A stretch of 64,000 nucleotides of DNA from Candidatus Omnitrophota bacterium (lineage in GTDB: Bacteria > Omnitrophota > Gorgyraeia > JAZDFF01). The notes below the pieces were generated by a model. It ran no database searches. It was given only the letters and a program-made list of their open reading frames with translations, and was not told the DNA's origin. Numbering within the stretch: the stretch's first letter is position 1; each line of letters opens with the position of its first letter. Below, piece after piece: positions 1-64,000 of this stretch. Where the stretch lies: positions 7,868 through 71,867 of the forward strand of contig JAZDFF010000024.1 of assembly GCA_043808095.1 (NCBI GenBank), read 5' to 3'. A program made the position numbers and the translations under genes.

Positions 1-155
1 ATGGCCTTTCCCGTGTCATTTAGAGTAAATATCTCTTCGTCCAAACCCGCAGCAGCAGAAGTTATTGGCACGATAATAAACTCTCCATGGATTTCTCGGG
101 CAACTACGTCTTGAGAGGGTGCATAAACAGAATCAAGATTAACTTTTAATTCCAT
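1..155 (-). CDS. PqqD-family protein (RiPP recognition element-like), partial; 3' end runs off window start
   Basis: Minus-strand ORF with ATG at 153-155, 8 nt downstream of AGGAGG (rev-comp of 164-169). Translation MELKVNLDSVYAPSQDVVAREIHGEFIIVPITSAAAGLDEEIFTLNDTGKA... matches the PqqD/RRE pattern (VxREIxGExIIVP ... LNxTG). Start overlaps the stop (139-141) of the upstream radical SAM gene, consistent with translational coupling. Confidence 0.7.
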   Translation of the reverse strand, partial: MELKVNLDSVYAPSQDVVAREIHGEFIIVPITSAAAGLDEEIFTLNDTGKA

Positions 156-1338
156 AACCATCACCTCCTGTAAAATTTTTTATCCTTTCCTTCCAATCCT
201 CTACTGTCCAAGCCATCTCTTTTTCTTTTAACAAACCCAGGTCCCTTGCTTGAGTATGAGCAAATTCACAGAGATATTCTACGGGCGTATCCAATTTACC
301 GTATTCCATCCAGGACTTGCCAGGACACTGTTCGCACAAACCCTTTAGAAAACAACGGGCACAACGGACAAGATACTCAGGATTGACAGCCTTTATTTCT
401 CTCACCCCAGGGAAGAAATTAGTTAAGGCATCTTTTAAAGATCCTTTCCTAAGATTATAAACCATATCAGGATGCCTGAGATAGATACAAGGCTGAAAGC
501 CTCCGTATGCATTAATGTAACCGCTCCTAATTCCTGAACCACAGGAAAAAAGCCTATCCCCCATAGGCCTAGTAAACCTAGAGCAGAAGATGCGCATTTC
601 ATCAATATACACTTTTCGTCTTCTGGTGAAAATCTTCAGCCCTTCCTTATGCGAAACCCTGAGTTTCTTTATTGCCTCATTCTTCTTTGTATCATCCTGC
701 CGACAGCGCAGGTTAAAAAACATGGAATACGACGGCGGCCCAGGCATCCAAGGGATAGTAGCTGCCCAGGCCTCAAATTCATCTATTTCATCTTTATTAC
801 TAGGCAAAACAGCGCCCTTGACAATAAAAGGAATCTTTTTCTCTAATAATAAATTTATACCACGCCAGGCAGCCTCAAATGAACCAGGTGTTCTGGTTAT
901 GGCTTCATATGAACTCTTCTTCATGCCATAGACCGAAACCTCCATCTTCCCCAAAGGAGGGATACAATAAAATAAATCTGCCAAATGCGGGGTAATCAAA
1001 GTAGCATTGGTAAAAATTGAAACTTTAAGCCCCTGTTTCCTGGCAAATATGTAGAGCTCCTCAAAATCCTCTCTTAAAAGCGGTTCTCCTCCGCTAAATC
1101 TGACTATAATACAGCCTAAGGAGGCTGCTTCCCTAAGGATGTCTTTTATCTCAACCTTAGAAAACTCTTTCTCCATTGCGCCTAGATCATCTTTTGGCAG
1201 ATTAATATAACAATGAATACAATTATTATTGCAACGTTCTGTAAGCTCGATATCCAGACTGCCTAAAAGCGGAAGCTTATCTTTCCATAAAGATACCTTA
1301 TCTATCCCTAATTCTTTAACGTAAGTCTTTCGTCCCAT
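139..1338 (-). CDS. radical SAM/SPASM-domain protein (putative peptide-modifying maturase)
   Basis: 399 aa. CNNNCIHC (Cx3Cx2C) radical SAM cluster near the N-terminus, with FSGGEPLL. C-terminal Cys-rich SPASM-like region (CGSG...CARCFLKGLCEQCPG). Confidence 0.85.
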   Translation of the reverse strand: MGRKTYVKELGIDKVSLWKDKLPLLGSLDIELTERCNNNCIHCYINLPKDDLGAMEKEFSKVEIKDILREAASLGCIIVRFSGGEPLLREDFEELYIFARKQGLKVSIFTNATLITPHLADLFYCIPPLGKMEVSVYGMKKSSYEAITRTPGSFEAAWRGINLLLEKKIPFIVKGAVLPSNKDEIDEFEAWAATIPWMPGPPSYSMFFNLRCRQDDTKKNEAIKKLRVSHKEGLKIFTRRRKVYIDEMRIFCSRFTRPMGDRLFSCGSGIRSGYINAYGGFQPCIYLRHPDMVYNLRKGSLKDALTNFFPGVREIKAVNPEYLVRCARCFLKGLCEQCPGKSWMEYGKLDTPVEYLCEFAHTQARDLGLLKEKEMAWTVEDWKERIKNFTGGDGYGIKS

Positions 1339-1523
1339 TATAGAAACTTCTATATCTCGTTTTAAAAAACAACAATACCATTATTATAGCCCTGGCAACT
1401 AATCATTATCATCTGTTTGTGTTAAACAAAAAGTATTCTGAACTGTTATATGAGCTTAGTCAGAAACCTAATTTTGTTTACGTTTACCCTAAGGGCTAAA
1501 AATTAAAGGTAACCAAATAATGG

Positions 1524-1721
1524 TTAAGAATCCGTAAGAGTATTGCATTTCTCGCACGACTCAATACCCAATATGCCCATACAGTCTCCTATTGAACCGG
1601 TCGCACTGATGGAAAGGGCTGCAGTTTGGTTATCACGTTTACATCTAGCAAGAATCGCCTCTGCGGGATTTCCTCTTACCAACACAATTAAGTGCGGCTT
1701 CTTCCATTTTTTCTTCTTCAT
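1524..1721 (-). CDS. small Cys-rich peptide, candidate precursor (substrate) peptide of the flanking radical SAM/PqqD/kinase genes
   Basis: 65-aa ORF co-oriented with both flanking radical SAM genes. A perfect AGGAGGTGATAGAGT-ATG Shine-Dalgarno (rev-comp of 1722-1736) precedes the ATG. Lys-rich N-terminus (MKKKKWKKPHLIVL), then a Cys-rich C-terminal third (ARCKRD...GDCMG...ESCEKCNTLTDS) ending in Ser. Confidence 0.45.
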   Translation of the reverse strand: MKKKKWKKPHLIVLVRGNPAEAILARCKRDNQTAALSISATGSIGDCMGILGIESCEKCNTLTDS

Positions 1722-1788
1722 ACTCTATCACCTCCTGTCATTAATTATCTCACCTTTTTCTATTTTCCTCAACTTCCTTTGGTCCCTT

Positions 1789-3744
1789 TCATAAACGCTT
1801 CAGTACGTCTACTACCCTGTCACTCTTGTTAAAATAAAGCCTATAACAAGGAGTCTCGCTAGACAGTCTATCTATAAGCGAAAGTGTCTTCTCCCACCAA
1901 TCAACGGTGGCAAATGGTTTTATCAGACAACTCAGTATCCTATTGGTTATTTCTTTTTTATTATCAATGGTTATTAGCCGATTTTCTTCTGACTTCTCCA
2001 AGAATAATATAGCCTTTAAAGGAGCGGAATTTCCTGAAACATCATGAACATCCCCATGGCTCCAGGTTCCATAAATTTTAAAACCGCGATGAAGTCTTCT
2101 TATAATCATACGCTCATCGCAAAGTATCTCGGCCTCGCCTTTAAGTATTGTGGCCATAGTAGATTTGCCTGCCTCAGAATGACCCACAAAAAGCAATCCC
2201 TTGCCATCAAGATTCACGCCACAGGAGTGAAGATAGCATCCCTGTCTATCAGCTAAAATTTGCGCCAAGAGTAACTGATCAGTAGGAAAAAGGGTAAGGG
2301 AATGCAGATTACCCTTCAAAAATGACTCATCTTTTTCATTGTATATCCTGGCCCTGGTGTAATCATGGTTAAATACAGCTACCTGATGAAAACCATTGTC
2401 TTTTGTAGCAGGAGAGATTCCCAGGTAGATCCAGGAGTCGTCTTTTTTATATATGGCCCAGGGTGGAGTGCGATAAACCTCCATACCTAAGTCCTGCCTG
2501 TTCAAATCAGGAAGACAAAAATGATGCTTTACGGTGATAACTTCCTCTCCCGAATCATCCACCGCAAAATTCCTAAATTTTTGATGAAAAGTAGTATCGG
2601 TTATGGGCAAATCGGATTCTAGTTGGATGGTAATATCGGCAATTCTAAAGTAACGTCGGTGGTCTTTCTTGTAGTTATCTTTGAACTTCTTATTCTCCTT
2701 TGCCACATCGCAGAGATATTCAACTTTGGCTGAGAATCTATGGTGCTCCAAATAGCCATACACCGGACACCATCTACAATCATTCCTTAGCTCGCAAGAA
2801 CCGCAATTTTCAAGATATACTTTTGTAACTTTATTTTTTTTTGCTAAAGAAGGAATAAACTCCTCCCAGCCTTCCTTAAAACTACCCTTTCTTAAGTCAT
2901 AACGAAAAGTAGAATCCTTAATAAAAGGACAGAAGCTCATCTGGCCATAAGGGTCTATATGAAAATCGCGTCTATTGGCTATGCAAGAGGCAAAGAAATA
3001 ATCATTTTTAGCCTGGCTATCGAAGTATTGTTCTGTCTTTTGCGCCACCCGATATTCATAAGACAAATCTGGGTTGTCAATCTCTATTACCTCTTCAGGA
3101 GTAAGCCTTTGTTGAATTATTTCGCTATTTATTTCCGGGACACCGCAAGACGAGAGATAGAACCAAGAAGCGCTAAACCTATAATCAGGGCTTAAGGACT
3201 TAGCTAAATCAATCATCCCCTGAAGTTGATGGTAATTATCCCTCATTGGGATAAGCTGGACAATAAAACCTACTCCTGCTTCCTTTAAATAATTCAGGCC
3301 CCGCATAGTTGCTTCGAACGAACCAGGGTTACGGGTGATATGGTCATGTACTCCAGGAATTGCGCCATAGAGAGCAACCATCTTAGACCCTTTTCTTTTC
3401 ATCAGCCGAGCGATTTCAGGAGTAATCAAAGTACCGTTGGTATTTATAGAATAGGAATTAAAATTACTGGTAAGATAATCAAAAATCGCGGGAAAATCTG
3501 GCCTTAGCATTGGTTCACCGCCAGACATAGACCATCGACGACAACCCATAATTTTGGCCTCATCCACTATTCCTTTTATCTCATCAAAGGACATCTCTTT
3601 TTTCTTTTCTTCAGAATCGGAAGGAATCCTTAACCAGCAGTGCCGACAATTATTGTTACAGCGATAGGTAAGGTCAACGCTTCCTTCAAGTGGAAGGCGT
3701 GGTAAGATATTCGTTTTCTTTATTTGAAGATAATCCTCGGCCAT
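1789..3744 (-). CDS. radical SAM/SPASM maturase fused to C-terminal HprK-like P-loop kinase domain
   Basis: 651 aa. N-terminal CNNNCRHC (Cx3Cx2C) plus MSGGEPML. SPASM-like CGSCELRNDCRWCPVYG. C-terminal region LHSCGVNLDGKGLLFVGHSEAGKSTMATIL matches the HPr kinase/phosphorylase Walker-A region ([24 protein letters not shown] pattern). Confidence 0.8.
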   Translation of the reverse strand: MAEDYLQIKKTNILPRLPLEGSVDLTYRCNNNCRHCWLRIPSDSEEKKKEMSFDEIKGIVDEAKIMGCRRWSMSGGEPMLRPDFPAIFDYLTSNFNSYSINTNGTLITPEIARLMKRKGSKMVALYGAIPGVHDHITRNPGSFEATMRGLNYLKEAGVGFIVQLIPMRDNYHQLQGMIDLAKSLSPDYRFSASWFYLSSCGVPEINSEIIQQRLTPEEVIEIDNPDLSYEYRVAQKTEQYFDSQAKNDYFFASCIANRRDFHIDPYGQMSFCPFIKDSTFRYDLRKGSFKEGWEEFIPSLAKKNKVTKVYLENCGSCELRNDCRWCPVYGYLEHHRFSAKVEYLCDVAKENKKFKDNYKKDHRRYFRIADITIQLESDLPITDTTFHQKFRNFAVDDSGEEVITVKHHFCLPDLNRQDLGMEVYRTPPWAIYKKDDSWIYLGISPATKDNGFHQVAVFNHDYTRARIYNEKDESFLKGNLHSLTLFPTDQLLLAQILADRQGCYLHSCGVNLDGKGLLFVGHSEAGKSTMATILKGEAEILCDERMIIRRLHRGFKIYGTWSHGDVHDVSGNSAPLKAILFLEKSEENRLITIDNKKEITNRILSCLIKPFATVDWWEKTLSLIDRLSSETPCYRLYFNKSDRVVDVLKRL

Positions 3745-3807
3745 TGATATTATTTATCTCTGGAACAACCTTGTAATTCCTAAAATTTGTGTTATTCTAA
3801 TACCAAA

Positions 3808-4917
3808 ATGCTGAATTTAACCAATTCTAAAGAATCAAACTTAATCTTTCTTCTTAGCCGTATAAATCTTAATCACGCTCAATTACAAGAAGCACAACTC
3901 CTTATTGATGCTAAATTTAACTGGAGAGAATTCTTCAAAAAAGCCTACCTCTTAGACATTTATCCTCTTTTATATTATAACCTCAAAAGCATATTTGATG
4001 CAAGTAAAACCTTCCCTGCAGAAATCTATTCACGTATTAAAGTCAGTTATCAATTCAATCTGGCAAATAATCTTAAACTCTGGACCGAGTTTTTACGTGT
4101 AAAGAACCAATTTAATAACATTGATATAAATCATATTCCTTTAAAAGGCATGATCTTTATCCATAGCCTCTATTCTAAATTTGGCTTAAGGTGCCTTAGT
4201 GATATTGATATACTCATAAAAGAAAATGACATATCTGCCTGTGAAAAGCAACTCATCAAGCTAGGGTATCAAAAAGAGAAATTTGTTTCCTTAGCTTACA
4301 GACAAAAATTCCATTGCCACTATTCTTTCTTTAATCCTGACAAAAAAATCATGCTTGAACTGCATTGGGCTTTTGCCCCACCCAGGCCTCGGGTAATTGA
4401 CTTAACCGAAGTCTGGCAAAGAACTAAAATCCAAGTATTCGATAATCAGCAGGTTCTGACTTTAAGTGCCGAGGATACTTTGCTTTCCTTATGCATAAAT
4501 CTTTGCTGCAATATCCCTAACTTACAATTTATTCCTTTTAAAAATTTAGTAGATATCAATGAGCTAATCTCGCAATACAAACAAAATCTAGACTTCAATT
4601 ACATCAAAGATAAACTAGTCCAATGGAAATTGAAAGGTGCTTTTTATTATCTTTATTTTCTCACCCGCTCTTACCTCGACACTCCCTGGCCAGAAGATTT
4701 TATCTCTCAGATTACTATACCGCCATTACAAAAAAGAGCCTTAAGCCTGTATCCTCTAACCCTGAAAAAGAGGTCTCAGCTCCAAGCGATAATTCTAATG
4801 TTCTTGATGCTAAGCAATTTACGCGATGTCTCAAAACTTATCTTAGCAATATCTTCTCAGACCCTCTCTATATTTATCCAAAATAAAAAACTATTTTCCT
4901 ACTATTTAAAAAGATAA
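3808..4917 (+). CDS. nucleotidyltransferase-fold protein (PF14907-like uncharacterised nucleotidyltransferase)
   Basis: GLRCLSDIDILIKEND fits the hG[GS]...DhDh nucleotidyltransferase motif. Overall N-terminal helical region resembles NTP_transf_5 proteins. Divergent from the radical SAM operon. Start is ambiguous (TTG at 3787 or ATG at 3808). Confidence 0.55.
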   Translation: MLNLTNSKESNLIFLLSRINLNHAQLQEAQLLIDAKFNWREFFKKAYLLDIYPLLYYNLKSIFDASKTFPAEIYSRIKVSYQFNLANNLKLWTEFLRVKNQFNNIDINHIPLKGMIFIHSLYSKFGLRCLSDIDILIKENDISACEKQLIKLGYQKEKFVSLAYRQKFHCHYSFFNPDKKIMLELHWAFAPPRPRVIDLTEVWQRTKIQVFDNQQVLTLSAEDTLLSLCINLCCNIPNLQFIPFKNLVDINELISQYKQNLDFNYIKDKLVQWKLKGAFYYLYFLTRSYLDTPWPEDFISQITIPPLQKRALSLYPLTLKKRSQLQAIILMFLMLSNLRDVSKLILAISSQTLSIFIQNKKLFSYYLKR

Positions 4918-5987
4918 TATGCATTATTAATCAATAATCCAAATGTCCTTAATAAAATCTTAAAATCTAAAGCCACCGATTGATTATTGATATAGTAAAG
5001 GTCGTATTCTAAATTTGCTAATATGGGCTGTTTAGTCTGCCCGCTTATCTGCCACAGGCCGGTTATACCGGGTTTAACCAGGAGTCTTTGTTTATGTACT
5101 TCGGCATAATTTTTGACAATAAAAGGCATCTCCGGCCGAGGCCCCACCAAAGACATATCTCCTTTTAAGACATTAAAAATCTGGGGTAATTCATCAAGGC
5201 CTGTCTTGCGTAAAAATCTGCCGGTTCTTGTAATTCTCGGGTCATCGTCTTTAGGCTTTGTCTCATAAATAGGCGAAGAGGCTTCCATAGTGCGGAATTT
5301 ATAGAGCGTAAACTCCCTACCATCTCTGCCTACCCTTTTCTGTCTAAATATAGACGAGCCAGGTGAATCCATCTTTATAAGAAGGATTAATAATAAAATT
5401 AAAGGAAGCATTAAAAATAAAATTAGCAACGAAATAACAATATCAGCGCTCCTCTTAAACAAGTTATATAATTTTATAGGAATTATTTCTGGTGCCTCAA
5501 TTGCACGGATTAAGTATCTTCGTATTATGAGAAACCAAGGCGCATAAAGCGAAAATAGTGAAATTAGATAATTATTAAAACGGCCTAAACCATCTTCTAA
5601 ATCGATAATCTTGCCATCATTTTCTATTCTTATCACTTTACCCAAAATATAATCTTTGGATTCTATGGGCGAATCTGTAGTTCTCCCAAGGTTGTTATCC
5701 CCTTTAGTAAACAATACAAATGATTCATTATGGTTTATTTTTTTAACTAAGCGATGAATTATCATTTTCTTATTACTAATATTCTGACAGGCAATAATAT
5801 CGCCGATTTTCGTATCTTTATAATCAATTGCCTTAATAATTACATATTCGCCATTTTTTATGGTCGGATGCATACTCCAACCTAAGGCTTTTAGCCTAAC
5901 ATTGACACCGCTCTTGAGTAAATCCGAAAATACTTCTCTAAAGATCTCTTCGCAATGCGCAGTATCTTTATCATCTATGACCAACAT
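4902..5987 (-). CDS. fusion: N-terminal S24/S26 (signal-peptidase/LexA-like) peptidase domain plus C-terminal bacterial sugar transferase (polyprenyl-phosphate glycosyl-1-phosphate transferase)
   Basis: N-terminus GWSMHPTIKNGEYVIIKA...KGDNNLGRTTDSPI resembles S26/S24 Ser-Lys peptidase boxes. A hydrophobic segment follows. C-terminus SPGSSIFRQKRVGRDGREFTLYKFRTM...DELPQIFNVLKGDMSLVGPRPE is the Bac_transf catalytic domain signature. Confidence 0.75.
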   Translation of the reverse strand: MLVIDDKDTAHCEEIFREVFSDLLKSGVNVRLKALGWSMHPTIKNGEYVIIKAIDYKDTKIGDIIACQNISNKKMIIHRLVKKINHNESFVLFTKGDNNLGRTTDSPIESKDYILGKVIRIENDGKIIDLEDGLGRFNNYLISLFSLYAPWFLIIRRYLIRAIEAPEIIPIKLYNLFKRSADIVISLLILFLMLPLILLLILLIKMDSPGSSIFRQKRVGRDGREFTLYKFRTMEASSPIYETKPKDDDPRITRTGRFLRKTGLDELPQIFNVLKGDMSLVGPRPEMPFIVKNYAEVHKQRLLVKPGITGLWQISGQTKQPILANLEYDLYYINNQSVALDFKILLRTFGLLINNAYYLFK

Positions 5988-6982
5988 ATAGGCCTCGTAT
6001 TATTATCTAAATTTTTGCTTAAATTCTTTAATTTTATCTTTATAGCCTTTCTTTTTTCTAAAGCTATTTTTAGATATCCGAAAATACGTGGAATTTTTAA
6101 AATAAGCCTTGGCCTAAATAATAAGATATAGCTCCAGAGCTTAAACTCGTAGAATAATACATTGCCTAAACAAGAGATAAAATCTTTTAGTGTATCATTT
6201 TTTATCATCGTTATATAACGGTTCTTTAAAAGATGAAACTGCAGGTCTTCTGATAGATGCGGGAAATAATATCTTCTAAGGCATTCGATATTGGGGGGCT
6301 CGGTTTTAGCTGTTGCTCCTCTTATGTGATAAGCGACAGCCTTCGGGTTATAAAATGCCTTAAAGCCGAAGCGATTTGCCCGCCAGTTAAGGTCTAGGTC
6401 TTCAAGAAACATCCCGTAGGCTGAATCAAAATATTCGCCATCAATTTTTAACATCTCAAGCATCTCTTTCTTATAAAGAGCTGCTACTGCCCCAACGCCA
6501 AAGACATATCCGGGTTCATTAAATTGGCCGTTATTAATCTCCCCAAAACCGCGTTCTTTTGCTGTTCTATCCCCAGAAAGAATCTGGCCGCAAGAATCAA
6601 TTGATTTTCCATCACGACTTAAAATTCTTCCTGTCGCCATTCCGATTTCACTATTTTTTTCAATTGTCTCTACTAATTCTTCTATGTAACATTTTTCTAA
6701 GACTGTGTCATTATTTAAAGACAGGATGTAATCACCATTTGCCTCTTTTATGCCCTGGTTCTGGGCAGAAGAAAATAACCTATTTTCATTATTAACAATC
6801 AATTTTACGAAAGGATAATCAGATTTTAAGATCTCAACGCTTCCATCGCTAGAAGAATTATCTATAACAATTATTTCAATATTTTTATAACTCTGCCTTG
6901 ATACTGAATCCAGGCAACGCCTCAAATATTCTTTTCTGTTAAAATTAACTATTATGACGGATACTGGCTTGTTCTGTTTCAT
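5975..6982 (-). CDS. family 2 glycosyltransferase
   Basis: N-terminal VSVIIVNFNRKEYLRRCLDSV and DNSSSDGS motifs are typical of GT2. Confidence 0.8.
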   Translation of the reverse strand: MKQNKPVSVIIVNFNRKEYLRRCLDSVSRQSYKNIEIIVIDNSSSDGSVEILKSDYPFVKLIVNNENRLFSSAQNQGIKEANGDYILSLNNDTVLEKCYIEELVETIEKNSEIGMATGRILSRDGKSIDSCGQILSGDRTAKERGFGEINNGQFNEPGYVFGVGAVAALYKKEMLEMLKIDGEYFDSAYGMFLEDLDLNWRANRFGFKAFYNPKAVAYHIRGATAKTEPPNIECLRRYYFPHLSEDLQFHLLKNRYITMIKNDTLKDFISCLGNVLFYEFKLWSYILLFRPRLILKIPRIFGYLKIALEKRKAIKIKLKNLSKNLDNNTRPICWS

Positions 6983-7009
6983 TTTGTTACCAACAAAGGA
7001 AACTGTTTG

Positions 7010-10000
7010 TTAAATAACCGAGTGCTCAATAATCTTATCATTATGCAAGATCAAACTTTCATACAATAGTTCCATCTGGGAGGATATTCCCTTGGAATCA
7101 TAAAATCTATCGATTACACCCCTGGCTTTTTCAGCTAAACCATTTTGGCTTAAACCGTTATTTAATATGCCTATGACCGTGTCGGAGAATTTTCCGGGCG
7201 TATCACCTATATAAACAGGATCTTCGGGCTCTATCTTTAAACCTTTGACTGACTGGCTGGTGGCAACTACGGGTATGCCCATAGCCAGGGCCTCTAAAAT
7301 CTTTACCTTAAGGCCCGCGCCTTTGCGTATGGGAGAAACTAATAATTTTGATCTTGCCAGGTAGGGTCTAACATCATCTACCTCGCCGACTATACGGATA
7401 TTCTTATCATCCTTTATTTTCTCTAAATCAATACTACCCATATTGGAGCCTATAATATGGAAATTTACCCCGGGCATTTTGCTTTTGATTAAGGGGAATA
7501 TTTTATCACAGAAATATAACAGCCCGTCGACATTGGGATAATGTAACATATGGCCTACGAACAAAATATCTATGCTTTTGTTAATATCTTTAGGCAACTG
7601 GTATGAGGCAAGATCAATGCCAATTGGGATGACAGAGATTTTGTCTGGAGACACTGCTCTTCTGGCGATTTTACGGTCCTCCTCTGTAAAGGTAACTATC
7701 TTATCGAAATAAAGATAAATCCGCTTCTGGAAAAGTACCCAATTCAACCAATCGAAAAACCGGAAAATCCTTCCGAAGGCAGGTTTTTCGTAAGAATTGC
7801 TCAGGGTATAAATACTCGTATCGTGTTCAACGAGAATTTTGGGGATATTTGGGATAAATTTTGCATAATAAGCCATGTTAGCGTATTCAATCTGGACTAA
7901 ATCTATACGATAGTCATTAAGGCAGCTCTTGATAAGGCCTGCCATCTCCTTTGCATAAAAGTATTTTATGAAGGCGGGAAGTGTCACCTTATTAAACACG
8001 CTATGCCAGGTGGGACGCCGTAAAACAGTGAAAACCTTTTTGCATAACTTGTTTAATTCTGGAATATGTCTTTCCTGATCCTGGTTTTCAATAAAGGAAA
8101 CTAAGATAATTTCATATTTATCCCTTAAACTCTTCAGTGAATTATACATCTTGATTTGGCCGCCGGACTTTAAGGGATAGGGTAAAAACGGAGTAATGAA
8201 CATGATTGTCGGTTTAGAAGATATATCTTGATTGTCATTATATTTAAAATCCTGATAAATTTCTTGAGAATTATGGAATATCTCTTTATCCGTCTTAAGA
8301 TAATAGCTCCTGTTATAGAATCTCCGGCTTAAGGCTTTCGTCAAACTACCCAAGGTCATGAAATAACCTCTTAACATAGCCTTTTTTTCGCTCTTAAGGC
8401 TAAAATATAACGGGAAGAGCAGGAAATGTTTTAAAACCAAATCTAAATCAGTAATATTTTTCCAGGTAAACAATAATTCATTTTTTACTTCGATAGAGCG
8501 GGAAAATGAACCAATGGTCCCATGCATTTTATGAAACATTAAGCTTTTTGGTTCATATATTACGCTAAAACCCATCTTTTGCGCTCTGTATGATATATCA
8601 ATATCCTCCCAGCTATAAGGCTCAAAGATATTATCAAAACCACCTAAGGCCAAAAATTCTTCTTTCAAAAAACAGGCTGCGCAACCCACGGCAAACATAG
8701 TTGACGAAGGGCTTTGGATATAAGGCGTAGCTGACACATCTTTTTCATTCCAAATATGGATATATCCATAATTAAAATCACCAAAAAAGTTGCCGTTGAT
8801 AAAGGTTTTTCTATCCCAGGCATAGAGTCTCGGACTAACAGCAAAAGTATTCTTATTTTTTAAATGGTTTATCAGATGTCCTAATGAATCTTCAGTAACA
8901 ATAATATCGTTATTTAATAAGATAATTATCTCGTTCTTTGCTTGGCCTATACCGATATTACAACTTTTGCCGAAACCCAGATTCTTCTCGTTAGAAATTA
9001 TCCTAACGCGAGGAAAATAAATCCTTAGATAGCTGGCTGTCTCGTCGCAACTGGCATCATCGACAACCAGGATCTCATTTCCAAAATCAGCCTTAAATTC
9101 CTTAGTTTTATATATTGACGACAGGCATTCCTTAAGATACTCCAGACCATTATAAGAAGGAATGACTACACTAATCTTTGATCCGGTTTCGGTTTTTCTT
9201 CCAGGTTTAGGAGGTATTTGCTTAATACTAAATAACTTCACCAATCTCCAAAGAATGCCTTCGGCAAGGAAAATTAACGCCAATAAAAAAGAAATAGGAT
9301 ATAGCAATAGAGCGAACAATAAACATACCGGCTGTGAAATATTTTTTACAGAATTATTCAAAAAGTTTCGAGTACTCAAAATCAAAGTCCATAATGGTCG
9401 CAGGACAAATCTAAATCCTTCTGAGGAATAAATGTCATTTAACTCTTTTAGTTTCTGGCTAAGAGTCTCCCGGGTTTCAATAAGCGCGGACCTTACGAGA
9501 TCTACTTCTTTTATCCTTTGTTCTAATTGAAATTTAGTTTGCAAAAGTACGGTCTTTAAAGAAACGAATTCTTTGTCTTTCTCAGAAATACTCTTTATGC
9601 ACTCTTTTATATTTTTTTCTTTAGCTAATATTTCCTTGATTAGAAAATTACTCTCAGAATTGTTAATCTTCTTTAATTCTAAGAAAATCTCATCTAAAAT
9701 ATTTTTTATATCTTCATTTTTATTATGTTTAACTAATTTAAAAATCACTTCGGGTAGAATCTGGAAAATTTTTCCGGTATGCTCTAGATGTTTACGACAG
9801 CTAAAATATCCCTTGCCAAAAAGGACTCCAGCTAAATTCTTAGGATAATGTTTGGCAACAAAAAACAATCTGTTGCGCTCTATGTAAAATTGAGAAAACT
9901 CATCACTTGCTGTTCCGTGAAAGGCATGATAAATCATACTTTCGGGTACGAATACGACCTTAAAACCTTCGTCTTTTATCCTTTTTGCCATATCCACGTC

Positions 10001-10567
10001 TTCAAAATAAATGTTAAAATCTTCATCTAAAAGACCTACCTTATCAAAAATCTCTCTGCGAAACATAACGGCTGCACCGCAAAGGCTGGACACCTCTTCT
10101 GGTTTATTATATCGACTGGCTTCTTCGCCGAATCCCCGCTCTGCCCAGTAAAAGTTCGGTAATTCAATATGTCCAGCATTCTGGATTCTGCCGTCCATAA
10201 GCAGAATTTTACTGCCAGCCATTGCGATTCTTTCATCCCTGAGCATCGCTTCCACCAAATTTATCAACCAATCTTTATCTGCCCTGGTGTCATTGTTTAT
10301 TAGAACAATAAAATCACCCTTTGCCTGCCTTATGGCCAAGTTATTAGCCTTACAGTAGTTATTAACATCATTCTGGAGTATTTTAACCTTAGGATAATTT
10401 TCTTTGACAAAACCTTGTGAACCATCCACAGAGCCGTTATCAACCATAATTATCTCTATCTTCGAATTTGGATAATTTAGTGCAAATAAAGAATCAAAAT
10501 AGTCTTTTAAGTGTTTCCTGCCGTTGTAATTCACGGTAATTACTGAAACAAAGGGATACTCTTTCAT
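7010..10567 (-). CDS. multidomain glycosyltransferase (GT2 - coiled coil - GT2 - GT4/group 1)
   Basis: 1185 aa. FVSVITVNYNGRKHL...DNGSVDGS (GT2). Central coiled-coil/TM region. ISVVIPSYNGLEYLKEC...VDDASCDET (second GT2). C-terminal EALAMGIPVVATS (group 1 GT). Confidence 0.8.
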   Translation of the reverse strand: MKEYPFVSVITVNYNGRKHLKDYFDSLFALNYPNSKIEIIMVDNGSVDGSQGFVKENYPKVKILQNDVNNYCKANNLAIRQAKGDFIVLINNDTRADKDWLINLVEAMLRDERIAMAGSKILLMDGRIQNAGHIELPNFYWAERGFGEEASRYNKPEEVSSLCGAAVMFRREIFDKVGLLDEDFNIYFEDVDMAKRIKDEGFKVVFVPESMIYHAFHGTASDEFSQFYIERNRLFFVAKHYPKNLAGVLFGKGYFSCRKHLEHTGKIFQILPEVIFKLVKHNKNEDIKNILDEIFLELKKINNSESNFLIKEILAKEKNIKECIKSISEKDKEFVSLKTVLLQTKFQLEQRIKEVDLVRSALIETRETLSQKLKELNDIYSSEGFRFVLRPLWTLILSTRNFLNNSVKNISQPVCLLFALLLYPISFLLALIFLAEGILWRLVKLFSIKQIPPKPGRKTETGSKISVVIPSYNGLEYLKECLSSIYKTKEFKADFGNEILVVDDASCDETASYLRIYFPRVRIISNEKNLGFGKSCNIGIGQAKNEIIILLNNDIIVTEDSLGHLINHLKNKNTFAVSPRLYAWDRKTFINGNFFGDFNYGYIHIWNEKDVSATPYIQSPSSTMFAVGCAACFLKEEFLALGGFDNIFEPYSWEDIDISYRAQKMGFSVIYEPKSLMFHKMHGTIGSFSRSIEVKNELLFTWKNITDLDLVLKHFLLFPLYFSLKSEKKAMLRGYFMTLGSLTKALSRRFYNRSYYLKTDKEIFHNSQEIYQDFKYNDNQDISSKPTIMFITPFLPYPLKSGGQIKMYNSLKSLRDKYEIILVSFIENQDQERHIPELNKLCKKVFTVLRRPTWHSVFNKVTLPAFIKYFYAKEMAGLIKSCLNDYRIDLVQIEYANMAYYAKFIPNIPKILVEHDTSIYTLSNSYEKPAFGRIFRFFDWLNWVLFQKRIYLYFDKIVTFTEEDRKIARRAVSPDKISVIPIGIDLASYQLPKDINKSIDILFVGHMLHYPNVDGLLYFCDKIFPLIKSKMPGVNFHIIGSNMGSIDLEKIKDDKNIRIVGEVDDVRPYLARSKLLVSPIRKGAGLKVKILEALAMGIPVVATSQSVKGLKIEPEDPVYIGDTPGKFSDTVIGILNNGLSQNGLAEKARGVIDRFYDSKGISSQMELLYESLILHNDKIIEHSVI

Positions 10568-10580
10568 AATAAATATCGGC

Positions 10581-11630
10581 TTAAATTAAATTTTGCTTCT
10601 CTATGAAATTGTAAAGGTATTCTGCTGCAATATTGTGTCCCGATAAATTGAAATGCCCGTAGGCAGGGAAATTTGTATCATTGTAAAGATGTTCTTTTGC
10701 CTCGATAACGTCGGCTAAATTACAAACGTTTTTTATCGCCAGGTCCTGATTTATAGTAAGGGCGTCTTTGCCCAAAATACCGCTTGAAATAAATTCGACT
10801 CTCTTTCTTTTCAAAAAATTGTAAATATGAGAGACATGGATCCTGTAATTATCATACCCTAACATGTAATAATACTTTTTAGGTACCTCTTCCATGGTAT
10901 TCGGCGGGTTCCACTTAACATATGTTACCTCTTCTAGGCCTGGATAAGGATAAATTAACTGTTCATGATAATACATTCCTAATATTTTTTTCTTAAAAGT
11001 TAGCCAGTACTTTCTTATTGATTTATTACTTGTTTGTTTATTTATTAATATATCAACACCTCTAAAAAAAGTATGAAAAAAATAAGATTTATTATATAGA
11101 TATTTTAGGGGCGTGATGTCCGACTTAATGTAATTGCAAATATGTGTATCATTTTCACAATATATAAGTATAACCATATCCGGATTGAATTTAATGACCT
11201 TTTCCTTAATGACCTCGAATTCCTGCGATGTATTGTATCCGGGTACTGAAAAGTTTATAACTTCAAATTTATTTGCTCGCCTTTCATTTAATAATCTTTC
11301 CAATATTTTAGGAAAGCTATTTTCACCACCCACCCCCCAGCCAAAAGACGTAGAATCACCCACCACGGCTATCCTGTAAGTCCCTAGTGGCTTATGAATT
11401 GGAAAATATCGGTCATTTAAGCCCTGGGAGTTAATCTTGGTCTTCAGAATAGGCGCGATATAACCCGGATAAAGCTCGTATACCACCCGATCATTCTTAG
11501 ATGGTCTATACCCTTGGCAATAAAGCCTTGGGTTTAGCCTTACAAATAACTCTCCCAATAGAGACAAGAATATTAATGCCGAGACTAAAATAAAAATTCT
11601 AAAAATCAATAAGGAACGCTGTTTCATCAT
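10581..11630 (-). CDS. SGNH/GDSL-family hydrolase, membrane-anchored
   Basis: N-terminal TM helix, then RIAVVGDSTSFGWGV (GDS(L) block I). Confidence 0.6.
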   Translation of the reverse strand: MMKQRSLLIFRIFILVSALIFLSLLGELFVRLNPRLYCQGYRPSKNDRVVYELYPGYIAPILKTKINSQGLNDRYFPIHKPLGTYRIAVVGDSTSFGWGVGGENSFPKILERLLNERRANKFEVINFSVPGYNTSQEFEVIKEKVIKFNPDMVILIYCENDTHICNYIKSDITPLKYLYNKSYFFHTFFRGVDILINKQTSNKSIRKYWLTFKKKILGMYYHEQLIYPYPGLEEVTYVKWNPPNTMEEVPKKYYYMLGYDNYRIHVSHIYNFLKRKRVEFISSGILGKDALTINQDLAIKNVCNLADVIEAKEHLYNDTNFPAYGHFNLSGHNIAAEYLYNFIEKQNLI

Positions 11631-11649
11631 TTAACCAAACTGTAAAAAA

Positions 11650-12630
11650 TCACCATTGCCCAGATGATGTCGTATTCAAATTCAGCACATCTTGGTCTTT
11701 AATATACCTGAAAATATTATTAGCGATTATTGAATAACCTTCTTTATTTGGATGCCAATTGTCACGCAAAAGATATTTCTTAATTGACTCCTGTTTGGTT
11801 ATCGCATTAAAAGTATCGTCATTTCGAATTAGGGGTATATTTTCTCTTGCAGCAAGCGAAATAAATTCATCGATAGAAATATAAGAATTGGAATTAATAT
11901 GATAAGTCATTAGCAAAACGCGGATGTTGCTTTTTTTTGATTCTTCGATTATATTCGAAATATCGTATCTCCACATTTTTACGAAAGAATCCTTATGAGT
12001 TATTGCAAAATCATAGATCCATTTTTGAGGTGGAAAACGAGAAAACTGGGGGAATCCTATAAAAGAATAACGATTGGCCAAGATATGCTTGGAATTTTCT
12101 TTAATAATAAATTTCAGATAAAGGAAGCGTAACATCTTAAAAGTCCTTGAGTTATTCAGCATGACTAATGATTTAATTTTCAGCGTATCGTTATCGGAAT
12201 TATTTAAAAATTTAACTACATTGCTTTCTCCTAATGACCATGCGTTATTTATCCCGGCCATCAAAATAATCAGCCCTGGTCTATACAATTTAATATAATG
12301 CTTAATCCTGTTTGAAATTTGAGAAGTATTTTGTCCGATATGGATAGGAATGATAACATTGATATCCGCATTATGATAATATTCTCTCAACTTACTTTCT
12401 AATTGCTTTGGATATGAATCCTCGAAATCAACCCATAAACCCGCGGTAGATGACTCGCCCAGACAGATAATATTTATTCCTGTATTGAATTTCCGGTCCT
12501 GGCCATCATAATAGAATTTCTTAAGATATAAATAACCTGTGATTCTTAATACTGCTTCGAAAACACAAATAGAAATAACAAAATAGAGAAAAGCCGTTTT
12601 CAGATTAGATAAAAATTTATTTTTTGACAT
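11650..12630 (-). CDS. SGNH-hydrolase-like protein, membrane-anchored
   Basis: N-terminal TM helix. IICLGESSTAGLW (GDS-like block). C-terminal DNWHPN (DxxH catalytic pair). Confidence 0.5.
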   Translation of the reverse strand: MSKNKFLSNLKTAFLYFVISICVFEAVLRITGYLYLKKFYYDGQDRKFNTGINIICLGESSTAGLWVDFEDSYPKQLESKLREYYHNADINVIIPIHIGQNTSQISNRIKHYIKLYRPGLIILMAGINNAWSLGESNVVKFLNNSDNDTLKIKSLVMLNNSRTFKMLRFLYLKFIIKENSKHILANRYSFIGFPQFSRFPPQKWIYDFAITHKDSFVKMWRYDISNIIEESKKSNIRVLLMTYHINSNSYISIDEFISLAARENIPLIRNDDTFNAITKQESIKKYLLRDNWHPNKEGYSIIANNIFRYIKDQDVLNLNTTSSGQW

Positions 12631-15600
12631 TTATAAAATTATTAACTGCCAATATATAATTTATTCTACTTTTTATTTCTTTGCCGATTACATTAAAATT
12701 AAGATTCTTCCTGACATCCTCTTGAGCAATTTTACCGACCTTTAGAGATAACTCTTTCTTTTCATAAACACATCTCATCAATTCTGCAGCATGTTGGATA
12801 TCCGGCTCTGCCCAAACCTTGCCTTTTCTGTACGGGCCGATGTCTCGATTTATATCGGTTAATCTATATTTTACAAGATAGCTATTAGAAACATTCATAA
12901 AATCGGTATTTCCGGAATAACCCGTGGCAATAACGGGTTTTCCTAAATACATTGCCTCAGCCATTGTTAGGCCAAACCCCTCCGAACGGTGCAAAGACAC
13001 ATAGGAATCGCACAAAGCCATAAGAGTGTTAATCTCTTCTTTAGTAAAATATCCTTCGATTATATTGATATTATGACCCCGCGAAACCTCGTTCATAACC
13101 TTCATTGCCGCGGGGTCAAAAGATTGATTGCAGCATTTGATAACTAATCTGACTTTTTCTAGCGGGGAAAAGGCCTCTTTAAAAGCCTTAATAACAGCAA
13201 GGGGGTTTTTGCGTTCAAAGTAGCTTAAGAAATCAAAGACAAATAGAAATATAAAATCATAATCGTTTAATCCAAAATACATCCTGTCTGCATCTTTAGC
13301 TTTATCAATCGACACAGAAATTGGCATCTTGATAACAGGAACTGGAGATTTTCTGGCAATAGCGGCAAGGCTGAAACTGCTGGGAGTCCAAATTTCATTA
13401 CAGTAGCTAAAACCTTCGAGCCATTCATCAGGAAAATCGGAAAGCTCCCAATTCCAGACTCCGATGTTATATTTATTCTCAAAATAACCCTTGCCTTTCT
13501 CCACATATAACCTTGAGAACATATCTGCGTTCACATGGATCAAATTTATATAATAGGGGTTGCTTGAAGAAAACCGGGAAAAAGAATGATCATTTTGCCG
13601 GGAATATGAATGATCAGGGATATTTAGTAAAGACACGCCGACACCTGCCTGTTCTAGGCATCTGATATTTGCCCTTGCACATTCGCCAACCCCGACTTCC
13701 GCAGTCAGATACCCCCAGATATTCACTCCTTTCGTGCTGCCTTCATCTTTAGCGTATACTGAATCTTTGGAATATAATTTAGAAAAGTTGAATACTTTTG
13801 ACCATAAACGCATCTCCATTGATTTTAGATTGCTTATCATCTTTAAGTTGTTGCGGAATAATATCTTCAAATATTTCTTAAAGAAGTTTCTGATTATATT
13901 TATAATTTTTATCCTGAGATTAACCGCCAGCACTAGCTTTCTCTCGGACTTATTAGCATAGATCTTGCTTAAAAATATGTCCTCGAGCATATATTCTTGC
14001 TTGGCGTTTAGAAAAAACCAATCTGAAAATGCCTTCCGGTGAAAATTAAATACATCAGGGTAAATGCGCTTCACATCCGGACGGCTATCATATATGCCTA
14101 ACATCAATCTTGTAATGCTGGGTTTTTTGGTATCAGCATCTTCATTTAGCCATTTCAAGAAACTATATCCTCTTGTTGTATCAAACGGATTACCAAATTT
14201 ACTCTTCAAAGCGCCGCCGGCCTCCCAATAAATTTTTCTCGCCGCATCCGGAATACTGATGCCATTGTCAAAAAACGTAAAGTGACAAGGCCAACTCCTG
14301 TTTTCCTCATACCCATGGCTCATAAGATGCTCTTTATACAGATCAAATATCGGGCTCATATGTTTTATATCTTTTAATAGGTATCTATCCTGGTGCTTGG
14401 AAATAGAGTTTATATTATCAAGCTGAACACCGCTAAAATGCAGGAAATTTACCGGTTTGTTATCGATCAAAAAGCGAGAACCTTCAATATAGACCTTTCG
14501 GTAATGAAAATTCCAATAGGCAATATTGTAACTATGGTCTCTTAATATAAAAACATCTTCAAAAAAACCGGGTATTAAATCAATCCATTTCTGGTCTACA
14601 AAAAGCCCTCTTTCAAGGTCAACTTTACAATAACGATTTAAACGTTCCTGCCACCATCTTAGTAACACCCCCGTAGAATTCTTATCGGATAAAGCGATAA
14701 AACCCAGATTATACACCCCGCTTCTTAAAATATCGCATTCATTTGGCTTGTGAGTATCTTTATAAGGCTGGGTTATATGGGGAATAAGGACTATGGAATA
14801 TTTATCTAAAAGACAGAAAAGTTCGTTAAGATTATTTGTTATTAAAATATCCGGGTCAAAGAATACGAGTTTTTTAAGGCCGTAATGCTCAAATAAAAAC
14901 TCCAAGAAAAATGGTTTTACCGCAGTATTTAGTTCCGTTAAGTTATATTGAAAACAGAATTTATCAAAATCCGGGATTTTATGCTTTATCTGGTCGACCT
15001 CGATTAAGGTAAAATTCTCTTTATTCGGGTCAAAATATCCGTCAATATAATCGGTTAATAAAACAAATACCCTGCCTTTGTTATATTTTAAGTAAGAGTC
15101 GGCTAATACGCGCGCATAGGCCAGGTAGTTTTTGGAAATTATTGTACAGATTCCAATTTGGCCGGTATCGACTCCAGGAGCCCCGACTTCCAGAGGAGGG
15201 CACGCATCTCTTGAAACTAAAAGTTCCGAGGATTTATTGCCCCTTGCTATCTGCTTAATTTCCCAGAGCATCGTCCAAAGCGGCTTCACCAAATACCTAA
15301 ACGCCGTAGAAGTATAGACATCATTCAATTCCTGCTCTCTTCTTTTTATCTGGTAACTTAAGCTATTTATATAAGTATCTTTTTCTTTAATGGCCTGACT
15401 AATATTATTTACCTCAAGGCCAAGAATATTTATGGACTGCTCTTTTTGTTGGAGTGCATTATCCAGTTTTGCTATCTGTAGATTAAGGTCTTTTAGGTTG
15501 GTCTCTTTTTCATTAATAAGTTCGCTCTTATTATTTAATTCTAAATTTACATTATTTAATTCTCGGGTAAGAACGCAGATTTCGTTATCTTTATCTTTTA

Positions 15601-17275
15601 TTATCTTATTTTTATTTTCGATGTCTGAATTTAGATTGTTGAGTTGTATATCTTTTTCTTGTAGTGTATACTCTTTCTTCTGTATCTCTAAATTCAGGTT
15701 TTTAGAATAATCGTCTTGTCTTTTAATGAAATCATCCAATTCTTTGAATCTAAGATTTAGGCTGTTTAAATACTCGTCTTTGTCCTTTAAAAGCTTTTCT
15801 CTTTTTTCAATCTCTGAGCCTAAGCTCTTAAGCTGGGAGTCTTTTCCCTGAATTAACCCGTCGCGAGTACCGATTTCTAAGACAAGGCTATTGGCGTATT
15901 TATCTTTATCCTGGATTAGTTGGTCTCTTCTATTAACTTCAAGACTCAGATCCTTAAGGTGCTGGTCTTTATTTTTTGCTTCCTCGTACTGCTTTTTGAC
16001 CTCTGCCTCTAGGCTAACCAGATAATCATCTTTCTTCTTTATGGCCTCGTCTCTTTTATGGATCTCAAGATCCAGGCTTCTAAGATTTTGGTCTTTGTTT
16101 TTTGCTTCCTCATGCTGCCTTTTAACCTCAGTCTCTAGGCTAACCAGATAATCGTCTTTATTCTGTATAGCCTCGTCTCTTTTATGGATCTCAAGATCCA
16201 GGCTGTTTGCATAATCTTCCTTTTCCTTTATGGCAAAGTCTCTTTTATTTATCTCTGAACTAAGAATGCCGATATATTTTTCTTTTTCCTGGATTAATCC
16301 CTGGTTTGACTGCAGTCCTTTTGAAAGATTTTCAATTTCTCCTAAAAGGATGCTTCTTTCATGATGAGAGGCCTTTTTCAACTCGTTGAATAATCCGGCT
16401 AAGGCCCTCTTTGTGACTCTGGTTTTATGATGTTTGATTAATTTTAGTACCAAATCAAGCAGTATTTGATAAAAATTAGTCTGAGATTTTAAATCCTTAT
16501 GAACTGTAAAATATCCTCTGCCTACCAGGGCGCTGCTTAATTTTTGCGGATAGTGTTTTGCAACTAAAATAAGCCTATTTCTCTCGGTATAAAATGCCGG
16601 TAAATCGCCCCGTGAAGTACCGTGATGTTTATGAAAAACAAGGCTCTTTGGCGCGTATAGTAACTGCCAGCCTTTTTTCTTTAATCTCATGGAGATATCT
16701 ACGTCCTCCAGGTACATATTGAAATCTTCATCAAAATAGTCAACGTCTTTTAATGCCTTTTTACGGTAAAGGACAGAGCAGCCGCATAGGCTAGAAGTTT
16801 TCTCTAATTTATCGAATTGGCCGTGATCTTTCTGGTTAGAACCTTTATCTTGCCAGTAGAAATTCCGCAATGCTATATGGCCAATACTCTCTATCCTGCC
16901 GTTAGTAAACAGGATTTTACTGCCAACCGCGGCAATGGACTTAGCAGTATTCATAACCTTCATTAACTCTATTAACCAATCTTTATCTATCTTGGTATCA
17001 TTATTAAGAACAGCGATAAATTGGCCTTTTGCCTTTCTTATGCCTAAGTTATTTGCGCGGCAATAGTTGTTAATATCATTTCGAAGAATCTTTACTTTAG
17101 GGTATTTCCCTCTAACAAATCTAAGTGAACCATCGGATGACCCGTTATCGACCATAATAATCTCTAATTTTGTCTTAGGATAATTAATCCGGTATAAAGA
17201 ATCAAAACAGTTCTTTAAATATCTTTTTCCGTTATAATTGATAACGACTACTGAGACTGAAGGATAACTCTTCAT
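12617..17275 (-). CDS. giant multidomain glycosyltransferase (GT2 - long coiled-coil repeat region - central domain of unknown function - GT4)
   Basis: 1552 aa. SVSVVVINYNGKRYL...DNGSSDGS (GT2). ~250-aa heptad/KD-rich repeats (SLDLEIHKRDEAI... x2 near-identical). C-terminal EGFGLTMAEAMYLGKPVIATGYSGNTDF (group 1 GT). Confidence 0.8.
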   Translation of the reverse strand: MKSYPSVSVVVINYNGKRYLKNCFDSLYRINYPKTKLEIIMVDNGSSDGSLRFVRGKYPKVKILRNDINNYCRANNLGIRKAKGQFIAVLNNDTKIDKDWLIELMKVMNTAKSIAAVGSKILFTNGRIESIGHIALRNFYWQDKGSNQKDHGQFDKLEKTSSLCGCSVLYRKKALKDVDYFDEDFNMYLEDVDISMRLKKKGWQLLYAPKSLVFHKHHGTSRGDLPAFYTERNRLILVAKHYPQKLSSALVGRGYFTVHKDLKSQTNFYQILLDLVLKLIKHHKTRVTKRALAGLFNELKKASHHERSILLGEIENLSKGLQSNQGLIQEKEKYIGILSSEINKRDFAIKEKEDYANSLDLEIHKRDEAIQNKDDYLVSLETEVKRQHEEAKNKDQNLRSLDLEIHKRDEAIKKKDDYLVSLEAEVKKQYEEAKNKDQHLKDLSLEVNRRDQLIQDKDKYANSLVLEIGTRDGLIQGKDSQLKSLGSEIEKREKLLKDKDEYLNSLNLRFKELDDFIKRQDDYSKNLNLEIQKKEYTLQEKDIQLNNLNSDIENKNKIIKDKDNEICVLTRELNNVNLELNNKSELINEKETNLKDLNLQIAKLDNALQQKEQSINILGLEVNNISQAIKEKDTYINSLSYQIKRREQELNDVYTSTAFRYLVKPLWTMLWEIKQIARGNKSSELLVSRDACPPLEVGAPGVDTGQIGICTIISKNYLAYARVLADSYLKYNKGRVFVLLTDYIDGYFDPNKENFTLIEVDQIKHKIPDFDKFCFQYNLTELNTAVKPFFLEFLFEHYGLKKLVFFDPDILITNNLNELFCLLDKYSIVLIPHITQPYKDTHKPNECDILRSGVYNLGFIALSDKNSTGVLLRWWQERLNRYCKVDLERGLFVDQKWIDLIPGFFEDVFILRDHSYNIAYWNFHYRKVYIEGSRFLIDNKPVNFLHFSGVQLDNINSISKHQDRYLLKDIKHMSPIFDLYKEHLMSHGYEENRSWPCHFTFFDNGISIPDAARKIYWEAGGALKSKFGNPFDTTRGYSFLKWLNEDADTKKPSITRLMLGIYDSRPDVKRIYPDVFNFHRKAFSDWFFLNAKQEYMLEDIFLSKIYANKSERKLVLAVNLRIKIINIIRNFFKKYLKILFRNNLKMISNLKSMEMRLWSKVFNFSKLYSKDSVYAKDEGSTKGVNIWGYLTAEVGVGECARANIRCLEQAGVGVSLLNIPDHSYSRQNDHSFSRFSSSNPYYINLIHVNADMFSRLYVEKGKGYFENKYNIGVWNWELSDFPDEWLEGFSYCNEIWTPSSFSLAAIARKSPVPVIKMPISVSIDKAKDADRMYFGLNDYDFIFLFVFDFLSYFERKNPLAVIKAFKEAFSPLEKVRLVIKCCNQSFDPAAMKVMNEVSRGHNINIIEGYFTKEEINTLMALCDSYVSLHRSEGFGLTMAEAMYLGKPVIATGYSGNTDFMNVSNSYLVKYRLTDINRDIGPYRKGKVWAEPDIQHAAELMRCVYEKKELSLKVGKIAQEDVRKNLNFNVIGKEIKSRINYILAVNNFINVKK
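15946..16204. repeat. two near-identical tandem ~126-bp repeats inside the giant glycosyltransferase gene, encoding a duplicated 42-aa coiled-coil unit
   Basis: Direct comparison of 15946-16077 with 16078-16204 gives roughly 90 percent identity (ggtctttattttttgcttcctcgtactgc... versus ggtctttgttttttgcttcctcatgctgc...). Both end in ctcgtctcttttatggatctcaagatccaggct. More diverged copies extend to ~15450. Confidence 0.8.
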
Positions 17276-18552
17276 GGTAAATTAATTCTCCAGCTATGTT
17301 CAAGATAAAGAATGCCGTGATCAGGTCTATCTGATATCACTTCAAAATTATAATAGCCGTTATGATAATCGTAAGCAAAGCGCTCGTCTTTCTGCCAGAT
17401 GGCAATGGATAATCTATATTTGCCCGGTAATAAATTTAGGCCTTTATATTCGATTGAAAATGATCCGTTACCAGGTTTTAACTTATCGATTTTTATGCCG
17501 TCAAACCTGGTATTTGGCCCATAACAGTATGTGCCGTCTTCTTTGAAGATGGCTACCCCGAAATGAGGGTCTTCTATTATTCTATGGGCGGTATATCTTA
17601 CTACTATCTTTGCCCTTTCGCCTGTCTTAAATATGTCCGTTTCTTCATTTCTTGTATTTAGTAATTTAACCTCCAAAATCTCGGCTTCTTTGGTTCCGAT
17701 TTTAGCCCCCCATCCTTCTTTAGGGGCTAAATTTGTTTTTTGTCCAAAATTGCTAACGACGACCGTATCAGCTGGTTTTCTCACCCGAGATTGAACAAAA
17801 ACCGGTTCTGTCTTCTTGCTCATCCGGTCCTGATAAAAACCAATAACTTCTTCTGGCAGACCTTCTTCTAAAACTCTCCCTTTTTCTAATAATACCACCT
17901 TATCGCATAATCTTTTAAGTAATTCTAGAGATTGGGAAACGAGTATCAAGGTCTTACCGGATTTTCTAAAATCGGTTAACCTCTCTAAGCATTTATTTTG
18001 AAATGAAAGGTCTCCTACGGTAAGCATCTCATCAATTAACAAAATATCAAAGTCGACATTAATAGCAATGGCAAAACCCAGGCGCATATACATTCCCGAA
18101 GAATAAGTCATAAGCGGCACATTGATAAAATCGCCTAATTCAGAAAATTCTACTATGTCTTTAAAACGCCTCTTTATCTCCCTCATCCTTAGCCCTAATA
18201 TTGAGCCATTAATATAAATATTTTCTTCTCCGGTTAATTCCGGATGAAAACCTGCCCCTAAACTCAATAAGGCAGAGACTTTGCCGTTAACAAAAATCCT
18301 GCCTTCGGTAGGGGTGGTTATCCCGGAAATTATGTTAAGAAGAGTGGTTTTCCCCGCGCCGTTACTGCCCATAATTCCTAAGGTCTCGCCTCTTTCTATG
18401 TCTAAACTTAAGTCTTTCAGGGCCCAGAATTCTTCAAAACTCTTAACCTTTAGAAACCTCGGCAATATATGCCTGACGATTGCCTCTTTCTCATGCAAAA
18501 TCACATATTTCTTGCCTATTCCAATAAACTTTACTGCAATCATTTTTACCAA
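17272..18552 (-). CDS. polysaccharide/O-antigen export ABC transporter ATP-binding protein (Wzt/TagH-like) with C-terminal extra domain
   Basis: Walker A GIMGSNGAGKTTLLN, signature YSSGMYMRLGFA, Walker B LLIDE. A ~170-aa C-terminal extension is typical of Wzt carbohydrate-binding domains. Confidence 0.85.
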   Translation of the reverse strand: MVKMIAVKFIGIGKKYVILHEKEAIVRHILPRFLKVKSFEEFWALKDLSLDIERGETLGIMGSNGAGKTTLLNIISGITTPTEGRIFVNGKVSALLSLGAGFHPELTGEENIYINGSILGLRMREIKRRFKDIVEFSELGDFINVPLMTYSSGMYMRLGFAIAINVDFDILLIDEMLTVGDLSFQNKCLERLTDFRKSGKTLILVSQSLELLKRLCDKVVLLEKGRVLEEGLPEEVIGFYQDRMSKKTEPVFVQSRVRKPADTVVVSNFGQKTNLAPKEGWGAKIGTKEAEILEVKLLNTRNEETDIFKTGERAKIVVRYTAHRIIEDPHFGVAIFKEDGTYCYGPNTRFDGIKIDKLKPGNGSFSIEYKGLNLLPGKYRLSIAIWQKDERFAYDYHNGYYNFEVISDRPDHGILYLEHSWRINLP

Positions 18553-18557
18553 CGCCT

Positions 18558-19382
18558 CTAGACTAGATCTGCAAATTCTGATTCATGTCTATTAAAAATC
18601 CAAAACCCTATAAAAAATACTGCCAAAGAGCTTACTGAGGACAAAACCGCCAAATTGAATAAGTTTAATGATCCGGGTAATGTATCTATGTAACCACCTA
18701 ATAAAACCGATCTATATAAAGTAATTATCTGGGTAAGCGGGTTTAGCATGTAAATATTGAAAAAATTGCGCGAAATGTTAAATACTAAATCCAGGGGATA
18801 AAATATAGGGGTTAGATAAAACCAAATCAGCAATAAAATCTCAACAATATATTTCACGTCACGAAACCTCACCTGCAGCCCGGAAAATATAAGGCATATT
18901 CCCGTAGTAAAAATTGTCTGTAGCAATAATACCAAAGGTAAAAGTATAACCAGATTACTTATTCTTACTCTAAAAAAAGCGAGCACCGGGAAGATTACGA
19001 TAAAAGTAATAACGAAATTAATGAAATTTGCCACGATGATTGAAATAGGAATTATCTCCCGTGGAAAATAAACCTTCTTTATAAGATTACTGTTCTCCTG
19101 TATGCTCAAGGTACATCCTGAAACAGATAGTTGAAAAAAATTCCAGGGAAAAACCGCGGTAGCTAAGAATACGAAAAACGGATAACCTTCAATTAAGGGA
19201 ATCTTAATAATAAGAGAAAAAACGATTTTAAAAACCAGGATTATGGCCAATGGCACAATCAGGGCCCAGAGAATTCCCAGGATAGGATGCTTATATCTAA
19301 ACTTTATCTCTTTATAAGCTAGCCTAAGAAGCAACTCATGATGCGCAAATATTTCCTTAATTTGTTTTAATATCTCTGGCAT
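18558..19382 (-). CDS. ABC-2 type transporter permease (Wzm-like)
   Basis: ~6 predicted TM helices, adjacent to and co-directional with the Wzt-like ATPase. Confidence 0.75.
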   Translation of the reverse strand: MPEILKQIKEIFAHHELLLRLAYKEIKFRYKHPILGILWALIVPLAIILVFKIVFSLIIKIPLIEGYPFFVFLATAVFPWNFFQLSVSGCTLSIQENSNLIKKVYFPREIIPISIIVANFINFVITFIVIFPVLAFFRVRISNLVILLPLVLLLQTIFTTGICLIFSGLQVRFRDVKYIVEILLLIWFYLTPIFYPLDLVFNISRNFFNIYMLNPLTQIITLYRSVLLGGYIDTLPGSLNLFNLAVLSSVSSLAVFFIGFWIFNRHESEFADLV

Positions 19383-20610
19383 ATCTTACTTCTTGAGTTA
19401 TAGCTACAATCAAACCAACCAGTATCCAAAATTGATACATTGGTTCAGTCCAATAGAATAGTTCGTAGGTAAACATATTTACGAGAATTCCTATTAAGGC
19501 CGCCATTGTTACCAACAAGAATTCTTTAAGAGAATCGTCTCTTATTAGGGGCATGGTTTTAAAAGCGCCTTTCAATAAAAAGAAGATAAATACTAAAAAT
19601 AACGAGAAACCCAATAGACCAGTTTCACCTAGAATCATTAAATACATATTATCGGGAATCTTAAATTCATAAGCTACACATTTTGAGACATGGTATTTAT
19701 CAAAAAGCGGGCGATAATTATTAAGCCCCACTCCAAAAAAAGGATGATCTTTAAACATTTTAAAAGTCGTAGAAAAACGCACGCCACGATAATGAAACCA
19801 ACCGACCAGACCTTGCCAGCCGAGCCGCTTAATCTGGGGATTTTGGATGGATGTTGAGGCAATCAAAAAAATAAGATAAACAATAATGACCGCAAAAATA
19901 AATTTTTTTACTAAACGACTTTTTTTAAGACATAGATATATAACTAAAGCTACGATTGCCGCGATAATACTACCCCGGGTTAAACTAAATAGAATTCCAA
20001 GAAAAATCAAAACCATTGAAATCGCGGCAAGAACCCGGCTGATTTTTGACTTATAGATCTTTATCAAATATAGGCTGAACGGAAGGCAACCAACAAGAAA
20101 TGAACCTAAAACAGCCGGATGTAATTTTGTAGACATTATTCTCGGCCAATGTATGTATTCAGAATAATATGGGTTATTAACCAAATATTCATAAATAAAG
20201 TTTCTATGAAAAACAAGCTCGCTTAGCCCTAATAATGCGATGATGCTGGCAAATAGACAGGTCATCCTGCTGATAGGAGCTCCGAATTCCGGGCGAAAAC
20301 CGCTTTTCAATAAAAAGTATAAAATAACAGATGGTATGACAAAATCTAAAAACCGTTTATATGCAACCCATTTATCGGCCTGGGCAAAAAAGACTGCCGG
20401 GATCATGCCAACTAAAAATAACCAGAACGGTAAATCATATTTATCAAGAATTAGCGCCTTTTTTGATTTATAGGATAGGATCGAAATTATGCACAATAAC
20501 CCAACAAAAATAAGAGTATAATCCTTGAATTTTCCTAAACTAGAAAGGGGAATGATAGCTATCCATCCTAAAAATACTATAAGGCCAAGAAGAACTAATT
20601 TTCTGAACAT
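19357..20610 (-). CDS. O-antigen ligase/polymerase-like polytopic membrane protein
   Basis: ~10-12 hydrophobic helices with a large loop, located in the glycan locus. Start likely at internal Met (MFRKLV...). Confidence 0.45.
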   Translation of the reverse strand: MFRKLVLLGLIVFLGWIAIIPLSSLGKFKDYTLIFVGLLCIISILSYKSKKALILDKYDLPFWLFLVGMIPAVFFAQADKWVAYKRFLDFVIPSVILYFLLKSGFRPEFGAPISRMTCLFASIIALLGLSELVFHRNFIYEYLVNNPYYSEYIHWPRIMSTKLHPAVLGSFLVGCLPFSLYLIKIYKSKISRVLAAISMVLIFLGILFSLTRGSIIAAIVALVIYLCLKKSRLVKKFIFAVIIVYLIFLIASTSIQNPQIKRLGWQGLVGWFHYRGVRFSTTFKMFKDHPFFGVGLNNYRPLFDKYHVSKCVAYEFKIPDNMYLMILGETGLLGFSLFLVFIFFLLKGAFKTMPLIRDDSLKEFLLVTMAALIGILVNMFTYELFYWTEPMYQFWILVGLIVAITQEVRYARDIKTN

Positions 20611-21896
20611 AATCTTCTTCCTATTTCCCTTCCATCTAAAATCGCATCCTCCATTGACATATATTGCCAACTTCCGTAGCGGCCGATAGAATAGATATTA
20701 TTTTTAGATAAAAATTCTAAGATAATTTTTCTGCTCTTTTGATACTCTTTATTATAAATTACATATCCGTACCTTATATCATTGGCATCTTTTGCAACTA
20801 CCTCGTCAGCACTGGATATAATCCCCGCCTTTTTTAAATCGCGCATTATCCGCGGATACATATTAGCCTTATTTAAAGGCCTATTTTTAGAATATGATAT
20901 TTCTATGTAAAGCGCGCTTTGACCAAGTGGCGCAGAGGTTTTAGAAAAACTGTTAAAAAAACCAATTCTAAAAAAGATGAATTTATCTTCAGGAAAATAA
21001 ATCCAATGCGTCCCGGAAAATAATTTTCTATTAATGCCGAGATTAAGATTATAAATAGAAGTATACTTTAACTTTCGCAATGCACCAGATACCGCATCAG
21101 GCAGTGGTTTAATCAACCTATATAATTCAGGAAGCGGTATTGAGGTTATTAATTTACCAAAATTGACCTTCTTGCCATCTCTAAATTGAATTTCTTTTTT
21201 AAGCAGGTCTATTTTTACAGCTTCGCTTTGAGTATGTAAATTCCTGACGCCTCCTGCCAATGCCCTTGTGACCTCATTTATCCCTCCGTTAATCGGATAT
21301 AAGAAATGATTGTTATAACCGATTAATATCTTCTTATCCGTCAGCGTCCCAACTAAGGCCTGGTCTAAAGTGGGCACGGGGATAAATTTATCTACCCATT
21401 CATGAGTTAAAAGGCGCGGATGTATCGTCCAGAATTTATGGTTATAGGGCAGCATAAAATGTTCAGTAATTCCGCGGCCAAAGGTCTTGAGCATCCAGGC
21501 ATAAAAATTTCCATTTTTTTTAGAAAAAGAGGGATCATATTTTGCCTCTAATAGGCCTAAGATACACTCCTTCTTAAGATTCGATGAAAGCTTATTAAGA
21601 TGTGCCTGAAAAGGAAAGAATATATATTCATTGTTAAAATATACGTATGAATTGCGGATGTGCTCTTTTAAGTTTCCTTTCATCAATTTAAAAAGCAAAT
21701 CAAAAGTGTGCCTATTTCTAAAGTGCAATAAATGTGCATCTAGATCAAAGGTAAATCCACCGATTGCCTTTGACCTGCACAAACCTCCCGGCTCGCTCTC
21801 TTTCTCAAAAATCTCATAATCTTTGTTTTTTAAATAGTAGGCCGCGCTTAATCCGGAAAGACCTGCTCCTAAAATGACGATTTTGTCGTTTCTCAT
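20595..21896 (-). CDS. FAD-dependent oxidoreductase, UDP-galactopyranose-mutase-like
   Basis: N-terminal KIVILGAGLSGLSAAYYL...EKESEPGG dinucleotide-binding motif. PYNHKFW resembles the Glf YTEKQWG motif. Confidence 0.55.
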   Translation of the reverse strand: MRNDKIVILGAGLSGLSAAYYLKNKDYEIFEKESEPGGLCRSKAIGGFTFDLDAHLLHFRNRHTFDLLFKLMKGNLKEHIRNSYVYFNNEYIFFPFQAHLNKLSSNLKKECILGLLEAKYDPSFSKKNGNFYAWMLKTFGRGITEHFMLPYNHKFWTIHPRLLTHEWVDKFIPVPTLDQALVGTLTDKKILIGYNNHFLYPINGGINEVTRALAGGVRNLHTQSEAVKIDLLKKEIQFRDGKKVNFGKLITSIPLPELYRLIKPLPDAVSGALRKLKYTSIYNLNLGINRKLFSGTHWIYFPEDKFIFFRIGFFNSFSKTSAPLGQSALYIEISYSKNRPLNKANMYPRIMRDLKKAGIISSADEVVAKDANDIRYGYVIYNKEYQKSRKIILEFLSKNNIYSIGRYGSWQYMSMEDAILDGREIGRRLCSEN

Positions 21897-21990
21897 TTAA
21901 TGAACGGATGCAAACTGATTTTAGCGGATGTAAACGGATTAAATTTTATCCGTGAAATCCGTAACTATTCGTTTGAATCCGTGATTAAAT
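21897..21990. promoter_or_regulatory. array of six ACGGAT/ATCCGT half-sites around a central palindrome AACGGATtaaattttATCCGT, upstream of the UGM-like gene
   Basis: Direct copies at 21904, 21924 (gcggat) and 21934. Inverted copies at 21948, 21957 and 21977. Spacings are multiples of ~10 bp. Confidence 0.55.
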
Positions 21991-22016
21991 ATCTTAAGTT
22001 TTTAACCTGAATAATT

Positions 22017-22997
22017 TTAATCTACCTTCACCCTGGATATTTTTATACCTGATAAGATACAAATAAAGGTTACTACGGATATAATAACAAACCCCGAAAT
22101 ATTCGAAACTCTCACAATTATTAAAGATGCGAGGCTAAAAAGTAGACCCAACAGATACATTATCAAAAGGGACTTCTTCTTGCTAAATCCCAAAGATATT
22201 AGCCTTAAGGCAAAATGGTCTTTACTCTTTTGTATCGGAGACTTTCTCTTTGATATTCTCATAAGCATGACAAAAATAAGGTCGTAAATTACAAGGCCTA
22301 AAACAAAAACGGGTGTAAAAATGGCCATCTTTCTTTCCATGGGCGCATAACTAATAGCAATGGCAATACTTGCCAAGAAAAATCCTAAAAATGTACTTCC
22401 GGAATTTCCTAAATAAATTTTTGCAGGAGGTAGGTTAAAAACTAAAAATCCAATGGAAGCTGCTGTGATATACAAAGACATCATGGCTATCTGGGGGTTA
22501 TTTAAAAAATGTGCCAACAAAAAGAAGGTTAGAGAACAAATTACCGCAAGCCCACCGCAAAGACCGTCCATAACATCCAAAAGATTGAAGGCGTTGGTAA
22601 TTGCCAATAACCAAACTAAAGTCAGGGCTATATTTAATGCATCATTGAGGAAAACTATCCTGATCCTGATACCGAAGCTGATAAGATAGAATCCGGCGAT
22701 GGCCTGAAAAAATAATTTTATCCAGGGTGATAAATCTTTGAGATCATCAACAAGGCCTAAAATAAAAATTATAAAAGAGCCAAACAAAATACTGAAAATA
22801 GCATTATCCAGGAATAACTCCGGCCTAGCACAAAGACCCACTACCGCTGAGAAAAGGATAGCCAGGCCGCCTAAAAAAGGCATACCTTGAGCCGTTACCA
22901 ATTTTGATTTTTTGGCTAAATTTTTAAATAAATTAGTAAAAACAAAACTGATTGCGAAAATCAGAATAAAAATATACAAATAATTCATTGACCTCAA
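22017..22997 (-). CDS. WecA/MraY-family polyprenyl-phosphate N-acetylhexosamine-1-phosphate transferase
   Basis: Polytopic membrane protein with NAFNLLDVMDGLCGG (NxxNxxDGxDGL motif of the MraY/WecA family). Confidence 0.8.
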   Translation of the reverse strand: MRSMNYLYIFILIFAISFVFTNLFKNLAKKSKLVTAQGMPFLGGLAILFSAVVGLCARPELFLDNAIFSILFGSFIIFILGLVDDLKDLSPWIKLFFQAIAGFYLISFGIRIRIVFLNDALNIALTLVWLLAITNAFNLLDVMDGLCGGLAVICSLTFFLLAHFLNNPQIAMMSLYITAASIGFLVFNLPPAKIYLGNSGSTFLGFFLASIAIAISYAPMERKMAIFTPVFVLGLVIYDLIFVMLMRISKRKSPIQKSKDHFALRLISLGFSKKKSLLIMYLLGLLFSLASLIIVRVSNISGFVIISVVTFICILSGIKISRVKVD

Positions 22998-24133
22998 CCT
23001 TTCATAAGACTTTCGTAAATACTATCTATTTGCTTAACCATGGTGTTGACTTCAAAAGTCTTATCCAGAGACCCTTGAGCAAATCTTCCCATTTCAAGAC
23101 ATAATGAGCGGTTGTTAGCAAGAAACGCGATTCTCTCGGCAAGTTGCTTGGGCTCTCGGCTTTTAACTAAAAAACCATTTTTTCTTTCCTGGATAATCTC
23201 TGAAATTCCTCCTACATCAGTAGCAACGACAGCCAGGCCTGCTGCCTGGGCCTCTAACAATGTTATAGGCAAACCCTCCCAATGAGAACTTAGCGCCACC
23301 ATATCTAAAATGGATAAAAGCTGCGGGATATCTCTCCTGAAACCGGCAAGAATAAATTTATCCGCCAGGCCAAAACGCCTTATCCTCTTGACGATCTTTG
23401 AGCGTAAGGCCCCATCACCAATCAATAAAAACTGGATATCTGGTATTTTCTTGGTTAATAAGGATGCTGCCCGGATAAAATCCTGATGCGCCTTTTGCGG
23501 CTTAAAACAGGCAATCATCCCGACGGTAAAGGCGTCTTCTTTAAGCCCCAGGCAGCGCCTACCATCTCTTTTATTCAGCTGAATATCATTAAATTGTCCA
23601 AAATCTATCCCGTAATAAACCAACTGGTATTGGCTTCTATAACCAATCTTGTTAGCCAGACCTTTTTCGATATCGGCTTTGCATACGGAAATCAGCCTGG
23701 TAGTCATGCCGGCGGATATCCTCTCAAGGATAATAAAGACACTCCTCGTAAATATATTCTGCCTATCATTGAAACTCCAGCCATGGATGGTATGGATTAT
23801 TACCGGCACATTTGCAAAATATGCTGCAAAGCGGCCAAGAATGCCTGCTTTTGAACTGTGGGTATGGACGATGTCAATTTTATTTCGTTTGATAAAAAGA
23901 TATAAATCAATCAAGGCCTTTAAATCAAAAAGGGGATTTATCTCTCTCTTTAAAGAAGGCAATATCTTTATATCTAAAGACGCTATCCTCCTTGCGGCAT
24001 CGGAAAGTAAACCGTCGGAACTAATCAAAAATACTTTATATCTGGCCCTGTCAAGATTATTTAAAATATCCAATGTGCTTTTTTGCGCGCCGCCTAATTC
24101 TAATTTTGTGATGATATGTAGGACTTTTTTCAT
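22994..24133 (-). CDS. family 4 (group 1) glycosyltransferase
   Basis: N-terminal LGGAQKSTLDIL and C-terminal EGLPITLLEAQAAGLAVVATDVGG motifs. Confidence 0.8.
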   Translation of the reverse strand: MKKVLHIITKLELGGAQKSTLDILNNLDRARYKVFLISSDGLLSDAARRIASLDIKILPSLKREINPLFDLKALIDLYLFIKRNKIDIVHTHSSKAGILGRFAAYFANVPVIIHTIHGWSFNDRQNIFTRSVFIILERISAGMTTRLISVCKADIEKGLANKIGYRSQYQLVYYGIDFGQFNDIQLNKRDGRRCLGLKEDAFTVGMIACFKPQKAHQDFIRAASLLTKKIPDIQFLLIGDGALRSKIVKRIRRFGLADKFILAGFRRDIPQLLSILDMVALSSHWEGLPITLLEAQAAGLAVVATDVGGISEIIQERKNGFLVKSREPKQLAERIAFLANNRSLCLEMGRFAQGSLDKTFEVNTMVKQIDSIYESLMKG

Positions 24134-24234
24134 GTAAAAATTATTGATTGCAGTGATTTTGTAAAGAAGATTTCAGTGATTAATACTTCAATCACCGGAA
24201 TCTATTTTATAATCACAGTAATCATCTTCATTTT

Positions 24235-25026
24235 TTAGTCCAGAATATTAGATAAATCAAAGGTCATGCCGTCACTGGCAGAAATTACCTCAATGCCTAA
24301 TTCTTTAGTTAATTGTTTGGCAATCTCGTATGGTTTGGCTACTAACATAGTCATGCCAAAATGGGTCAAGATAGCCACTTTCGGCCTTATCTCTTTAATA
24401 ATAATTTTTGCATCTTCTAAACTCAAATGCTGAACTTCAGGGCGAGGATTCAGAAAGACAGTGTTGATGATAATAAGCGGGGCCTGGTAGAAGTCACTCA
24501 TACCTTTAAAATAACTGGTATCGGCAATCAGGGAAAATGTAATGTTGCCGGCATTAAATTTCAAACCGTAAGTCTCAACCGGATGTATGGAAGAAATCGT
24601 ATCAAAACTAATTTCGTCGATATGGTATGTTTTATTTTTCTTTAATATTTCAATATGCTCAGGGAAACCCTGTACATGTTCTAAGATTATCGATTGTGTA
24701 CCTAAGGCATCTTGTGGGCAAAAAACCATCCCCCTTTTCTTAAAACCGCCTTCTGTCATTGCCTCAATCATTACGTTGATATCGTTGGCATGGTCAAGAT
24801 GCCTGTGGGTCAGGATTATTGCGTCTAATTTGGTGGGATCTAATCGTGGTCGACTTGAATTTACTTTCACTAAACTTCCTGGACCAGGATCAATGAGTAT
24901 GTTTTTGCCGGCTAAATTAAGCCACATGCCGCCTGAGGCGCGAAGCTGGCGAATCATGACAAAACGGGCTCCGGCAGTGCCTAAAAATTTTATCCAGCAG
25001 TGGTTCTCTTTATTGGATACAGCCAT
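24235..25026 (-). CDS. MBL-fold metallo-hydrolase
   Basis: ILTHRHLDHAND (HxHxDH zinc-binding motif). Confidence 0.75.
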   Translation of the reverse strand: MAVSNKENHCWIKFLGTAGARFVMIRQLRASGGMWLNLAGKNILIDPGPGSLVKVNSSRPRLDPTKLDAIILTHRHLDHANDINVMIEAMTEGGFKKRGMVFCPQDALGTQSIILEHVQGFPEHIEILKKNKTYHIDEISFDTISSIHPVETYGLKFNAGNITFSLIADTSYFKGMSDFYQAPLIIINTVFLNPRPEVQHLSLEDAKIIIKEIRPKVAILTHFGMTMLVAKPYEIAKQLTKELGIEVISASDGMTFDLSNILD

Positions 25027-25068
25027 TTAAATAAACACATAATTTACGAACACGACAGTGTGAGTAAA

Positions 25069-25566
25069 TTATAACTGTGAATTTAACCAAATTTTCCTAA
25101 GTTCTTCGGTTATCTCCTCGGCCTCTTGAGTTGATAATTCAATTTTATTCTCAGAAAACTGAGTACCAGGCCTAGTTATTTTCTCCTTGCCAAAAACGAA
25201 TTCTTTGACGCTTAACAACCTTGCGCCAAAAGAACGCACATAGAAACAAATTTCCTTATCGTTAGTAACTACAACTATCTTTTTAGGCTCTTTGGCCTTT
25301 TCAACCGCTCTTTTAATCCAAGCGTCAGCAGATTCATCTCTAGTAAAGATTATAGTTACAGCACAATTTTTCGTGGGATAATCGAAGCCATTTGATGCGC
25401 CATCAAACACAATAGTAATAGCATTTCTCTCGCTCCCTTGAGGGCGTTTATCCCGGATAAAATGAATGAGTTTTTCCCGTGAGTCTTTTAATTTTTTTCC
25501 TGTTAAGGAAGGCGTCTGTTTTATCAGGTTATAGCCGTCTAGAATGTAGTGTAATGACATATACAA
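25069..25566 (-). CDS. NYN-domain / YacP-like protein
   Basis: YILDGYNLI N-terminal motif, TIVFDG and VVVTND blocks typical of YacP-like NYN nuclease-fold proteins. Confidence 0.55.
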   Translation of the reverse strand: MYMSLHYILDGYNLIKQTPSLTGKKLKDSREKLIHFIRDKRPQGSERNAITIVFDGASNGFDYPTKNCAVTIIFTRDESADAWIKRAVEKAKEPKKIVVVTNDKEICFYVRSFGARLLSVKEFVFGKEKITRPGTQFSENKIELSTQEAEEITEELRKIWLNSQL

Positions 25567-26476
25567 CTCCGCCGAATATCCCCACGATTATGGTCAAAGC
25601 AAAAATGATTAAAGACAGGGACAACGCTGCCTCGTGGGCCACGCCGAATCTTCCGAAATAAAAAACCGAACTACTGTCTCTTAAACCAAGCCCTCCGATA
25701 GAAATAGGCAAGGTAGATATGGCGCCAATTACGGGGATAAGGAGAAAGAAATAGATTAATTCTAAATCAATATGTAAAGACCGGGCAAACAAATAAAAAA
25801 CAATTATATTCCCGCCCTGTATAAGAAAAGAGATTAATAAATTCTTTATTAAAACTGCCTGTTTCGCGCGAAGGCTTATGATAGCAGATTGAAATCTATG
25901 GATTCTTTCACTAAATGCTTTTAGATGAACAAAGGAAAACAAAAACAAAATTCTTTTAAATAACCTTCGGCTAAATACGAGTGTGAAGATTGCTAAAAAT
26001 AAAAGAAAAAGAATAACCACGCTTAAAATTACCGTTTCATCATTTATAAACCTGTAACCTACTAATAGCGAGAAAATGGCAATCGACATCAGCGCAATGA
26101 AGCCGCTTAACCTATCCAAAAATACAGTTGCCACTATTGAACTTCCTTGTCTGGTATGGGCAAAAAGATCCATGGTTCGAAATACATCTCCGCCAATAGT
26201 GCTGGGTAAAAAGGTATTAAAAAATAAGCCTCCGCAATATGCCGTAATAACACGGCTGATCGGGGGCTTAAGATTAAACGCCCTGATTAGCATCTGCCAG
26301 CGGTAAACACCAAGAACATACAAAGACAAAAATAGCAAGTTTGCCCATATAAAAAGTTTTAAATCAAGCCCGCGAATAATCTTTAACATTAAAGGCAACT
26401 CGATCCTTCTAAGCAAAAAGAGGATTATACTTGCGCTTATAACAATTCTGAGTAAAATTCCGAATATCTTTTTCAT
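25529..26476 (-). CDS. flippase-like / LPG-synthase-TM-family integral membrane protein
   Basis: ~8 TM helices, Arg-rich cytoplasmic loops. Architecture resembles UPF0104/lysylphosphatidylglycerol-synthase TM-region proteins often found in glycan loci. Confidence 0.5.
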   Translation of the reverse strand: MKKIFGILLRIVISASIILFLLRRIELPLMLKIIRGLDLKLFIWANLLFLSLYVLGVYRWQMLIRAFNLKPPISRVITAYCGGLFFNTFLPSTIGGDVFRTMDLFAHTRQGSSIVATVFLDRLSGFIALMSIAIFSLLVGYRFINDETVILSVVILFLLFLAIFTLVFSRRLFKRILFLFSFVHLKAFSERIHRFQSAIISLRAKQAVLIKNLLISFLIQGGNIIVFYLFARSLHIDLELIYFFLLIPVIGAISTLPISIGGLGLRDSSSVFYFGRFGVAHEAALSLSLIIFALTIIVGIFGGVVYVITLHSRRL

Positions 26477-26479
26477 ATT

Positions 26480-26765
26480 TTGGATGGAGCCCCACGGCTT
26501 TACCCGCTTCGACTCGCGTCGAGCGAGGCGAGCAGCCGTGGTACCTGAAAAACCCGCCTACGCTTCGCTTCGGCGAAGTCCGCTCGCCTCGCGGCGAAGC
26601 CGCGGGCCTTCAACACGTAATGGCGACATCTCGCCGTAGCGCACCTCTCTGCATTTCCGCCATAATACGTGGCGAGATCTCGCCATTCGCGAAGGCGGAT
26701 GGCGGACATCCCCAGGTTCACACCTGGGGTTTTCCCGCCAAAGGCGAGGCTCGCCAAAGGCGGCT
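26480..26765. repeat. GC-rich (about 65 percent GC versus <40 percent background) palindrome-rich intergenic element
   Basis: Contains perfect palindromes ggcgagatctcgcc and ctcgccaaaggcgag (x2), and cgcttcggcgaagtccgctcgcctcgcggcgaagc. Shares ctcgccaaaggcgag with the element at 45200-45480. An 85-aa Ala/Arg-rich ORF (26500-26757) lies wholly inside it and is probably spurious. Confidence 0.6.
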
Positions 26766-27696
26766 ACGCGAAGGCGGATAAAAATGCCTCTGCACTATAT
26801 GCGGCTTGGGCACCGTCAGAACAGGCAGTAACTACCTGACGAAGCTGCTTTGCGCAACAGTCACCTGCGGCAAATATGCCCGTAACAGAAGTCTCCATGC
26901 GTTCGTCGATAATGATATGACCCTGATCATCTAATTTGAGGATTCCATTTAAAAACTCAGTCTGAGGTTGTAGGCCGACAAAGATAAATACGCCGTCACA
27001 CTCTAATAAATCCGTCTTTTCTCGATTCACGTCCTTTAACTTTACCGCCTCAACCCTATCTTTGCCGACAATCTCGATTGCCACGGCATTCAGAATAAAT
27101 TCTATCTTTTGGGTTTTGGCCATCTCTTCTTCGAGTATCTTAGTCGCACGCAGTTTGTCCCGGCGGTGAATCAGGTAGACCTTTTTAGCGAATTTCGCTA
27201 AAAAAATAGCTTCTACTGCGGCGGTATTGCCTCCCCCAATAACAGCTACCGTCTTATCCTTAAATAAAGGGCCGTCGCAGGTCGCGCAATAAGAGACGCC
27301 TCTTCCTGTGAACCTATCTTCTTGAGGGATGCCCAGCTTTTTATAATGCGCCCCGGTTGCAACAATGACGGACCTGGCTTGATATTTATCTGCCTGGCCG
27401 TGGATAGTCTTAATTGATGCGCCGGATTTCTCTTTTAAATCAATATCGATTTTACCTGCCTCGTCAAACACAAACTTCGCGCCGAAATCTTCGGCCTGTT
27501 TATGCATTTGCCTTACTAGCTCATTGCTTGAGATCCCCCCGGGAAATCCGGGGAAATTTTCTATTGTATGGGTCAGCATCAGTTGGCCGCCGACAGCAGT
27601 TTTTTCTATAACCAGGGTAGCCAGCCGCGATCTACCGGCATAAATTGCCGCAGTCAAGCCCGCAGGCCCTGCTCCGATAATTACGACATCATACAT
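26764..27696 (-). CDS. trxB: thioredoxin-disulfide reductase
   Basis: MYDVVIIGAGPAGLTAAIYA FAD-binding motif, redox-active CATC, and a second GGGNTA NADPH-binding motif. Confidence 0.9.
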   Translation of the reverse strand: MYDVVIIGAGPAGLTAAIYAGRSRLATLVIEKTAVGGQLMLTHTIENFPGFPGGISSNELVRQMHKQAEDFGAKFVFDEAGKIDIDLKEKSGASIKTIHGQADKYQARSVIVATGAHYKKLGIPQEDRFTGRGVSYCATCDGPLFKDKTVAVIGGGNTAAVEAIFLAKFAKKVYLIHRRDKLRATKILEEEMAKTQKIEFILNAVAIEIVGKDRVEAVKLKDVNREKTDLLECDGVFIFVGLQPQTEFLNGILKLDDQGHIIIDERMETSVTGIFAAGDCCAKQLRQVVTACSDGAQAAYSAEAFLSAFA

Positions 27697-28544
27697 TTTT
27701 CGAATTGCTCCTTTGCCCTAAAGGAACTGCGCACTAATGGACCGCTAGTTACTGATTTAAAACCCAAAGAAATTGCAACTTTTTGATAGAGGCGGAATTC
27801 CCCGGGAAGAATAAATCTTTCTACTTTTAAATGCCGCGGAGACGGCGAAAGGTATTGTCCGAGACTCAGGATGTCGCATCCGCTTTCTCTTAAATCCTTC
27901 ATTGCCGCAACTACCTCATCTTCGGCCTCGCCCAGACCCAACATAAGACCGGATTTTGTAAAGACTGATTTATCGGCTTTTTTAATCATATCAAGCAAAT
28001 TCAGAGACCTCTTATAATCCGACTTTTTATCTTTGACTTTTCTATATAACCTGGGCACGGTATCAATGTTATGCCCGATTACCTCAGGATGCGCTTCAAT
28101 TATTTTTTCAAGCGGCTTGGACTCGCCACTAAAATCTGGAATAAGCACCTCGATTTTTGCCGAAGGATTAAGTTTTCGCACGCTCTTTATAACCTGAGAA
28201 AATTGCCCGGCGCCTCCGTCAAAAATATCGTCGCGCGTCACCGAAGTTATCACCACGTATTTTAAACCGAGTAATAAAGAAACCGCGCCAATCCTAAGAG
28301 GCTCTTCCCTGTCGGGGATGAGCGGTCTTTTGTTAAGGATGGCGCAAAACCGGCAATTTCTGGTGCAGGCCTTGCCTAAAATCAAAAAGGTGAGGGTATT
28401 TTGGGAAAGACATTTTCCGGAATTAGGGCAATGGGCACTGTTGCAGACGGTCTCAATCTTAAAACTTTTGAGGATATTTAAATAATAAGATAGTGTTTCT
28501 TTTTCGGGCAAGTCCTGTCTGAACCATTGGGGGAGATGATTCAT
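27681..28544 (-). CDS. lipA: lipoyl synthase
   Basis: N-terminal Cys cluster (CNSAHCPNSGKC) plus radical SAM CTRNCRFC. Typical LipA length (287 aa). Confidence 0.9.
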   Translation of the reverse strand: MNHLPQWFRQDLPEKETLSYYLNILKSFKIETVCNSAHCPNSGKCLSQNTLTFLILGKACTRNCRFCAILNKRPLIPDREEPLRIGAVSLLLGLKYVVITSVTRDDIFDGGAGQFSQVIKSVRKLNPSAKIEVLIPDFSGESKPLEKIIEAHPEVIGHNIDTVPRLYRKVKDKKSDYKRSLNLLDMIKKADKSVFTKSGLMLGLGEAEDEVVAAMKDLRESGCDILSLGQYLSPSPRHLKVERFILPGEFRLYQKVAISLGFKSVTSGPLVRSSFRAKEQFEKCMMS

Positions 28545-28742
28545 TTATTTTGAACTAGCTTTAAACCTCTTTATGGAGCGGTCGTAGGTTTTTTCTATTT
28601 CCGGGCTAAAAAAGCAAGCAGGAAGTTCTTTATTTTTCCTCGGATAAGCAATACATTCGCAGCATATCCCTTTTCGCGAACAAGACGAATAAGTACAATT
28701 GCAGCGTTCTAAATTGGCTTTGAGATTCAGGCATTCCTTCAT
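28545..28742 (-). CDS. small Cys-rich protein (8 Cys in 65 aa), function unknown
   Basis: [30 protein letters not shown]. Its stop codon abuts the lipA start codon (TAA-ATG). No recognisable SD, so coding status is uncertain. Confidence 0.35.
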
Positions 28743-28754
28743 CTGTTAAAAATT

Positions 28755-28845
28755 ATTTATCGGATCATACGGATTATTACGGATAAAAACGGATAATTTT
28801 ATCCGCGACATCCGTGCTTTTCATCTGTTTGCATCCGTGAATAAA
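28755..28845. promoter_or_regulatory. array of seven ACGGAT/ATCCG half-sites around a central palindrome AACGGATaattttATCCGC, upstream of the Cys-rich ORF / lipA
   Basis: Direct copies at 28759, 28768, 28778 and 28788 (9-10-10 bp spacing). Inverted copies at 28800, 28809 and 28832. Same architecture as 21897-21990. Confidence 0.55.
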
Positions 28846-28848
28846 AAA

Positions 28849-29208
28849 TCAATTTAACTTTTCTATAATACGGTTATTCTTACCCACGTAAACTTTTTTT
28901 AAGACCACTTTCTTTGCCTTGGCTTCTTCGACCATGGCATAGGCCAGAATTATTATCTCATCTCCGACAGAACCAGTATGCGCTAACGGGCCGTTTAGAC
29001 ATACCACGCCCGAATGTTTTTTACCGGCGATTGCATAAGTCTCATGTCTTGAGCCGTTCTTTAAATTCAAGACCTCGACTTTCTCACCCGGCAAGATATC
29101 TACTGCTTTAAGCAGAACTTCATCGATAGTAATACTGCCCTCATAATGAAGCTCAGCCTGCGTAACATGTGCCCTGTGAATCTTCGATTTACAGATAATC
29201 CTATACAT
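28849..29208 (-). CDS. panD: aspartate 1-decarboxylase
   Basis: KSKIHRAHVTQAELHYEGSITID, NGSRHETYAIAG and NGPLAHTGSVGDEIII align with PanD (self-processing G-S of the pyruvoyl site present). Confidence 0.9.
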   Translation of the reverse strand: MYRIICKSKIHRAHVTQAELHYEGSITIDEVLLKAVDILPGEKVEVLNLKNGSRHETYAIAGKKHSGVVCLNGPLAHTGSVGDEIIILAYAMVEEAKAKKVVLKKVYVGKNNRIIEKLN

Positions 29209-29218
29209 TTTCCCTCTT

Positions 29219-30271
29219 TTATTTACCCTCCATTAAACGATAGGTTTGCCTGGCTATCATCAACTCTTCATTAGTCGGTATTACCAAAATCTTGGCTTTT
29301 TTTACCAAGGAGCTTAATCCCTGGATAGCCATCTTCCTTATCTCGGGCTGGTTCTCTCCGATACCCGCAGTAAATATGACGGCATCAAGACCGCCCATAG
29401 CCAGAATATAAGCACCGATATACTTTTTCAGCCGGTAGACAAAAATATCTAAGGCAAGCTTCGCCCGCTTATTGGACTTTATCTTTCCCATAATATCCCT
29501 TAGATCATTGCTTATCCCGGAAATCCCTTTAAGCCCGCTTTCCTTATTTAAAATTTCCTCAATGCGTGAAACCGAAATATTCTCCTTACGCATTAAAAAT
29601 GTAATAACCGCCGGGTCAATATCGCCCGAACGAGTCCCCATGACCAAGCCTTCTAAGGGGGTAAAACCCATACTCGTATCTATGGCATGGCCGAATTTCG
29701 TGGCGGTAATGCTGCAACCATTGCCTAAATGACAGGTAATCAGGCGTAATTTATGAAGCGGTTTACTGAGGCGTTTAGCTGCCTCGTGGGCTACATATTC
29801 ATGGCTCGTGCCGTGAAAACCGTATTTTCGGATAGCATATTTTCGGTAATATCTATAAGGAATGGCGTAGATAAATGCCTCCTCTGGCAAAGTCTGATAA
29901 AAGGCAGTGTCAAAAACTGCTATCTGCGGAATACCCGGTAATAATTTCATGCAGGTCCTGATGCCGATTATATTTGCAGGATTATGCAAAGGCGCTAATT
30001 TTGAACATTCTTCTATTTTTCTAATAACATAGTCGTTGATGCGCGTAGGTTTTTCAAATTCCTGGCCTCCGTGGACAACGCGATGACCAACAGCATCAAT
30101 ACGTTTTATCTGGCCAAGGATTATCTCTAATCCCATATGATGATTAATAATCTTTGAGCCTCTCTCGCCAATCTTCTCGATTAGGCCACTGGATACCAAG
30201 ATGCCCTGCGGCATTTTAAAAAGTTTATATTTTATGGAGGAACTTCCGCAATTAATAACCAGTATTCTCAT
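29219..30271 (-). CDS. ackA: acetate/propionate-family kinase (short form)
   Basis: MRILVINCGSSSIKYKLF, HLGNGCSITA, IDTSMGFTPLEGLVMGTRSGDIDP and PTNEELMIARQT match acetate kinase motifs. At 350 aa it is shorter than canonical (~400 aa). Confidence 0.75.
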   Translation of the reverse strand: MRILVINCGSSSIKYKLFKMPQGILVSSGLIEKIGERGSKIINHHMGLEIILGQIKRIDAVGHRVVHGGQEFEKPTRINDYVIRKIEECSKLAPLHNPANIIGIRTCMKLLPGIPQIAVFDTAFYQTLPEEAFIYAIPYRYYRKYAIRKYGFHGTSHEYVAHEAAKRLSKPLHKLRLITCHLGNGCSITATKFGHAIDTSMGFTPLEGLVMGTRSGDIDPAVITFLMRKENISVSRIEEILNKESGLKGISGISNDLRDIMGKIKSNKRAKLALDIFVYRLKKYIGAYILAMGGLDAVIFTAGIGENQPEIRKMAIQGLSSLVKKAKILVIPTNEELMIARQTYRLMEGK

Positions 30272-31218
30272 AGTCTATCTTGAGCTTTGGCTGAACGGAT
30301 AGCTGTTACCGCAACGCAATCAATTATATCATCTACATCGCATCCGCGGGAAAGGTCGCTACAGGGCTTAATCAGTCCCATTAAAAGCGGGCCAATAGCC
30401 CTGGCCTTGGCAAGCCTTTGGACTATTTTATAGGAGATATTTCCTGCCTCTAAATTCGGAAAGATTAAAATATTAGCTCTACCTCCTAGAACATCGCTAG
30501 CGCCCTTTATCTTGGCTACCTCAGGTACTATTGCCGCGTCAACTTGTAATTCTCCGTCAATGAGTAAATCCGGCCTGGATTTCTTGGCAATTTCTGTTGC
30601 CTCTTTGACCTTTTCAACTAAACGGCCGCTGGCTGAGCCTTTGGTGGAATAACTGAGCATCGCTACCTTTGGGACAATACCTAAAACCGCCTGGGCTAAT
30701 TCTGCGGAAGATATTGCAATGTTAGCTAAATTCTCAGGCGAAGGCTCAGGCACAATCCCGCAATCAGCAAAAATAAATACCCCATTTTCTCCATAACCAC
30801 AATCTGGAATCATCATAATAAACGAACTTGATGCAGTTATAAAACGTTCATCCACACCGATACAATAAATGGCTGCCCTGGCAACATCAGGCGTAGTGTG
30901 GCTGGCACCAGCCACAAGACCATCAGCCAAGCCTTGACGCACTAACATAGCACCGTAATAAAGCGGTTTTCTTATTATTTCTTTCGCCTCCTCCTGAGAA
31001 ATACCTTTATGTTTACGCAATTCATAAAAAATTGAACTGAAATCATCTAATTTTCCGGGTTCGATATCTTTAGTCCCCAATAATACTGCCTTGGCAATAC
31101 GATTTTTGTTAATAAACTTTGCTGCCTCAATAATGCGCGGCTCATCTGACTCCGGCAAGACAATGGTCTTATTCAACCTGCGTGCTTGTTCCCGAATCTT
31201 TTTTATAATTTTTATCAA
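30268..31218 (-). CDS. pta: phosphate acetyl/butyryl-transferase (PTA_PTB family, catalytic domain only)
   Basis: PTA_PTB family blocks (AGASHTTPDV...; IDGELQVDAAIVPEVA...; DVLGGRANILIFPNLEAGNISYK). Start overlaps the ack stop by 4 bp. Confidence 0.8.
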   Translation of the reverse strand: MIKIIKKIREQARRLNKTIVLPESDEPRIIEAAKFINKNRIAKAVLLGTKDIEPGKLDDFSSIFYELRKHKGISQEEAKEIIRKPLYYGAMLVRQGLADGLVAGASHTTPDVARAAIYCIGVDERFITASSSFIMMIPDCGYGENGVFIFADCGIVPEPSPENLANIAISSAELAQAVLGIVPKVAMLSYSTKGSASGRLVEKVKEATEIAKKSRPDLLIDGELQVDAAIVPEVAKIKGASDVLGGRANILIFPNLEAGNISYKIVQRLAKARAIGPLLMGLIKPCSDLSRGCDVDDIIDCVAVTAIRSAKAQDRL

Positions 31219-31219
31219 G

Positions 31220-32317
31220 CTATATCCTCTGGTAAATTTTATCTATATCCACATATTCTTTGACCATCTTGATTACCATATCAATTTTCTCTTTATCCTG
31301 AGGTCTGATTTTGACGGTTAAATCATGAATCTGGCTTGCGACGGTATAGGTATCTTTCTTGGCAAGAAGCATGGGAATCCCGGATTCTCTTACCAAGTCC
31401 ATAATCGGTTCGTGAGGAATTATTCCGCCGGATATAACGATACCGGCGATCCTCCTTGAACCGGCCTTCTTCATTAAGTGCAGACTCAAGACTGTAAGAA
31501 TTATATCGCCACGGTCTCCGGGGGTAATAATCAAAGAATTATCCTGGATATAATTAATGGCATTATGAGGCTCCATTGCCCCTACCAAAATACGCTCTGC
31601 CCGATTATTTACGGCGCCTTTGCCGGTTAATAATTCATAATCGGTTTCATCCAATATCTGTTCAATACTGGGGCAGGAAAGCATGGGATTGTAAGGCATT
31701 ACTCCCAAAACTTCAATCCCTTTTCTCTTGAGGCCGGCTCTTACGAGTTTATCTATCTTTTTAAATTTATTCGGTAAGACCTTATTGATAATAACACCGG
31801 CCAACTCTACCCCTTCTTTATCGAATAGCGATTTATTTAAAACTATCTCATCAATAGGCCTACCAATTCCTCCGGAAGAAATAAGCACGACCTTTGAACC
31901 CAGTAATTTCGCCACGCTAGCATTAGAATGATCAAACACAGAACCCACGCCGGCGTGTCCCGTGCCTTCGATAATAACGATTTCATTTCCTTTGGCGACG
32001 TGGTTAAAGGAAGTCTGGATCTGTTCAGTCAAAGCCGCTTTGTTGGGCTCATTTATATACCTTTCCGTAAATCCTTTCTCAACGGCAATAGGGCTCATGT
32101 CTTTTATGCCGCATTTTATCCCGCAGACTTCCAATGTCTTCTCGACCAAAACCGAATCCTCATCTACTTTAAGCCCCTCCTCTTCCAGATATCTCTGGCC
32201 GATTGGCTTAATAAAACCGACATTCTTGAATTTATTCATCAGATTAAAGATAAGGCCCAGGGCGACTGTGGTTTTTCCGTCGTTTTGTTTGGTGGCCGCG
32301 ATAAATATTTTTTTCAT
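31220..32317 (-). CDS. DRTGG/AAA-like protein resembling the N-terminal regulatory domain of long phosphotransacetylases (stand-alone)
   Basis: N-terminal MKKIFIAATKQNDGKTTVALGL (BioD/CobQ-like P-loop, as in the Pta N-terminus). Lies 1 bp upstream of the catalytic pta-like gene. Confidence 0.55.
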   Translation of the reverse strand: MKKIFIAATKQNDGKTTVALGLIFNLMNKFKNVGFIKPIGQRYLEEEGLKVDEDSVLVEKTLEVCGIKCGIKDMSPIAVEKGFTERYINEPNKAALTEQIQTSFNHVAKGNEIVIIEGTGHAGVGSVFDHSNASVAKLLGSKVVLISSGGIGRPIDEIVLNKSLFDKEGVELAGVIINKVLPNKFKKIDKLVRAGLKRKGIEVLGVMPYNPMLSCPSIEQILDETDYELLTGKGAVNNRAERILVGAMEPHNAINYIQDNSLIITPGDRGDIILTVLSLHLMKKAGSRRIAGIVISGGIIPHEPIMDLVRESGIPMLLAKKDTYTVASQIHDLTVKIRPQDKEKIDMVIKMVKEYVDIDKIYQRI

Positions 32318-32342
32318 TTTTTCTGTTGAAATATAACTACCT

Positions 32343-32390
32343 AAGATTACGGTGATTTTGTAAAACTGATTACGGTGATTAAAGCACTAA
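32343..32390. promoter_or_regulatory. GTGATT-N17-GTGATT element (ttacggtgattttgtaaaactgattacggtgattaa) upstream of the DRTGG/pta/ack operon
   Basis: Nearly the same element (cagtgattttgtaaagaagatttcagtgattaat, same 23-bp phasing, plus two inverted AATCAC copies) at 24151-24216 upstream of the GT4 gene. A single ttacggtgattttt at 52170-52183 lies upstream of the 4-TM protein gene. Confidence 0.5.
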
Positions 32391-32427
32391 TCTCCGGAAT
32401 CTCTTCAATAATCGCTGGAATCATCAT

Positions 32428-32751
32428 TTATAAAATAAGCTCTTTAATCTTTGCCTCTAACTGAGATTTATTGACAGCCCCTACTACCTGCTCCTCAATC
32501 TTACCTTGTTTAAAAAAAAGAATTGTAGGAACAGACATAATCGTATATTTGGAAGCGATATTGCTATCTTGACCCACATCTAACTCTCCAATCTTAATTT
32601 TACCGTGATATTCTCTGGCAAGCTCTTCTATGATTGGCGAGAGTTTCTGGCAAGGCCCGCACCAGGTAGCCCAAAAATCTACCAGTACGGGGAGCTTGGA
32701 CTCTATTACTTCCTTCTGGAAATTTTTCTCGGATAGATGGATTAAGGACAT
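32428..32751 (-). CDS. trxA: thioredoxin
   Basis: WATWCGPC active site. ORF track starts 11 codons earlier; the MSLIHLSEKNFQ start gives the canonical ~107-aa thioredoxin. Confidence 0.85.
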   Translation of the reverse strand: MSLIHLSEKNFQKEVIESKLPVLVDFWATWCGPCQKLSPIIEELAREYHGKIKIGELDVGQDSNIASKYTIMSVPTILFFKQGKIEEQVVGAVNKSQLEAKIKELIL

Positions 32752-32882
32752 TTCTATAGAATACAAAAACGGCTTTATAGACAAAAAGCCTATTAGGTTT
32801 GCTATTTTTAAAAAAGCATAACTTATTATAGCACAGATTCTTAACTTGGCAATTATTAGTTTAAACGAGAATTTTTCTTGGC

Positions 32883-33848
32883 CTAAACTGCCTCTATGGT
32901 TGAAGGAGGTTTGGCGGTAATATTGTAGGTAACACTTACAACGCCTGGCACTTCTTTAGTGATCCTTTCCGCCAATTTATCCAATGTTTCAAAGGGAAGC
33001 CTGGTAGGCCGGCCTTGGCGCGCATCAAGACTATCCCAGCACCTGATTTCAAACTGAAAACCAAAATCTCTTTTTCCATCACGGATGCCGGTGGCTTTAT
33101 CGTTATGCAAGATAGCCATGTATTGGAACGCGGGCACCTTCGCCAATATCTCTTCTACAATGGCAGTCGCCTGTCTAACCAATTTTATTTTCTCGGGGGT
33201 AGCCTCTCCGATTACCCTGGCTGATAAAGCCGGACCCGGAAACGGCATGCGATTATATGTTGACTCAGGCAATCCTAAAACCTCGGCTACTTTTCTTACG
33301 CCGTCTTTACGCAGTTCTACTAAAGGCTCGATAATCTTATAGCCAAATGCCTCCTCTGGGTCAATGCCTAATTGCGCAAAGACATTGTGTTGTCTTTTTA
33401 TCCCGGCAACCGTCTCATCCACGTCGGTAAGAATCGTCCCCTGCAAAAGGTACTTTGCGCCACTATCTTTAACGAGTTTGCCGAAAACGTCTTTATAAAA
33501 AGTCTGGGTGATCGCCTCTCTTTTTTCCTCAGGGTCAGTTATACCGCTAAGAGCCTTAAAGAACTTTTCCTGGGCATCGATTATTTCTACAACCACCCCT
33601 AAACTTTTAAATAATGAAACTATTTTTTGCGGCTCATCCTGGCGCATCAGGCCGTTGTCGATAAAATAGGTCTTAAGCCTTTCACCCAGCGCCTTATGGC
33701 CCAGCATCGTAACTGCCGAAGAATCCACTCCTCCGGATAAGGCATTAATGGCCAAGCCCTTGCCTACTTGCGAGGATATGTCTTTTGCTTTTTCTTCGAT
33801 AAATTTCTTTGGATCTAAATCCTTTAATGTAATTTCTTTGACCTGCAT
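32883..33848 (-). CDS. guaA: GMP synthase (glutamine-hydrolysing) subunit B / ATP-pyrophosphatase domain protein
   Basis: PP-loop SGGVDSS near the N-terminus plus a C-terminal dimerisation domain. 321 aa with no glutamine-amidotransferase domain, i.e. the split (subunit B) form. Confidence 0.8.
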   Translation of the reverse strand: MQVKEITLKDLDPKKFIEEKAKDISSQVGKGLAINALSGGVDSSAVTMLGHKALGERLKTYFIDNGLMRQDEPQKIVSLFKSLGVVVEIIDAQEKFFKALSGITDPEEKREAITQTFYKDVFGKLVKDSGAKYLLQGTILTDVDETVAGIKRQHNVFAQLGIDPEEAFGYKIIEPLVELRKDGVRKVAEVLGLPESTYNRMPFPGPALSARVIGEATPEKIKLVRQATAIVEEILAKVPAFQYMAILHNDKATGIRDGKRDFGFQFEIRCWDSLDARQGRPTRLPFETLDKLAERITKEVPGVVSVTYNITAKPPSTIEAV

Positions 33849-34045
33849 GTGTGCCTCCTTTTTATTGTTCTGTGAGCCAACTGAACATTAAATCCTAAAC
33901 ACTAAATCCGAAATCCTAAATAAATCCCTTACTGCTGTCAGGCAGGCAAAATTCAAATGCCAAAAATAACTTACAATTTCTTCGTTTTAGATTTTGAATT
34001 TATAAAATTGTTTAGAGTTTAAGGTTTCGAGTTTAGGATTTAAAT
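33849..34045. promoter_or_regulatory. ~190-bp imperfect long palindrome with AAATCCTAAA-type repeats between GMP synthase B and the cyclophilin gene
   Basis: taaatcctaaacactaaatccgaaatcctaaat (33888-33920) is mirrored by tttagagtttaaggtttcgagtttaggattta (34012-34045). Confidence 0.4.
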
Positions 34046-34600
34046 TCATCTCTTTAGGTATGCCCTGGTGATCTTCTGCGTCGAAAGGGGTTTATCATTT
34101 GCGTCGGCGATGGTACCTTCGATCTTTTTGACCACATCATAACCGGCAATAACCTCTGCGAAAATTGTATGCTTCATATTAAGCCACGGCGTGGGTACGC
34201 TAGTAATAAAAAACTGGCTGCCGTTGGTATTTGGCCCGGCATTGGCCATGGCCACGAGGCCCTGGCGGTCAAATTTTACGTCTTGGCTTACTTCATCTAG
34301 AAAGGCACTACCCCAGATTGATTCACCGCCCATACCCGTACCCGTAGGGTCTCCGCTCTGAATCATGAAACCCTCAATTACCCGGTGAAAGATTATCCCG
34401 TTATAGTACCCCTTTTTAACTAATTCTAGAAAATTCTCGCAGGCCTTGGGCGCGACCTCCGGCATTAATTTTATCTCGATATTACCCTGGTTTGTTTCTA
34501 AGACTACGATTTTATCTTCCATAGCATAACCTCTTAAGTTAAAATTAGTTAAAAATAGTAGCAGAAACCCGAATACAAAAATCTTACTTATGGCCTTCAT
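34046..34600 (-). CDS. cyclophilin-type peptidyl-prolyl cis-trans isomerase, secreted
   Basis: FHRVIEGFMIQSGDP...GGESIWG cyclophilin signature. N-terminal signal peptide. Confidence 0.9.
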   Translation of the reverse strand: MKAISKIFVFGFLLLFLTNFNLRGYAMEDKIVVLETNQGNIEIKLMPEVAPKACENFLELVKKGYYNGIIFHRVIEGFMIQSGDPTGTGMGGESIWGSAFLDEVSQDVKFDRQGLVAMANAGPNTNGSQFFITSVPTPWLNMKHTIFAEVIAGYDVVKKIEGTIADANDKPLSTQKITRAYLKR

Positions 34601-34617
34601 ATTTTTCTCCTGATTTT

Positions 34618-36018
34618 TTAGCGTTTTGATTTTTTTGCCGGCGTTTTAGGTGCTGGCTTAGGTAGGTGTCTTATAAACTCTAATGACTTTTGTAATTCCT
34701 CTTCAGGCAAATGATATTCAATAAGCCCTCCGCTAAGAAACTTCTCGTATCCGGTTAAATCCATCAGGCCGTGGCCGCTATAGTTAAATAGAATCACTTT
34801 TTTCTTGGCTTCTTTTTTGGCCTTAAGCGCCTCCTCGATTACGCAGGCAATAGCGTGGCTGGTCTCGGGTGCGCAAATCGCTCCTTCTGTCCTTGACCAA
34901 AGCAGGGCTGCCTCGTAGCATTTTATCTGGTCATAGGCGCGCGGCGATGCTAAACCTTCAACAATAACCTTACTCACCAATGGCGCCATGCCGTGATAAC
35001 GCAGGCCTCCTGCGTGAATTGGCGCAGGGATAAATTTATGGCCTAAGGTAAACATGGCTAATAACGGGGTCATGCCTGCCGTATCCCCAAAATCATAAGC
35101 AAACGGGCCGCGGGTCATCGTAGGGCATGCCGTAGGCTCAACCGGATAAATCTCTATTTTTGCGCCGTGAATCTTATCATAGACAAAGGGAAAAGATAGT
35201 CCCGCAAAATTGCTCCCTCCTCCGGCACAGGCAATCACAATATCCGGTTTTTTTTCGCCGGCCAATTTCAATTGTTTTTTCGCCTCTAAGCCGATAATCG
35301 TCTGGTGCAACAGGACATGATTTAAGACGCTGCCCAGGGAATAACGGGTTTTTCCGCTACTGTCGGAAACTGCCTGCTCAATTGCTTCGCTTATGGCAAT
35401 ACCAAGGCTACCTGGCGTATCCGGCATCACTTTTAAAATCTCTCTTCCTGCGTTCGTCTCATTACTGGGACTGGCTACGCAGTTGGCGCCCCAAACCTGC
35501 ATCATAATCTTTCTAAGCGGCTTTTGGTCAAAACTGATTCTTACCATAAAGACCTTGCACTCAAGGCCGATTAGGTTGCAGGCAAAGGCCAAAGCGCATC
35601 CCCATTGACCGGCGCCGGTCTCGGTAGTCAATTTCTTTATCCCGAACTTTTTATTATACCAGGCCTGAGGCACGGCAGTATTAGGTTTATGACTTCCCGG
35701 AGGGCTCATGCTTTCATCCTTATAATAAATTCTTGCCGGTGTCTTTAAATATTCCTCAAGATAAACTGCCCGGCGTAAAGGTGACGGCCTCCAGCGATAG
35801 AGGATCTCGATAATTTCCCGGGGGATATCAATCCAGCGTTTTGAGCTGACCTCCTGCTCAATCAGGTTCATAGGAAATACCTTGGCCAGTACCTTCGGGT
35901 CAACGGGATTACCGTCCGGTCCGATAGGCGGATGAACGCCTCCGGGCAGATCCGCTGCCAGGTTATACCATTTCCTGGGAATATCTTTTTCGCCTAAAAG
36001 AATCTTTTTTTCGACCAT
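34618..36018 (-). CDS. TrpB-like PLP-dependent enzyme (TrpB2 family)
   Basis: SHKPNTAV (PLP-lysine motif, compare GSHKxN in TrpB). The MVEKKILLGEKDIPRKWYNLAADLP start matches TrpB2 N-termini. The ORF-track N-terminal extension (to 36129) runs through a GC-rich repeat element and is probably not coding. Confidence 0.8.
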   Translation of the reverse strand: MVEKKILLGEKDIPRKWYNLAADLPGGVHPPIGPDGNPVDPKVLAKVFPMNLIEQEVSSKRWIDIPREIIEILYRWRPSPLRRAVYLEEYLKTPARIYYKDESMSPPGSHKPNTAVPQAWYNKKFGIKKLTTETGAGQWGCALAFACNLIGLECKVFMVRISFDQKPLRKIMMQVWGANCVASPSNETNAGREILKVMPDTPGSLGIAISEAIEQAVSDSSGKTRYSLGSVLNHVLLHQTIIGLEAKKQLKLAGEKKPDIVIACAGGGSNFAGLSFPFVYDKIHGAKIEIYPVEPTACPTMTRGPFAYDFGDTAGMTPLLAMFTLGHKFIPAPIHAGGLRYHGMAPLVSKVIVEGLASPRAYDQIKCYEAALLWSRTEGAICAPETSHAIACVIEEALKAKKEAKKKVILFNYSGHGLMDLTGYEKFLSGGLIEYHLPEEELQKSLEFIRHLPKPAPKTPAKKSKR

Positions 36019-36260
36019 ATACGCTCCTTTTAATGACCCCTGCCGTTTTGCTTCGCTTTTGCTCAGCAAAACGAAGCAGCAGGGAGAATTAATCCCGAAG
36101 CTTAATCCTAAAGGATAGACCTTACCCATTCATATTAGGGAAGGGTCTAAGCGAGGGATCTGTAATAATCTATCCTGTCTGTAATGTATCGATTGAAAAA
36201 TAGAAATAAGGCCAGGAGTAAGAATTATGATAAATAACCTAGCCTTATTTCTCTAACCGG

Positions 36261-37592
36261 TTAGCCGCGTCTGAATATCTTCACAATCGCATATTTTACC
36301 AGAAGAATCACTCCTAAAGCAAGGAGAAACCAAAATCCTACTACGATTAATGCCGGTATGGCCTTAATCAGACTAGCGACAAATTTTACCGCGTTAATCT
36401 TGGCGGTAATTAAGCTTTCACGAATGGATTGTCCGCTCTCCTGTAGAACCTTGGCAGAGACCCTGGGCTCATGGAAATTAAGGGTAATCGTGGTAAAGGA
36501 AACAGCATTATTCAGGGCTTCGATCTTGTTCTTTAAATTCTCAATACGTTGTCGAACCGGGGTCAGTTCTGATTCCAGGCGCATTGCCTCGGAGATAGTC
36601 ACCTGCCTTCTCTGCAGCGCCTCCAACATCTTGTTATAGACAATCATGGCTGTATCTAACTGGCTCTTGAGATGGCCATATTCCTGGCTGACATCCTGGC
36701 TGTTACTATTGATATTCTCAATCTTTCCCAGGGTAGACAACCTATCTAAGGCAGTCAGGAATTTGTCCTTGGGGATGCGCATGGTGATGGAGCCGGCCTC
36801 TCTTCCCTCGGCATCTTTATAGAAATTAGAGGAAGATAAATATCCGCCTAATTCCTGGCAAAGACTGGAGGCCTTTTTATACGCCTCTTTTCCGTCTTCT
36901 ACCTCAAGCATCACATTGGCAGTGCGGATAATCATCTCGCCTTGGCCTGTAGCAGGTAGAACCGGCTGAATCACAATTACTGAACCTCCCGTAGGAGGCG
37001 GTTCGATCTCTCCATTGTATTCTGCCCCTGATCTAACTGCTGAATCCGGCGCTGATTTTGCTATCTTTCGATACGGCTCGCCTTTCTGGCTGAAGATTTC
37101 AGTTATTTTGAGGCCTTCTTTTTCTTCGTTATATCGCGTGTTGTCAATATCACCATAATGATCTTTCCCGGTATATCCTCTTGTTGATGCAAGCTTAGAG
37201 CCGCCTAATCCGGAAATATCATCGCCTGTACCGCTCAATCTACCCTGTACAGCACGACGGACATAGGTCTGTGTAAATAAAAATGCGATAATTAAAATCC
37301 CGGCTAACACCCCTGACGGGATTAAAACGGCTAAAGTCTTCTTTTTCATTTTAACCTCACTCCTCTCGAGTTCCCCTAACACAATCTTATTCCTTACGCT
37401 GTTGTCAAAGTCAGGACCAAGAGTAGGAGCCTGCCATGCCTTAAGTTTCTGGGTGAGCGCCTTTAACTTGAGCAATTCTTCACTGCAAAGCGGACAGTCT
37501 TTAAGGTGATTTTCTATTTCAAGCCTGCGCTTATCCGAAACCTGATTATCAAGGTAACTGCTCAGGTCTTTTTGGACATGGTTTATATTCAT
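36261..37592 (-). CDS. anti-sigma factor (zf-HC2 N-terminal domain, TM helix, C-terminal DUF4349-like domain)
   Basis: N-terminal HLKDCPLCSEE (HxxxCxxC zinc-finger anti-sigma motif). Internal TM segment, coiled-coil, C-terminal TM. Immediately downstream of an ECF sigma gene. Confidence 0.65.
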   Translation of the reverse strand: MNINHVQKDLSSYLDNQVSDKRRLEIENHLKDCPLCSEELLKLKALTQKLKAWQAPTLGPDFDNSVRNKIVLGELERSEVKMKKKTLAVLIPSGVLAGILIIAFLFTQTYVRRAVQGRLSGTGDDISGLGGSKLASTRGYTGKDHYGDIDNTRYNEEKEGLKITEIFSQKGEPYRKIAKSAPDSAVRSGAEYNGEIEPPPTGGSVIVIQPVLPATGQGEMIIRTANVMLEVEDGKEAYKKASSLCQELGGYLSSSNFYKDAEGREAGSITMRIPKDKFLTALDRLSTLGKIENINSNSQDVSQEYGHLKSQLDTAMIVYNKMLEALQRRQVTISEAMRLESELTPVRQRIENLKNKIEALNNAVSFTTITLNFHEPRVSAKVLQESGQSIRESLITAKINAVKFVASLIKAIPALIVVGFWFLLALGVILLVKYAIVKIFRRG

Positions 37593-37593
37593 T

Positions 37594-38196
37594 TTAAGTG
37601 CTCCTGGCTTCCTCCAAATAAGGAGAAAGCTTAACTTTTAGGTTCATCCTGGCCCTGTGAATTAAGGTCTTGACTGTGCCCAGGGATTTTTTTAAAATTT
37701 TGGCTATCTCCTGATAGTCTAAATTTTGATACTCCCTTAAAATCAAGGCTTCTTTCTGGAGAAAAGGAAGGCCTTGGATACTCTCTTTAACTAATTTTGA
37801 AAGCTCATTATCTGAAACTGCTTCTTGCACAGATGGGTCGGAACTGGCAAACTCGACTAATTCGTTACTTTCATCGTCTCTTCTTGGCCAAATACAAAAG
37901 CGCTTTTTGCTGCGCAGATTACTGATGCAGAGGTTGTGAGCGATGCTGAATATCCAGGTAGAGAATTTACCAGAAGGCCGATAGTCCTCCTTGTGCTGAT
38001 GCAGCCTTAAAAATACCTCCTGGGTAATATCCTGGGCTTCGCTAGCGTCCTGAATCAGACGACATGAGAATTGATAAATCGGATTTTTGTACCGCCTTAA
38101 GATCTCGTCCATCGCGGATACTTCCCCTTTTTGGTAATTCAGCATTAACTGCTCATCAGCCAAATCATGCATTTTTATATCCTTCCCTCTCTCCAC
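37594..38196 (-). CDS. RNA polymerase sigma-70 factor, ECF subfamily
   Basis: Region 2 (ILRRYKNPIYQFSCRLI...DITQEVFLRL) and region 4 (QEIAKILKKSLGTVKTLIHRAR) hallmarks. Confidence 0.85.
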   Translation of the reverse strand: MERGKDIKMHDLADEQLMLNYQKGEVSAMDEILRRYKNPIYQFSCRLIQDASEAQDITQEVFLRLHQHKEDYRPSGKFSTWIFSIAHNLCISNLRSKKRFCIWPRRDDESNELVEFASSDPSVQEAVSDNELSKLVKESIQGLPFLQKEALILREYQNLDYQEIAKILKKSLGTVKTLIHRARMNLKVKLSPYLEEARST

Positions 38197-38264
38197 TATA
38201 TTAAACGCGGGAAACAGGAAAAAGTTTCAAATATTTTTGTACTTAAGCCGTATCTCTGTATTAT

Positions 38265-38933
38265 CTAAAATTTACAGGTCTTCTCGATTAGGCCGGTAAT
38301 CTCTTCTAGATTATCAACAATCATATCTGCCCTTTTTAGATATTCCTTAGGCAGACTCGTGGTAAGGGCAATACAAAACATCCCCGCCCTTTTAACCGAC
38401 TCAATACCTAAAGGCGCATTCTCAACTGCTACGGCTTCTTTGGACTCAAGGCCTAAGAGTTTTAAGGCTAAAAGATAAGGCTCAGGATGGGGCTTACCTC
38501 TCTTTACCATATCGCCGCTGACAATCTGATCAAAGAGCTTTCGGATATTCGGCGTAAGGATATGGTTTACTTCCCGCCTTGGGGTTCCCGTTACCAGGCC
38601 CAGGAGGTAACCTTTATTTTTAAGGCACGCCAAAAACTCTCTGGCCCCGGGAAAGATAAACTGCTTGAAATATTTACGGAATATTGATTTGCGGGCAAGA
38701 AAAATCCTGTGAAACACTTTTTTGGTGGGTTTAGTTTTACAGCGGCTTAAAAAATCCTTCAGGCTATGCTCCCAAAGCTCACCTTCTCTTTGATAGATCT
38801 CAAAACAGCTTGCCCTGACGCCGTATGGCCTTAAGGCCTCGTACCAGGAGATAAAATGATACGGCATAGAATCAACAACCACGCCGTCCATATCAAAGAG
38901 GATCGCCTTGGGTCTATTTTTTAGACTTCTCAT
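38265..38933 (-). CDS. HAD-IA family hydrolase (beta-phosphoglucomutase-like)
   Basis: AILFDMDGVVVDS motif I. Adjacent to 4-alpha-glucanotransferase. Confidence 0.8.
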   Translation of the reverse strand: MRSLKNRPKAILFDMDGVVVDSMPYHFISWYEALRPYGVRASCFEIYQREGELWEHSLKDFLSRCKTKPTKKVFHRIFLARKSIFRKYFKQFIFPGAREFLACLKNKGYLLGLVTGTPRREVNHILTPNIRKLFDQIVSGDMVKRGKPHPEPYLLALKLLGLESKEAVAVENAPLGIESVKRAGMFCIALTTSLPKEYLKRADMIVDNLEEITGLIEKTCKF

Positions 38934-40791
38934 TAATATCTAATCTTGCCGTTAGTGCGATTATCTCTCTTATCCTGGGTGTCAGCTCATGCCTTGATAA
39001 ATCATCAAGGCTAATCGGCATAAGTAAAGACCAATTCTTATCGCTCACTGTTGCCGGGGTATTTATTCTAAAATTGTAAGGATCGCCTTTCAAGACGTCG
39101 GTTAAATAAAGCCAGTCTATTATAAGCTGGACAGAAAATATTGAACGGGACAAAAGGCAAAATTTTAAGATTGCCTCCACAATCTGCGAGTCGCATTTCT
39201 CACACATCGGGCCTTTAAACCTTAAATGCCGCCAGAGCTTCTCCTTTTCTTTATAAGAATTCTCGTATAGTTCGATAAAATCTTTTAATTCTTCTCTTTT
39301 TTTGCCTAAAATACTAACCACGAGGTCAACCGAATCAATGCTGCCTTTCCAGCGCAACCTCCCGTGGCGCGACATTGAAGAATCGAATAATCTCTCTTTG
39401 ACCTGATTATAGTCAATGCTCCGATCATTGCATTTTCTGATAAATAAACCTTCATCAACCGTACCGGCCTCATTTTCCCACCAGGCAGCGGCATTGGTAG
39501 TATCGTGGGTAGAAAGCATTGCTACCGAAAGAAATCTGAATTCCTCGGGGTTTAGAAAGTCGTGCCTGTTCGACCAGTCTTTAGTCCAGCGCTGGACGTC
39601 ATTTCCCGGGATACCGAATTCCGCTAAGGCCTTAGGGCAAGAAGCAGGAATTATCCCCAGGTCCTCAGCGCAAACAAGCATGTCCGTATTGTTGACAATA
39701 ATGGATAATAATTTTCTGCCATGAGCCTCCCATAAATTTTCGTCTTTCGGGTCAAAGAAACCATTCAGGCCCCGATTTTCCTGCGGCTCATCATAAGGGA
39801 TACTCCAGATACGGAACAATCCTACCACATGATCAATCCTTAAGATATCGTAAAAATTCTGGGCGTATTTTAGTTTCTCTTTCAGATATTGGTAATCATC
39901 GGTTTCGATACCATCCCAATTATATGTAGGCATGCCCCAGCGCTGGCCCTTGGCACAATACATATCAGGCGGCGCCCCCGAGGCATACTCCAGCTTAAAA
40001 TATTCGGGATGCACCCAGACATCAGAACTGTCCCGGGAAACCAATATAGGTAAATCGCCTTTTAATAAAACTCCCCTTTTATTGGCGTATCCTCTCACCT
40101 CTTTAAACTGCTCATAAAGCTGCCACTGCAGCCAGGCATGAAATCCAATCTCTTTTTCATATTTCTTAGCAATATCTTTTAAGGCCGGTTCGTCTCGATG
40201 CCTGTAATCTTCCTGCCATTCATACCAGGGGAGGCCTTCATGGCCGTCTCTAAGTATCTTAAAAAGCACAAAATCATCCAACCAATAGGCATTCTCTTGT
40301 CTGTATTTCTTAAATTCTTTTGATTTTGAATTTCTCTCTGAAAGATAAATCTCCCAGAGCACTTTTAACTTCTCTTGTTTTATGCGGTAATCTACGTAGG
40401 TTTTCCCCGAGAGGGTAAATGTGTTTTTAAGTTTTTCAACCTCTGCCTGGATATTTTTTTTCTTTGAAGAGGCTAAATCCGATAAAGACAAATACATCGG
40501 CTCAAGGGCAAAAGAACTCAGGGCATCATAAGGGCAAAATAGCGGCCCTACCTCGTTCATCGGAAGGAGCTGTATGATGGTATTTCCCGTCTGGCTTGCC
40601 CAGTCGACGAGGAGTTTTAGATCCCCAAAATCACCTATCCCTACGCTGTTTTCGGAGTAAATAGAAAAAAGAGGCGCAAGTATCCCTGCCCTCTTATTTG
40701 TCCCAATCTTCCGCCATCTATCTTTTGAAATACTATTAAGCAGTGGAACCCTCCTTGTTTCTAACAATATCCCGCGCCATACCGTTTCCAA
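38914..40791 (-). CDS. malQ: 4-alpha-glucanotransferase (amylomaltase, GH77)
   Basis: GILAPLFSIYSENSVGIGDFGDL N-terminal block. YDILRIDHVVGLFRIW catalytic block. Confidence 0.85.
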   Translation of the reverse strand: METVWRGILLETRRVPLLNSISKDRWRKIGTNKRAGILAPLFSIYSENSVGIGDFGDLKLLVDWASQTGNTIIQLLPMNEVGPLFCPYDALSSFALEPMYLSLSDLASSKKKNIQAEVEKLKNTFTLSGKTYVDYRIKQEKLKVLWEIYLSERNSKSKEFKKYRQENAYWLDDFVLFKILRDGHEGLPWYEWQEDYRHRDEPALKDIAKKYEKEIGFHAWLQWQLYEQFKEVRGYANKRGVLLKGDLPILVSRDSSDVWVHPEYFKLEYASGAPPDMYCAKGQRWGMPTYNWDGIETDDYQYLKEKLKYAQNFYDILRIDHVVGLFRIWSIPYDEPQENRGLNGFFDPKDENLWEAHGRKLLSIIVNNTDMLVCAEDLGIIPASCPKALAEFGIPGNDVQRWTKDWSNRHDFLNPEEFRFLSVAMLSTHDTTNAAAWWENEAGTVDEGLFIRKCNDRSIDYNQVKERLFDSSMSRHGRLRWKGSIDSVDLVVSILGKKREELKDFIELYENSYKEKEKLWRHLRFKGPMCEKCDSQIVEAILKFCLLSRSIFSVQLIIDWLYLTDVLKGDPYNFRINTPATVSDKNWSLLMPISLDDLSRHELTPRIREIIALTARLDINEKSKK

Positions 40792-40831
40792 TTCCAGGTT
40801 CCCTCCCGAGGAAATTTGACGAGGGATTAAA

Positions 40832-41326
40832 TTATCGGTAATTTATGAAATTAAGCGGTAAAGGAAAATCGATATTTCTTAAATGGTTAATTACCGCCTG
40901 GAGCTCATCTTTTTTGGGCGAAAACACCCTTACCTTATCCCCCTCAATCTGGGTCTGGGCTTTCAACTTTAAATCCTTAATAATCCTGGTTAAATCTTTG
41001 GCCTTTTCCTTGGGTATGCCCATTGAGATCTCGGCAATCTGCCGTAGCGTCCCCTCGAAGGCCTTTTGCGGCTCTTTAAAGGTAAGTGACTTAACCGATA
41101 CGCCCCTTTTGATTAAGCGCTGTGCCAGGATGTCTCTTAAGGCGCGCAATTTAAAATCATCATCACCTACCAAAGTAATATTCTTCTCTTCGCGGCTAAA
41201 ATCAATTGAAGATTTGCTATCCTTAAAATCATAGCGCTGGGATAATTCCTTCTTGGCCTGGTTTACGGCATTGTCCACTTCCTGAAGACTTACCTCAGAA
41301 ACAATATCAAAGGAAAAATTCGGCAT
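40832..41326 (-). CDS. yajQ: YajQ-family (UPF0234) nucleotide-binding protein
   Basis: MPNFSFDIVSEVSLQEVDNAVNQAKKELSQRYDFK is the canonical YajQ N-terminus. 164 aa. Confidence 0.85.
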   Translation of the reverse strand: MPNFSFDIVSEVSLQEVDNAVNQAKKELSQRYDFKDSKSSIDFSREEKNITLVGDDDFKLRALRDILAQRLIKRGVSVKSLTFKEPQKAFEGTLRQIAEISMGIPKEKAKDLTRIIKDLKLKAQTQIEGDKVRVFSPKKDELQAVINHLRNIDFPLPLNFINYR

Positions 41327-41336
41327 CTATTAAGTC

Positions 41337-42098
41337 CTAAAATCTTAAGGTTGCCCTGGCAAAAGGCCCGGTGAGCCTTGCCTTTAAAAAATCCGGGCTG
41401 CTTTCTATCTTTACATCAATAATCCGATACCCTGCTGCGACGCTGAAATTTTTAAAAAGGATAATCTTCGCTCCGGCCTCGGCATCAAAAAAATATCCCA
41501 GATTACCTGCGCCGATTCCGGAAATCTCGGCAAACAAATTCAGTTTTTTCATGGGGTTGATGTCTAAGACCGCACCTATAGTAGGCAGGCCGCCTAAAAC
41601 CTGCTCTGATTCGCTGATAGAAAGGACCGGCGCCTTAAGTGAAATATCCGCTAACAGGCCTTTTGCCTCTACTAAAAGGCCTAATCTTATTTTATCATCG
41701 GCCATATTCATAAATTTCCATATCCAGCCGAGCCTTAAATATTGTAAATCAAAATCTGAATCTACGCGCGTGCCCAGGGTATAACTCTGTCCGGCAAATT
41801 GAATCGTAGTCTCGATATCTTTATGGCCGCTATATGCCACCTGGGTATAGGCAAGCCTTATCTGGCTGTTTTTGGTGGTATTCCAGATGACCCTTGCCTC
41901 GGGAAAATCCTCATCAGCAACTCCCAGGTCGGATTTAAAATCAAAATCCGAGCCTATTTCGGACTTAACCACCTTGGCCTTGGCATTGAGGTCAGTTACC
42001 CAATAACGTCCTTCAAACTCCAACTTTGTATCTTCGGCAAAACATAAACCCACAGCCATTACTACGATACCAAAGCTCAGCAAAATTTTTCTGCTCAC
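41337..42098 (-). CDS. putative outer-membrane beta-barrel protein
   Basis: Signal peptide (MSRKILLSFGIVVMAVGLCFA), alternating hydrophobic beta-strand pattern, C-terminal ...ATLRF (terminal Phe). Confidence 0.45.
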   Translation of the reverse strand: MSRKILLSFGIVVMAVGLCFAEDTKLEFEGRYWVTDLNAKAKVVKSEIGSDFDFKSDLGVADEDFPEARVIWNTTKNSQIRLAYTQVAYSGHKDIETTIQFAGQSYTLGTRVDSDFDLQYLRLGWIWKFMNMADDKIRLGLLVEAKGLLADISLKAPVLSISESEQVLGGLPTIGAVLDINPMKKLNLFAEISGIGAGNLGYFFDAEAGAKIILFKNFSVAAGYRIIDVKIESSPDFLKARLTGPFARATLRF

Positions 42099-42181
42099 TT
42101 TGCCCCTCCTTTCTGGAATTTATAAATAACAATAATAAAGACCATTATAGCAATAATGCCGCTATCTTCAAGTAATTAACC

Positions 42182-43252
42182 TCAAACCTCGACTAATTCA
42201 TATTCGAGATTCCCCAGTCCTAAATTCTCGGCATATTCAAGTTGTATAAACCCGTTTCTTTCAGGATGGGCCTCTTTAAATATGTCTTTTCCCGCTTTCT
42301 TATTAACCAAATCCCTGCTCGCTTTATCAATGCTTACAGGATCACCTGAGGCAAAAATACCTACATCGTCTACAATGCGCGGGTCATCCTTGGCCAGACA
42401 ATCGCATTCCTTGGTAATCTTTATGGCAAAATTAATGAAAGCAGATTGAGCCTTTTTATCTTTTAATACTGCATAAGCGTATTCGACCATCTTCTGCTGC
42501 ATATTGCTCCCTCCCGCCTCCCAGTTAACATCAATGGCGCTCTGAGGGCAGACTGCAATACAGGTTGCGCAGCCGATACATTTTGCGGGGTCAATATAGG
42601 CCAGATTATCTTTCATAAAGATAGCCCCTGCAGGACAGGCCTTAATGCATTCACCGCAGCCAATACATTTTTTTACGTAAACAAGCGGTGAGATACCTGA
42701 GTGCTGCTTGAGTTTTCCTTCCCGGCTGGCACAGCCCATGCCGATATTCTTTAAGGCCCCGCCGAATCCGGTCATAATGTGGCCTTTAAAATGAGCAATG
42801 CCTACGAGCACCTCTGCTTCTTTGAAAAGCCTGGCGACCTTTGCTGTCTTTATAAACCTCTGGTTGATGATTTTCCCAGCGACATTTTCTTTTTTGGTAT
42901 CATCGGGGATAATGACATTCGCCCCACAGATTTTCTTGGTAAACCCATGCAAAAAGGCAAGCTTCAGATGGTCAGAGGAATTTGTGCGTTTGCCGCGATA
43001 AAGGGTATTAGTATCAGCTAAAAAACACCTGGCCTTTCTTTTTATAACTTCATCGACAACCACGTGCGCATAAAAAGGCTTTACATAGCCGGTATTCTCT
43101 TCTTCTCCAAAGTGGATCTTTATGGCAACCTCTTGGCCTTTTCCAATAAAATCCAAGAGCCGGCTCCTTGAAAGAAGCAGTTTTAATTTTTCCTGGATAG
43201 TTTGGGGGCTATCCGAATTACGGACGCCGACAAAATATACCTTACTTTTCAT
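42182..43252 (-). CDS. DUF362-domain protein with two 4Fe-4S ferredoxin motifs
   Basis: MKSKVYFVGVRNSD DUF362-type N-terminus. CIGCGECIKACPAGAI and CIGCATCIAVCPQSAI. Confidence 0.7.
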   Translation of the reverse strand: MKSKVYFVGVRNSDSPQTIQEKLKLLLSRSRLLDFIGKGQEVAIKIHFGEEENTGYVKPFYAHVVVDEVIKRKARCFLADTNTLYRGKRTNSSDHLKLAFLHGFTKKICGANVIIPDDTKKENVAGKIINQRFIKTAKVARLFKEAEVLVGIAHFKGHIMTGFGGALKNIGMGCASREGKLKQHSGISPLVYVKKCIGCGECIKACPAGAIFMKDNLAYIDPAKCIGCATCIAVCPQSAIDVNWEAGGSNMQQKMVEYAYAVLKDKKAQSAFINFAIKITKECDCLAKDDPRIVDDVGIFASGDPVSIDKASRDLVNKKAGKDIFKEAHPERNGFIQLEYAENLGLGNLEYELVEV

Positions 43253-43772
43253 CTGGAAGTATTGCTGTAGAAAGCACCAGCCCAAAGATACCGCTAATCA
43301 CATTTGTGAAAACATCCCTTATATCGCCAACGCGATAAGGCAGGAAATACTGAAAACCTTCATCCGAGACACTAATCAGGACAATAAACAATAGCGCCAT
43401 GAAGAAATTAAGGAACTTGAATCTTTTTCCTTTAGCAACCAGGTCTCTCATCGCCAAATATCCCAGGAAACCATAGGTAAGGACATGGCTTCTTTCAGAA
43501 AAATACGGCTGCCAGGTGCTAAACAGATATGCCAGGCCAAATATGGATAATATCAAACCGGCCCTCAATAGGCCCAATCGTCTTTTAAGGGCAAATATCA
43601 GGGCAGATATTGCCAATAGAACAAAGCACAATTTCACAGAGCCTGTCATAAAGAAATCGCCGAGTTTATCAAACAGCCAATTTCTCAGCTGCTGCATAAA
43701 AGAAGCAGAGATAACAATAAAGATCCCCCACCCTATAGTTCCTTTAGACAATCTCATTTTTCTTTTTGGCAT
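43242..43772 (-). CDS. VanZ-family membrane protein
   Basis: DEGFQYFLPYRVGDIRDVFTNVISG matches the VanZ-like conserved block. 4 TM helices. Confidence 0.6.
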   Translation of the reverse strand: MPKRKMRLSKGTIGWGIFIVISASFMQQLRNWLFDKLGDFFMTGSVKLCFVLLAISALIFALKRRLGLLRAGLILSIFGLAYLFSTWQPYFSERSHVLTYGFLGYLAMRDLVAKGKRFKFLNFFMALLFIVLISVSDEGFQYFLPYRVGDIRDVFTNVISGIFGLVLSTAILPDEK

Positions 43773-43873
43773 CCGTAATTCTATTCAAAAGGGGTAAATC
43801 GGCGGGACAGTGCGTTTCAGGCGATTATCTTGTTTTGAACCTGCGAATGGATATTTAATCTACAAATTGAAAA

Positions 43874-45190
43874 TTACTGCCTAAATTGGCCCGGGCCTCT
43901 TAACCATCTATTTACGGCAGCAATCGCCCGGCCTATTTTTTCCGGGATAATTATGGCGCCTTTTGCCTTTACATGTTCTCCGGTAATTTTCTCTACGTAT
44001 AGGCTGACCGAGCGGACATTATTATCTTCATTAAGTTCTTTGACGATATTCTTTCCATCCACGCGGGCTTCAATTATATGTTCTCCGGCGGCTAATGCCG
44101 GAATCATAACCTCTAATTTAACCTCCTGACCCGGGTCAAGAATGGGTAATATCTTAATATAAAAGGGCTTTTGGTCTTTTAAGCCGATAGCGCAGAGAAC
44201 GTTATTGAGCGTATCTTTTCCGGAATTTTTTACAAGGACCTCGGCCTTTACGGACTGGCCTTCTAAAGTGATTTCTTTATCTAAAACGAAACTCGTCACT
44301 GCCACATCCTTGACACCTGTGCCATATGCACCCGGCTTTACCGTAATCCAAATGGAGGCACTGTTATTTGCCCTTTTTCTTTCCGGAATGATGCCCTTAC
44401 TGTTTACCACAAACTCAACCTTACGCCCGCCGCCCGCGGAAAAGGCATAATAAAGACTGGTTTCCTTATTTCCATATGCCGGCAAATTCTCAAGTGGCTG
44501 GTTTGCTACAAGCTTGCCATCGGCATACATATCTAAATCTGCCCCCCATATTTCAAGGTCAGAGTTATTATTAACTGTCACCAGGAAATTTACGCTAATT
44601 CCGGCAGGAGGCTCAAGCGTACTGACGCCTATCTTCTTATCCAATGCCAGGTCAATGCGTTTGCCTTTTCCGGCAAAGAATATCCCGGGCGTCAGATCGC
44701 CTTCGACCCTAAATTGTTTTGCTGATAAGTTATTGCCTTTATCTGTCTCGCTGACCCGGCCTCCCGGGTCAACGGTTACGCCAAGTTCATAGTGCGCCGG
44801 ATAAACTCCTTTATAATTCAAAACAAAATCCCTGGTTTTTCCTGCCTCGACCCTTCCTAATACTTTTTTGCCTTTTAGATAGCCGTGAAAACGATCTTTC
44901 TCAAAAACATTCAAATTCCTAATCTCATATTTAACTTTCACATTCCTGGCATCTACCCTATTTAGATTTCCAATAATAATTTTAATCTTTCTATTTTCAT
45001 TAATGTATAACGGACTGTCCAGATTAACTATTCCAGAGACGATTAAATCCGGGCAAGATTCTCCTTCCTGTTGGGCGAGAACTAAAAATTTTGTACTGTT
45101 AAGAAAGAAAATAAAAAAGGACGTCAAAGAAAAAATGAATAAAACCCTGTACATTTTTCTTTTAACGCCCATGGAAGAAATATTATACAA
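43874..45190 (-). CDS. secreted CARDB-repeat protein (paralog of the C-terminal part of the 1190-aa protein at 53920-57492)
   Basis: Signal peptide. Blocks ending in E.D.GNN / ELNEDNN typical of CARDB domains. GVYPAHYELGVTVDPGGRVSETDKGNN parallels GVYPADYKLTVLVDPQGAIAETDEYNN. C-termini ...RWLRGPGQFRQ and ...SWLRGLGKPK are similar. Confidence 0.6.
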   Translation of the reverse strand: MYNISSMGVKRKMYRVLFIFSLTSFFIFFLNSTKFLVLAQQEGESCPDLIVSGIVNLDSPLYINENRKIKIIIGNLNRVDARNVKVKYEIRNLNVFEKDRFHGYLKGKKVLGRVEAGKTRDFVLNYKGVYPAHYELGVTVDPGGRVSETDKGNNLSAKQFRVEGDLTPGIFFAGKGKRIDLALDKKIGVSTLEPPAGISVNFLVTVNNNSDLEIWGADLDMYADGKLVANQPLENLPAYGNKETSLYYAFSAGGGRKVEFVVNSKGIIPERKRANNSASIWITVKPGAYGTGVKDVAVTSFVLDKEITLEGQSVKAEVLVKNSGKDTLNNVLCAIGLKDQKPFYIKILPILDPGQEVKLEVMIPALAAGEHIIEARVDGKNIVKELNEDNNVRSVSLYVEKITGEHVKAKGAIIIPEKIGRAIAAVNRWLRGPGQFRQ

Positions 45191-45199
45191 TGCCTTTAA

Positions 45200-45480
45200 A
45201 TTTTAGGCAAGGATAATCATGCCCTTGGCTAACTAAGATTCGGCATTCCGACTCCCCTTTAGGGGATAGTCCTTTGAAACCTTGACGAAGCAGGACTTCC
45301 TTAGGCCTATCCCCCGACTCTGCTCGCGATGATTCGGGAGGGATGGTAAGCCCTTCGACGCGCTCGCCAAAGGCGAGCTTGCTCAGGGCAAATGGTGAGC
45401 AAAGTCGAACCAAAGCACAGCCGAATCAAAACAGGCGGAAATCTGGCGAGGGATTAAAATAAGCGGATCTGCGCTTATTT
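45200..45480. repeat. GC-rich hairpin-rich intergenic element (same family as 26480-26765)
   Basis: ggggatag...ctatcccc stem, ctcgccaaaggcgag palindrome, cctgagc...gtcgaa block, terminal aagcggatctgcgctt hairpin. The 76-aa ORF 45183-45413 inside it is probably spurious. Confidence 0.55.
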
Positions 45481-45702
45481 GTCTATCCCATTGCTCCTTA
45501 AACAATCTAAATATATTGCCCGATTAACCTCAAGCATACTGGACACATTGGTTTTAATCCCCGAAGATACCTGCTTTGCTTTTTCAGCGCACATCTTTCG
45601 GATTCTTGCGGGCCTGATAAAGACCCAATAGAAGGCGAATATTAAAAACAAAATAACTACCCACATTGCCACTATTAAAAACCATTTCTGCAGTCTGTTC
45701 AT
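45475..45702 (-). CDS. small single-TM hypothetical protein
   Basis: 75-aa ORF with one hydrophobic helix. No homology recognised. Confidence 0.3.
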   Translation of the reverse strand: MNRLQKWFLIVAMWVVILFLIFAFYWVFIRPARIRKMCAEKAKQVSSGIKTNVSSMLEVNRAIYLDCLRSNGIDK

Positions 45703-45777
45703 TGTATCTTTCCTCCGATGAAAAAAAGTGTCCGGGTGATTGAGTGTTTTAGATTAAAAAATAAATCTTAGGAATAA

Positions 45778-46155
45778 TCAACCGAGAATCTTTTTTATTT
45801 TCTCTAAAATATCTTCAAAACTGCAGGGTTTCATTATATAATCACTGACTCCGAGCTCAGAGATCCTCTTTTCGATGCCCTGCGGCAATAACTCCTTACC
45901 TGTAATAAAAATAATCGGGATGTCGGCTAGTGACCTGTCTTTTTTTAAAGCGGCAACCAGGGTATAACTATCCATATCCGGCATCACAATATCCAGTAAC
46001 ATCAAATCCGGTTTATCGGACTGAGCCAGCCGGAGTACTTCTTTTGCGCTTGTGACTGCAAGGACAGAATAATTATTTTGTTTTAATCTTTTTTCTAAAA
46101 TACCCAGCGCTTCTTTGTTATCGTCCGCAATCAGAATCTTCTGCATAATAATCAC
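45778..46155 (-). CDS. single-domain response regulator (CheY-like receiver)
   Basis: KILIADDNKEA...LLDIVMPDMDS...FITGK receiver motifs. Confidence 0.8.
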   Translation of the reverse strand: MIIMQKILIADDNKEALGILEKRLKQNNYSVLAVTSAKEVLRLAQSDKPDLMLLDIVMPDMDSYTLVAALKKDRSLADIPIIFITGKELLPQGIEKRISELGVSDYIMKPCSFEDILEKIKKILG

Positions 46156-46256
46156 GCTCCTTTAATGAACAGACAATTTATGCCTGCCTCACCGGCAGGC
46201 GGGGATTTCACAGATAAATTCACTTTTGGTAATCCATGCCCCCAGAAATTGCAATT

Positions 46257-47165
46257 TTAAGAATTTTTCTCTTCCGAGAGCGATTTAGCCGTAATCATCT
46301 CCAAGGCCAGGAGATATTTTTCGCTTGTCTTACGCACTATATCTTCGGGTAATTCCGGGGCCGGGGGAGTCTTATTCCAGTCTAACGTCTCCAAATAATC
46401 CCGCACAAATTGCTTATCAAAACTCGGTTGCGGCCCACCCGCCCTGTATTCATCCTTCGGCCAAAAACGCGACGAGTCGGGCGTAAGCACCTCATCGATA
46501 AGAATAATCTCGCCGTCATAGATACCGAATTCAAATTTTGTGTCGGCAATGATTACGCCTTTAGTGTCGGCATGCCGGCTTGCCTTTTTATACAAGGCGA
46601 TACTTGCCTCTTTTAGTTTTTCTGTGACGCCTATTCCCAAATCTTTTTCGATAAACGCCTGCGTTACATTGATATCATGACCTGTCTCTTCTTTGGTTGC
46701 GGGGGTAAATATCGGCTGCGGTAACTTATCTGACTCGCAAAGACTTCCTGGCAACTTAATTCCGCATATAGATTGACTCTGTTGATATTCTTTCCAGCCT
46801 GAACCTGAAAGATATCCCCGCACGACGCACTCTACGGGTATAGGCTTGGCTTTCTTTACTAACATCGAGCGGCCTCTTAAAACATCTTTATACTTCTTTA
46901 ATCCCGGCGGAAAATCTTCGATCTTTGAGGAAATAAAATGGTTAGGGATAATGTCCTTGGTAAACTCAAACCAAAACAGGGAAAGCTGGGTTAAGACCTC
47001 TCCTTTATGCGGAATACAGGTGGGCAGTACGACGTCGAAACAGGATATCCTGTCCGTAGAAATAATCAGAAGTTTATCCTTTAGATCGTAGACATCCCGG
47101 ACCTTGCCTCTTTTGAAAAAATCGACATCCGTAAATCGGGTTATGCGTAACGGTTCGCCAACCAT
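46257..47165 (-). CDS. purC: phosphoribosylaminoimidazole-succinocarboxamide synthase
   Basis: GKVRDVYDL...[20 protein letters not shown] synthetase blocks. 302 aa (long form). Confidence 0.9.
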
Positions 47166-47232
47166 CTTAAACTCCTTTTCTCCCTCGCTAAAAGGGTATC
47201 AATCTCATACAATAAGTACGTGTCCCCGGAAT

Positions 47233-47748
47233 TTATCCAATCAGCACCAGGCCGAAATAATTCGCCTTGCATCTTATTGAATCCAGGGTATCGATTTTGA
47301 AACCGTTGTTGCGTACGGTTTTAAAAACATCTATTCCGCAGGCCTCCATAGAAGGCCTGGCATTTTCCCGATGCCGGCACTCGCCTTTTAAGTTACATTC
47401 CCGGCAAAATCTGCAAGGGCCTGCGCCCATACCCAGGGCTTTATAATATCCGGAAAAGAACGCCTCTTTTTCTATCTTCAGGACGATCTTTGAGATATCT
47501 ATTCTCGAGCCGCTCTGGCAATGGATGATGATTGCCTTCCTGAAAGAATCAAGTATCTTTTGCGTCTCGCTAGGCCCAGGCGAATATGGCGGGCAGGTAA
47601 AACACTCGCCAAATCCCGAGCAGCCAAATTGGCATTTGTATCTTACCCAGGAGGCGGTCTTCACGGTTTTGACCTCAATGACCTTACTGTCTTTTGCGCC
47701 TAACTCTACGGCCCTGTCTTTTAATTGCTCGATAGTCTTTCTGTACAT
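47233..47748 (-). CDS. DUF2284-domain metal-binding protein
   Basis: CQFGCSGFGECFTCPPYSPG and a second CRFCRECNLKGEC Cys cluster are characteristic of DUF2284. Confidence 0.65.
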   Translation of the reverse strand: MYRKTIEQLKDRAVELGAKDSKVIEVKTVKTASWVRYKCQFGCSGFGECFTCPPYSPGPSETQKILDSFRKAIIIHCQSGSRIDISKIVLKIEKEAFFSGYYKALGMGAGPCRFCRECNLKGECRHRENARPSMEACGIDVFKTVRNNGFKIDTLDSIRCKANYFGLVLIG

Positions 47749-47834
47749 AATTTTAAACCAGTGGCCAAGCTTGTCCTGAGCATAGTCGAAGGGTGGTCGA
47801 CTGTTTGAGTGAAAAAGTATGTGTCCCCGGAATT

Positions 47835-48680
47835 CTAACGCAGAGAAAAAGCTATCTCTACGGCAGATTCAATCTTAAAAGGGATAAAGATATCCGTATC
47901 AGGAATCTTCAGGTGGCCGGAGAGCTGAAATTTCAGGGGATTCCGTTTGATAATTTCGTTGCGTATCAATCTACTCCAGATATTTCCTATCCGGATTGAA
48001 TCTTTTATCTGGTTTGATTGCGAGCCCCCGAATAAAGTCCGGGTAAGTTTACTTCTGGCGATATCCTTACCTTCCAGGGTATATATGCGGATTACGCCGT
48101 CTTCAAGGACCAGGTCAATACTCAAGGGATTAGTTATACCCAGGATAAATTCAATAGATGAGTTCCCCAAAATGGTGGAATCAAGTTTTGAGGAAAAAGC
48201 AACATAAAGAGGCCGGACTATAATTTCTTTCAGGGCCTTAAGATGCAGCACCGCGACATTGCTTTCAATTGGGATATGCAGGCCTAACTTTTTATAAGTA
48301 AAACCGGTGCGCATGAATACGGTTATGCTTTTATTGTTTAATACCGCCAAACCGAGATGAATGGATACCGGGGCTTCTAACTCCTGCTTAGATGTTACGC
48401 TCTTGGCTTTCCAGTCTAAAGTGTCTTGCGTCAAAATAACTCCGTTTTCATTCTGAATCTCCAGGTATATCTTCTCCAAATCAAGCGAGCTTTCCGTGGG
48501 GTTCTGGATGACTATTTTTCCCGAGACGATAATTTTGTTATTTTTCAGAGAGGGCTCAAGGTGAGCAATAATCTGAGGTATTTTAAAACTATTTTTACCG
48601 ACAACTAATTTCACAAGCGAAGCGCAGCCGCAGATAATAAACGCGGCCAAAATTACCGAGAAAATGGAGCCCACCCGAGC
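47835..48680 (-). CDS. hypothetical secreted/lipoprotein-like protein
   Basis: Signal-peptide-like ...SIFSVILAAFIICGCAS. No homology recognised. The ORF-track N-terminal 45 aa (to 48809) are Arg/Ala-rich and fall in a GC-rich repeat element; the real start is probably GTG near 48675. Confidence 0.4.
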   Translation of the reverse strand, partial: ARVGSIFSVILAAFIICGCASLVKLVVGKNSFKIPQIIAHLEPSLKNNKIIVSGKIVIQNPTESSLDLEKIYLEIQNENGVILTQDTLDWKAKSVTSKQELEAPVSIHLGLAVLNNKSITVFMRTGFTYKKLGLHIPIESNVAVLHLKALKEIIVRPLYVAFSSKLDSTILGNSSIEFILGITNPLSIDLVLEDGVIRIYTLEGKDIARSKLTRTLFGGSQSNQIKDSIRIGNIWSRLIRNEIIKRNPLKFQLSGHLKIPDTDIFIPFKIESAVEIAFSLR

Positions 48681-48835
48681 TAAAGCCCGGGGTTCCAAAG
48701 GCGGAATACTCAAGCGGCCACATCTTATCCGCGCCCTAGCCCCCGCAGGGGGCATGGGCGCGGTTTTCAGGCCGCGGAGTACAAAAATTATTTTCTTCTT
48801 AAATTTCATGGAATACCCCGGGCAGCTGGTCTAAC

Positions 48836-49240
48836 TTATAATTCAAAATCAAGAAGTTTTGCCATAAGCACGGTTTCAAGATAATCAAGATCTAGAGGCT
48901 TGATGATATAATCATACGCCCCCAGCTCAAGGCACTTATTTCCTGTCTTCTCCTCTTTTACCGCGGTAATCATCACAATACCGACTTCCTTGTCAATCTC
49001 TCTTATCCTTTTTAATGCCTCTATCCCGCCCATCCCCGGCATCCGGATATCTAAAAGCACTATATGCGGCCGTTCTTCTTTTACTTTTATTAAAGCCTGC
49101 TCGCCGCTTTGAACACTGGATGCCTCATAGCCTTTCTTAGCTAAAAACTTTTCTAACATATCACATATCGGCTTCTCGTCATCTACTATCAGGATCTTTT
49201 TCATCATACTCCCCGCTTTATACAACAGGCAATTTGACAA
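48836..49240 (-). CDS. single-domain response regulator (CheY-like receiver)
   Basis: KKILIVDDEKPI...LLDIRMPGMGG...ITAV receiver motifs. Likely start is MMKKI (49207) with GGGGAG SD. Confidence 0.8.
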   Translation of the reverse strand: MSNCLLYKAGSMMKKILIVDDEKPICDMLEKFLAKKGYEASSVQSGEQALIKVKEERPHIVLLDIRMPGMGGIEALKRIREIDKEVGIVMITAVKEEKTGNKCLELGAYDYIIKPLDLDYLETVLMAKLLDFEL

Positions 49241-50453
49241 TAAAAGTAGAACCCTTGCCTAATTTACTCTTTACCTCAATAGCCCCTCTGCATTTCTCGA
49301 TTATTCCGTAACAGACAAAAAGACCCAATCCCGTGCCTCTTTCCTTGGTAGTAAAGAACGGTTCAAATACTCTCATCAAAGCCTCTTCATCCATCCCTTC
49401 TCCCGTATCCTTAATTTCTATAACCACTATTTTTTCTTGGGGTTTAAATTTATCCGTCCTTCTTCTTCCGTAATCAGTTATTATTTCGCTGTAGGTTCTT
49501 ACGGTGAGGATCCCTCCGTTTTTCATTGCCTGAACCGCATTTAACATTATATTCAAGAATACTTCCTGGAGCTGATTCTCATATGCTAAGGGCTTAGGTA
49601 GATTAGCGTCCAATTCTTTTTTTATCTTTATCTTATCTAGTTTTGCCTGAAATGTCAGAAGAGAGATAGATTTCTCGATATCTTGATTTACATCTGTAGG
49701 CCTGTACTCGACTTCTTTCTGCCGGGAAAATTCTAAAAGGCTTCCGGTGATTTCTTTAATCCTGTTTGCCTGCTCTAATATTATTTTTGAAGCTTCTTTC
49801 GCCTCTTTATCATTGTTGTCTTGTAACATCCGGGCCTCGCCCGAGATGACAGATAAAGGATTATTTATATCATGGGCCACGCCCGCCGCTAAAACCCCGA
49901 CCGAAGCCATTTTGGCTGACTGGATTAATTGCTGCTGGGTCTGTTTGAGCTTTTCATAGGCATTTTTTAATTCTTCCTCGGACTTCTTGCGTTCGGTAAT
50001 ATCACGCATCACTCCCTGTATCGCAACAATCTCGCCCTCTTCCATTATAGGCTGGGCGTTGACTTCAATTAACACAAGCCGGCCGCGGTTGTCTATCTGA
50101 TTTATCTCAAATGGCTTAACTGCCTCGCCTTGAAGAATCATGTTTATCACTTCCAAGGCCTTCGGCACTTCGTTTAGGGGTGTGGTTTTCTTAAGATGCT
50201 TGCCGATAAGTTCTTCGGCTTTATAGCCATAAAGTTTCTCAACCCCCGGACTCACATACTCAATAACACCCAGGGGAGAAAGCTGAAAAATCACATCATT
50301 GATATTCTCTAATATCATCTTCGATTTCTTCTGCCAGACCAATAATGAATCTTGGGCCCACTTGTGCTGTGCCTCTAATTTTTCAAGCTCCTTAATCCGT
50401 TTCTTTAAAGAATCAATTTGCTCTCTTGAATTTTTGCCTGAGTCTTTATCCAT
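49218..50453 (-). CDS. PAS-domain sensor histidine kinase
   Basis: PAS-like region. H-box AHDINNPLSVISGEARML. ATPase G-box GTGLGLFVCYGIIE. Confidence 0.8.
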   Translation of the reverse strand: MDKDSGKNSREQIDSLKKRIKELEKLEAQHKWAQDSLLVWQKKSKMILENINDVIFQLSPLGVIEYVSPGVEKLYGYKAEELIGKHLKKTTPLNEVPKALEVINMILQGEAVKPFEINQIDNRGRLVLIEVNAQPIMEEGEIVAIQGVMRDITERKKSEEELKNAYEKLKQTQQQLIQSAKMASVGVLAAGVAHDINNPLSVISGEARMLQDNNDKEAKEASKIILEQANRIKEITGSLLEFSRQKEVEYRPTDVNQDIEKSISLLTFQAKLDKIKIKKELDANLPKPLAYENQLQEVFLNIMLNAVQAMKNGGILTVRTYSEIITDYGRRRTDKFKPQEKIVVIEIKDTGEGMDEEALMRVFEPFFTTKERGTGLGLFVCYGIIEKCRGAIEVKSKLGKGSTFIVKLPVV

Positions 50454-50518
50454 AGTTTTATCTTTCTGAAAAATCAGCGGCCGAGCTTGCCCTGAGCGAC
50501 TTGTGGTGAGTCCCTCGA

Positions 50519-51610
50519 CTACGCTCGGGATAAACGCAGTCGAACTAAGTCGAAGGGTGAAAAAGTGCGTGCACCCGCAGCTAAATACTCTTGTGTATAC
50601 TTTATGATATTATTCATCATCGCCACCGTCTCAACCGGATATCTTCCCACGGCTGATTCTGCCGAAAGCATGACGAAGTCGGTGCCGTCTATGATGGCAT
50701 TGGCAACGTCGCTCACCTCTGCGCGCGTAGGTCGGAAGTTTTCAGTCATACTTTCAAGCATTTGAGTGGCGGTTATAACAAACTTTCCCTGGCGGTTACA
50801 CTTTTTGATTATCATCTTCTGGATGACGGGAATTTCATAGATAGGAAGCGACACCCCCATATCTCCGCGCGCAATCATAATGCCGCTTGAGGCATCAATT
50901 ATCTCATCAATATTCTTTATGCCTTCTTTGTTTTCTATCTTAGAAATAACCTGGCACGCCGAACCTCTTTTAAGCAGCCTCCTTACCTCAAGGATATCCT
51001 GCTTTGTACGCACAAACGACTGGGCGATATATTCGACGCCGTGCTTTTGGCAGAAGAGTATGTCCTGTTTGTCCTTTGCGCTTATGCCTTTAAACTCAAG
51101 CCTTGCCCCGGGAATATTGATGCCCTTGTGTGGCTTTAGGACGCCTTCGATTATGACCCTGGTCTTCAGGCCATTCTTAACATAACCTTCCACTTCCAGG
51201 CAGATGTTGCCGTCATCAATAAATATCTGCCGGCCCTTTTTTATATCGCTTAAAGAGCCCTGATAATCAAATGGGATTATTGAATTGGCGCCTTTTATAC
51301 CCTCCTGGGTAAGCAAGATTATCTGGTGCTTTTTTAGCGTAAGCGGGACGCCCCCTGCAAGATCCCCCACCCTGATACGATGTCCTTCTAAATCTCCGAG
51401 TATCTTTATGCGCCTTCTGTATTTTGCATTTAATCTGCGGATTAGGTTTATCCTTAGAAGCCGTTCCTGCGGCTTCCCGTGGGAAAAATTAAGGCGCGCA
51501 ACATCCATACCGGCAAGCATCATCTTTCTGAGCACTGTCTCGCTCGATGAGGCCGGACCCAAAGTACAGATTATTTTAGTCTTTACCATAGAGCTATTGA
51601 AAAATGACAA
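50519..51610 (-). CDS. pyk: pyruvate kinase (barrel domain; C-terminal allosteric domain apparently absent)
   Basis: [14 protein letters not shown]...[11 protein letters not shown]-terminal PK signature. 363 aa. The last ~20 codons lie inside a GC-rich repeat element (50455-50585). Confidence 0.75.
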
Positions 51611-51748
51611 CCGATTTGTAAAACAGTGACCTAGTGAAAAAGTGCGTGTCTCGGGAAGTTAGATATCAGATACTAGATGCCGGATACCAGATAACAAGAT
51701 ACTAACTTTTAAGACAAGCGGCGATACAAAAAAACAAGCCCGTCCCCA

Positions 51749-52114
51749 CTATGCCGCATAAATCAACGCTACACCCAACACCAAAACCAGAAGCCCCATG
51801 CAACGCAGGACCAAATCCGACTGCTTCTCGTACCAGGAAATTATCTTTTTTACCTTCTCTATTCCCAGGACAAGGAGTAAGGCCCCTTTTATCAGGGCCC
51901 AGATTCCCAGAATAACCACCACCACCGGCAGTCTGCATTTAGGGGCGGCAGCCAAGAGAGCTATACCTATAATAAAGCTCAAAACCCCGCCTATTTTTAA
52001 ATTCTTAGCTCGGCTCCAGAAGCCAATCATTCCCCTGATAAACTTGGGGCGAATACTAATCATCAACCCCATCACTGCCATATAAAACGCCACCAACCAG
52101 ACTAAAACCTGCAT
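51749..52114 (-). CDS. small 4-TM membrane protein, function unknown
   Basis: Strong AGGAGGAG SD. Four hydrophobic helices. The overlapping 78-aa ORF (51702-51938) in a Gly-rich frame is probably spurious. Confidence 0.4.
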   Translation of the reverse strand: MQVLVWLVAFYMAVMGLMISIRPKFIRGMIGFWSRAKNLKIGGVLSFIIGIALLAAAPKCRLPVVVVILGIWALIKGALLLVLGIEKVKKIISWYEKQSDLVLRCMGLLVLVLGVALIYAA

Positions 52115-52261
52115 CGCTCCTCCTTTCTAAAATGTTCAGCCCTTCATTAAATTCATTCAGGGCTGTTGATTACGGTGATTTTTAATAAGATTACAGAAAT
52201 TAGTCCCTAGAAATATTAAGCATCCTCTCTATTTATGGCCTAAATAACAAAAATAGAGATA

Positions 52262-53554
52262 TCAATTTTGATTGAACTTTTTATTTATGAGTTCAAATAA
52301 TCTATCCTTTACTGCTTTAAATGCCTGCGGCATCGGGGAGGCCGCGGGAAAACCCTGATAGAATACCCTTTTTTCCGCATCTGCAATTTTTACGGATATC
52401 TTATGCAGGTAATATCTCTGACTTTCTCCTGCCCCGCCATAGGTAGTCTCTAATTCCATAAACCCCGCCTGGTTTATTAAACCGATTAAATCGCTGACTT
52501 CGTCTGCTGAAAGGGTCGTTTTTATGGTCCTTAAGTCTTCTCTGTCCCAACAAGGGGCCTGTCTCATCCATTGTTTACACTTGCCGTCTTTGTCTTCAAA
52601 ATAGGTGTAGGATAATTGTGCCTGATTTATTTCGATGTCTTTATAAATAAGTTCCGAAGAAAAGTAATAGCTGACAGAAAATTGCTCGGCTGACTTTTCC
52701 TGCATGGCTTTTAAATGACCGGATATCCGGGTCTCTGCGCTGGGAAGCGCATTTAAGTCTTCTACTATCAGCCGAATATCCGCAGGCAATTTCATCCCCA
52801 GGAGCTTAAAGGGAAAACACATCTCCACAAAATCGCCTCCAAAGGCGATATAGGCGGGTTTATCATAACTTGCCCGATTTCCGCCGGCTAACTCCTCATA
52901 CTCGCAATTAAAGGTGGTGCCGTAATCTGCCTCCTGCTCATTATAGCTTTTTATCTTCTCAATCTGATACCAGGCAGCGGGTCTAATCTCTTCTATAGGA
53001 GCGCCTTCTTTCTTAACAAATCCTTCGGGCAGGTATATGCGCCAGTCCCAGCCGGGATATACGTCCTTTATGTGTCTTCTGGCCCCGGTTGCGCTACTGC
53101 CGTCGGCATCCAGATATAGGTATCCGATATGACCGGTGGTCTGTTTCTTGTCAAAACGTTCCTTAACGCCGGGTTTAATTTCCAGCAGAAGAAAAAGATT
53201 CTGGACATCGTAAGCCAGGCGCACTGATTTTATCCGCCTGGTATCTTCAAACATAGGCATGTTATATATATTTGACCACTCGAGATTCTCTAAAGGACTA
53301 ATCCCGGCTGCCTGCCAATCAGCGATATCGCCATCAATAATGATAGCACCCGATGCTAGGTCTTTGATATCTTTATAGACAACCTCATCCATAACCTTGG
53401 CCGCTGAGGTTCTTGACTCTTCTTTGACAGGTTGATAACTTCCTCTTTTGACAGGCTGATAACCTCGTCTTGGAAATAACCAGATAGACAATACCCCTGC
53501 CAAAATAATAATGCTGATTAAGAATATCTTCGTCTTTTTCATAAAAATCCTCAC
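52262..53554 (-). CDS. hypothetical secreted protein
   Basis: N-terminal signal/TM (IFLISIIILAGVLSIWLF). No homology recognised. Confidence 0.4.
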   Translation of the reverse strand: MRIFMKKTKIFLISIIILAGVLSIWLFPRRGYQPVKRGSYQPVKEESRTSAAKVMDEVVYKDIKDLASGAIIIDGDIADWQAAGISPLENLEWSNIYNMPMFEDTRRIKSVRLAYDVQNLFLLLEIKPGVKERFDKKQTTGHIGYLYLDADGSSATGARRHIKDVYPGWDWRIYLPEGFVKKEGAPIEEIRPAAWYQIEKIKSYNEQEADYGTTFNCEYEELAGGNRASYDKPAYIAFGGDFVEMCFPFKLLGMKLPADIRLIVEDLNALPSAETRISGHLKAMQEKSAEQFSVSYYFSSELIYKDIEINQAQLSYTYFEDKDGKCKQWMRQAPCWDREDLRTIKTTLSADEVSDLIGLINQAGFMELETTYGGAGESQRYYLHKISVKIADAEKRVFYQGFPAASPMPQAFKAVKDRLFELINKKFNQN

Positions 53555-53612
53555 TGTTTAGAAGGCCTTATTGCCTGGGCTTTCCCAACCCCCGCAGCCA
53601 CCTGTCTATCAG

Positions 53613-53922
53613 GGCAATTCCGGGGACACGTACCTTTTTCAATTCCGTGCAATTCCGGGGACACGTACCTTTTTAAACTCTCTTCCTTCCTCAAAATAAT
53701 GAACCTGGCGATATTTCGAGCGAATGGAGATTTTAGCCAAGGAAGCTTGAGCATTTTCGGGAATCCAAACGCGGAAGCATTTGGATGGCGAGGATGTTTG
53801 AGCTCGTCCTGGGGCGGAAGCCCCGACGAGCGAGTTCCGCAGCCACCGAAAATGCGAAAGACCCTTGGCGTGCCCCAAAGGGGCAAAATCGACCCTGAGC
53901 GAGAAAGTCGCCAGGTTCATTA
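53613..53922. repeat. GC-rich intergenic element with two tandem copies of the conserved 24-nt motif (minus orientation) and 17-bp terminal inverted repeats
   Basis: caattccggggacacgtaccttttt at 53615-53640 and 53650-53677. aataatgaacctggcga (53696-53712) is the exact reverse complement of tcgccaggttcattatt (53908-53924). Flanked by an imperfect ~38-bp direct repeat (53571-53612 versus 53925-53962). Confidence 0.6.
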
Positions 53923-56900
53923 TTTAGGCTTTCCCAACCCCCTCAACCAACTGTCTATTGCCCCCTGGATCTGACCTATTTTTTCAAAAATTGCACCAGT
54001 AACTTTTTGTTTTGCCTCTTGTTCTAACTTTTCTTTCGTTAACTTCTCCACGTGCAAAGAGGCAGTCATCACATTATTGGTTTCGTTAGTCTCTTTAATG
54101 ATGTCTTTGCCGTCTACCCTGGCCTCTATGGTATGATCACCGGCGATTAATGCCGGTAATGTCGCGGATATCTTGATTTCCTGGCCCGGGTCTAATATCG
54201 GCACTACCTTAACATAGACAGGTTTTGTACCACTGGGGCCAATAGTACACAAAACCCCACGCAATATATCCTGGCCGATATTCTTGACTGAAGCCTGGGC
54301 AGTAACCGGCTCTCCCTGCAGGCAGGAGGTCTTGCTCAAAGAGAAATTCGTCACCGCCACATCCTTGTAGCCTGTGCCGAGAATACCAGGCTTGACCTTT
54401 ATTTTGACTGTAGCCGCATTATTATTTTCATCTTTCTCAGGAATGGCTTTTTTGGCATCCACCATAAACTTAACAGTACAGTCGCCGCTTTTTGAAAATG
54501 TATGTCTGAAGGTAACGGTCCTTTCGCTGTTCGCGTAAAAATCGCCCAAGGCCTGGCCGGCTTCAAGCTCATCGTCAATAAGCATATCCAGGTCCGCGCC
54601 CCAGACGGTAATGCCGCAATTATTGTGCACCGTAACTTCAAAGGTCACCGGTAAATCCGTAGTCGGCTCTTTGTTACTTACTTTAATATCCTTGTCAATC
54701 GACAGGTCCGCGTCTTTGCCGCTAAAATATATCTGGGAGGTAACTTCTCCGGACACATTGAAATATTTCTCTAACTTATTATTATATTCGTCGGTCTCGG
54801 CAATCGCGCCTTGAGGATCAACCAAGACCGTCAGTTTATAATCGGCAGGATATACCCCTTTATAATCCACAATAATGGAAGCTCCGCCTTCCTGTCCGAC
54901 CGAAGGAATTACCTTTGCGCCTTTTCGATAACCGTGGCCGGCCGTGACGTCATTTAAAGCCAGGTTCCAGAACTCATATTCCACCCTGACATTTTTGGCC
55001 TCCACCAGATTAGGATTGCCGATGACAATAGTAATGGCACGGGTTTCACCCACCTCCAAAGGACGGTCTAAATTTACCACGTCAGCCACAATTAAATCTG
55101 ACGCCTCGGCGCGGATATTGCGCGGCGGCTCATAGGCATGGTAAGTGCCGAAATGAAAATCCTTGGTGTTATTTTTCTCATCCGTTTCCGGGATTTTGTT
55201 GTCTTTGTCCACGATTAGTTGCATTTTACAGTTATTGCATAGCTCTTTATCCAATTTAACTACTTTAAGTTCATGCGAGCGGATATCCCCCAAATTTTTG
55301 GAGTAACCCGCAACCGGCTTTTCCGTATACGAATGATATTCAAGCGCATCCAGATTCAACTGCTTTGCGGTTTGGCTGCCCCGGTTGTAAACCTTTGCCG
55401 TGATATTCGGGCCCACTCCCCCATAGGAGGCAGCATCCAGTACCACATCTATTCCCTGCACACCCGGCATCAGCGTGCCGACGGAAATTGACTTTTCGGC
55501 AGTTACTAATTCCTGACCGCCTGCCTCCAGCACCACCTTAAAGGTGTGGGTGCCGCCGCGCACAGTCCAGAGGATAGGTTCGCTACTACCTAAACCCACG
55601 CCCTGGTTTTCTCCAGGCGCCACACTAAGCCTGACAGTCTTAATCAGCTCCCCGTCCACAAAAATCTTGGCAATAGCATCTTCCTTTGCGCCTTTATTGG
55701 TGACGCTAAAATAAAATTTCAGCTGCTCGCCGATTTTTGGCGAATCGCTGCTAAGCATCAGGCTATAAACAGGTATCTCCCAGGCATAATCCGGCAGTAA
55801 CACCTCTGCCCGGGCTTCTGCATGGTTATTCTTCTCATTAAAATCGCTTTTGCCCCTCAGGCCCCTTTCCACCTCGCACCTTAAGACGTAACTTCCTTTG
55901 TCCTGGGGCGTCCATTTAAAGGTCAGATTGGCCTCCTCGTTGGGTTTTAAATAGTGATTCAAACCCAGTCTCTGCTCGCTCACCTTTGCATTATTTACGA
56001 GGAGTTCAGCCACCGGATTCAAATCTTCGCTGTAGCCGATATTTTTGATGCGCACGCTGATGGTTACGGCCTTGCCCGCATAAATGCGCTGTGGCAAATC
56101 GTTAAATGCCACGGTTAGATCCGGGGCAATATTCAGGTTAATCGCCTCGCTGTATTTTTCATCATTATCGTAATTCCATTCATAGCTGCGTTTGTCCTCA
56201 TTGACCCTGACCAGAAACCTGTTACTGGTAAAGGGAAGTTTTGCCTTAACTTCAATCCTATGCGTTGCCCCGGCAGAAAGAGCCGGTAATTCCAGATTTT
56301 CTCCTACGGGCCGAAACGCGTTATTGTCTGAGACTGCTCCGATCTTAATGGAGGTCGGGCTGCTGGTAAGACCGCTGTCATTTTTGATTTGCGCGCTGAC
56401 TGTCACTTCGTCTCCAATACGCAAATCTTCGGCCTTCTTGTTAAGAGGCAGGGTTACTTCCACGGAACTTACTACCAGGTCCGGCCATTTCGGCACTTGG
56501 GGGTCAGGTATCATCTCTACCCGCGCTAATACCCCGGAACAAAAAGCCCGGTTAATCTTTACCTGCTGCAGGGTAATGGGTAATAATTTATGCAGGATCA
56601 CCCCAACCCAGTTTCTCTTTTCTTTGATTCTATCCCGATATTGAGCAACCTCAATGTTATCCCGAAGTAGCTCAAAAGTGCCTACCATATACCATCTTTC
56701 CTTGAGTTTCTTGTCCATCTTGGCCTTAAACTCCCGGACTATCTCTTCGTCGCTTTTCTGGTCCTTATACTCATTGACCAGGCTGGTAAGCTTAGGCATC
56801 ATCTCATCGTAAGATTTTATTTTCTCCTTAAGGAATTTCTTGAGGCCTGCAACTTGCTCCGGCGTAATCTTCATTTCAAACTCTTTCTTGGCCTCCTCTA

Positions 56901-57492
56901 AGACACCCAGGGGGGTATTACCAAAATTATCCTTAAAATACGTCCGCTCGGTATCATAATGTTGCTGGGTTCCCATACCCGTAACACCGTCTTTGATCGT
57001 ATCACTGATTTCCATAAAGGTGTTGTACATCTCAATAAGATTGGCTATCTCACCTATAAGCGGAATTACCTCTCCTGCGACCTGACCGACAGCCCGGCCG
57101 GTTGCCTTAAGAGACTTGCCTACTACATCAGCTATACTATTGCCGACTTCCTGGGCGGTATTAGATGCGCCGAACCCATACTCCATGGCTATGTCAGAGG
57201 CCTGCTGGAATCTTTTCAACATTACATCCACGGCCTCATCAAAGCTCGGAAATGCAGACCAGTAGGATGAAGATGCCTCATTTAATCTGGACATATCTAT
57301 GAATGCCTTTTGCAGTTTTTGCAAATACAATTTATCCATCTCAGAAACCTGCGCGGCCAAATATTCGTTTGCCTGCGCCCTTACTTTAGCCGGGGCGCTA
57401 TCCCACCATTCAGCCCTGGCAATTTCGGGCCTTAAGATAAAAAATGCCGTCATAACGACTGCCAGGCATAAGACGAATTTCTGCTTAACCAT
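53920..57492 (-). CDS. large secreted multi-CARDB-domain protein (surface/adhesin-like)
   Basis: Signal peptide MVKQKFVLCLAVVMTAFFILRPEIARA. N-terminal helical region followed by at least 6 Ig-like repeats ending in ...E.NNH/..ETNNV (CARDB-type E.NE.NN blocks). Confidence 0.6.
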   Translation of the reverse strand: MVKQKFVLCLAVVMTAFFILRPEIARAEWWDSAPAKVRAQANEYLAAQVSEMDKLYLQKLQKAFIDMSRLNEASSSYWSAFPSFDEAVDVMLKRFQQASDIAMEYGFGASNTAQEVGNSIADVVGKSLKATGRAVGQVAGEVIPLIGEIANLIEMYNTFMEISDTIKDGVTGMGTQQHYDTERTYFKDNFGNTPLGVLEEAKKEFEMKITPEQVAGLKKFLKEKIKSYDEMMPKLTSLVNEYKDQKSDEEIVREFKAKMDKKLKERWYMVGTFELLRDNIEVAQYRDRIKEKRNWVGVILHKLLPITLQQVKINRAFCSGVLARVEMIPDPQVPKWPDLVVSSVEVTLPLNKKAEDLRIGDEVTVSAQIKNDSGLTSSPTSIKIGAVSDNNAFRPVGENLELPALSAGATHRIEVKAKLPFTSNRFLVRVNEDKRSYEWNYDNDEKYSEAINLNIAPDLTVAFNDLPQRIYAGKAVTISVRIKNIGYSEDLNPVAELLVNNAKVSEQRLGLNHYLKPNEEANLTFKWTPQDKGSYVLRCEVERGLRGKSDFNEKNNHAEARAEVLLPDYAWEIPVYSLMLSSDSPKIGEQLKFYFSVTNKGAKEDAIAKIFVDGELIKTVRLSVAPGENQGVGLGSSEPILWTVRGGTHTFKVVLEAGGQELVTAEKSISVGTLMPGVQGIDVVLDAASYGGVGPNITAKVYNRGSQTAKQLNLDALEYHSYTEKPVAGYSKNLGDIRSHELKVVKLDKELCNNCKMQLIVDKDNKIPETDEKNNTKDFHFGTYHAYEPPRNIRAEASDLIVADVVNLDRPLEVGETRAITIVIGNPNLVEAKNVRVEYEFWNLALNDVTAGHGYRKGAKVIPSVGQEGGASIIVDYKGVYPADYKLTVLVDPQGAIAETDEYNNKLEKYFNVSGEVTSQIYFSGKDADLSIDKDIKVSNKEPTTDLPVTFEVTVHNNCGITVWGADLDMLIDDELEAGQALGDFYANSERTVTFRHTFSKSGDCTVKFMVDAKKAIPEKDENNNAATVKIKVKPGILGTGYKDVAVTNFSLSKTSCLQGEPVTAQASVKNIGQDILRGVLCTIGPSGTKPVYVKVVPILDPGQEIKISATLPALIAGDHTIEARVDGKDIIKETNETNNVMTASLHVEKLTKEKLEQEAKQKVTGAIFEKIGQIQGAIDSWLRGLGKPK

Positions 57493-57650
57493 TTTTCCCC
57501 CTTTAATGAGCAGACAACTTACGCAGTGAAAGTGCGACGCCCTACTTCTGCTTTAGCTTCGGAGAATATCCACCGAAGTCTAAACGAAGGTGGACCTTGG
57601 CGAAGGAGAACGTAAGTCGTCGCTCCGACGATACGTCGGAGCGTCTGCGA

Positions 57651-57728
57651 ATTAATCCTCCGAAGCTCTACCATCTACCACCTGGGTAAAGAGCGTAGGA
57701 GGATAAAAAACCGTCCCCATTATTTCCG
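57651..57728. repeat. 78-bp direct repeat, copy 1 (second copy at 58381-58458)
   Basis: gaatt[a/g]atcctccgaagctctaccatctaccacctgggtaaagagcgtaggaggataaaaaaccgtccccattatttc is identical except 1 nt at the two sites, flanking gene 57720-58313. Confidence 0.85.
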
Positions 57729-58313
57729 CATCATCCCCCTACCGCCCATGCCCTTCATACCTTCCGTATCCTTCATCATCTTATTCATTTCTCTTCGCTG
57801 ATTCTGCATTTTCTTTTCCATATCTTTCCTTGCCTTCTCTGTCTTGGCCTGCACTTCTTCTTGCTTCTGCCGAAGCTGTTTCTTCGCCTGGTCCATTTCT
57901 GACTTTCTCTGCCTTACTGCCTCACGGACCTTCGCGGCCAAATCTTTACCCTTCAGGCCTTGAGCCTTTGCCCCAAGCGCAGCCTGAGAAACAACATTAC
58001 CAGCCTGCTTTGGCATTTCTCCGTTCTTAACCAGCTCATTCATGGAATTAGCAGCATTCTGTAAATCCGCTCCCTTAACGCCTTTTCCCGAAAGATCAAA
58101 GATAAACTTCTTTACTTCATCCTTAGTGGCTCCCCCGCCTAACATCTCCTTTACCGGCTTTTCCACTAAATCCAGATCCTGAGAAGATACTCCTTTTTTT
58201 TGAAGTTCTGTTTTCATTTGCGTAAAGGCGACATTAACATCTTCGGCATGAACAAAACCGGCAAAAAAACTAAAACAAGCCGCTAAAACCAACGCCCTCA
58301 ACAATATCCTCAT
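57720..58313 (-). CDS. secreted Lys/Gln-rich hypothetical protein
   Basis: Signal peptide MRILLRALVLAACFSFFAGFVHA, then a low-complexity K/Q/M-rich C-terminus. The ORF-track N-terminal extension (to 58406, ...INSPCCFVLL...) is translation of a repeat element also found at 36030-36100. Confidence 0.4.
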   Translation of the reverse strand: MRILLRALVLAACFSFFAGFVHAEDVNVAFTQMKTELQKKGVSSQDLDLVEKPVKEMLGGGATKDEVKKFIFDLSGKGVKGADLQNAANSMNELVKNGEMPKQAGNVVSQAALGAKAQGLKGKDLAAKVREAVRQRKSEMDQAKKQLRQKQEEVQAKTEKARKDMEKKMQNQRREMNKMMKDTEGMKGMGGRGMMRK

Positions 58314-58380
58314 ATTCTCCTCCTCAATGACCCCTGCCGTTTTGCTTCGCTTTTGCTTGAGCAAAACGAAGCAGCAGGGG

Positions 58381-58458
58381 GAATTGATCCTCCGAAGCTC
58401 TACCATCTACCACCTGGGTAAAGAGCGTAGGAGGATAAAAAACCGTCCCCATTATTTC
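58381..58458. repeat. 78-bp direct repeat, copy 2
   Basis: See copy 1. Immediately preceded by the shared element atgacccctgccgttttgcttcgcttttgcttgagcaaaacgaagcagcaggggg (also at 36030-36085). Confidence 0.85.
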
Positions 58459-58503
58459 ATTTGTTTTACAACCTTTTAAACTGCAAATTGCTGAGTAAAG
58501 CGC

Positions 58504-59004
58504 CTATGGATTTGTGTTTCGCCGTCGGAAAACTGGCTTCTTACTTTTACCAGACCTTCGGTTTCCGCCGCCCAGCTGTTTATAAAAATGGCGTCCTTGG
58601 GCAAAATCTCCTTCTCTGGGCCTATTATCGTATTTTCCTTTAAACGAGCCACCTTCATTGCGCTTTGAGAAACACTCTCTGCAATATACCGGACGGTCTG
58701 CGCTGGGCTTGAAAGGGACTTCGCATTCTTTCTTACAGTCTGCGCAAATCGCTTGGGTAAAGTTTCTTTCTCTGTAACTATTGTCTTGTCTTCCTTTGCC
58801 ATGACGGTAAGAGCGGTCGAAGGGTCGTGAAGGTTTTGAGAAATGCTTCTTCTCAAAAGGCCTTTCTGAAGACTGACTGACTAAGGTATCTATTTTTCCC
58901 TCCAAAGAAACCAACTGCTGTTGCATTGCATTAATTAGAGCTACTACATCCGGCTCAACTTGTGGTGGAACCGAAGGACTATCGTGTTTAAAATGTTTTT
59001 TCAT
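58504..59004 (-). CDS. hypothetical basic protein with CxxC-x17-CxxC zinc-ribbon motif
   Basis: CADCKKECEVPFKPSADRPVYCRECF. Highly basic, low-complexity C-terminus. Confidence 0.4.
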   Translation of the reverse strand: MKKHFKHDSPSVPPQVEPDVVALINAMQQQLVSLEGKIDTLVSQSSERPFEKKHFSKPSRPFDRSYRHGKGRQDNSYRERNFTQAICADCKKECEVPFKPSADRPVYCRECFSKRNEGGSFKGKYDNRPREGDFAQGRHFYKQLGGGNRRSGKSKKPVFRRRNTNP

Positions 59005-59224
59005 ATTGCTCCTTTTTAACCATTCTACCTCAAACAAAAAATAAAATCAAACCAACAAAAAAATATTATGTTGGAAAAACTGGCGTCAGAACTCGGGCCA
59101 TATTTACCTCAATCTTTTAATTAATTTTAGGCAGTTCTGAAATGAGATTTTCTTTTATCTTTTAACTTGCCTCTTCTTATTCTTTATAGTTTTGTTATCT
59201 AATCTATTGATTTTAGATATAAAT

Positions 59225-59668
59225 CTACTTCAACACCTCCAAAATATCATTCTCATCGGCTATTTGTAATCCCTTAATAATCTTATTCTGCCACTTTTTT
59301 AAAGGAACTGAATTGAAAACCTTCTTTATAATGCCTGTTTCGCCCTTATCAATCAGTGACTTTAATATTTCAATGGCAATATTTCTATCCTTAACCGCTT
59401 TATATTCTTTTTGCCTACGCTGAAAGATAATTAACTTATGTAAAGCGAAGTTAGCCGGATGAGGTAAAGTTACATAAAAATCTTCTACTTTTACCTTGAT
59501 AGTGTTTACAGACAGAAAACTCAAAAATCTCAGAGCAACTGCATTCATTCCTAATTTTGGCAAAGGGACAGGTTTATCTGTTCCCTTTCCTTTCTCCGGT
59601 ACTAAGAATTCAAGTAATAAATCCGGATGATCTAATTTAATATATCCCTTGTTTAAAGATTTAGGTTA
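59225..59668 (-). pseudogene. C-terminal fragment of a nucleotidyltransferase-fold (GSU2403-like) protein; no ATG start, begins right after an in-frame stop
   Basis: Open frame PKSLNKGYIKLDHPDLLLEFLVPEKGKGTDKPVPLPKLGMNAVALRFLSFLS...LPHPANFALHKLIIFQRR... resembles the C-terminal half of GSU2403-type nucleotidyltransferases. Only a TTG start is available. An HNH endonuclease gene occupies the position where the N-terminal half would be. Confidence 0.4.
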
Positions 59669-59706
59669 CGGATCTACAAAAAATGAAATTTAGCCGAGAA
59701 AAATAT

Positions 59707-60375
59707 TTAATACTGATCGTGTTTTTCTAAGTTACATCTTTCGCAAGATGTAATCAGATTGGATTCATTGTTATCTCCACCTTTGTCTAACGGTAGAATA
59801 TGGTCTATATGTAATTTTGCACCATCTTTTGGTGTTCTGCCACAATATTGACAAGTAAAAGCATCTCTTTGAAAAATATGGAATCTATTCACACTTTGTG
59901 ATGGTCTGGATGAAATCCTAAGAGAATATAGCAATGATTTTATTTTAGATAATTTTTTAATTAAATTTTTCCGTAATGCTATTCTTTCCTTTAAATCTTT
60001 CGGTACTTTCTTTCCATAATATTTAGTTTTTACCTTATTCCCTTCTCTGTAAGCGAGATAATAATAAAGCTTGCCTTTGATATCCTTCAATTGAAATGTT
60101 CCTTTAGGAGAAGCATTAATTGCCCTCTTTATATCTTTATAGTAATTAAGATAATAATTTCTCCATACTAAAAAAGACCTCTCCCAATTTTCAATAGCAT
60201 TCTTCTTAGCCATAATCTTACTATTGCTTTCCCATTTATCTGTTTTGTAATAACAGAAGACACAAATACCATTTGTTAAAAGGCAATCATTACTGAGATG
60301 TTCAAAACATTTTTTGCAGTATCCCATTATACTCCTGTATATTTTTATTATAACATAAAATAAATTAATTATCAA
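59707..60375 (-). mobile_element. HNH endonuclease gene with N-terminal Cys-rich zinc finger, in a very AT-rich islet
   Basis: C-terminal CQYCGRTPKDGAKLHIDHILPLDKGGDNNESNLITSCERCN is a canonical HNH motif. N-terminal CKKCFEH...CVFC. Region 59040-60480 is markedly more AT-rich than its surroundings. Confidence 0.7.
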
Positions 60376-60507
60376 ACAAATTTATATTTGTTGGTTAACA
60401 TATATCTACATTGGGCAAAATTCCCCGATTGGCGTTTAAATTTTATCCCTATTCTACGGTGTTTTTCGAATATCAGTCAGTTCTGACACGAGATTGTGTC
60501 CAGCGTC

Positions 60508-60924
60508 CTAATCGCCTATTATCTTGATTAAAACGCGCTTTTTACGCCGGCCGTCAAATTCTCCATAAAATATCTGTTCCCAGGGGCCGAAATCAAGCCT
60601 GCCGTTGGTAATTGCCACTACGGCCTCTCTACCCATTATTGTCCTTTTTAGATGGGCATCTGCGTTATCTTCTCCGCTAAGGTTGTGCCGGTATTTATCC
60701 TTGCCATACGGCGCAAACTCCTCCAGCCATGCGCTGAAATCATGATGCAGCCCCGGCTCATCATCGTTGATAAAAACCGAGCTGGTTATATGCATGGCAT
60801 TAACCAGACAAAACCCCTCCTTAACTGCGCTTTTCTTAACCGCCTCCTCTACCTGCGGGGTTATATTTATAAACTCCTGCCTGTTTTTTGTATTAAACCA
60901 TAAATATTGCGTGCAGGATTTCAT
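60508..60924 (-). CDS. yjbQ: YjbQ-family (UPF0047) secondary thiamine-phosphate synthase-like protein
   Basis: [25 protein letters not shown]...[38 protein letters not shown] matches YjbQ/UPF0047. 138 aa. Confidence 0.85.
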
Positions 60925-60975
60925 TTCTCCGACATCCCGATCACCCCGGGCAAAAAGTGTTTGTCCCCGGAAGTT

Positions 60976-61632
60976 TTATAACCAGCCTTTGTCCTGCCAG
61001 TACTTGTACTCTTCTTTCCAATCCTCTTTTCTTAATTGCATTATTCTCTTAAAATGCTCTTTGCCGGCCTCGATGATTTTCATCTGATCAACAAATACAT
61101 TTTTATCCTTTATATCCCGGAGGATTTTTTTACCTAACTGATAAGCCTCCTCTGCCTTTTCCTTTATGGCATACGCAGAAGACGATACGCCTCCCGAATA
61201 CTGCGCACCGCAGGTATGAGCGTAATATTTTATATAATCCAGCACATCTTTATCCTGCCCGCTTCCCGAGGAGACAACGCCGGCAATGTATTTACCGAGG
61301 AGCCGTTTACAGTGGATAAAATGCGCCGAGCGGTCAAAGAGGGCCTTCATCGAGGCCGTAACCTGGTTTATATAATTAGGCGAGGCCAGGATTATTCCGT
61401 CAGCCTCAAGCATCTTTTCAAGAATTATTGAAATACCGTCTTTTAGCGAACAATTAAGAATCTTTTTATGGCAGGCCTCGCAATGCTGACAAAAATTTAT
61501 ATGATACTCTAATAAATGAATGACCTCGCATTTAGCGCCCTCATCAGAAAAGGCCTGCAAGACCTCCCCTGCCAGAAGAAAGGTCTGGCTTTTTTCTTTA
61601 TGGGGGCTGGAAGAGATAACCAAAATTTTCAT
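60976..61632 (-). CDS. flavodoxin-like NAD(P)H-dependent FMN reductase / iron-sulfur flavoprotein family
   Basis: MKILVISSSPHKEKSQT...IILASPNY flavodoxin-like fold motifs. Cys cluster CQHCEACHKK as in Isf-type proteins. Confidence 0.65.
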   Translation of the reverse strand: MKILVISSSPHKEKSQTFLLAGEVLQAFSDEGAKCEVIHLLEYHINFCQHCEACHKKILNCSLKDGISIILEKMLEADGIILASPNYINQVTASMKALFDRSAHFIHCKRLLGKYIAGVVSSGSGQDKDVLDYIKYYAHTCGAQYSGGVSSSAYAIKEKAEEAYQLGKKILRDIKDKNVFVDQMKIIEAGKEHFKRIMQLRKEDWKEEYKYWQDKGWL

Positions 61633-61771
61633 TTTAAAAAAGTGCGTGTCCCCGGAAATTTTACTGATTTATTCTGTATCTTTTTTAATATCAGTCAGTT
61701 ATCAAGTTCTGACACGGATTTTTCGGTTTTTTTTGACACGGTTTTTTCCCTATTTTTTCTCTGAAATAAAT

Positions 61772-62056
61772 TTATGCTAAAGAAGCTCGATGGGACAAGA
61801 TGTTCGCCCAGGTAAGCATAGATTCAGCCCAATCTGCGTCCATACGGACATCATGGGAGAGGCGCTTGAAGTCATTCTTGAACCATTCATAGGTGGGTGA
61901 AAAACGGAGCGATTTCGGGGCGGATTCCAAGGCCTTTAGATATTCTTGGGTCTGGGCCAAGAACTGTTCAACTCGCTCCTTGCGGCCTTCCATGGCCCAA
62001 GTGCACAGACGACCCAAGTTTACGGCGATATTCAAAGTTAATTCCTTAGCTGTCAT
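61772..62056 (-). CDS. hypothetical small protein
   Basis: 94-aa ORF. No homology recognised. Bounded on both sides by GC-rich repeat elements. Confidence 0.3.
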   Translation of the reverse strand: MTAKELTLNIAVNLGRLCTWAMEGRKERVEQFLAQTQEYLKALESAPKSLRFSPTYEWFKNDFKRLSHDVRMDADWAESMLTWANILSHRASLA

Positions 62057-62358
62057 AATCTACTCCAGTAATTAGAACTTCCGGATCTTTTTGGCACGGA
62101 TGATTAATAACATTTTTACAATATTATAGCATGGAATACCCCACAGGCAAGCCCATGTTACCTAAATTTACCCTCCTTCGCTGAAGAACTTTCGTCTTCA
62201 GCTTCGGCGGGTTATCCCCCTATTTCATATACGACTTGCCCTTTAGTGACATCCTCCGAAGCCCCGACGTATCTTCGGGGCGAAGGGGGATAAAATTAAA
62301 AATGTAGCCTAAATTATCTGTAAAAAGTGCGTGTCCCCGGAAATTTATTAAGATTCGT

Positions 62359-63453
62359 TTATTGCTTGCAGGTTTTGCCAACCAGATCTAAATAATCGTC
62401 TATGCGAATAGCTCCTTGGGGTATTTTGCAATCTGGATTAGTGTTCCCACCTCCGCCGATAGCCCAGGTATCTTCACAGAATTTACCTAAATCCTTCCCA
62501 TCAAAGGATTCTTTCCGAATGGCATATACTTCTCCGCCAGATTCACCAATGAGAAATTGATTGTTGTAAACAAATAAACCCTCATGGCGGCCAAAATCTC
62601 TATATCTTTTCATCACATCATAAATTATTGAGACCCTGTCATCGGGTTTAATTTCTTCAGAGCGTATATAATGATCGTATATTTGATTTTCCCGTTTCTG
62701 CTTTAGGGGCAGCTCGGTCAAGACTTTTTCCCTCTCATTAAAGTAGAGATTTTTCATATAATCCCATAAGCCATAAGCATAAAGTTTAACCCCTTTTCTA
62801 AAAATATATACCTTTAATTCATTGCCACTTAATTTAACATCATAGGATTCGTTATCTGCGCCTAAAAAGGAAATCCCTGATAACATGCTATTGCGGTCTC
62901 GTTGAGACCCTGAAACGGTACTTGTTATTTTTTTTATCTCGACTTTATTTTTTGTCTTCTCATCGACAATGGTTTTAATTTTCCCTTCACTGATATCCAT
63001 TAGATCTATCTCTTTGACAGAAAAAATATAGTAATATCCCTCTTGTGTAAAACTGATTGGTAACTTTTCGATGTTACCATCCTTTGTTATCACATATTCA
63101 TCTGTAACATGTTCTGGCATATAAGTCCCTTGGGGATGACGCATAAGAAATCTATCATTATAATAAAAGAGGTGATAGAATCCTGTGCTACTTATTCTAC
63201 AACCACTGCAATTCCAATCTTCGCATTTGCAATTTAAATAATCGGTAAATATCTTTAGTTTTTCCTTGAATTTTAAATATTTAGGAACTGATTCTTCTCC
63301 TGTTTCCCATTGCGGTCTTGGGGCATTCCTGTTGCACTCTTTTAATATGTCATCCGTAACATCGGCAAAGGATAAATTTAACCATAGAAATGAGGCAGAT
63401 ATTATTAAATAGCATATCCGCCTGTTATGTTTAATGCTCTTTATAAACTTCAT
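62359..63453 (-). CDS. hypothetical secreted Cys-containing protein
   Basis: Likely start MKFIKSIKHNRRICYLIISASFLWLNLSFA (signal peptide). No homology recognised. Confidence 0.4.
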   Translation of the reverse strand: MKFIKSIKHNRRICYLIISASFLWLNLSFADVTDDILKECNRNAPRPQWETGEESVPKYLKFKEKLKIFTDYLNCKCEDWNCSGCRISSTGFYHLFYYNDRFLMRHPQGTYMPEHVTDEYVITKDGNIEKLPISFTQEGYYYIFSVKEIDLMDISEGKIKTIVDEKTKNKVEIKKITSTVSGSQRDRNSMLSGISFLGADNESYDVKLSGNELKVYIFRKGVKLYAYGLWDYMKNLYFNEREKVLTELPLKQKRENQIYDHYIRSEEIKPDDRVSIIYDVMKRYRDFGRHEGLFVYNNQFLIGESGGEVYAIRKESFDGKDLGKFCEDTWAIGGGGNTNPDCKIPQGAIRIDDYLDLVGKTCKQ

Positions 63454-63634
63454 GTATCCTTTTGGGGATAATAGCTCCTTACCTTTCACGCTACACTTCC
63501 CGTCGCTCATTTCACTTTTCTCCTTTTTTACTTTTAAAGTATGGCAAAAAGTATGATGTTAGAATTCGGGACTTCGCGGGACTCCCTTCGGTCGCGAGTG
63601 ATCTAGAGAAAAAGTGCGTGTCCCCGGAATTAAA

Positions 63635-63991
63635 TTATTGCCTCGCTTTTAAAGCATTAATAAGGTTATATATAAAGTCTATAGCGACAATTAAGACAGG
63701 TATACTCCAGATCGCCTGTATGATAAGACGATTCTTAAGTATTAACTCGGCCGAATCAGGATTTCTAAAAATTACGCGACCAACAGTATTGAACATTAAT
63801 GCATTTATACCAGGAACCGAATAGAGAAGCGCAATAAGTAAAAAAGTATAAATAAATTTAGTTTTCGGATTAATATCCTCAGGCACAAATCTAAGGCCCC
63901 TGGTACCAAAAGATAAATCTGAACCAAAAGAAAATAAAGAAAAATTATAATTTTCAATAGCAAAAAATACACCTAAACCTATTAGAGCCAA
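63635..63991 (-). CDS. hypothetical membrane protein (may extend beyond window end)
   Basis: Three hydrophobic helices. ORF start sits within 10 nt of the window edge. Confidence 0.3.
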   Translation of the reverse strand: MALIGLGVFFAIENYNFSLFSFGSDLSFGTRGLRFVPEDINPKTKFIYTFLLIALLYSVPGINALMFNTVGRVIFRNPDSAELILKNRLIIQAIWSIPVLIVAIDFIYNLINALKARQ

Positions 63992-64000
63992 AAGTGTCTT

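Follow-up and report, generated by a model that had tools for sequence, protein, structure and literature searches.

Gene content of the locus

The window, a 64,000-nucleotide stretch of DNA from a Candidatus Omnitrophota genome, has a left (5′) edge that cuts through a gene cluster, and it holds the first part of a probable operon. When the gene layout was re-derived from the sequence, every ORF, gap and overlap, the AGGAGG and the divergent nucleotidyltransferase gene came out as the first-pass annotation had described them. The features at this end of the window are as follows.

1 to 155, minus strand: predicted PqqD-family RRE protein, N-terminal 51 codons, the rest lying beyond the left edge of the window
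139 to 1338, minus strand: radical SAM enzyme of predicted SPASM type, RS2, 399 amino acids (PF04055 72.8 bits, CNNNCIHC motif)
1524 to 1721, minus strand: precursor peptide ORF, 65 amino acids (AGGAGG, 243 homologs, family motif)
1789 to 3744, minus strand: rSAM-ScmC fusion gene, an ORF of 651 amino acids
2650 to 3744, minus strand: fusion N-terminal radical SAM domain of predicted SPASM type, approximately residues 1–365 (PF04055 84.9 bits, CNNNCRHC motif)
1789 to 2649, minus strand: fusion C-terminal ScmC domain (HprK/PEPCK-like P-loop), approximately residues 366–651 and the stop codon
3787 to 4917, plus strand: PF14907 nucleotidyltransferase-fold enzyme (PF14907 154 bits, SDIDIL, a D-x-D motif)
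4902 to 5987, minus strand: S24/S26-type peptidase-like domain (approximately residues 1–170) fused to a Bac_transf polyprenyl glycosylphosphotransferase (PF02397, TIGR02228)

The intergenic gaps on the minus strand are 67 bp and 185 bp, the RS2 and PqqD genes overlap by 17 bp, and the AGGAGG ends 9 nt 5′ of the ATG of the small ORF. The PF14907 gene and the fusion gene start divergently, 42 bp apart. A terminator scan gave no attenuator 3′ of the precursor gene.

The translation of the PqqD fragment begins MELKVNLDSVYAPSQDVVAREIHGEF. Alone, the 51 amino acids have no HMM match in Pfam or NCBIfam, and they score 75 bits against an HMM made from the orthologous PqqD proteins of three related loci (L001, L002 and L004), the L001 ortholog itself giving 52 bits with PF05402 against a cut-off of 23.4. 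By orthology the fragment is the N-terminus of a PqqD-family RRE, for which leader binding is predicted.

Related loci extend past PqqD to a signal-peptidase-like (S26-like) protein, a third radical SAM/SPASM enzyme (RS3) and often an ABC exporter, in the order fusion, RS2, PqqD, S24-like protein, RS3, with the positions of the exporter and nucleotidyltransferase genes being variable. Of the 56 unique loci that are well flanked, 55 have the precursor, 55 have RS2, 56 have PqqD, 53 have the S24-like protein and 56 have RS3; the exporter and the nucleotidyltransferase are each present in 33, approximately 40% of the loci being without them within 10 kb. Because the window begins inside the PqqD gene, RS3, a separate peptidase and an exporter are not visible for this genome. 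Neither the window RS2 nor P0124, a peptide identical to the precursor, led to a contig record with the missing left flank, and the source genome is absent among GTDB representatives, where the best match is 70% identical.

A family of precursor peptides

The 65-amino acid ORF is not a chance one. It belongs to an unannotated, newly recognizable family of precursors, of which a profile search retrieved 243 homologs including a 100% match from Candidatus Omnitrophota (NCBI V1674_03925), and the window peptide has no match in Pfam or NCBIfam. The conserved leader of the family reads KKKWxKPKLIVLVRGxPEEAVLxxCK, and the hypervariable core ends C-x(4-11)-C-x(2-3)-C-x5-[S/T], with mean pairwise identity 0.55 in the leader versus 0.24 in the core. 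The window peptide fits, having a leader of about residues 1–28 that ends C27-K28 and a core of residues 29–65 with C47, C56, C59 and the C-terminal S65. The description of the peptide as Cys-rich was generous for a product with four Cys in 65 residues, small and Cys-bearing though it is.

Lack of a conserved small ORF in orthologous clusters had been named as grounds for giving up the RiPP-like reading, and the reading passes this test, the ORF being found in 55 of the 56 well-flanked orthologous loci. Encoded beside modifying enzymes, with a leader that is conserved and a core that varies, the ORF has what defines a RiPP precursor, and the earlier suggestion of an uncharacterized RiPP-like system, made up of rSAM/SPASM enzymes, a PqqD RRE, an HprK-like domain, a precursor and a PF14907 protein, is borne out by this leader/core ORF. 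Among 202 non-redundant cores, exactly three Cys occur in 162, exactly six residues follow the last Cys in 166, and the C-terminal residue is Ser in 175 and Thr in 25 (99% Ser/Thr). Ser and Thr together make up approximately 21% of the core.

Radical SAM enzymes and the number of core cysteines

Both radical SAM proteins of the window match PF04055 clearly, and it is to orthologs, not to strict thresholds in the window, that their predicted SPASM assignment is owed. With TIGR04085 the scores are 21.9 bits for RS2 and 22 bits for the fusion domain, both under the cut-off of 27, and PF13186 matches neither of the two. The seven putative SPASM cysteines of the fusion (C254, C272, C314, C317, C323, C326 and C345) are invariant across 34 orthologs, an RS3 ortholog passes PF13186 (25.8 bits versus a cut-off of 21.5), and the window rSAM proteins align full length with NirJ2 and MftC.

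The best NCBIfam matches of all three rSAM paralogs are AhbD, NirJ2 and NirJ, at 88–110 bits, and one could imagine from this that the enzymes are of a cofactor or heme type, with the small ORF being incidental. Such a role is strongly disfavored, to the point of being hardly credible, as the scores are far under the cut-offs of those models (at least 500 bits), there are no heme or siroheme genes nearby, the PqqD RRE and the precursor family accompany the enzymes at 56 and 55 of 56 loci respectively, and the number of Cys in the precursor covaries with the number of enzymes.

That covariation is seen on comparing locus types. Where ScmC occurs only as a stand-alone protein, together with two rSAM enzymes, the core has two Cys in 10 of 10 loci (eight distinct sequences), whereas in fusion loci 120 of 162 cores have three Cys and only 10 have two; the association of Cys number with locus type has a Fisher p value of 3e-9, calculated with phylogeny ignored and with a small stand-alone sample. 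The metagenome scan for stand-alone ScmC used an 8-sequence alignment, a 41-sequence version being too divergent. Since ten 2-Cys peptides sit in fusion loci, the rule is not strict; one radical SAM enzyme per core Cys is nevertheless the best reading of the covariation.

The ScmC domain and the C-terminal Ser/Thr

The C-terminal domain of the fusion has TIGR04249 (ScmC) as its best NCBIfam match (E 1.4e-8, 34.5 bits), and orthologs carry the label of the Pfam ScmC family, PF27840. HPr kinase models are not reached, with PF07475 (HprK_C) giving 14 bits versus 33.3 and TIGR00679 giving 21.8 bits versus 240. An AlphaFold2 model of the domain has a pLDDT of 96.7 and its predicted fold matches HprK, an HprK/PEPCK-type P-loop fold with a Walker A motif, and a profile search against PDB sequences retrieved HprK with an E value of 2e-4, the alignment spanning 62 residues. 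The full-length fusion model, made from a shallow alignment, was poor (pLDDT 55.9) and was left out of the analysis. The HprK-like assignment is accordingly a modeled one, coming from orthologs and predicted structure rather than from Pfam or NCBIfam cut-offs. The P-loop and a CDDR motif are near-invariant among relatives; CDDR is present in 152 of 166 distinct relatives (12 not scorable), and the window domain has CDER. This position may coincide with that of the catalytic Asp of HprK.

Of the HMM checks that the first-pass annotation had called for, those with PF04055 (72.8 and 84.9 bits) and PF14907 (154 bits) came out clearly, while SPASM, HprK_C and the PqqD fragment stay under threshold in the window and draw their support from orthologs or structure.

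In lasso-peptide clusters an HPr-kinase homolog places a phosphate on the C-terminal Ser of the precursor and is otherwise little specific for sequence (PMC8498205), and PsmN, an “uncharacterized nucleotidyltransferase”, adds hexoses to the C-terminal phosphate of a lasso peptide (PMC6993621). The analogy drawn earlier to C-terminal Ser phosphorylation in lasso-peptide clusters is confirmed by this literature, and the 99% of cores with Ser or Thr as their last residue lend it support that had not been expected. The locus is probably an uncharacterized RiPP-type maturation operon in which the rSAM enzymes modify the core and ScmC phosphorylates the C-terminal Ser/Thr.

The rSAM/SPASM maturase CteB is known to make Cys-to-Thr thioethers, and the same RiPP system could do without a C-terminal kinase. 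The C-terminal Ser/Thr would then accept or anchor a macrocycle made by an rSAM enzyme, for instance by a ranthipeptide-like thioether from Cys sulfur to a Ser/Thr carbon, or a recognition element, with ScmC serving as an ATP-dependent chaperone or scaffold, or phosphorylating other Ser/Thr of the core. In favor of this alternative are the spacing from the last Cys to the C-terminus, fixed in 166 of 202 cores, the Ser and Thr content of the core, the failure of ScmC to reach the curated HprK cut-offs, and the atypical CDER of the window domain. Set against these are a P-loop and an acidic motif conserved as one would expect if the enzyme were active, the frequent partnership with PF14907, which may parallel that of phosphorylating lasso-peptide clusters, and the match of the near-universal Ser/Thr C-terminus to the sole known substrate requirement of the lasso HprK homologs (PMC8498205), and we regard this alternative as unlikely.

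Nucleotidyltransferase, peptidase, exporter and the adjoining glycan locus

The PF14907 enzyme of the window carries both the family match and the D-x-D metal motif, and 33 of the 56 well-flanked loci (about 60%) have a PF14907 homolog no more than 10 kb away. The peptidase-like fusion encoded next to it scores 216 bits with PF02397 and, with TIGR02228 for archaeal-type signal peptidase I, 63 bits against a cut-off of 51.85. Its N-terminal domain shares 29–37% identity along its whole length with the S24-like proteins that belong to the clusters of L001 and L004, and it has GWSMHP and HR motifs, a GxSMxP followed by HR being present in 78 of 80 S24-like proteins. The ABC exporter of relatives resembles HlyB and, as the alignment starts at model position 137, is without a C39 domain.

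The cluster adjoins an approximately 18 kb glycan locus in the window, with genes for Bac_transf, GT2, giant multidomain glycosyltransferases, Wzt/Wzm, Wzy_C and GT4. This proximity, the physical fusion of the peptidase-like domain to Bac_transf and the ability of PsmN-type enzymes to place hexoses on phospho-Ser would all suit a peptide that is a cell-envelope component, its phospho-Ser being glycosylated by the PF14907 enzyme or the sugar-phosphate transferase and linked to, or priming, the polysaccharide of the adjacent locus. Glycosyltransferases are also found in four Pfam-labeled loci (L001, L002, L004 and L085), three of which have Poly_export, Wzz/GNVR or Wzy as well. We nonetheless hold an envelope role to be quite improbable, given that the Bac_transf fusion is seen only in this window, that a dedicated ABC exporter, as found in 33 of 56 loci, suits a secreted peptide, and that crude polysaccharide-gene markers match only 11 of 81 loci. 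Because of this last count the polysaccharide association is not general, and as a family-wide feature it was rejected.

Relation to known systems

The nearest named system is SynChlorMet, an in-silico TIGRFAMs/NCBIfam cassette of ScmC (TIGR04249), ScmD (TIGR04248), ScmE (TIGR04250) and ScmF (TIGR04251). Both have a ScmC-type HprK-like protein, a PqqD-family protein and paralogous rSAM/SPASM enzymes. They differ in that all scores here fall short of the SynChlorMet cut-offs: for ScmC, with a cut-off of 125, the window domain gives 34.5 bits and the stand-alone L085 protein 42.5 bits; for ScmD, with a cut-off of 100, the L001 PqqD ortholog gives 29.9 bits; and for ScmE and ScmF, with a cut-off of 400, the rSAM paralogs tested, stand-alone versions included, range over 61–91 bits (ScmE at most 83, ScmF at most 91). 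Furthermore, ScmC is here fused to an extra, third rSAM enzyme, and the cluster comes with an S26-like peptidase, an ABC exporter and PF14907. The present cluster has a recognizable family of precursors, whereas to our knowledge the SCM description identifies no precursor of SynChlorMet.

GeoRSP and HPr-rel-A, which had been put forward as the related families, are more distant: HprK_rel_B (27.6 bits), HprK_rel_A (15.6), GeoRSP_rSAM (40–57) and geo_PqqD (21.5) are weak matches, all far under cut-offs of 100–400 bits and weaker than the ScmC match, so that the ScmC of SynChlorMet is the closer relative.

The lasso peptides paeninodin (PadeK) and pseudomycoidin (PsmK, PsmN) have an HPr-kinase-like enzyme and an uncharacterized nucleotidyltransferase beside a precursor that must end in Ser (PMC8498205, PMC6993621). 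The present cores end in Ser or Thr in 99% of cases, and the PF14907 enzyme is a putative counterpart of PsmN, which the paper describes just as an uncharacterized NTP transferase. In contrast to those systems, core modification here falls to rSAM/SPASM enzymes, and the kinase-like domain is ScmC-type, with 14–22 bits against HprK models. Neither the genes inspected at window positions 1 to 25026 nor the gene tables of L001–L005 and L085 include an Asn-synthetase-like lasso cyclase, and because the cyclase is absent from these, identity as a lasso peptide was rejected. A weak Transglut_core match, possibly a B2-like protease, lies beside the nucleotidyltransferase in L004 and L005, and is the only B2-like signal.

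With the sactipeptide and ranthipeptide systems (AlbA, PapB, CteB) there is a shared use of rSAM/SPASM maturases and an RRE, of Cys-containing cores and of leader/core architecture. The present rSAM enzymes score 49–55 bits with AlbA against a cut-off of 850, and about 49 with PapB against 340. Here, unlike there, the RRE is a separate PqqD protein, the dedicated paralogous enzymes number three, not one, and there is a kinase-like domain together with an invariant C-terminal Ser/Thr.

A proposed maturation pathway

What the analysis shows is which genes the cluster has and how far they are conserved, how the precursor is built, the modeled ScmC fold and the Cys/enzyme covariation; the chemistry of the pathway is inferred at each step. 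The 65-amino acid product would be the precursor, and the PqqD-family RRE, to judge from the known role of that family, probably binds its conserved, Lys-rich leader (…KPxLIVLVRG…EAxLxxCK). From the covariation, each of the three cysteines in the core would be modified by an enzyme of its own, these enzymes being the N-terminal part of the fusion, RS2 and the off-window RS3, with thioether-type crosslinks being the most likely products, though the bond type is a guess. By analogy to the lasso-peptide enzymes PadeK and PsmK, ScmC would most likely then use a nucleotide triphosphate to phosphorylate the hydroxyl of the C-terminal Ser/Thr. A sugar or nucleotide may in turn be put on the phosphate by the PF14907 enzyme, in the manner of PsmN. 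The ER/archaeal-type (Ser/His) signal-peptidase-like protein, in the window fused to the sugar-phosphate transferase, is a candidate leader peptidase, and the HlyB/MsbA-type ABC transporter, lacking a C39 peptidase domain, would export the product.

ScmC-type cassettes, so far in-silico database systems, are now tied to a sharply defined precursor family, with two rules open to testing, namely that the count of rSAM enzymes tracks the count of core Cys and that a C-terminal Ser/Thr is obligatory beside the kinase-like domain. The locus is a good lead for genome mining and passes from an annotation curiosity to a clear expression and mass-spectrometry experiment. Phosphoester tailoring, up to now a feature of lasso peptides, could also be carried over to rSAM-crosslinked peptides of largely uncultured anaerobes. 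A bolder and distinctly tentative proposal is of a new RiPP class, in which each core Cys has its own rSAM/SPASM paralog, the fused kinase domain phosphorylates the C-terminal Ser/Thr and PF14907 glycosylates or nucleotidylates the phosphate, with the product in Omnitrophota perhaps being tied to the envelope-glycan pathway. If true, this would be the first rSAM-crosslinked peptide with C-terminal phosphoester decoration, and would supply the missing type of precursor for ScmC/SynChlorMet-like cassettes.

Distribution

Full-text literature searches found no paper on ScmC-type or SynChlorMet cassettes, a search on PF14907 returned only a phosphonate paper, and an Omnitrophota survey of biosynthetic gene clusters and a paper on RiPP mining in anaerobes have nothing specific on this cluster. 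Judging by record titles, some of them of co-assembly bins and possibly unreliable, related loci bear labels of roughly eight phyla. The novelty that had been seen in a single-polypeptide fusion of rSAM and kinase does not hold, as the rSAM-ScmC fusion occurs in at least 178 species genomes, stand-alone forms are common and ScmC is already in Pfam.

The minus-strand cluster at the left edge of the window encodes a member of a genuine precursor family, and what is new here is the strict C-terminal architecture of that family together with the covariation of enzyme number with cysteine number. The fusion of a radical SAM (rSAM) enzyme to a kinase, put forward as a novelty in the first-pass annotation, was overstated as such, for the fusion is common and its ScmC domain is already modelled by Pfam.

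Gene organization and enzyme domains

Every ORF, gap and overlap of that annotation, as well as its AGGAGG and its divergent nucleotidyltransferase (NTase) gene, is present in the sequence. The features are as follows.

From 155 past the left edge, minus strand: PqqD-like ORF, N-terminal 51 residues
139..1338, minus strand: RS2 ORF, 399 aa, radical SAM
1524..1721, minus strand: small ORF (precursor), 65 aa, precursor family member
1789..3744, minus strand: fusion ORF, 651 aa, radical SAM and ScmC domains
3787..4917, plus strand: PF14907 gene, 376 aa, divergent from the fusion gene and 42 bp from it
4902..5987, minus strand: gene next to the cluster, S24/S26 signal-peptidase-like domain and Bac_transf in a single ORF

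The minus-strand gaps are 67 bp and 185 bp, the RS2 and PqqD genes overlap by 17 bp, and AGGAGG ends 9 nt upstream of the small ORF's ATG. An identical peptide (100%; P0124, NCBI V1674_03925, a hypothetical protein) comes from a Candidatus Omnitrophota MAG, where its contig measures 72,440 bp.

Among the domains originally proposed, radical SAM passes its model, with PF04055 scores of 84.9 bits and 72.8 bits identifying the two large proteins as radical SAM enzymes, but SPASM falls just under threshold (TIGR04085, about 22 bits with a cut-off of 27) and HprK_C fails at 14 bits on the fusion's C-terminal 286 residues. The seven SPASM cysteines are invariant across 34 orthologues, and the radical SAM proteins align full length to NirJ2 and MftC. 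The 51-residue PqqD fragment has no HMM match by itself, but it corresponds to the N-terminal end of orthologous proteins whose PF05402 score, 52 bits, clears that model's threshold.

The fusion's C-terminal region scores best with SynChlorMet ScmC (E 1.4e-8), followed by HprK-related kinase B and then HPr kinase, and precomputed Pfam labels on fusion orthologues are PF04055 and PF27840 'ScmC'. From 68 sequences AlphaFold2 models the domain with confidence (pLDDT 96.7, pTM 0.91). A search of PDB sequences with the ScmC profile retrieves HprK at E 2e-4 across 62 residues, while ABC-transporter matches in that search are confined to the P-loop. ScmC is known in two forms, fused at about 650 aa and stand-alone at about 290-320 aa; 5,624 clusters match at E ≤ 1e-3, a number that falls to 171 at E ≤ 1e-30. 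In the motif after the P-loop, the window's ScmC domain (1789..2649, minus strand) has CDER where 152 of 166 distinct relatives, 12 being unscorable, have CDDR, a conservative substitution at a nearly invariant acidic position and a caveat to the kinase step proposed below.

Conservation and extent of the cluster

Full-length homologues of the fusion number more than 120, at 64-70% identity and for the most part from Omnitrophota, and it is encoded in no fewer than 178 GTDB species genomes. Labels on these records include Omnitrophota, Thermodesulfobacteriota/Syntrophorhabdia, Acidobacteriota/Aminicenantes, Chlorobiaceae, Victivallales, Margulisiibacteriota, KSB1 and Chloroflexota. Pfam-labelled contexts and our own HMM annotation of 170 fetched loci give the canonical order fusion, RS2, PqqD, S24-like peptidase and RS3, a third radical SAM/SPASM enzyme, with an ABC exporter and the PF14907 gene in variable positions. 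In the 56 unique loci whose flanks reach at least 3 kb upstream and 6 kb downstream, PqqD and RS3 are present in 56/56, RS2 in 55/56, the S24-like gene in 53/56, and ABC and NTase genes in 33/56 each. A precursor gene accompanies 55/56, so that the conserved small ORF expected of orthologous clusters is found, and the original interpretation as a RiPP-like peptide maturation system, now with a conserved leader/core precursor family, was essentially right.

The cluster is thus conserved, bigger than first described and cut by the window: the genes listed initially stand, but relatives add the S24-like gene, RS3 and the ABC exporter. No RS3, exporter-type ABC or second precursor was found in the whole 64-kb window; the remainder of the operon must sit in what is left of the contig outside it, up to 8.4 kb. 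In one Omnitrophota relative (L002/L003, 9988..12152) a GNAT acetyltransferase gene and a 23S_rRNA_IVP-labelled gene are inserted within the cluster; the latter has a weak bAvd match, resembling the four-helix-bundle accessory protein of diversity-generating retroelements, and no reverse transcriptase is in the gene table covering about 8 kb each side of the fusion gene.

Precursor architecture and cysteine number

With a profile of four precursor copies, 243 small proteins (54-91 aa) are found; no Pfam label is attached to any of them, and their sources, where they give a name at all, call them only 'hypothetical protein'; the window peptide likewise matches no Pfam or NCBIfam model. Their genes lie upstream of the fusion, between fusion and RS2 (the window case), between RS2 and PqqD, or after RS3, in 1 to about 12 copies per locus. 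One related locus (L014, 11586..19221) has about 11-12 precursor genes with differing cores interspersed among the enzymes. Average pairwise identity is 55% in the leader, with its motif …KKKWxKPKLIVLVRGxPEEAVLxxCK, and 24% in the core. Among 202 non-redundant cores the C-terminal position is occupied by Ser in 175 cores and by Thr in 25, and exactly three Cys occur in 162. A spacing of 2 or 3 residues separates the final two Cys in 167, and exactly six residues follow the last Cys in 166. The window peptide, C47-x8-C56-x2-C59-x5-S65, fits this pattern.

Loci with stand-alone ScmC were collected by a metagenome scan seeded with stand-alone ScmC and by a peptide-side look-up (L085). Those with only RS2 and RS3 have two core Cys in 10/10 precursors (8 distinct sequences); at fusion loci three Cys are present in 120/162 cores and two in 10/162 (Fisher p = 3e-9 for fusion state against Cys number, a value that ignores phylogeny). 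Loci with both arrangements encode both peptide types (L169, L129). The covariation of fusion state with Cys number suggests that each Cys has its own rSAM paralogue and that the additional Cys, in the C-x(2-3)-C pair, is the target of the fused rSAM domain. Some loci (L169, L129, L158 and L107) combine a set with fused rSAM-ScmC and one with stand-alone ScmC, most with 2-Cys and 3-Cys precursors.

Proposed pathway and known systems

From what is observed, namely the parts list, its conservation, the precursor architecture, the ScmC fold and the covariation, we infer the following chemical steps. PqqD would bind the precursor leader, and the three rSAM/SPASM enzymes would each modify one Cys, a thioether-type link being the likeliest product. 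ScmC would then phosphorylate the C-terminal Ser/Thr and the PF14907 enzyme would decorate the phosphate, both steps being proposed because of lasso-peptide precedent: homologues of HPr kinase place a phosphate on the C-terminal Ser of the lasso precursor, recognising little else, and one or two hexoses are attached to this phosphate by PsmN, which has a D-x-D motif and is described as an 'uncharacterized nucleotidyltransferase' (PMC8498205, PMC6993621). The S24/S26-like protein would remove the leader and the ABC exporter, which is without C39, would export the product. Identity as a lasso cluster is rejected, since no cyclase is present among the window genes examined or the Pfam-labelled relatives.

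Among named systems the SynChlorMet cassette comes nearest; GeoRSP and HPr-rel-A, named as related families initially, are more distant, ScmC being closer. All four SynChlorMet equivalog cut-offs are missed by the window cluster, and by the stand-alone versions too. The cluster probably works like that cassette but is not a member of it at NCBIfam level. AlbA and PapB scores of its enzymes are far under those models' cut-offs. The literature searched held no paper on SynChlorMet, ScmC with radical SAM, SPASM with HprK, or the relevant accessions.

The peptidase-like domain and the adjoining glycan locus

The N-terminal 170 residues of the protein encoded at 4902..5987 are a full-length homologue of the cluster S24-like proteins (29-37% identity, E 3e-13 and 6e-15), joined here to a Bac_transf polyprenyl glycosylphosphotransferase (sugar-phosphate transferase); in about 160 related loci no such fusion was found, the peptidase-like protein standing alone. 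GxSMxP followed by HR, in 78 of 80 S24/S26-like sequences, corresponds to the Ser/His signature of ER/archaeal-type signal peptidases, and TIGR02228 matches too. At several loci, including L013 (6788..7738) and L023 (5904..7118), the position between PqqD and RS3 is taken by a protein of 320-400 aa that resembles signal peptidase I only weakly, in place of the S24-like protein of about 170 aa.

Beyond the cluster lies a long co-directional glycan-biosynthesis locus.

5975..24133, minus strand: GT2, multidomain glycosyltransferases (1185 and 1552 aa), two GDSL lipases, Wzt/Wzm ABC transporter, Wzy_C, flavin amine oxidase, GT4 and GT1

Follow-up and report, generated by a model that had tools for sequence, protein, structure and literature searches.

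The window analyzed here, a stretch of 64,000 nucleotides from a Candidatus Omnitrophota contig, contains on its minus strand (positions 1789 to 3744) a gene that joins a radical SAM (rSAM)/SPASM domain to a ScmC domain of the HprK/PEPCK fold. The gene is an uninterrupted open reading frame (ORF) with an ATG start, and its 651-amino-acid product is on public record as MFH1202022.1, 'radical SAM protein [Candidatus Omnitrophota bacterium]'. Just downstream on the same strand lies a gene for a 65-amino-acid precursor peptide (1524 to 1721), with a strong GGAGGTG ribosome-binding site ahead of it. Also on the minus strand are the gene for a second radical SAM/SPASM maturase, rSAM-A, of 399 amino acids (139 to 1338), which is 62 to 66% identical to its orthologues in the related loci L003 and L001, and the first 54 codons of a PqqD-family peptide chaperone gene (1 to 164) that is cut by the window edge and whose product is 66% identical to the PqqD protein of L003 (PF05402). 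An 'uncharacterised nucleotidyltransferase' gene of the NTP_transf_5 family (PF14907, E = 5e-45; 3787 to 4917, plus strand) is divergently transcribed, and such a gene adjoins the cassette in L001, L003, and L005 as well. A promoter and terminator scan of positions 1 to 5000 gave counts no different from those of shuffled sequence.

An earlier note on this DNA had proposed that a radical SAM/SPASM maturase and an HprK-like P-loop domain reside on a single polypeptide, which is borne out by the uninterrupted reading frame and the domain matches. The same note had considered that the gene might be two ORFs separated by a sequencing frameshift. This artefact is ruled out, because at least 120 database clusters of about 650 amino acids are 64 to 70% identical to the fusion at 98 to 100% query coverage (96% in one), the domain junction is kept across 57 diverse fused homologues, R364 being present in 97% or more of these, and in the AF2 model helix 342-362 continues straight into strand 363-368 at a pLDDT near 90. 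No flexible linker joins the domains in the full-length model (pTM 0.74).

The rSAM-ScmC fusion is not rare, and it is common in uncultured anaerobes. Of 78 ScmC domains retrieved from species genomes, 64 are fused, which makes the fusion the commonest form in the family, contrary to the expectation that the two activities are normally encoded by separate genes. Among the best 150 representatives were 17 full-length fused proteins and about 11 of intermediate length (416 to 591 amino acids), which are probably truncated fusions. A search for the same architecture, as the earlier note had recommended, did find it in numerous bacterial phyla as well as in methanogens, labelled just "radical SAM protein"; the combination is already on record as PF04055+PF27840.

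The two domains of the fusion protein

The N-terminal domain, rSAM_N, spans amino acids 1 to 362 (2659 to 3744, minus strand), somewhat less than the 430 residues first assigned to it, and matches PF04055 with 84.9 bits (E = 9e-24) at a cut-off of 29.5. The CNNNCRHC string reported earlier was located at amino acids 29 to 36 (3637 to 3660, minus strand) and constitutes the CX3CX2C motif, whose cysteines C29, C33, and C36, the ligands of the radical SAM [4Fe-4S] cluster, are conserved in 100% of 57 homologues. Together with the invariant SAM-binding GGE motif (G75-G76-E77), this places the domain in the radical SAM superfamily. The SPASM-type cysteine cluster claimed for this protein is likewise present: seven further cysteines (254, 272, 314, 317, 323, 326, and 345; 2710 to 2985, minus strand) are all 100% conserved in the 57 homologues. 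With this seven-cysteine pattern, rSAM_N could accommodate two auxiliary [4Fe-4S] clusters, and its fold is SPASM-like. The spacing C314-x2-C317-x5-C323-x2-C326 (CX2CX5CX2C) is one residue off the canonical CX2CX5CX3C; TIGR04085 scored 21.9 bits (E = 1.8e-4) against a cut-off of 27, and PF13186 gave no match for the fusion protein at E up to 10. In Foldseek comparisons, the nearest structures were SkfB, SuiB, anSMEcpe, PqqE, and CteB, RiPP maturases of the rSAM/SPASM or twitch type.

The C-terminal ScmC domain is 289 residues long (amino acids 363 to 651; 1792 to 2658, minus strand), rather than about 170; in it, a beta-rich subdomain comes first and an HprK/PEPCK-type P-loop core second. The string that had drawn attention to this domain, LHSCGVNLDGKGLLFVGHSEAGKSTMATIL, was located at amino acids 505 to 534 (2143 to 2232). 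It contains the Walker A P-loop GHSEAGKST (amino acids 521 to 529; 2158 to 2184, minus strand), of which G521, G526, K527, and T529 are retained in 97% or more of the 57 homologues. His506 (2227 to 2229, minus strand) is invariant, and HMM alignments to 1jb1 and 3tqf put it at the position of the catalytic His in HprK/P and in the lasso peptide kinases. Asp543-Glu544 (2113 to 2118, minus strand) aligns in the profile with the metal-binding Asp-Asp pair of the same enzymes; at least 90% of homologues carry Asp at the second acidic position, where the window protein has Glu544. The proposed resemblance to HprK/P therefore holds, since the nearest families are all HprK-type (best NCBIfam matches: ScmC, HprK-related kinase B, and HPr(Ser) kinase) and H506, the GxxxxGKS motif, and D543-D/E544 fall on the HprK His, P-loop, and Asp-Asp positions. 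Taken together, the domain has a PEPCK/HprK-type P-loop fold with catalytic His, Walker A Lys, and Asp-Asp positions. The His-Lys-Asp-Asp set is essential in lasso kinases (PMC9266682), and the D158A/D159A substitutions in PsmK are a mutagenesis precedent for the Asp-Asp pair (PMC6993621).

The HprK HMMs remained far below their cut-offs (PF07475, 14.0 bits versus 33.3; TIGR00679, 21.8 versus 240), a profile search against PDB sequences returned E values of 0.07 to 0.7, and the beta-rich subdomain gives a better alignment to PEPCK than to the N-domain of HprK. A local Pfam scan of the window protein reported PF04055 alone; its assignment to PF27840, the Pfam ScmC family, rests on close homology, as this entry is precomputed for all 240 homologues listed, which are 53 to 71% identical over the full domain. 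ScmC (PF27840, TIGR04249) and SynChlorMet-type cassettes are computationally defined families, on which, as on PF14907, we found nothing relevant in the literature; nor did we find a paper in which an HPr kinase accompanies an rSAM/SPASM RiPP system.

Cassette composition and the precursor family

In related genomes, the cassette runs in the order fusion, second rSAM, PqqD, S24/S26 peptidase, and third rSAM, often with an ABC exporter and NTP_transf_5. Among 31 well-flanked loci, rSAM-A and rSAM-B were each present in 31, PqqD in 30, the S24 peptidase in 27, and NTP_transf_5 and the ABC transporter in 15 each. Orthologues of rSAM-A, of about 395 to 411 amino acids, come after ScmC in every related cassette. 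From two rSAM/SPASM enzymes in the window, the earlier note had derived two radical modifications; complete relatives, however, contain three rSAM paralogues. The third is rSAM_N itself, which is 29 to 34% identical to rSAM-A and rSAM-B and was encountered solely in fused form or as broken-gene fragments. It is a separate paralogue and not the usual cassette rSAM merely joined to its neighbour.

The peptidase slot lies after PqqD and hence outside the window edge. A signal-peptidase/Bac_transf fusion at 4902 to 5987 was rejected as the cassette peptidase, as the longer 'S24' ORFs occupying this slot elsewhere are devoid of Bac_transf and two of them carry GNAT. A consistent link between cassette and glycosylation, suggested by the window, L001, L003, and L005, was also discarded; a similar glycosyltransferase occurred within about 8 kb in 9 of 27 further loci.

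The precursor encoded in the window has the leader KKWKKPHLIVLVRGNPAEAILARCK and the end CEKCNTLTDS, with three further cysteines in its core. Its family shares the leader W-x-K-P-x-L-x-V-L-x-x-G-x-P-E-E-x-V-L-x-x-C-K and a C-terminal rule: among 217 non-redundant precursors, the last residue is Ser in 178 and Thr in 34, together 212, where the background is 13 to 15% (binomial p about 1e-168). In 181 of these 212, a cysteine occupies position -7, giving the tail C-x5-[S/T]-COOH. Practically all cassettes have both ScmC and a precursor with the C-terminal Ser/Thr. No cassettes without ScmC that could serve as a control for this rule were found; ScmC-less loci were truncated contigs or isolated precursor arrays.

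The number of cysteines varies with the fusion. Unfused loci yielded 18 precursors with exactly three each, and at least four were counted in 99 of 106 precursors from fused loci, mostly in the arrangement C-x2/3-C-x5-S (Fisher p = 2e-16, with counts uncorrected for shared ancestry). The extra cysteine sits two or three residues ahead of the last one and is confined to loci with the fused rSAM. The same pattern was recovered in a leader-selected metagenome set, and it is also followed by the unfused Omnitrophota loci L028 and L056, which are nested among fused relatives in an NJ tree without support values. The cysteines after the invariant Cys-Lys equal the rSAM paralogues in number (two or three), and a comparative rule is gained in which the fused rSAM domain goes with one extra cysteine. 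These patterns bear on the idea that rSAM_N is a catalytically idle duplicate, a docking scaffold that brings ScmC to an rSAM-A/rSAM-B complex and adds no third radical modification. Its paralogy to rSAM-A and rSAM-B and the existence of unfused cassettes that work without it would fit such a role, but its ten Fe-S cysteines and GGE motif are 100% conserved across phyla and its presence tracks the extra precursor cysteine in two independent data sets, so that we regard an idle rSAM_N as very improbable.

A proposed maturation pathway

In our proposal, the fusion is probably a RiPP maturase with two functions, both exerted on the C-terminal tail of the precursor, and its kinase domain would phosphorylate the terminal Ser/Thr. 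The substrate would be the 65-amino-acid peptide encoded at 1524 to 1721, its leader presumably bound by the separate PqqD protein of the cassette. With the ligands of its three Fe-S clusters intact, rSAM_N would form a cysteine-derived crosslink at the extra cysteine, a site suggested by the presence of this residue only where rSAM_N exists. The ScmC domain, through its His-Lys-Asp-Asp(Glu) set, would transfer phosphate from a nucleoside triphosphate to the hydroxyl of the C-terminal Ser/Thr, a nearly invariant residue. The fusion would thereby place on one scaffold two enzymes acting on the last ~10 residues (C-x2/3-C-x5-S). The remaining cysteines would be modified by the two other rSAM paralogues, the S24/S26 peptidase would remove the leader, and the product would leave the cell through the ABC transporter; the phosphate may be either the end product or a handle for NTP_transf_5. 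Every chemical step of this pathway, phosphotransfer included, is predicted from sequence. As for the obligate coupling of both chemistries on one substrate that had been postulated earlier, the coupling is plausible, given that the C-x2/3-C-x5-Ser tail occurs solely with the fused rSAM, while the phosphotransfer part is a prediction. Precedent for a phosphorylated terminus comes from paeninodin and from the HprK-like enzymes PadeK, ThcoK, and PsmK, which phosphorylate linear lasso peptide precursors (PMC9266682, PMC6993621); where lasso clusters encode such kinases, phosphorylation occurs at a conserved C-terminal Ser (PMC9266682).

The fixed spacing between Cys(-7) and Ser/Thr(-1) suits equally well an acceptor of an rSAM crosslink at the terminal residue. 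In that case, the terminal Ser/Thr would receive an rSAM-made thioether from Cys(-7), of the sactionine or ranthionine type, and ScmC would not be a peptide kinase but an NTP-binding accessory, such as a nucleotide-driven clamp or chaperone of the peptide tail, or, like PEPCK, a phosphotransferase for a small molecule. This seems unlikely to us: conservation extends beyond the P-loop to the whole His-Lys-Asp-Asp set, the nearest sequence families are all HprK-type, and the combination of an HprK-like enzyme, a C-terminal Ser, and a frequent 'uncharacterised nucleotidyltransferase' mirrors the phosphorylated lasso clusters.

The spacing also hints at a physical link between Cys and Ser/Thr of a different kind. 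If the phosphate served as a leaving group, its elimination would produce a C-terminal dehydroalanine or dehydrobutyrine, which either would react with Cys(-7), forming a lanthionine-like ring of seven residues, or would be hydrolyzed to a C-terminal amide. Class III/IV lanthipeptide synthetases proceed by such an elimination of phosphate, and the amide would parallel thiopeptide C-terminal amidation. Acceptance of both Ser and Thr, as in lanthipeptides, agrees with this idea, and the kinase fold and catalytic residues are common to it and to the phosphorylation that we favor. However, no lyase or cyclase homologue was present in any cassette examined, and because the cysteines after Cys-Lys match the rSAM paralogues in number, none is spare for a non-radical ring. 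In addition, the only characterized HprK-like RiPP kinases leave the phosphate on the product (PMC6993621, PMC9266682). We thus give phosphate elimination little credence.

Retaining phosphorylation by ScmC as the preferred reading, we tentatively raise the further possibility of an unrecognized RiPP class, spread over many anaerobic phyla as well as Methanothrix and Methanoregula. It might be defined by the W-x-K-P-x-L-x-V-L...E-E-x-V-L-x-x-C-K leader, the C-x5-Ser/Thr-COOH tail, one rSAM paralogue per core cysteine, and an HprK-fold kinase, usually fused to an rSAM, that phosphorylates the terminal residue. If so, C-terminal phosphorylation of the HprK type would reach beyond lasso peptides to radical SAM peptides, uncultured bacteria such as Omnitrophota and methanogenic archaea would have a RiPP class in common, the ScmC/SynChlorMet superfamily would acquire its first function and substrate, and a polypeptide combining kinase chemistry with radical SAM crosslinking of peptides would be known for the first time. 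The locus supplies testable handles in the 65-amino-acid substrate, its C-terminal Ser as the predicted site, and H506, K527, and D543 as predicted catalytic residues. Upon confirmation, "radical SAM protein" entries could be reannotated as bifunctional maturases and unannotated precursor genes could be called.

Relation to known systems

The cassette is a variant of the SynChlorMet-type cassette, related to it yet distinct and new relative to it. The SynChlorMet cassette (TIGR04248 ScmD, TIGR04249 ScmC, TIGR04250 ScmE, and TIGR04251 ScmF; PF27840) has the same types of components, namely, ScmC, paralogous PqqE-like rSAM/SPASM proteins, and a PqqD-like protein, and a similar phyletic range (Syntrophorhabdales, Chlorobiaceae, and methanogens). 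ScmC is the best NCBIfam match of the C-terminal domain, ScmF and ScmE are among the top matches of the rSAM parts, and both cassettes are known from sequence only. Strict equivalog membership was rejected, as the scores fall far below the cut-offs (ScmC, 34.5 versus 125; ScmF, 90.8 versus 400; ScmE, 69.6 versus 400), and the unfused relative L001 is under them as well (ScmC, 38; ScmE, 91.2; ScmD, 26.8 versus 100). Unlike in SynChlorMet, ScmC is here fused to an extra rSAM paralogue and accompanied by an S24/S26 peptidase, often also by NTP_transf_5 and an ABC exporter, and a precursor family is identifiable. According to the TIGRFAMs description, no precursor was known for SynChlorMet.

Several features are shared with phosphorylated lasso peptide systems. 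The NTP_transf_5 protein of the window may be the equivalent of the NTP-transferase-like lasso enzyme PsmN. The kinases PadeK, ThcoK, SyanK, and PsmK are likewise HprK-family P-loop enzymes with the His-Lys-Asp-Asp set, a likeness to ScmC drawn from their published features (PMC9266682, PMC6993621). Lasso precursors possess a conserved C-terminal Ser phosphorylation site, a sequence feature shared by the window peptide ending in TLTDS, and lasso clusters contain a PqqD/RRE protein and often an 'uncharacterised nucleotidyltransferase' gene, as does the present cassette (PMC9266682, PMC6993621). In contrast to these systems, the present cassette is devoid of a lasso cyclase (Asn-synthase-like) or B protease, neither of which was found among the Pfam-annotated genes of L001 to L005 or the window ORFs in 1 to 12 kb; its core chemistry is that of radical SAM enzymes, its kinase is fused to an rSAM, and Thr is also allowed at the end. 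From HprK/P (PF07475, TIGR00679) and PEP carboxykinase, the locus differs in the lack of an HPr or carbon-catabolite context.

With AlbA, SkfB, CteB, PapB, SuiB, and anSME, the nearest solved folds, rSAM_N has in common CX3CX2C, the seven-cysteine auxiliary region, cysteine-rich precursors, and a PqqD-type leader-binding partner. It differs from this group in having no N-terminal RRE, in its fusion to a kinase-like domain, and in matching the SPASM HMMs weakly; another difference is that one short peptide appears to be served by three paralogous rSAMs. Class III/IV lanthipeptide synthetases (LanKC/LanL) combine a Ser/Thr kinase with other RiPP-modifying domains in one polypeptide acting on the same peptide. 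Here the correspondence is one of analogy, as their eukaryotic-like protein kinase fold is unrelated to that of ScmC and they perform no radical chemistry.

A radical SAM enzyme and a kinase-like domain in one polypeptide

The earlier note placed a radical SAM/SPASM enzyme and an HPr-kinase-like P-loop domain on one polypeptide, and this stands: the gene at 1789..3744 (minus strand) is a single uninterrupted open reading frame of 651 codons with an ATG start, and both domains were located in its product, at residues 1-362 (rSAM_N) and 363-651 (the ScmC domain). The motif CNNNCRHC corresponds to residues 29-36 and the string quoted in that note, LHSCGVNLDGKGLLFVGHSEAGKSTMATIL, to residues 505-534. 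The protein is deposited as NCBI MFH1202022.1, labelled "radical SAM protein [Candidatus Omnitrophota bacterium]", and its gene lies on a MAG contig of 72 kb. At least 120 database clusters of about 650 amino acids align with 96-100% of the query at 64-70% identity; thus, the fusion is neither an assembly nor a frameshift artefact, and the earlier caveat of two open reading frames split by a sequencing error falls away. In the full-length AlphaFold model (pLDDT 84.7, pTM 0.74), the last SPASM helix (342-362) continues directly into the first ScmC strand, without a low-confidence linker between the two domains.

Pfam Radical_SAM matches residues 25-180 (E 9e-24). Across 57 aligned fusion proteins, which represent many phyla, C29/C33/C36, C254, C272, C314, C317, C323, C326, and C345, ten cysteines in all, are 100% conserved, and the SAM-binding GGE motif is conserved too. 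Because of this conservation, and despite a SPASM HMM score narrowly below the cut-off (21.9 versus 27 bits), rSAM_N is expected to be competent as a radical SAM enzyme and to carry two auxiliary clusters, a prediction opposed to the rival view of this half as a catalytically idle scaffold. Its nearest Foldseek neighbours are the RiPP/SPASM enzymes SkfB, SuiB, anSMEcpe, PqqE, and CteB, and with 29-34% identity to both other radical SAM proteins of the cassette, rSAM-A and rSAM-B, it represents a third paralogue.

When the C-terminal 289 residues were scanned alone, the top NCBIfam match was ScmC (TIGR04249, E 1.4e-8), followed by HprK-related kinase B (1.2e-6), HPr(Ser) kinase/phosphatase (9.6e-5), and HprK-related kinase A (6e-3), with ScmC and all HprK-type matches below the curated cut-offs; Pfam Hpr_kinase_C reached E 0.038 at best. 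Precomputed Pfam PF27840 ("ScmC") is present on all homologues. Although its scores against the HprK family HMMs are too low for membership, the domain has fold and catalytic residues in common with HprK/P. The confident AlphaFold model of residues 363-651 (pLDDT 90.3) predicts the known PEPCK/HprK P-loop fold, and profile alignment places H506 on the HprK His, GHSEAGKST (Walker A, K527) on the P-loop, and D543-E544 on the Asp-Asp pair, which argues against the unrelated P-loop fold considered previously. H506, K527, D543, and the fourth catalytic position are invariant or nearly so across homologues, the last being Asp in at least 90% of them and Glu (E544) in the window protein.

The cassette and the spread of the fusion

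Directly downstream of the fusion gene lies a 65-codon open reading frame (1524..1721), the presumed precursor, preceded by a strong GGAGGTG ribosome-binding site. It is followed by a second radical SAM/SPASM gene (139..1338; 399 amino acids), an rSAM-A orthologue (62-66% identity), and then by a PqqD-family gene that runs off the window after its first 54 codons. An NTP_transf_5 gene (PF14907; 3787..4917) is transcribed in the opposite direction, away from the fusion gene. The complete cassette in related loci comprises [rSAM_N-]ScmC, rSAM-A (~395 amino acids), PqqD (~103), an S24/S26-type peptidase (~170), and rSAM-B (~375), often with an ABC exporter and with NTP_transf_5 nearby. Among 31 loci flanked on each side by at least 5 kb of sequence, rSAM-A and rSAM-B each occurred in 31, PqqD in 30, and the peptidase in 27; NTP_transf_5 and the ABC exporter were each found in 15, counts from blastp with divergent queries that are probably underestimates.

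Some cassettes carry additional elements. In two Methanothrix/Methanotrichaceae loci (L054 4713..5735; L063 4739..5737), one protein combines the S24-type peptidase with a GNAT acetyltransferase domain, a hint of an additional acetylation step. In L004, on a contig shared with L009, a MiaB-like radical SAM gene (UPF0004 + Radical_SAM; 10949..12058) lies between the fusion gene and rSAM-A, and the fusion gene itself stands between two different precursor genes. An extra, unrelated small radical SAM/SPASM gene (~275-305 amino acids; L001 10363..11271, L005 8653..9570) accompanies some cassettes; its top match, a tungsten-cofactor oxidoreductase maturase family, was below cut-off.

The nearest defined system, the SynChlorMet cassette, has the same component types. 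Since scores lay far below every SynChlorMet equivalog cut-off, those of an unfused relative included, the window system is a sister system in Pfam's broader ScmC family, outside the strict SynChlorMet cassette. A lasso-peptide system was rejected, despite the resemblance to lasso-peptide kinases, because neither cyclase nor B protease was found among the Pfam-annotated genes of L001-L005 or the window frames at 1-12 kb. In the literature searched, no paper named SynChlorMet and none joined HPr kinase with rSAM/SPASM RiPP chemistry.

Profile searches with the ScmC domain returned 333 representative clusters at E <= 1e-30 and 4,227 at E <= 1e-10. Among the best 150 clusters, 17 are ~617-680 amino acids long and have the ScmC domain at ~350-650, another 11 or so (416-591) are probably truncated fusions, and the remainder are stand-alone proteins of ~290-360. 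In GTDB (one genome per species), 297 matched stretches encode a relative, and 64 of the 78 ScmC domains in the best 79 loci are fused, 14 unfused. The fusion is the dominant, though unstudied, form of the ScmC family; the earlier statement that the two activities are normally encoded by separate genes is wrong for this family, and the unusualness of the fusion was overstated, since public databases contain many proteins with this architecture. The fusion was found in Omnitrophota, MAGs labelled Planctomycetia, Syntrophorhabdales, Margulisiibacteriota, Anaerolineales, Acidobacteriota, Victivallales, Bacillota, Chlorobiaceae, WOR-3, Desulfobacteraceae, and Geobacter, and among archaea in Methanothrix/Methanotrichaceae and Methanoregula.

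No unfused locus checked contained an intact separate rSAM_N orthologue; the only fragment seen, upstream of the unfused ScmC in L078, looks like the remnant of a broken fusion gene. A rough NJ tree without support values grouped most unfused ScmC proteins in one clade. Unfused L028 and L056 nest among fused Omnitrophota sequences in this tree, which suggests repeated gain or loss of the fusion. Two fused paralogues share locus L019 (1528..3510, minus; 6912..8888, plus), and stand-alone and fused ScmC occur together in L032 (3492..4469 and 6918..8897).

Precursor peptides and a putative modification of their C termini

The leader of the 65-residue window peptide, K-x-W-x-K-P-x-L-x-V-L-x-x-G-x-P-E-E-x-V-L-x-x-C-K, is common to small open reading frames adjoining the cassette in distant phyla and defines a new precursor family, recognized by neither Pfam nor NCBIfam scans. 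A database search yielded 34 peptides of this type, and with an HMM made from these, 105 non-redundant copies were recovered from GTDB loci and 112 further ones from metagenome loci chosen by the leader alone. The last residue of these 217 precursors is Ser in 178 and Thr in 34, against 13-15% Ser/Thr in other open reading frames of the same loci (binomial p about 1e-168). Of the five exceptions, four are copies that are truncated or degenerate. The remaining one, L119 8373..8561 (also in L116), is the sole full-length precursor-like frame without this ending (...RDPPTP); the fetched 12-20 kb of L119 contain no ScmC, and other precursors there end in Thr/Ser. Arrays of 6-8 divergent precursor genes (L120 5405..16600; L074 2261..12801; L063 886..11972) retain the leader and a C-x5-S/T end throughout, and the fetched 20 kb of L120 contain no maturase gene.

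The fused radical SAM domain co-varies with an extra cysteine in the precursor tail, a link not described in the earlier note. Each of the 18 precursors encoded at unfused loci (11 of them from genomes, 7 from metagenomes) has exactly three cysteines, that of the invariant Cys-Lys included, with 5-11 residues separating the last two; 99 of 106 precursors from fused loci have at least four, the last two usually 2-3 apart (C-x2/3-C-x5-S), as in the window tail ...SCEKCNTLTDS (Fisher p 2e-16, loci taken without phylogenetic correction). In Omnitrophota, the unfused loci L028 and L056 encode three-Cys peptides though their nearest relatives are fused, and L006 and L032, each with both ScmC forms, together yield both tail spacings, with three-Cys and four-Cys precursors. 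Accordingly, there are as many cysteines after Cys-Lys as radical SAM paralogues, two or three.

The HprK-family lasso kinases PadeK, ThcoK, SyanK, and PsmK act on linear lasso precursors, where they phosphorylate a conserved C-terminal Ser on its side chain, and require their His-Lys-Asp-Asp motif for this; in pseudomycoidin, the "uncharacterised NTP transferase" PsmN then adds a hexose to the phosphate (PMC9266682; PMC6993621). We consider the fusion very probably a bifunctional RiPP maturase, one domain of which is a phosphotransferase of HprK fold. By analogy with these kinases, the ScmC domain would transfer phosphate onto the terminal Ser/Thr hydroxyl of the precursor, a target to which we give even chances; this gives an uncharacterised protein family a kinase hypothesis open to direct testing. 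Of the 212 precursors with a Ser/Thr end, 181 have Cys at -7, and residues -2 to -6 vary; in a rival scheme, phosphorylation followed by elimination would lead to a ring linked through Cys(-7) or to an amide at the C terminus. Alternatively, the conserved terminal Ser/Thr might be the acceptor of a radical SAM crosslink, with some other role for ScmC. Cassettes without ScmC, which could tell these two rivals apart, were not found. rSAM_N may form a Cys-derived crosslink at the extra cysteine; in that case, two enzymes working on the same ten C-terminal residues would be joined in the fusion, and we infer that its halves are functionally coupled.

Other features of the window

The minus-strand gene at 4902..5987 encodes a 361-residue protein with an unusual pairing of an archaeal/SipW-type signal peptidase I (TIGR02228, 63.4 bits; cut-off 51.85) and a Bac_transf phosphoglycosyl transferase (PF02397, E 4e-64); it is apparently not the leader peptidase of the cassette. 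A single 1185-residue protein (7010..10567, minus) combines two GT2 domains with a GT4/GT1 domain within a run of glycan-synthesis genes that includes a GT2 (5975..6982) and a GDSL-like protein (10581..11630). GC content is 34-37% across this glycan-gene region (4000..26000) versus 41-48% over the next ~30 kb (26000..58000). Nearly all large open reading frames of 4000..58000 lie on the minus strand, among them the largest in the window, with 1552 residues (12617..17275).

Follow-up and report, generated by a model that had tools for sequence, protein, structure and literature searches.

A short, oriented repeat in the gene spacers of a Candidatus Omnitrophota contig and its tentative REP-like origin

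Mycobacterial interspersed repetitive units (MIRUs) are small operon repeats that lie in one orientation with their ends overlapping the flanking stop and start codons, as does the motif described here, which we call M1. MIRUs, however, are tandem repeats of 46-101 bp that harbour small ORFs, whereas M1 is 21-25 bp long, mostly single and non-coding. Stoperators lack symmetry, and across a phage genome a monomeric repressor halts elongation at them (PMC9283540). For REP families, doublets 1-5 bp apart have been described (PMC3733652), and inverted REP doublets are known as REPINs (PMC3116915, PMC3337134). The stretch of DNA that we analysed, referred to as the window, is a 64-kb part of a Candidatus Omnitrophota contig, where M1 in gene sense reads AAWTTCCGGGGACACGYACTTTTT.

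Copies of M1 in the window and at related loci

M1 is conserved as a 21-25-mer that is asymmetric and unstructured, with the core GGGGACACGYACTTTTT. Exactly 10 copies are present, all within 47.2-63.6 kb and with 0 expected by chance, which bears out the original prediction of a repeated motif of ~24 nt in at least 10 copies, and the coordinates given there proved correct within a few bases for every copy. A 24-mer search allowing up to 3 mismatches returned 9 matches against 0.00 expected (100 shuffles), and a weight matrix applied to the whole window scored the 10 copies at 27-39 bits, with the next-best site at 12.4 bits, equal to the level of shuffled sequence. When 13 M1 copies were aligned, conservation spanned only ~23 columns, forming one contiguous block with two variable central positions and with GGGGACAC as its best-conserved portion; pairwise comparison extended the similarity by 12-15 nt at most, in two pairs only. 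Single units fold no more stably than shuffled sequence, with an MFE of 0 to -0.6 kcal/mol. M1 has a T run but no stem, unlike an intrinsic (Rho-independent) terminator, and a terminator scan of 45-64 kb found intrinsic sites no more common than in shuffles and none at M1 or at these gene ends. The weight matrix revealed no inverted M1 partner above noise in the window, where an inverted doublet is absent and the sole pair is a direct tandem. The M1 flanks carry no consistent duplication, a flanking duplication being present at only 1 of the 10 copies.

M1 occupies 9 of the 16 spacers at 47-64 kb but 0 of the 19 at 1-47 kb (Fisher p = 1.6e-4), and the spacers that bear it are short and lie between co-directional genes. 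Eight of nine independent sites share one orientation, that of the genes (p = 0.04). Nine copies are either entirely intergenic or touch coding sequence only at a stop codon, the remaining, degenerate one is read through as an ORF end, and 5 of the 8 gene-sense copies start 0-15 nt past a stop codon. On the minus strand, the copy at 63608-63632 (TAATTCCGGGGACACGCACTTTTTC; 38.9 bits) stands 3 nt past the stop of the ORF at 63635-63991, and the copy at 62321-62345 (36.8 bits) 14 nt past the stop of the ORF at 62359-63510, upstream of a separate foldback element and a canonical sigma-70 promoter. The copy at 61636-61660 (38.0 bits) ends 4 nt ahead of the ATG of a flavodoxin/FMN-reductase gene that has no Shine-Dalgarno sequence there, and a GGGGACAAACAC variant at 60951-60975 immediately follows the FMN-reductase stop. 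The same strand carries a CCCGAGAC variant at 51636-51660, which lies 26 nt upstream of the pyruvate kinase ORF and has 12 extra nt in common with the 63.6-kb copy, and the degenerate copy at 50559-50583 (27.5 bits), which is translated as a C-terminal extension of the pyruvate kinase ORF, just as had been predicted of an artefactual extension. Also on the minus strand, the copy at 47811-47835 immediately follows the TAG stop of the ORF at 47835-48809, and that at 47210-47234 overlaps the DUF2284 TAA stop, 45 nt upstream of purC. Two tandem copies with a 35-nt period (53615-53639 and 53650-53674, plus strand) have the opposite orientation and belong to a 318-bp composite insert. This insert is flanked by an imperfect direct repeat of ~32-33 nt, whose downstream copy is at 53578-53609 (minus strand) and whose other copy, at 53927-53958, is the 3' end of a CARDB gene. 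A related short form, a stop codon followed by TGGGGACGG and T6, is found at 57705-57719 on the minus strand, with further copies at 58437-58451 and 51728-51748. The M1 region is ordinary chromosome, with purC, pyruvate kinase, a two-component system and no prophage, and the only phage-type gene around the copies encodes one HNH nuclease.

M1 is absent from the purC loci of three relatives (L013-L015) and from the FMN-reductase loci of a further three (L018/L019, L020 and L021); overall, four related Omnitrophota genomes have no M1 at comparable loci. In relatives, DUF2284 (L018/L019) and FMN reductase (L018, L020) terminate at the same stop codons as here, with ordinary short spacers behind them. 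Gene order in the relatives differs, since PEPCK and purC are adjacent in L013 and L015, and DUF2284 and FMN reductase, as well as pyruvate kinase and FMN reductase, are adjacent in relatives, unlike in the window. Because M1 is missing at comparable loci of relatives, the copies are insertions, and we conclude that M1 has been inserted in short co-directional spacers of this Omnitrophota lineage, mostly in the same orientation and just past a stop codon.

GC-rich hairpin segments beside M1

The original prediction had placed M1 at the end of a single family of GC-rich, hairpin-rich elements. That assignment fails, as conservation is confined to the ~23 M1 columns and GC-rich hairpin segments without M1 occur at 26477-26763, 48690-48800 and 57493-57719. 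Merging M1 and the GC-rich hairpins into one element was wrong; the segment at 53694-53925 is a separate, self-contained MITE-like foldback of 232 bp with its own perfect 18-bp terminal inverted repeats (z = -9.6). Another separate foldback of roughly 136 bp, at 62163-62298, has 19-nt arms (z = -4.9) and lies ~25 nt from the 62.3-kb M1 copy, so that at least two GC-rich segments resemble MITEs in being foldbacks over their entire length, with inverted arms at the ends. By pairwise comparison and alignment, neither the GC-rich segments nor the M1 flanks share homology with each other. The GC-rich hairpin segments are a heterogeneous foldback set, separate from M1, and those adjoining M1 are most likely separate small mobile elements. 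The palindromes and sub-blocks quoted in the original prediction are present in the sequence; ctcgccaaaggcgag does exist but at 45363, outside the range given for the family, and atcctccgaagct does recur but solely through a 78-nt duplication.

It is highly improbable that M1 and the adjacent GC-rich hairpins constitute a structured non-coding RNA family, which had been put forward as one candidate. The GC-rich segments out-fold shuffled sequence by far (z -2.8 to -9.6), as such a family would, but they are mutually non-homologous, occur also without M1 and include the MITE-like whole-length foldbacks, while M1 itself is unfolded. Moreover, since the M1 flanks are non-homologous, nothing can covary. 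The Rfam search that had been proposed, run on the whole window (Rfam 15), matched no family, with 0 matches at gathering scores; at E <= 5 there were four chance-level matches within 45-64 kb, 0 of them at M1 copies.

Palindromic M1 and Y1 transposases in other genomes

Elsewhere, the same 17-mer forms a perfect palindrome of two inverted arms with a 4-5 nt loop, found in an alphaproteobacterium, a Pseudobdellovibrionaceae genome, groundwater DNA and two viral contigs. Perfect M1 palindromes with 17-21-bp stems (L002/L005, L003, L011, L016 and L017) fold at -29 to -30 kcal/mol (z -8.5 to -10.4), and the L003 palindrome carries compensating double changes (ACAC/GTGT).

At one locus, L012, the 5' flank of a Y1_Tnp gene (PF01797, E = 3.6e-9) contains a lone M1 copy, 250 bp away from the gene. 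This gene is IS200-like/RAYT-like, and its family members are labelled RayT at their source or assigned there to Omnitrophica. The Y1 genes in L012, L022, L026 and L027 are bracketed by inverted hairpin-N5-GGGGACA(C/G/T) repeats, the first Y1 gene of L026 having a covarying GGTCAGACCCC hairpin instead; in L024 two tandem copies of the hairpin repeat precede the Y1 gene and a mirrored hairpin follows it. Throughout L022-L026, each occurrence of GGGGACAC is one of these bracketing repeats. Their body, a GGTGACAGTCACC hairpin, differs from M1, and in L012 only GGGGACA(C) is common to both. The putative link between M1 and a transposase consists of one adjacency and a common 8-mer. No Y1_Tnp homologue was found in the 64 kb of the window.

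Origin of M1 and comparison with known systems

Of the readings considered, the most probable for M1 is a small REP-type DNA repeat, selfish or domesticated, rather than a structured RNA. As to how it spread, our tentative preference, held at somewhat below even confidence, is for a REP/REPIN-like short interspersed repeat mobilised by a hairpin-recognising Y1 transposase. The replicating form would be the inverted doublet, the single copies in the window being half-units or decayed derivatives. M1 units would be recognised as single-stranded DNA by an IS200/RAYT-type transposase of the HUH tyrosine (Y1) class, presumably encoded elsewhere in the genome and acting in trans. Such an enzyme cuts and re-joins in a strand-specific manner without target duplication, and we propose that this accounts for the orientation bias and for the lack of terminal repeats and target duplications. 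That M1 lies behind stop codons may simply reflect original spacers of ~20 nt together with selection against insertions in genes, and transcription or mRNA would be affected only secondarily, if at all. The REP/MITE-like candidate of the original prediction is the best supported, by the M1-free relatives, the inverted doublets elsewhere and the Y1 transposase link, although M1 falls outside the strict MITE and REP definitions, since the window copies lack an inverted partner, a target duplication and a hairpin in the single unit.

Against a REP origin, a genome-wide repeat would not usually have 10 copies packed into 17 kb while being missing from 47 kb, and the position behind stops and the orientation bias fit a function in the transcript equally well. 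M1 could, for instance, act in the mRNA at cistron boundaries as a linear sequence, be it in RNase processing, as an RNA-binding-protein site or as an antisense RNA target, with the inverted 53.6-kb pair transcribed as anti-M1. It stands on the sense strand directly 3' of stops and ends in U5, the shorter form of stop, UGGGGACGG and U6 recurs three times at the same position, and one copy supplants the Shine-Dalgarno region of FMN reductase with an AU-rich leader. We nevertheless consider this improbable, as M1 is unstructured, has no partner sequence in the window except the inverted copies and is missing from 47 kb of similar operons on the same contig; its orientation is opposite in L009, and the palindromic forms in GC-rich genomes are not consistently placed in sense transcripts. 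Somewhat easier to entertain, but still unlikely, is an asymmetric protein-binding site that blocks or insulates transcription between genes as an orientation-dependent roadblock comparable to stoperators, the palindrome elsewhere being a version bound by a dimer. M1 is asymmetric, faces one way relative to transcription, sits at stop and start codons in short spacers and is conserved as one contiguous block; canonical intrinsic terminators are lacking at these gene ends and not enriched over 45-64 kb, and the M1 copy of the 62.3-kb spacer has the upstream stop codon on one side and the canonical promoter on the other. However, the region is chromosomal and without prophage, no candidate repressor for M1 was found, 21 conserved bases would be a long site for one protein, the same genes are expressed in relatives that have no M1, and near-identity across phyla would require a common trans factor.

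The co-orientation and clustering of M1 also invite a recombinational explanation, in which a site-specific recombinase would recognise M1 or cross over at it and 47-64 kb would be a cassette array accreted stepwise, each cassette leaving a direct-repeat site. Co-oriented copies bound single-gene units (a 383-aa ORF, FMN reductase, pyruvate kinase and DUF2284), the copies are confined to one region whose gene order is unlike that of relatives, M1 adjoins defence-type cargo in L009 and L010 (a retron RT-TIR gene; Fic and Schlafen-like genes), and the 53.6-kb insert has a 32-33-nt duplicated gene 3' end on both sides, as integrative elements leave. This explanation is doubtful, because the window contains no integrase or recombinase, M1 lacks an inverted-arm-plus-core structure, and M1, which has no hairpin, does not show the integron attC signature (RYYYAAC ... 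GTTRRRY around a hairpin), whose two boxes are either missing or reversed in order; the putative cassette genes are typical Omnitrophota neighbours rather than foreign cargo, and just 1 of the 10 copies has a flanking duplication. REPs are usually species-specific and M1 is near-identical across phyla, so a horizontally moving enzyme or a functional site fits better than a vertically inherited RAYT. There is a small chance that a horizontally moving enzyme acting on single-strand DNA (a Y1/HUH transposase or recombinase) recognises M1 and sets a 21-base unit precisely behind stops, thereby partitioning operons into cassette-like units, the same site being used as a perfect hairpin in Proteobacteria, Bdellovibrionota and phages. 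In that case M1 would be a REP-like system that spans phyla, is non-palindromic and has GGGGACAC as its own tag, perhaps also serving the host as an orientation-dependent gene-boundary element.

Among described systems, the stoperators of cluster A mycobacteriophages (repressor sites of the L5 gp71 type) resemble M1 in their asymmetry, single orientation and many short-spacer copies overlapping stop or start codons. They are, however, 13-14 nt long against the 21-25 nt of M1, are phage-borne together with their repressor, whereas M1 lies in a chromosomal housekeeping context, and do not share its palindromic form elsewhere. MITEs, like M1, are small non-autonomous insertions in spacers, and the 232-bp and roughly 136-bp foldbacks fit this class, but M1 has neither a terminal inverted repeat partner nor a target-site duplication. 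A REP unit is an imperfect palindrome with a stem-loop, which a single M1 unit is not; the classical REP tag is GTAG or CGTC (PMC3733652), whereas the conserved M1 end is (TTCC)GGGGACAC, with GGGGACAC as the tag, and M1 contains only GTAC and CGTG. M1 differs further in its doublet spacer of just 4-5 nt, its nearly constant sequence across phyla and the clustering and co-orientation of its copies in the window. On the other hand, like REPs (20-40 bp), M1 is a short extragenic repeat with many copies in co-directional spacers and without target duplication, the flanks of Y1 genes carry related repeats, and single units exist beside inverted doublets that, in other genomes, form one long hairpin as REPINs do.

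Count, orientation and gene context of the M1 copies

M1, the originally described motif (21-25 nt), is not a chance word: a 24-mer gave nine matches at ≤3 mismatches in the window and none in 100 shuffles. Using a weight matrix derived from the copies, we recovered exactly ten sites scoring 27-39 bits; the next-best site in the 64 kb reached 12.4 bits, which is the level of shuffled sequence. All ten lie at 47.2-63.6 kb, where M1 occupies 9 of 16 spacers; of the 19 spacers in the first 47 kb, none has a copy (Fisher p = 1.6e-4). Alignment of the ten copies with three from other loci indicated that conservation spans only ~23 columns, with GGGGACAC as the invariant core. The genes in this part of the window are all on the minus strand, and in their sense M1 reads AAWTTCCGGGGACACGYACTTTTT. 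The expected orientation bias was confirmed, eight copies lying in gene sense (8 of 9 independent sites, p = 0.04) and the two against it forming a single tandem pair, as was the placement next to stop and start codons: of the eight sense copies, five start 0-15 nt behind the stop of the upstream gene and one stops 4 nt short of an ATG. A short relative of M1, consisting of TAA/TAG, TGGGGACGG and 6-7 T, was also seen directly behind stops at 57705-57719, 58437-58451 and 51728-51748 (minus).

The window is ordinary chromosome. A protein with 100% identity to its PurC is found in a Candidatus Omnitrophota MAG, which rules out an archaeal origin. A polysaccharide gene cluster (1-26 kb) is followed by central metabolism (26-47 kb), and beyond 47 kb stand purC, DUF2284, a two-component pair, a short pyruvate kinase, a CARDB surface protein, an HNH nuclease, UPF0047, a flavodoxin-like FMN reductase and several unknown secreted proteins. 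Within coding sequence we observed an exact 32-nt repeat common to two distant regions (36032-36063 and 58326-58357) and a 126-bp tandem duplication in a 1552-aa glycosyltransferase gene (15897-16148). As had been suspected, repeat sequence is read into gene calls, at the C-terminus of the pyruvate kinase, where a degenerate M1 copy that has lost its stop-codon frame adds a 23-residue tail (50519-50583), and at the N-terminus of a lipoprotein, where ORF 47835-48809 (...APMPPAGARARIRCGRL...; 48690-48810) crosses a GC-rich hairpin ahead of the signal peptide. In gene calls of this lineage, M1 and the neighbouring foldbacks cause spurious extensions at N- and C-termini.

GC-rich segments and other spacer elements

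The proposal that the M1 copies are the ends of a single GC-rich element family was not upheld, because homology stops at the ~23 columns. When all spacers were compared with the window by short-word BLAST, similarity continued past M1 in only two pairs, with 12 extra nt common to the 51.6- and 63.6-kb copies and a CACCCTTCGAC block common to those at 47.8 and 50.5 kb. The GC-rich segments fold very well (z = -2.8 to -9.6) and are heterogeneous, with M1-less examples at 26477-26763, 48690-48800 and 57493-57719; the first of these, a hairpin-packed spacer of 287 nt with 62% GC against ~40% for the genome (MFE -154 kcal/mol, z = -7.0), has neither an M1 copy nor an Rfam match. At least two segments are self-contained foldbacks, one of 232 bp with perfect 18-bp terminal repeats (53694-53925) and one of ~136 bp with 19-nt arms (62163-62298). 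Since the segments are heterogeneous, independent of M1 and in at least two cases self-contained, we regard M1 and the GC-rich segments as two kinds of small insertion in the same spacers.

The 232-bp foldback and the two tandem M1 copies together make up a composite insert of 318 bp at 53.6 kb (53578-53958 with its flanks). On either side stands a copy of an imperfect direct repeat (~32-33 nt, ~90% identical) in which the final codons of the 1190-aa CARDB gene are duplicated. Owing to this duplication the present end of the gene is ...GLGKPK*, with ...GLGKPRQ* left as a displaced remnant downstream of it. A search for gene-end duplications around the other M1 copies yielded only weak 12-13-nt matches, which we judged to be chance.

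The spacers hold further elements. Just before start codons at 46156-46200 and 57493-57520, and at 8560-8615 of a locus from a related Omnitrophota genome (L021), stands a conserved leader in which GCCTGCC...GGCAGGC, a GC hairpin, precedes ATAA(G/A)TTGTCTG(C/T)TCATTAAAGGAG; it may serve as a 5' UTR element throughout the lineage. Short words, arrayed in both orientations, occur in spacers at 21897-22016, 28545-28848, 24134-24234, 32318-32427 and 52115-52261, one set of words being ATCCGT/ACGGAT and the other AATCACNGTAATC; to judge by their sequence, they look like clustered binding sites.

Insertion status and occurrences in other genomes

Seven related Omnitrophota loci, ~80 kb in total, were retrieved with homologues of PurC and the FMN reductase (75-84% identity) as entry points (L013-L015, L018-L021), and none of them contained M1 at a lenient threshold. 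The same stop codons are present in the relatives for DUF2284 (L018/L019) and for the FMN reductase (L018, L020), and the spacers there are short, with a Shine-Dalgarno sequence, both between DUF2284 and FMN reductase (22 nt, L018/L019) and downstream of FMN reductase (L020); the pyruvate kinase-FMN-reductase spacer of L021 is likewise short (~40 nt) and has such a sequence. Exactly behind the stops that these DUF2284 and FMN-reductase genes share, M1 begins in the window. From this sequence comparison we conclude that the M1 copies of the window are insertions.

The exact 21-mer was found at 12 loci, three in reference genomes and nine in metagenomes, representing nine distinct sequences. The L001/L007 and L004 matches fall within the coding sequence for KKYVSPE and are due to chance, as is probably that in L006. 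Genuine single-copy matches lie in DNA of 40-48% GC. One copy is located 13 nt after a stop codon in L008/L012, and the single copy of L009, which runs in the reverse direction, falls between a retron-type RT-TIR gene and the stop codon of dtd. At 553-2233 of L009, where M1 abuts the dtd stop, an inverted repeat (GAGGCGATGTCGAGA / TCTCGACGTCGCCT) precedes the reverse transcriptase-TIR gene, and the layout, as read from sequence, corresponds to a retron defence system. L010 carries two M1 copies, sense to its genes, beside Fic and Schlafen-like genes, and has a second window motif, ATCCGTGTCAGAACT, in common with the window. A second shared motif, (ATC)CGTGTCAGAACT, was noted upstream of genes at 61705-61716 and 60479-60490 (minus) of the window and at ~60-80 and 2790-2815 of L010; in L010 it is preceded by a 45-nt repeated unit, TGCAAAACAAATCTTTAAGGAAAAGAAGAATAATCC, and at one L010 site M1 stands behind that unit in place of the motif.

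At other loci M1 takes the form of a palindromic doublet, GGGGACACGTACTTTTT, 4-5 nt, AAAAAGTACGTGTCCCC. We found it in an alphaproteobacterial MAG of 70% GC (L002/L005), in a Pseudobdellovibrionaceae MAG with compensating ACAC/GTGT changes (L003), in Hainich groundwater DNA (L011) and in two GC-rich viral contigs (L016, L017), in L017 directly behind what reads as a major capsid gene. The folding energy of these palindromes is -29 to -30 kcal/mol (z = -8.5 to -10.4), and because a random 21-mer match is almost never one arm of a perfect hairpin, we consider them genuine relatives of M1.

A Y1 transposase lead and the nature of M1

The original suggestion of a structured ncRNA was not supported. 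Rfam gave zero matches on the whole window at gathering scores and, at E ≤ 5 over 45-64 kb, only four chance-level matches, none at an M1 copy; the unit itself is without secondary structure (MFE 0 to -0.6 kcal/mol), and a structured RNA family is exceedingly improbable. A linear mRNA element is improbable as well, though less extremely so. An intrinsic terminator was rejected, as there is no stem, and terminator-scan sites were no commoner than in shuffles, with none at M1. We also rejected a phage-type or alternative sigma promoter, given that M1 has no conserved -10/-35 or -24/-12 partner, that one copy lies 4 nt from an ATG, and that both the 62.3-kb spacer and L010 have canonical sigma-70 promoters downstream of M1. 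The attC boxes of integrons are absent from M1 or reversed in order, and comparison with dif/Xer, parS/Noc, uptake sequences, CRISPR repeats, Tn3-type ends and oriT nic sites revealed short partial likenesses only, of AAAGTGCG to the RSF1010 nic site and the uptake signal of Haemophilus, and of ATTTCC-GGG to Noc sites; the defining architecture or distribution is absent throughout. Group II intron fragments and IscB/TnpB guide-RNA scaffolds were rejected, as there were no Rfam matches, and the nearby HNH protein matches by its HNH domain only. Neither the 72,556 plasmids nor the 50,697 phage records of the plasmid and cultured-phage collections contain M1, and as text it was not found in the searchable literature (8 million papers), where we likewise found no description of the non-coding genome of the Omnitrophota, an uncultured phylum. 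The original observation is largely correct, and M1 is new to the databases searched.

The M1 copy of L012 has as its downstream neighbour, 250 bp away, a 196-aa gene belonging to the IS200-like Y1 transposase family (PF01797, E = 3.6e-9), whose homologues are named RayT by JGI and are in several cases assigned to Candidatus Omnitrophica. Abundant repeats in the flanks are a hallmark of RAYT genes (PMC5581495). Among independent family members (L022/L023, L024/L025, L026, L027), the Y1 genes of L022, L026 and L027, like that of L012, are each bracketed by inverted hairpin repeats, consisting of the hairpin GGTGACAGTCACC or the covarying GGTCAGACCCC, 5 nt, and GGGGACA(C/G/T); that of L024 has two tandem repeat copies upstream and a mirrored hairpin downstream. 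The bodies of these repeats are unlike M1, and each occurrence of GGGGACAC in L022-L026 is such a repeat; this 8-mer is a conserved tag of the Y1 family. The Y1 genes of L022, L024 and L026 lie downstream of giant RHS/YD toxin genes; on Omnitrophota-like contigs (these three and L008/L012) we observed Y1 genes, sometimes paired, just past an RHS/YD-repeat toxin gene and small putative immunity genes. The 64-kb window holds no Y1 gene, and the family was not found in viral contigs. The link between M1 and the Y1 family, which consists of one adjacency and one shared 8-mer, is suggestive, not proven.

REP doublets 1-5 bp apart (PMC3733652) and REPINs, inverted REP doublets (PMC3116915), are documented, and we tentatively favour M1 as a REP/REPIN-like repeat whose hairpin doublet is recognised by a trans-acting Y1 transposase. 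Of the mobile repeat originally proposed, the REP/REPIN-like part is the best reading; neither an inverted partner of M1 nor a consistent target duplication was found in the window. A stoperator-like protein roadblock would fit the orientation and placement of M1 (PMC9283540), but we found no prophage and no repressor, and consider it unlikely. A recombination site bounding accreted cassettes would suit the single-gene units, the altered gene order and the duplicated gene end (32-33 nt) on either side of the 53.6-kb composite insert; no recombinase was found in the window and M1 has no arm-core structure, and this reading is more doubtful still. Under the REP/REPIN-like reading, the doublet would be the unit recognised as single-stranded DNA by the Y1 (HUH) transposase in trans, and single M1 copies would be half-units or decayed derivatives of it. 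Strand-specific insertion without target duplication would produce the anatomy observed, and originally tiny spacers, together with selection against genic insertions, would account for the placement behind stops. On this reading, M1 would be moved by the Y1 family.

REP repeats fall into two known super-families by tag, and REP/RAYT pairs are viewed as lineage-bound and vertically inherited. If the Y1 link is true, M1 would represent a REP-like system with a non-hairpin single unit and a tag unlike those of both super-families, and its cross-phylum sequence would challenge that view. M1 belongs to a known kind, the small interspersed extragenic repeats; unusual about it are its non-palindromic unit, its own tag, its identity across phyla and its tight placement behind stop codons.
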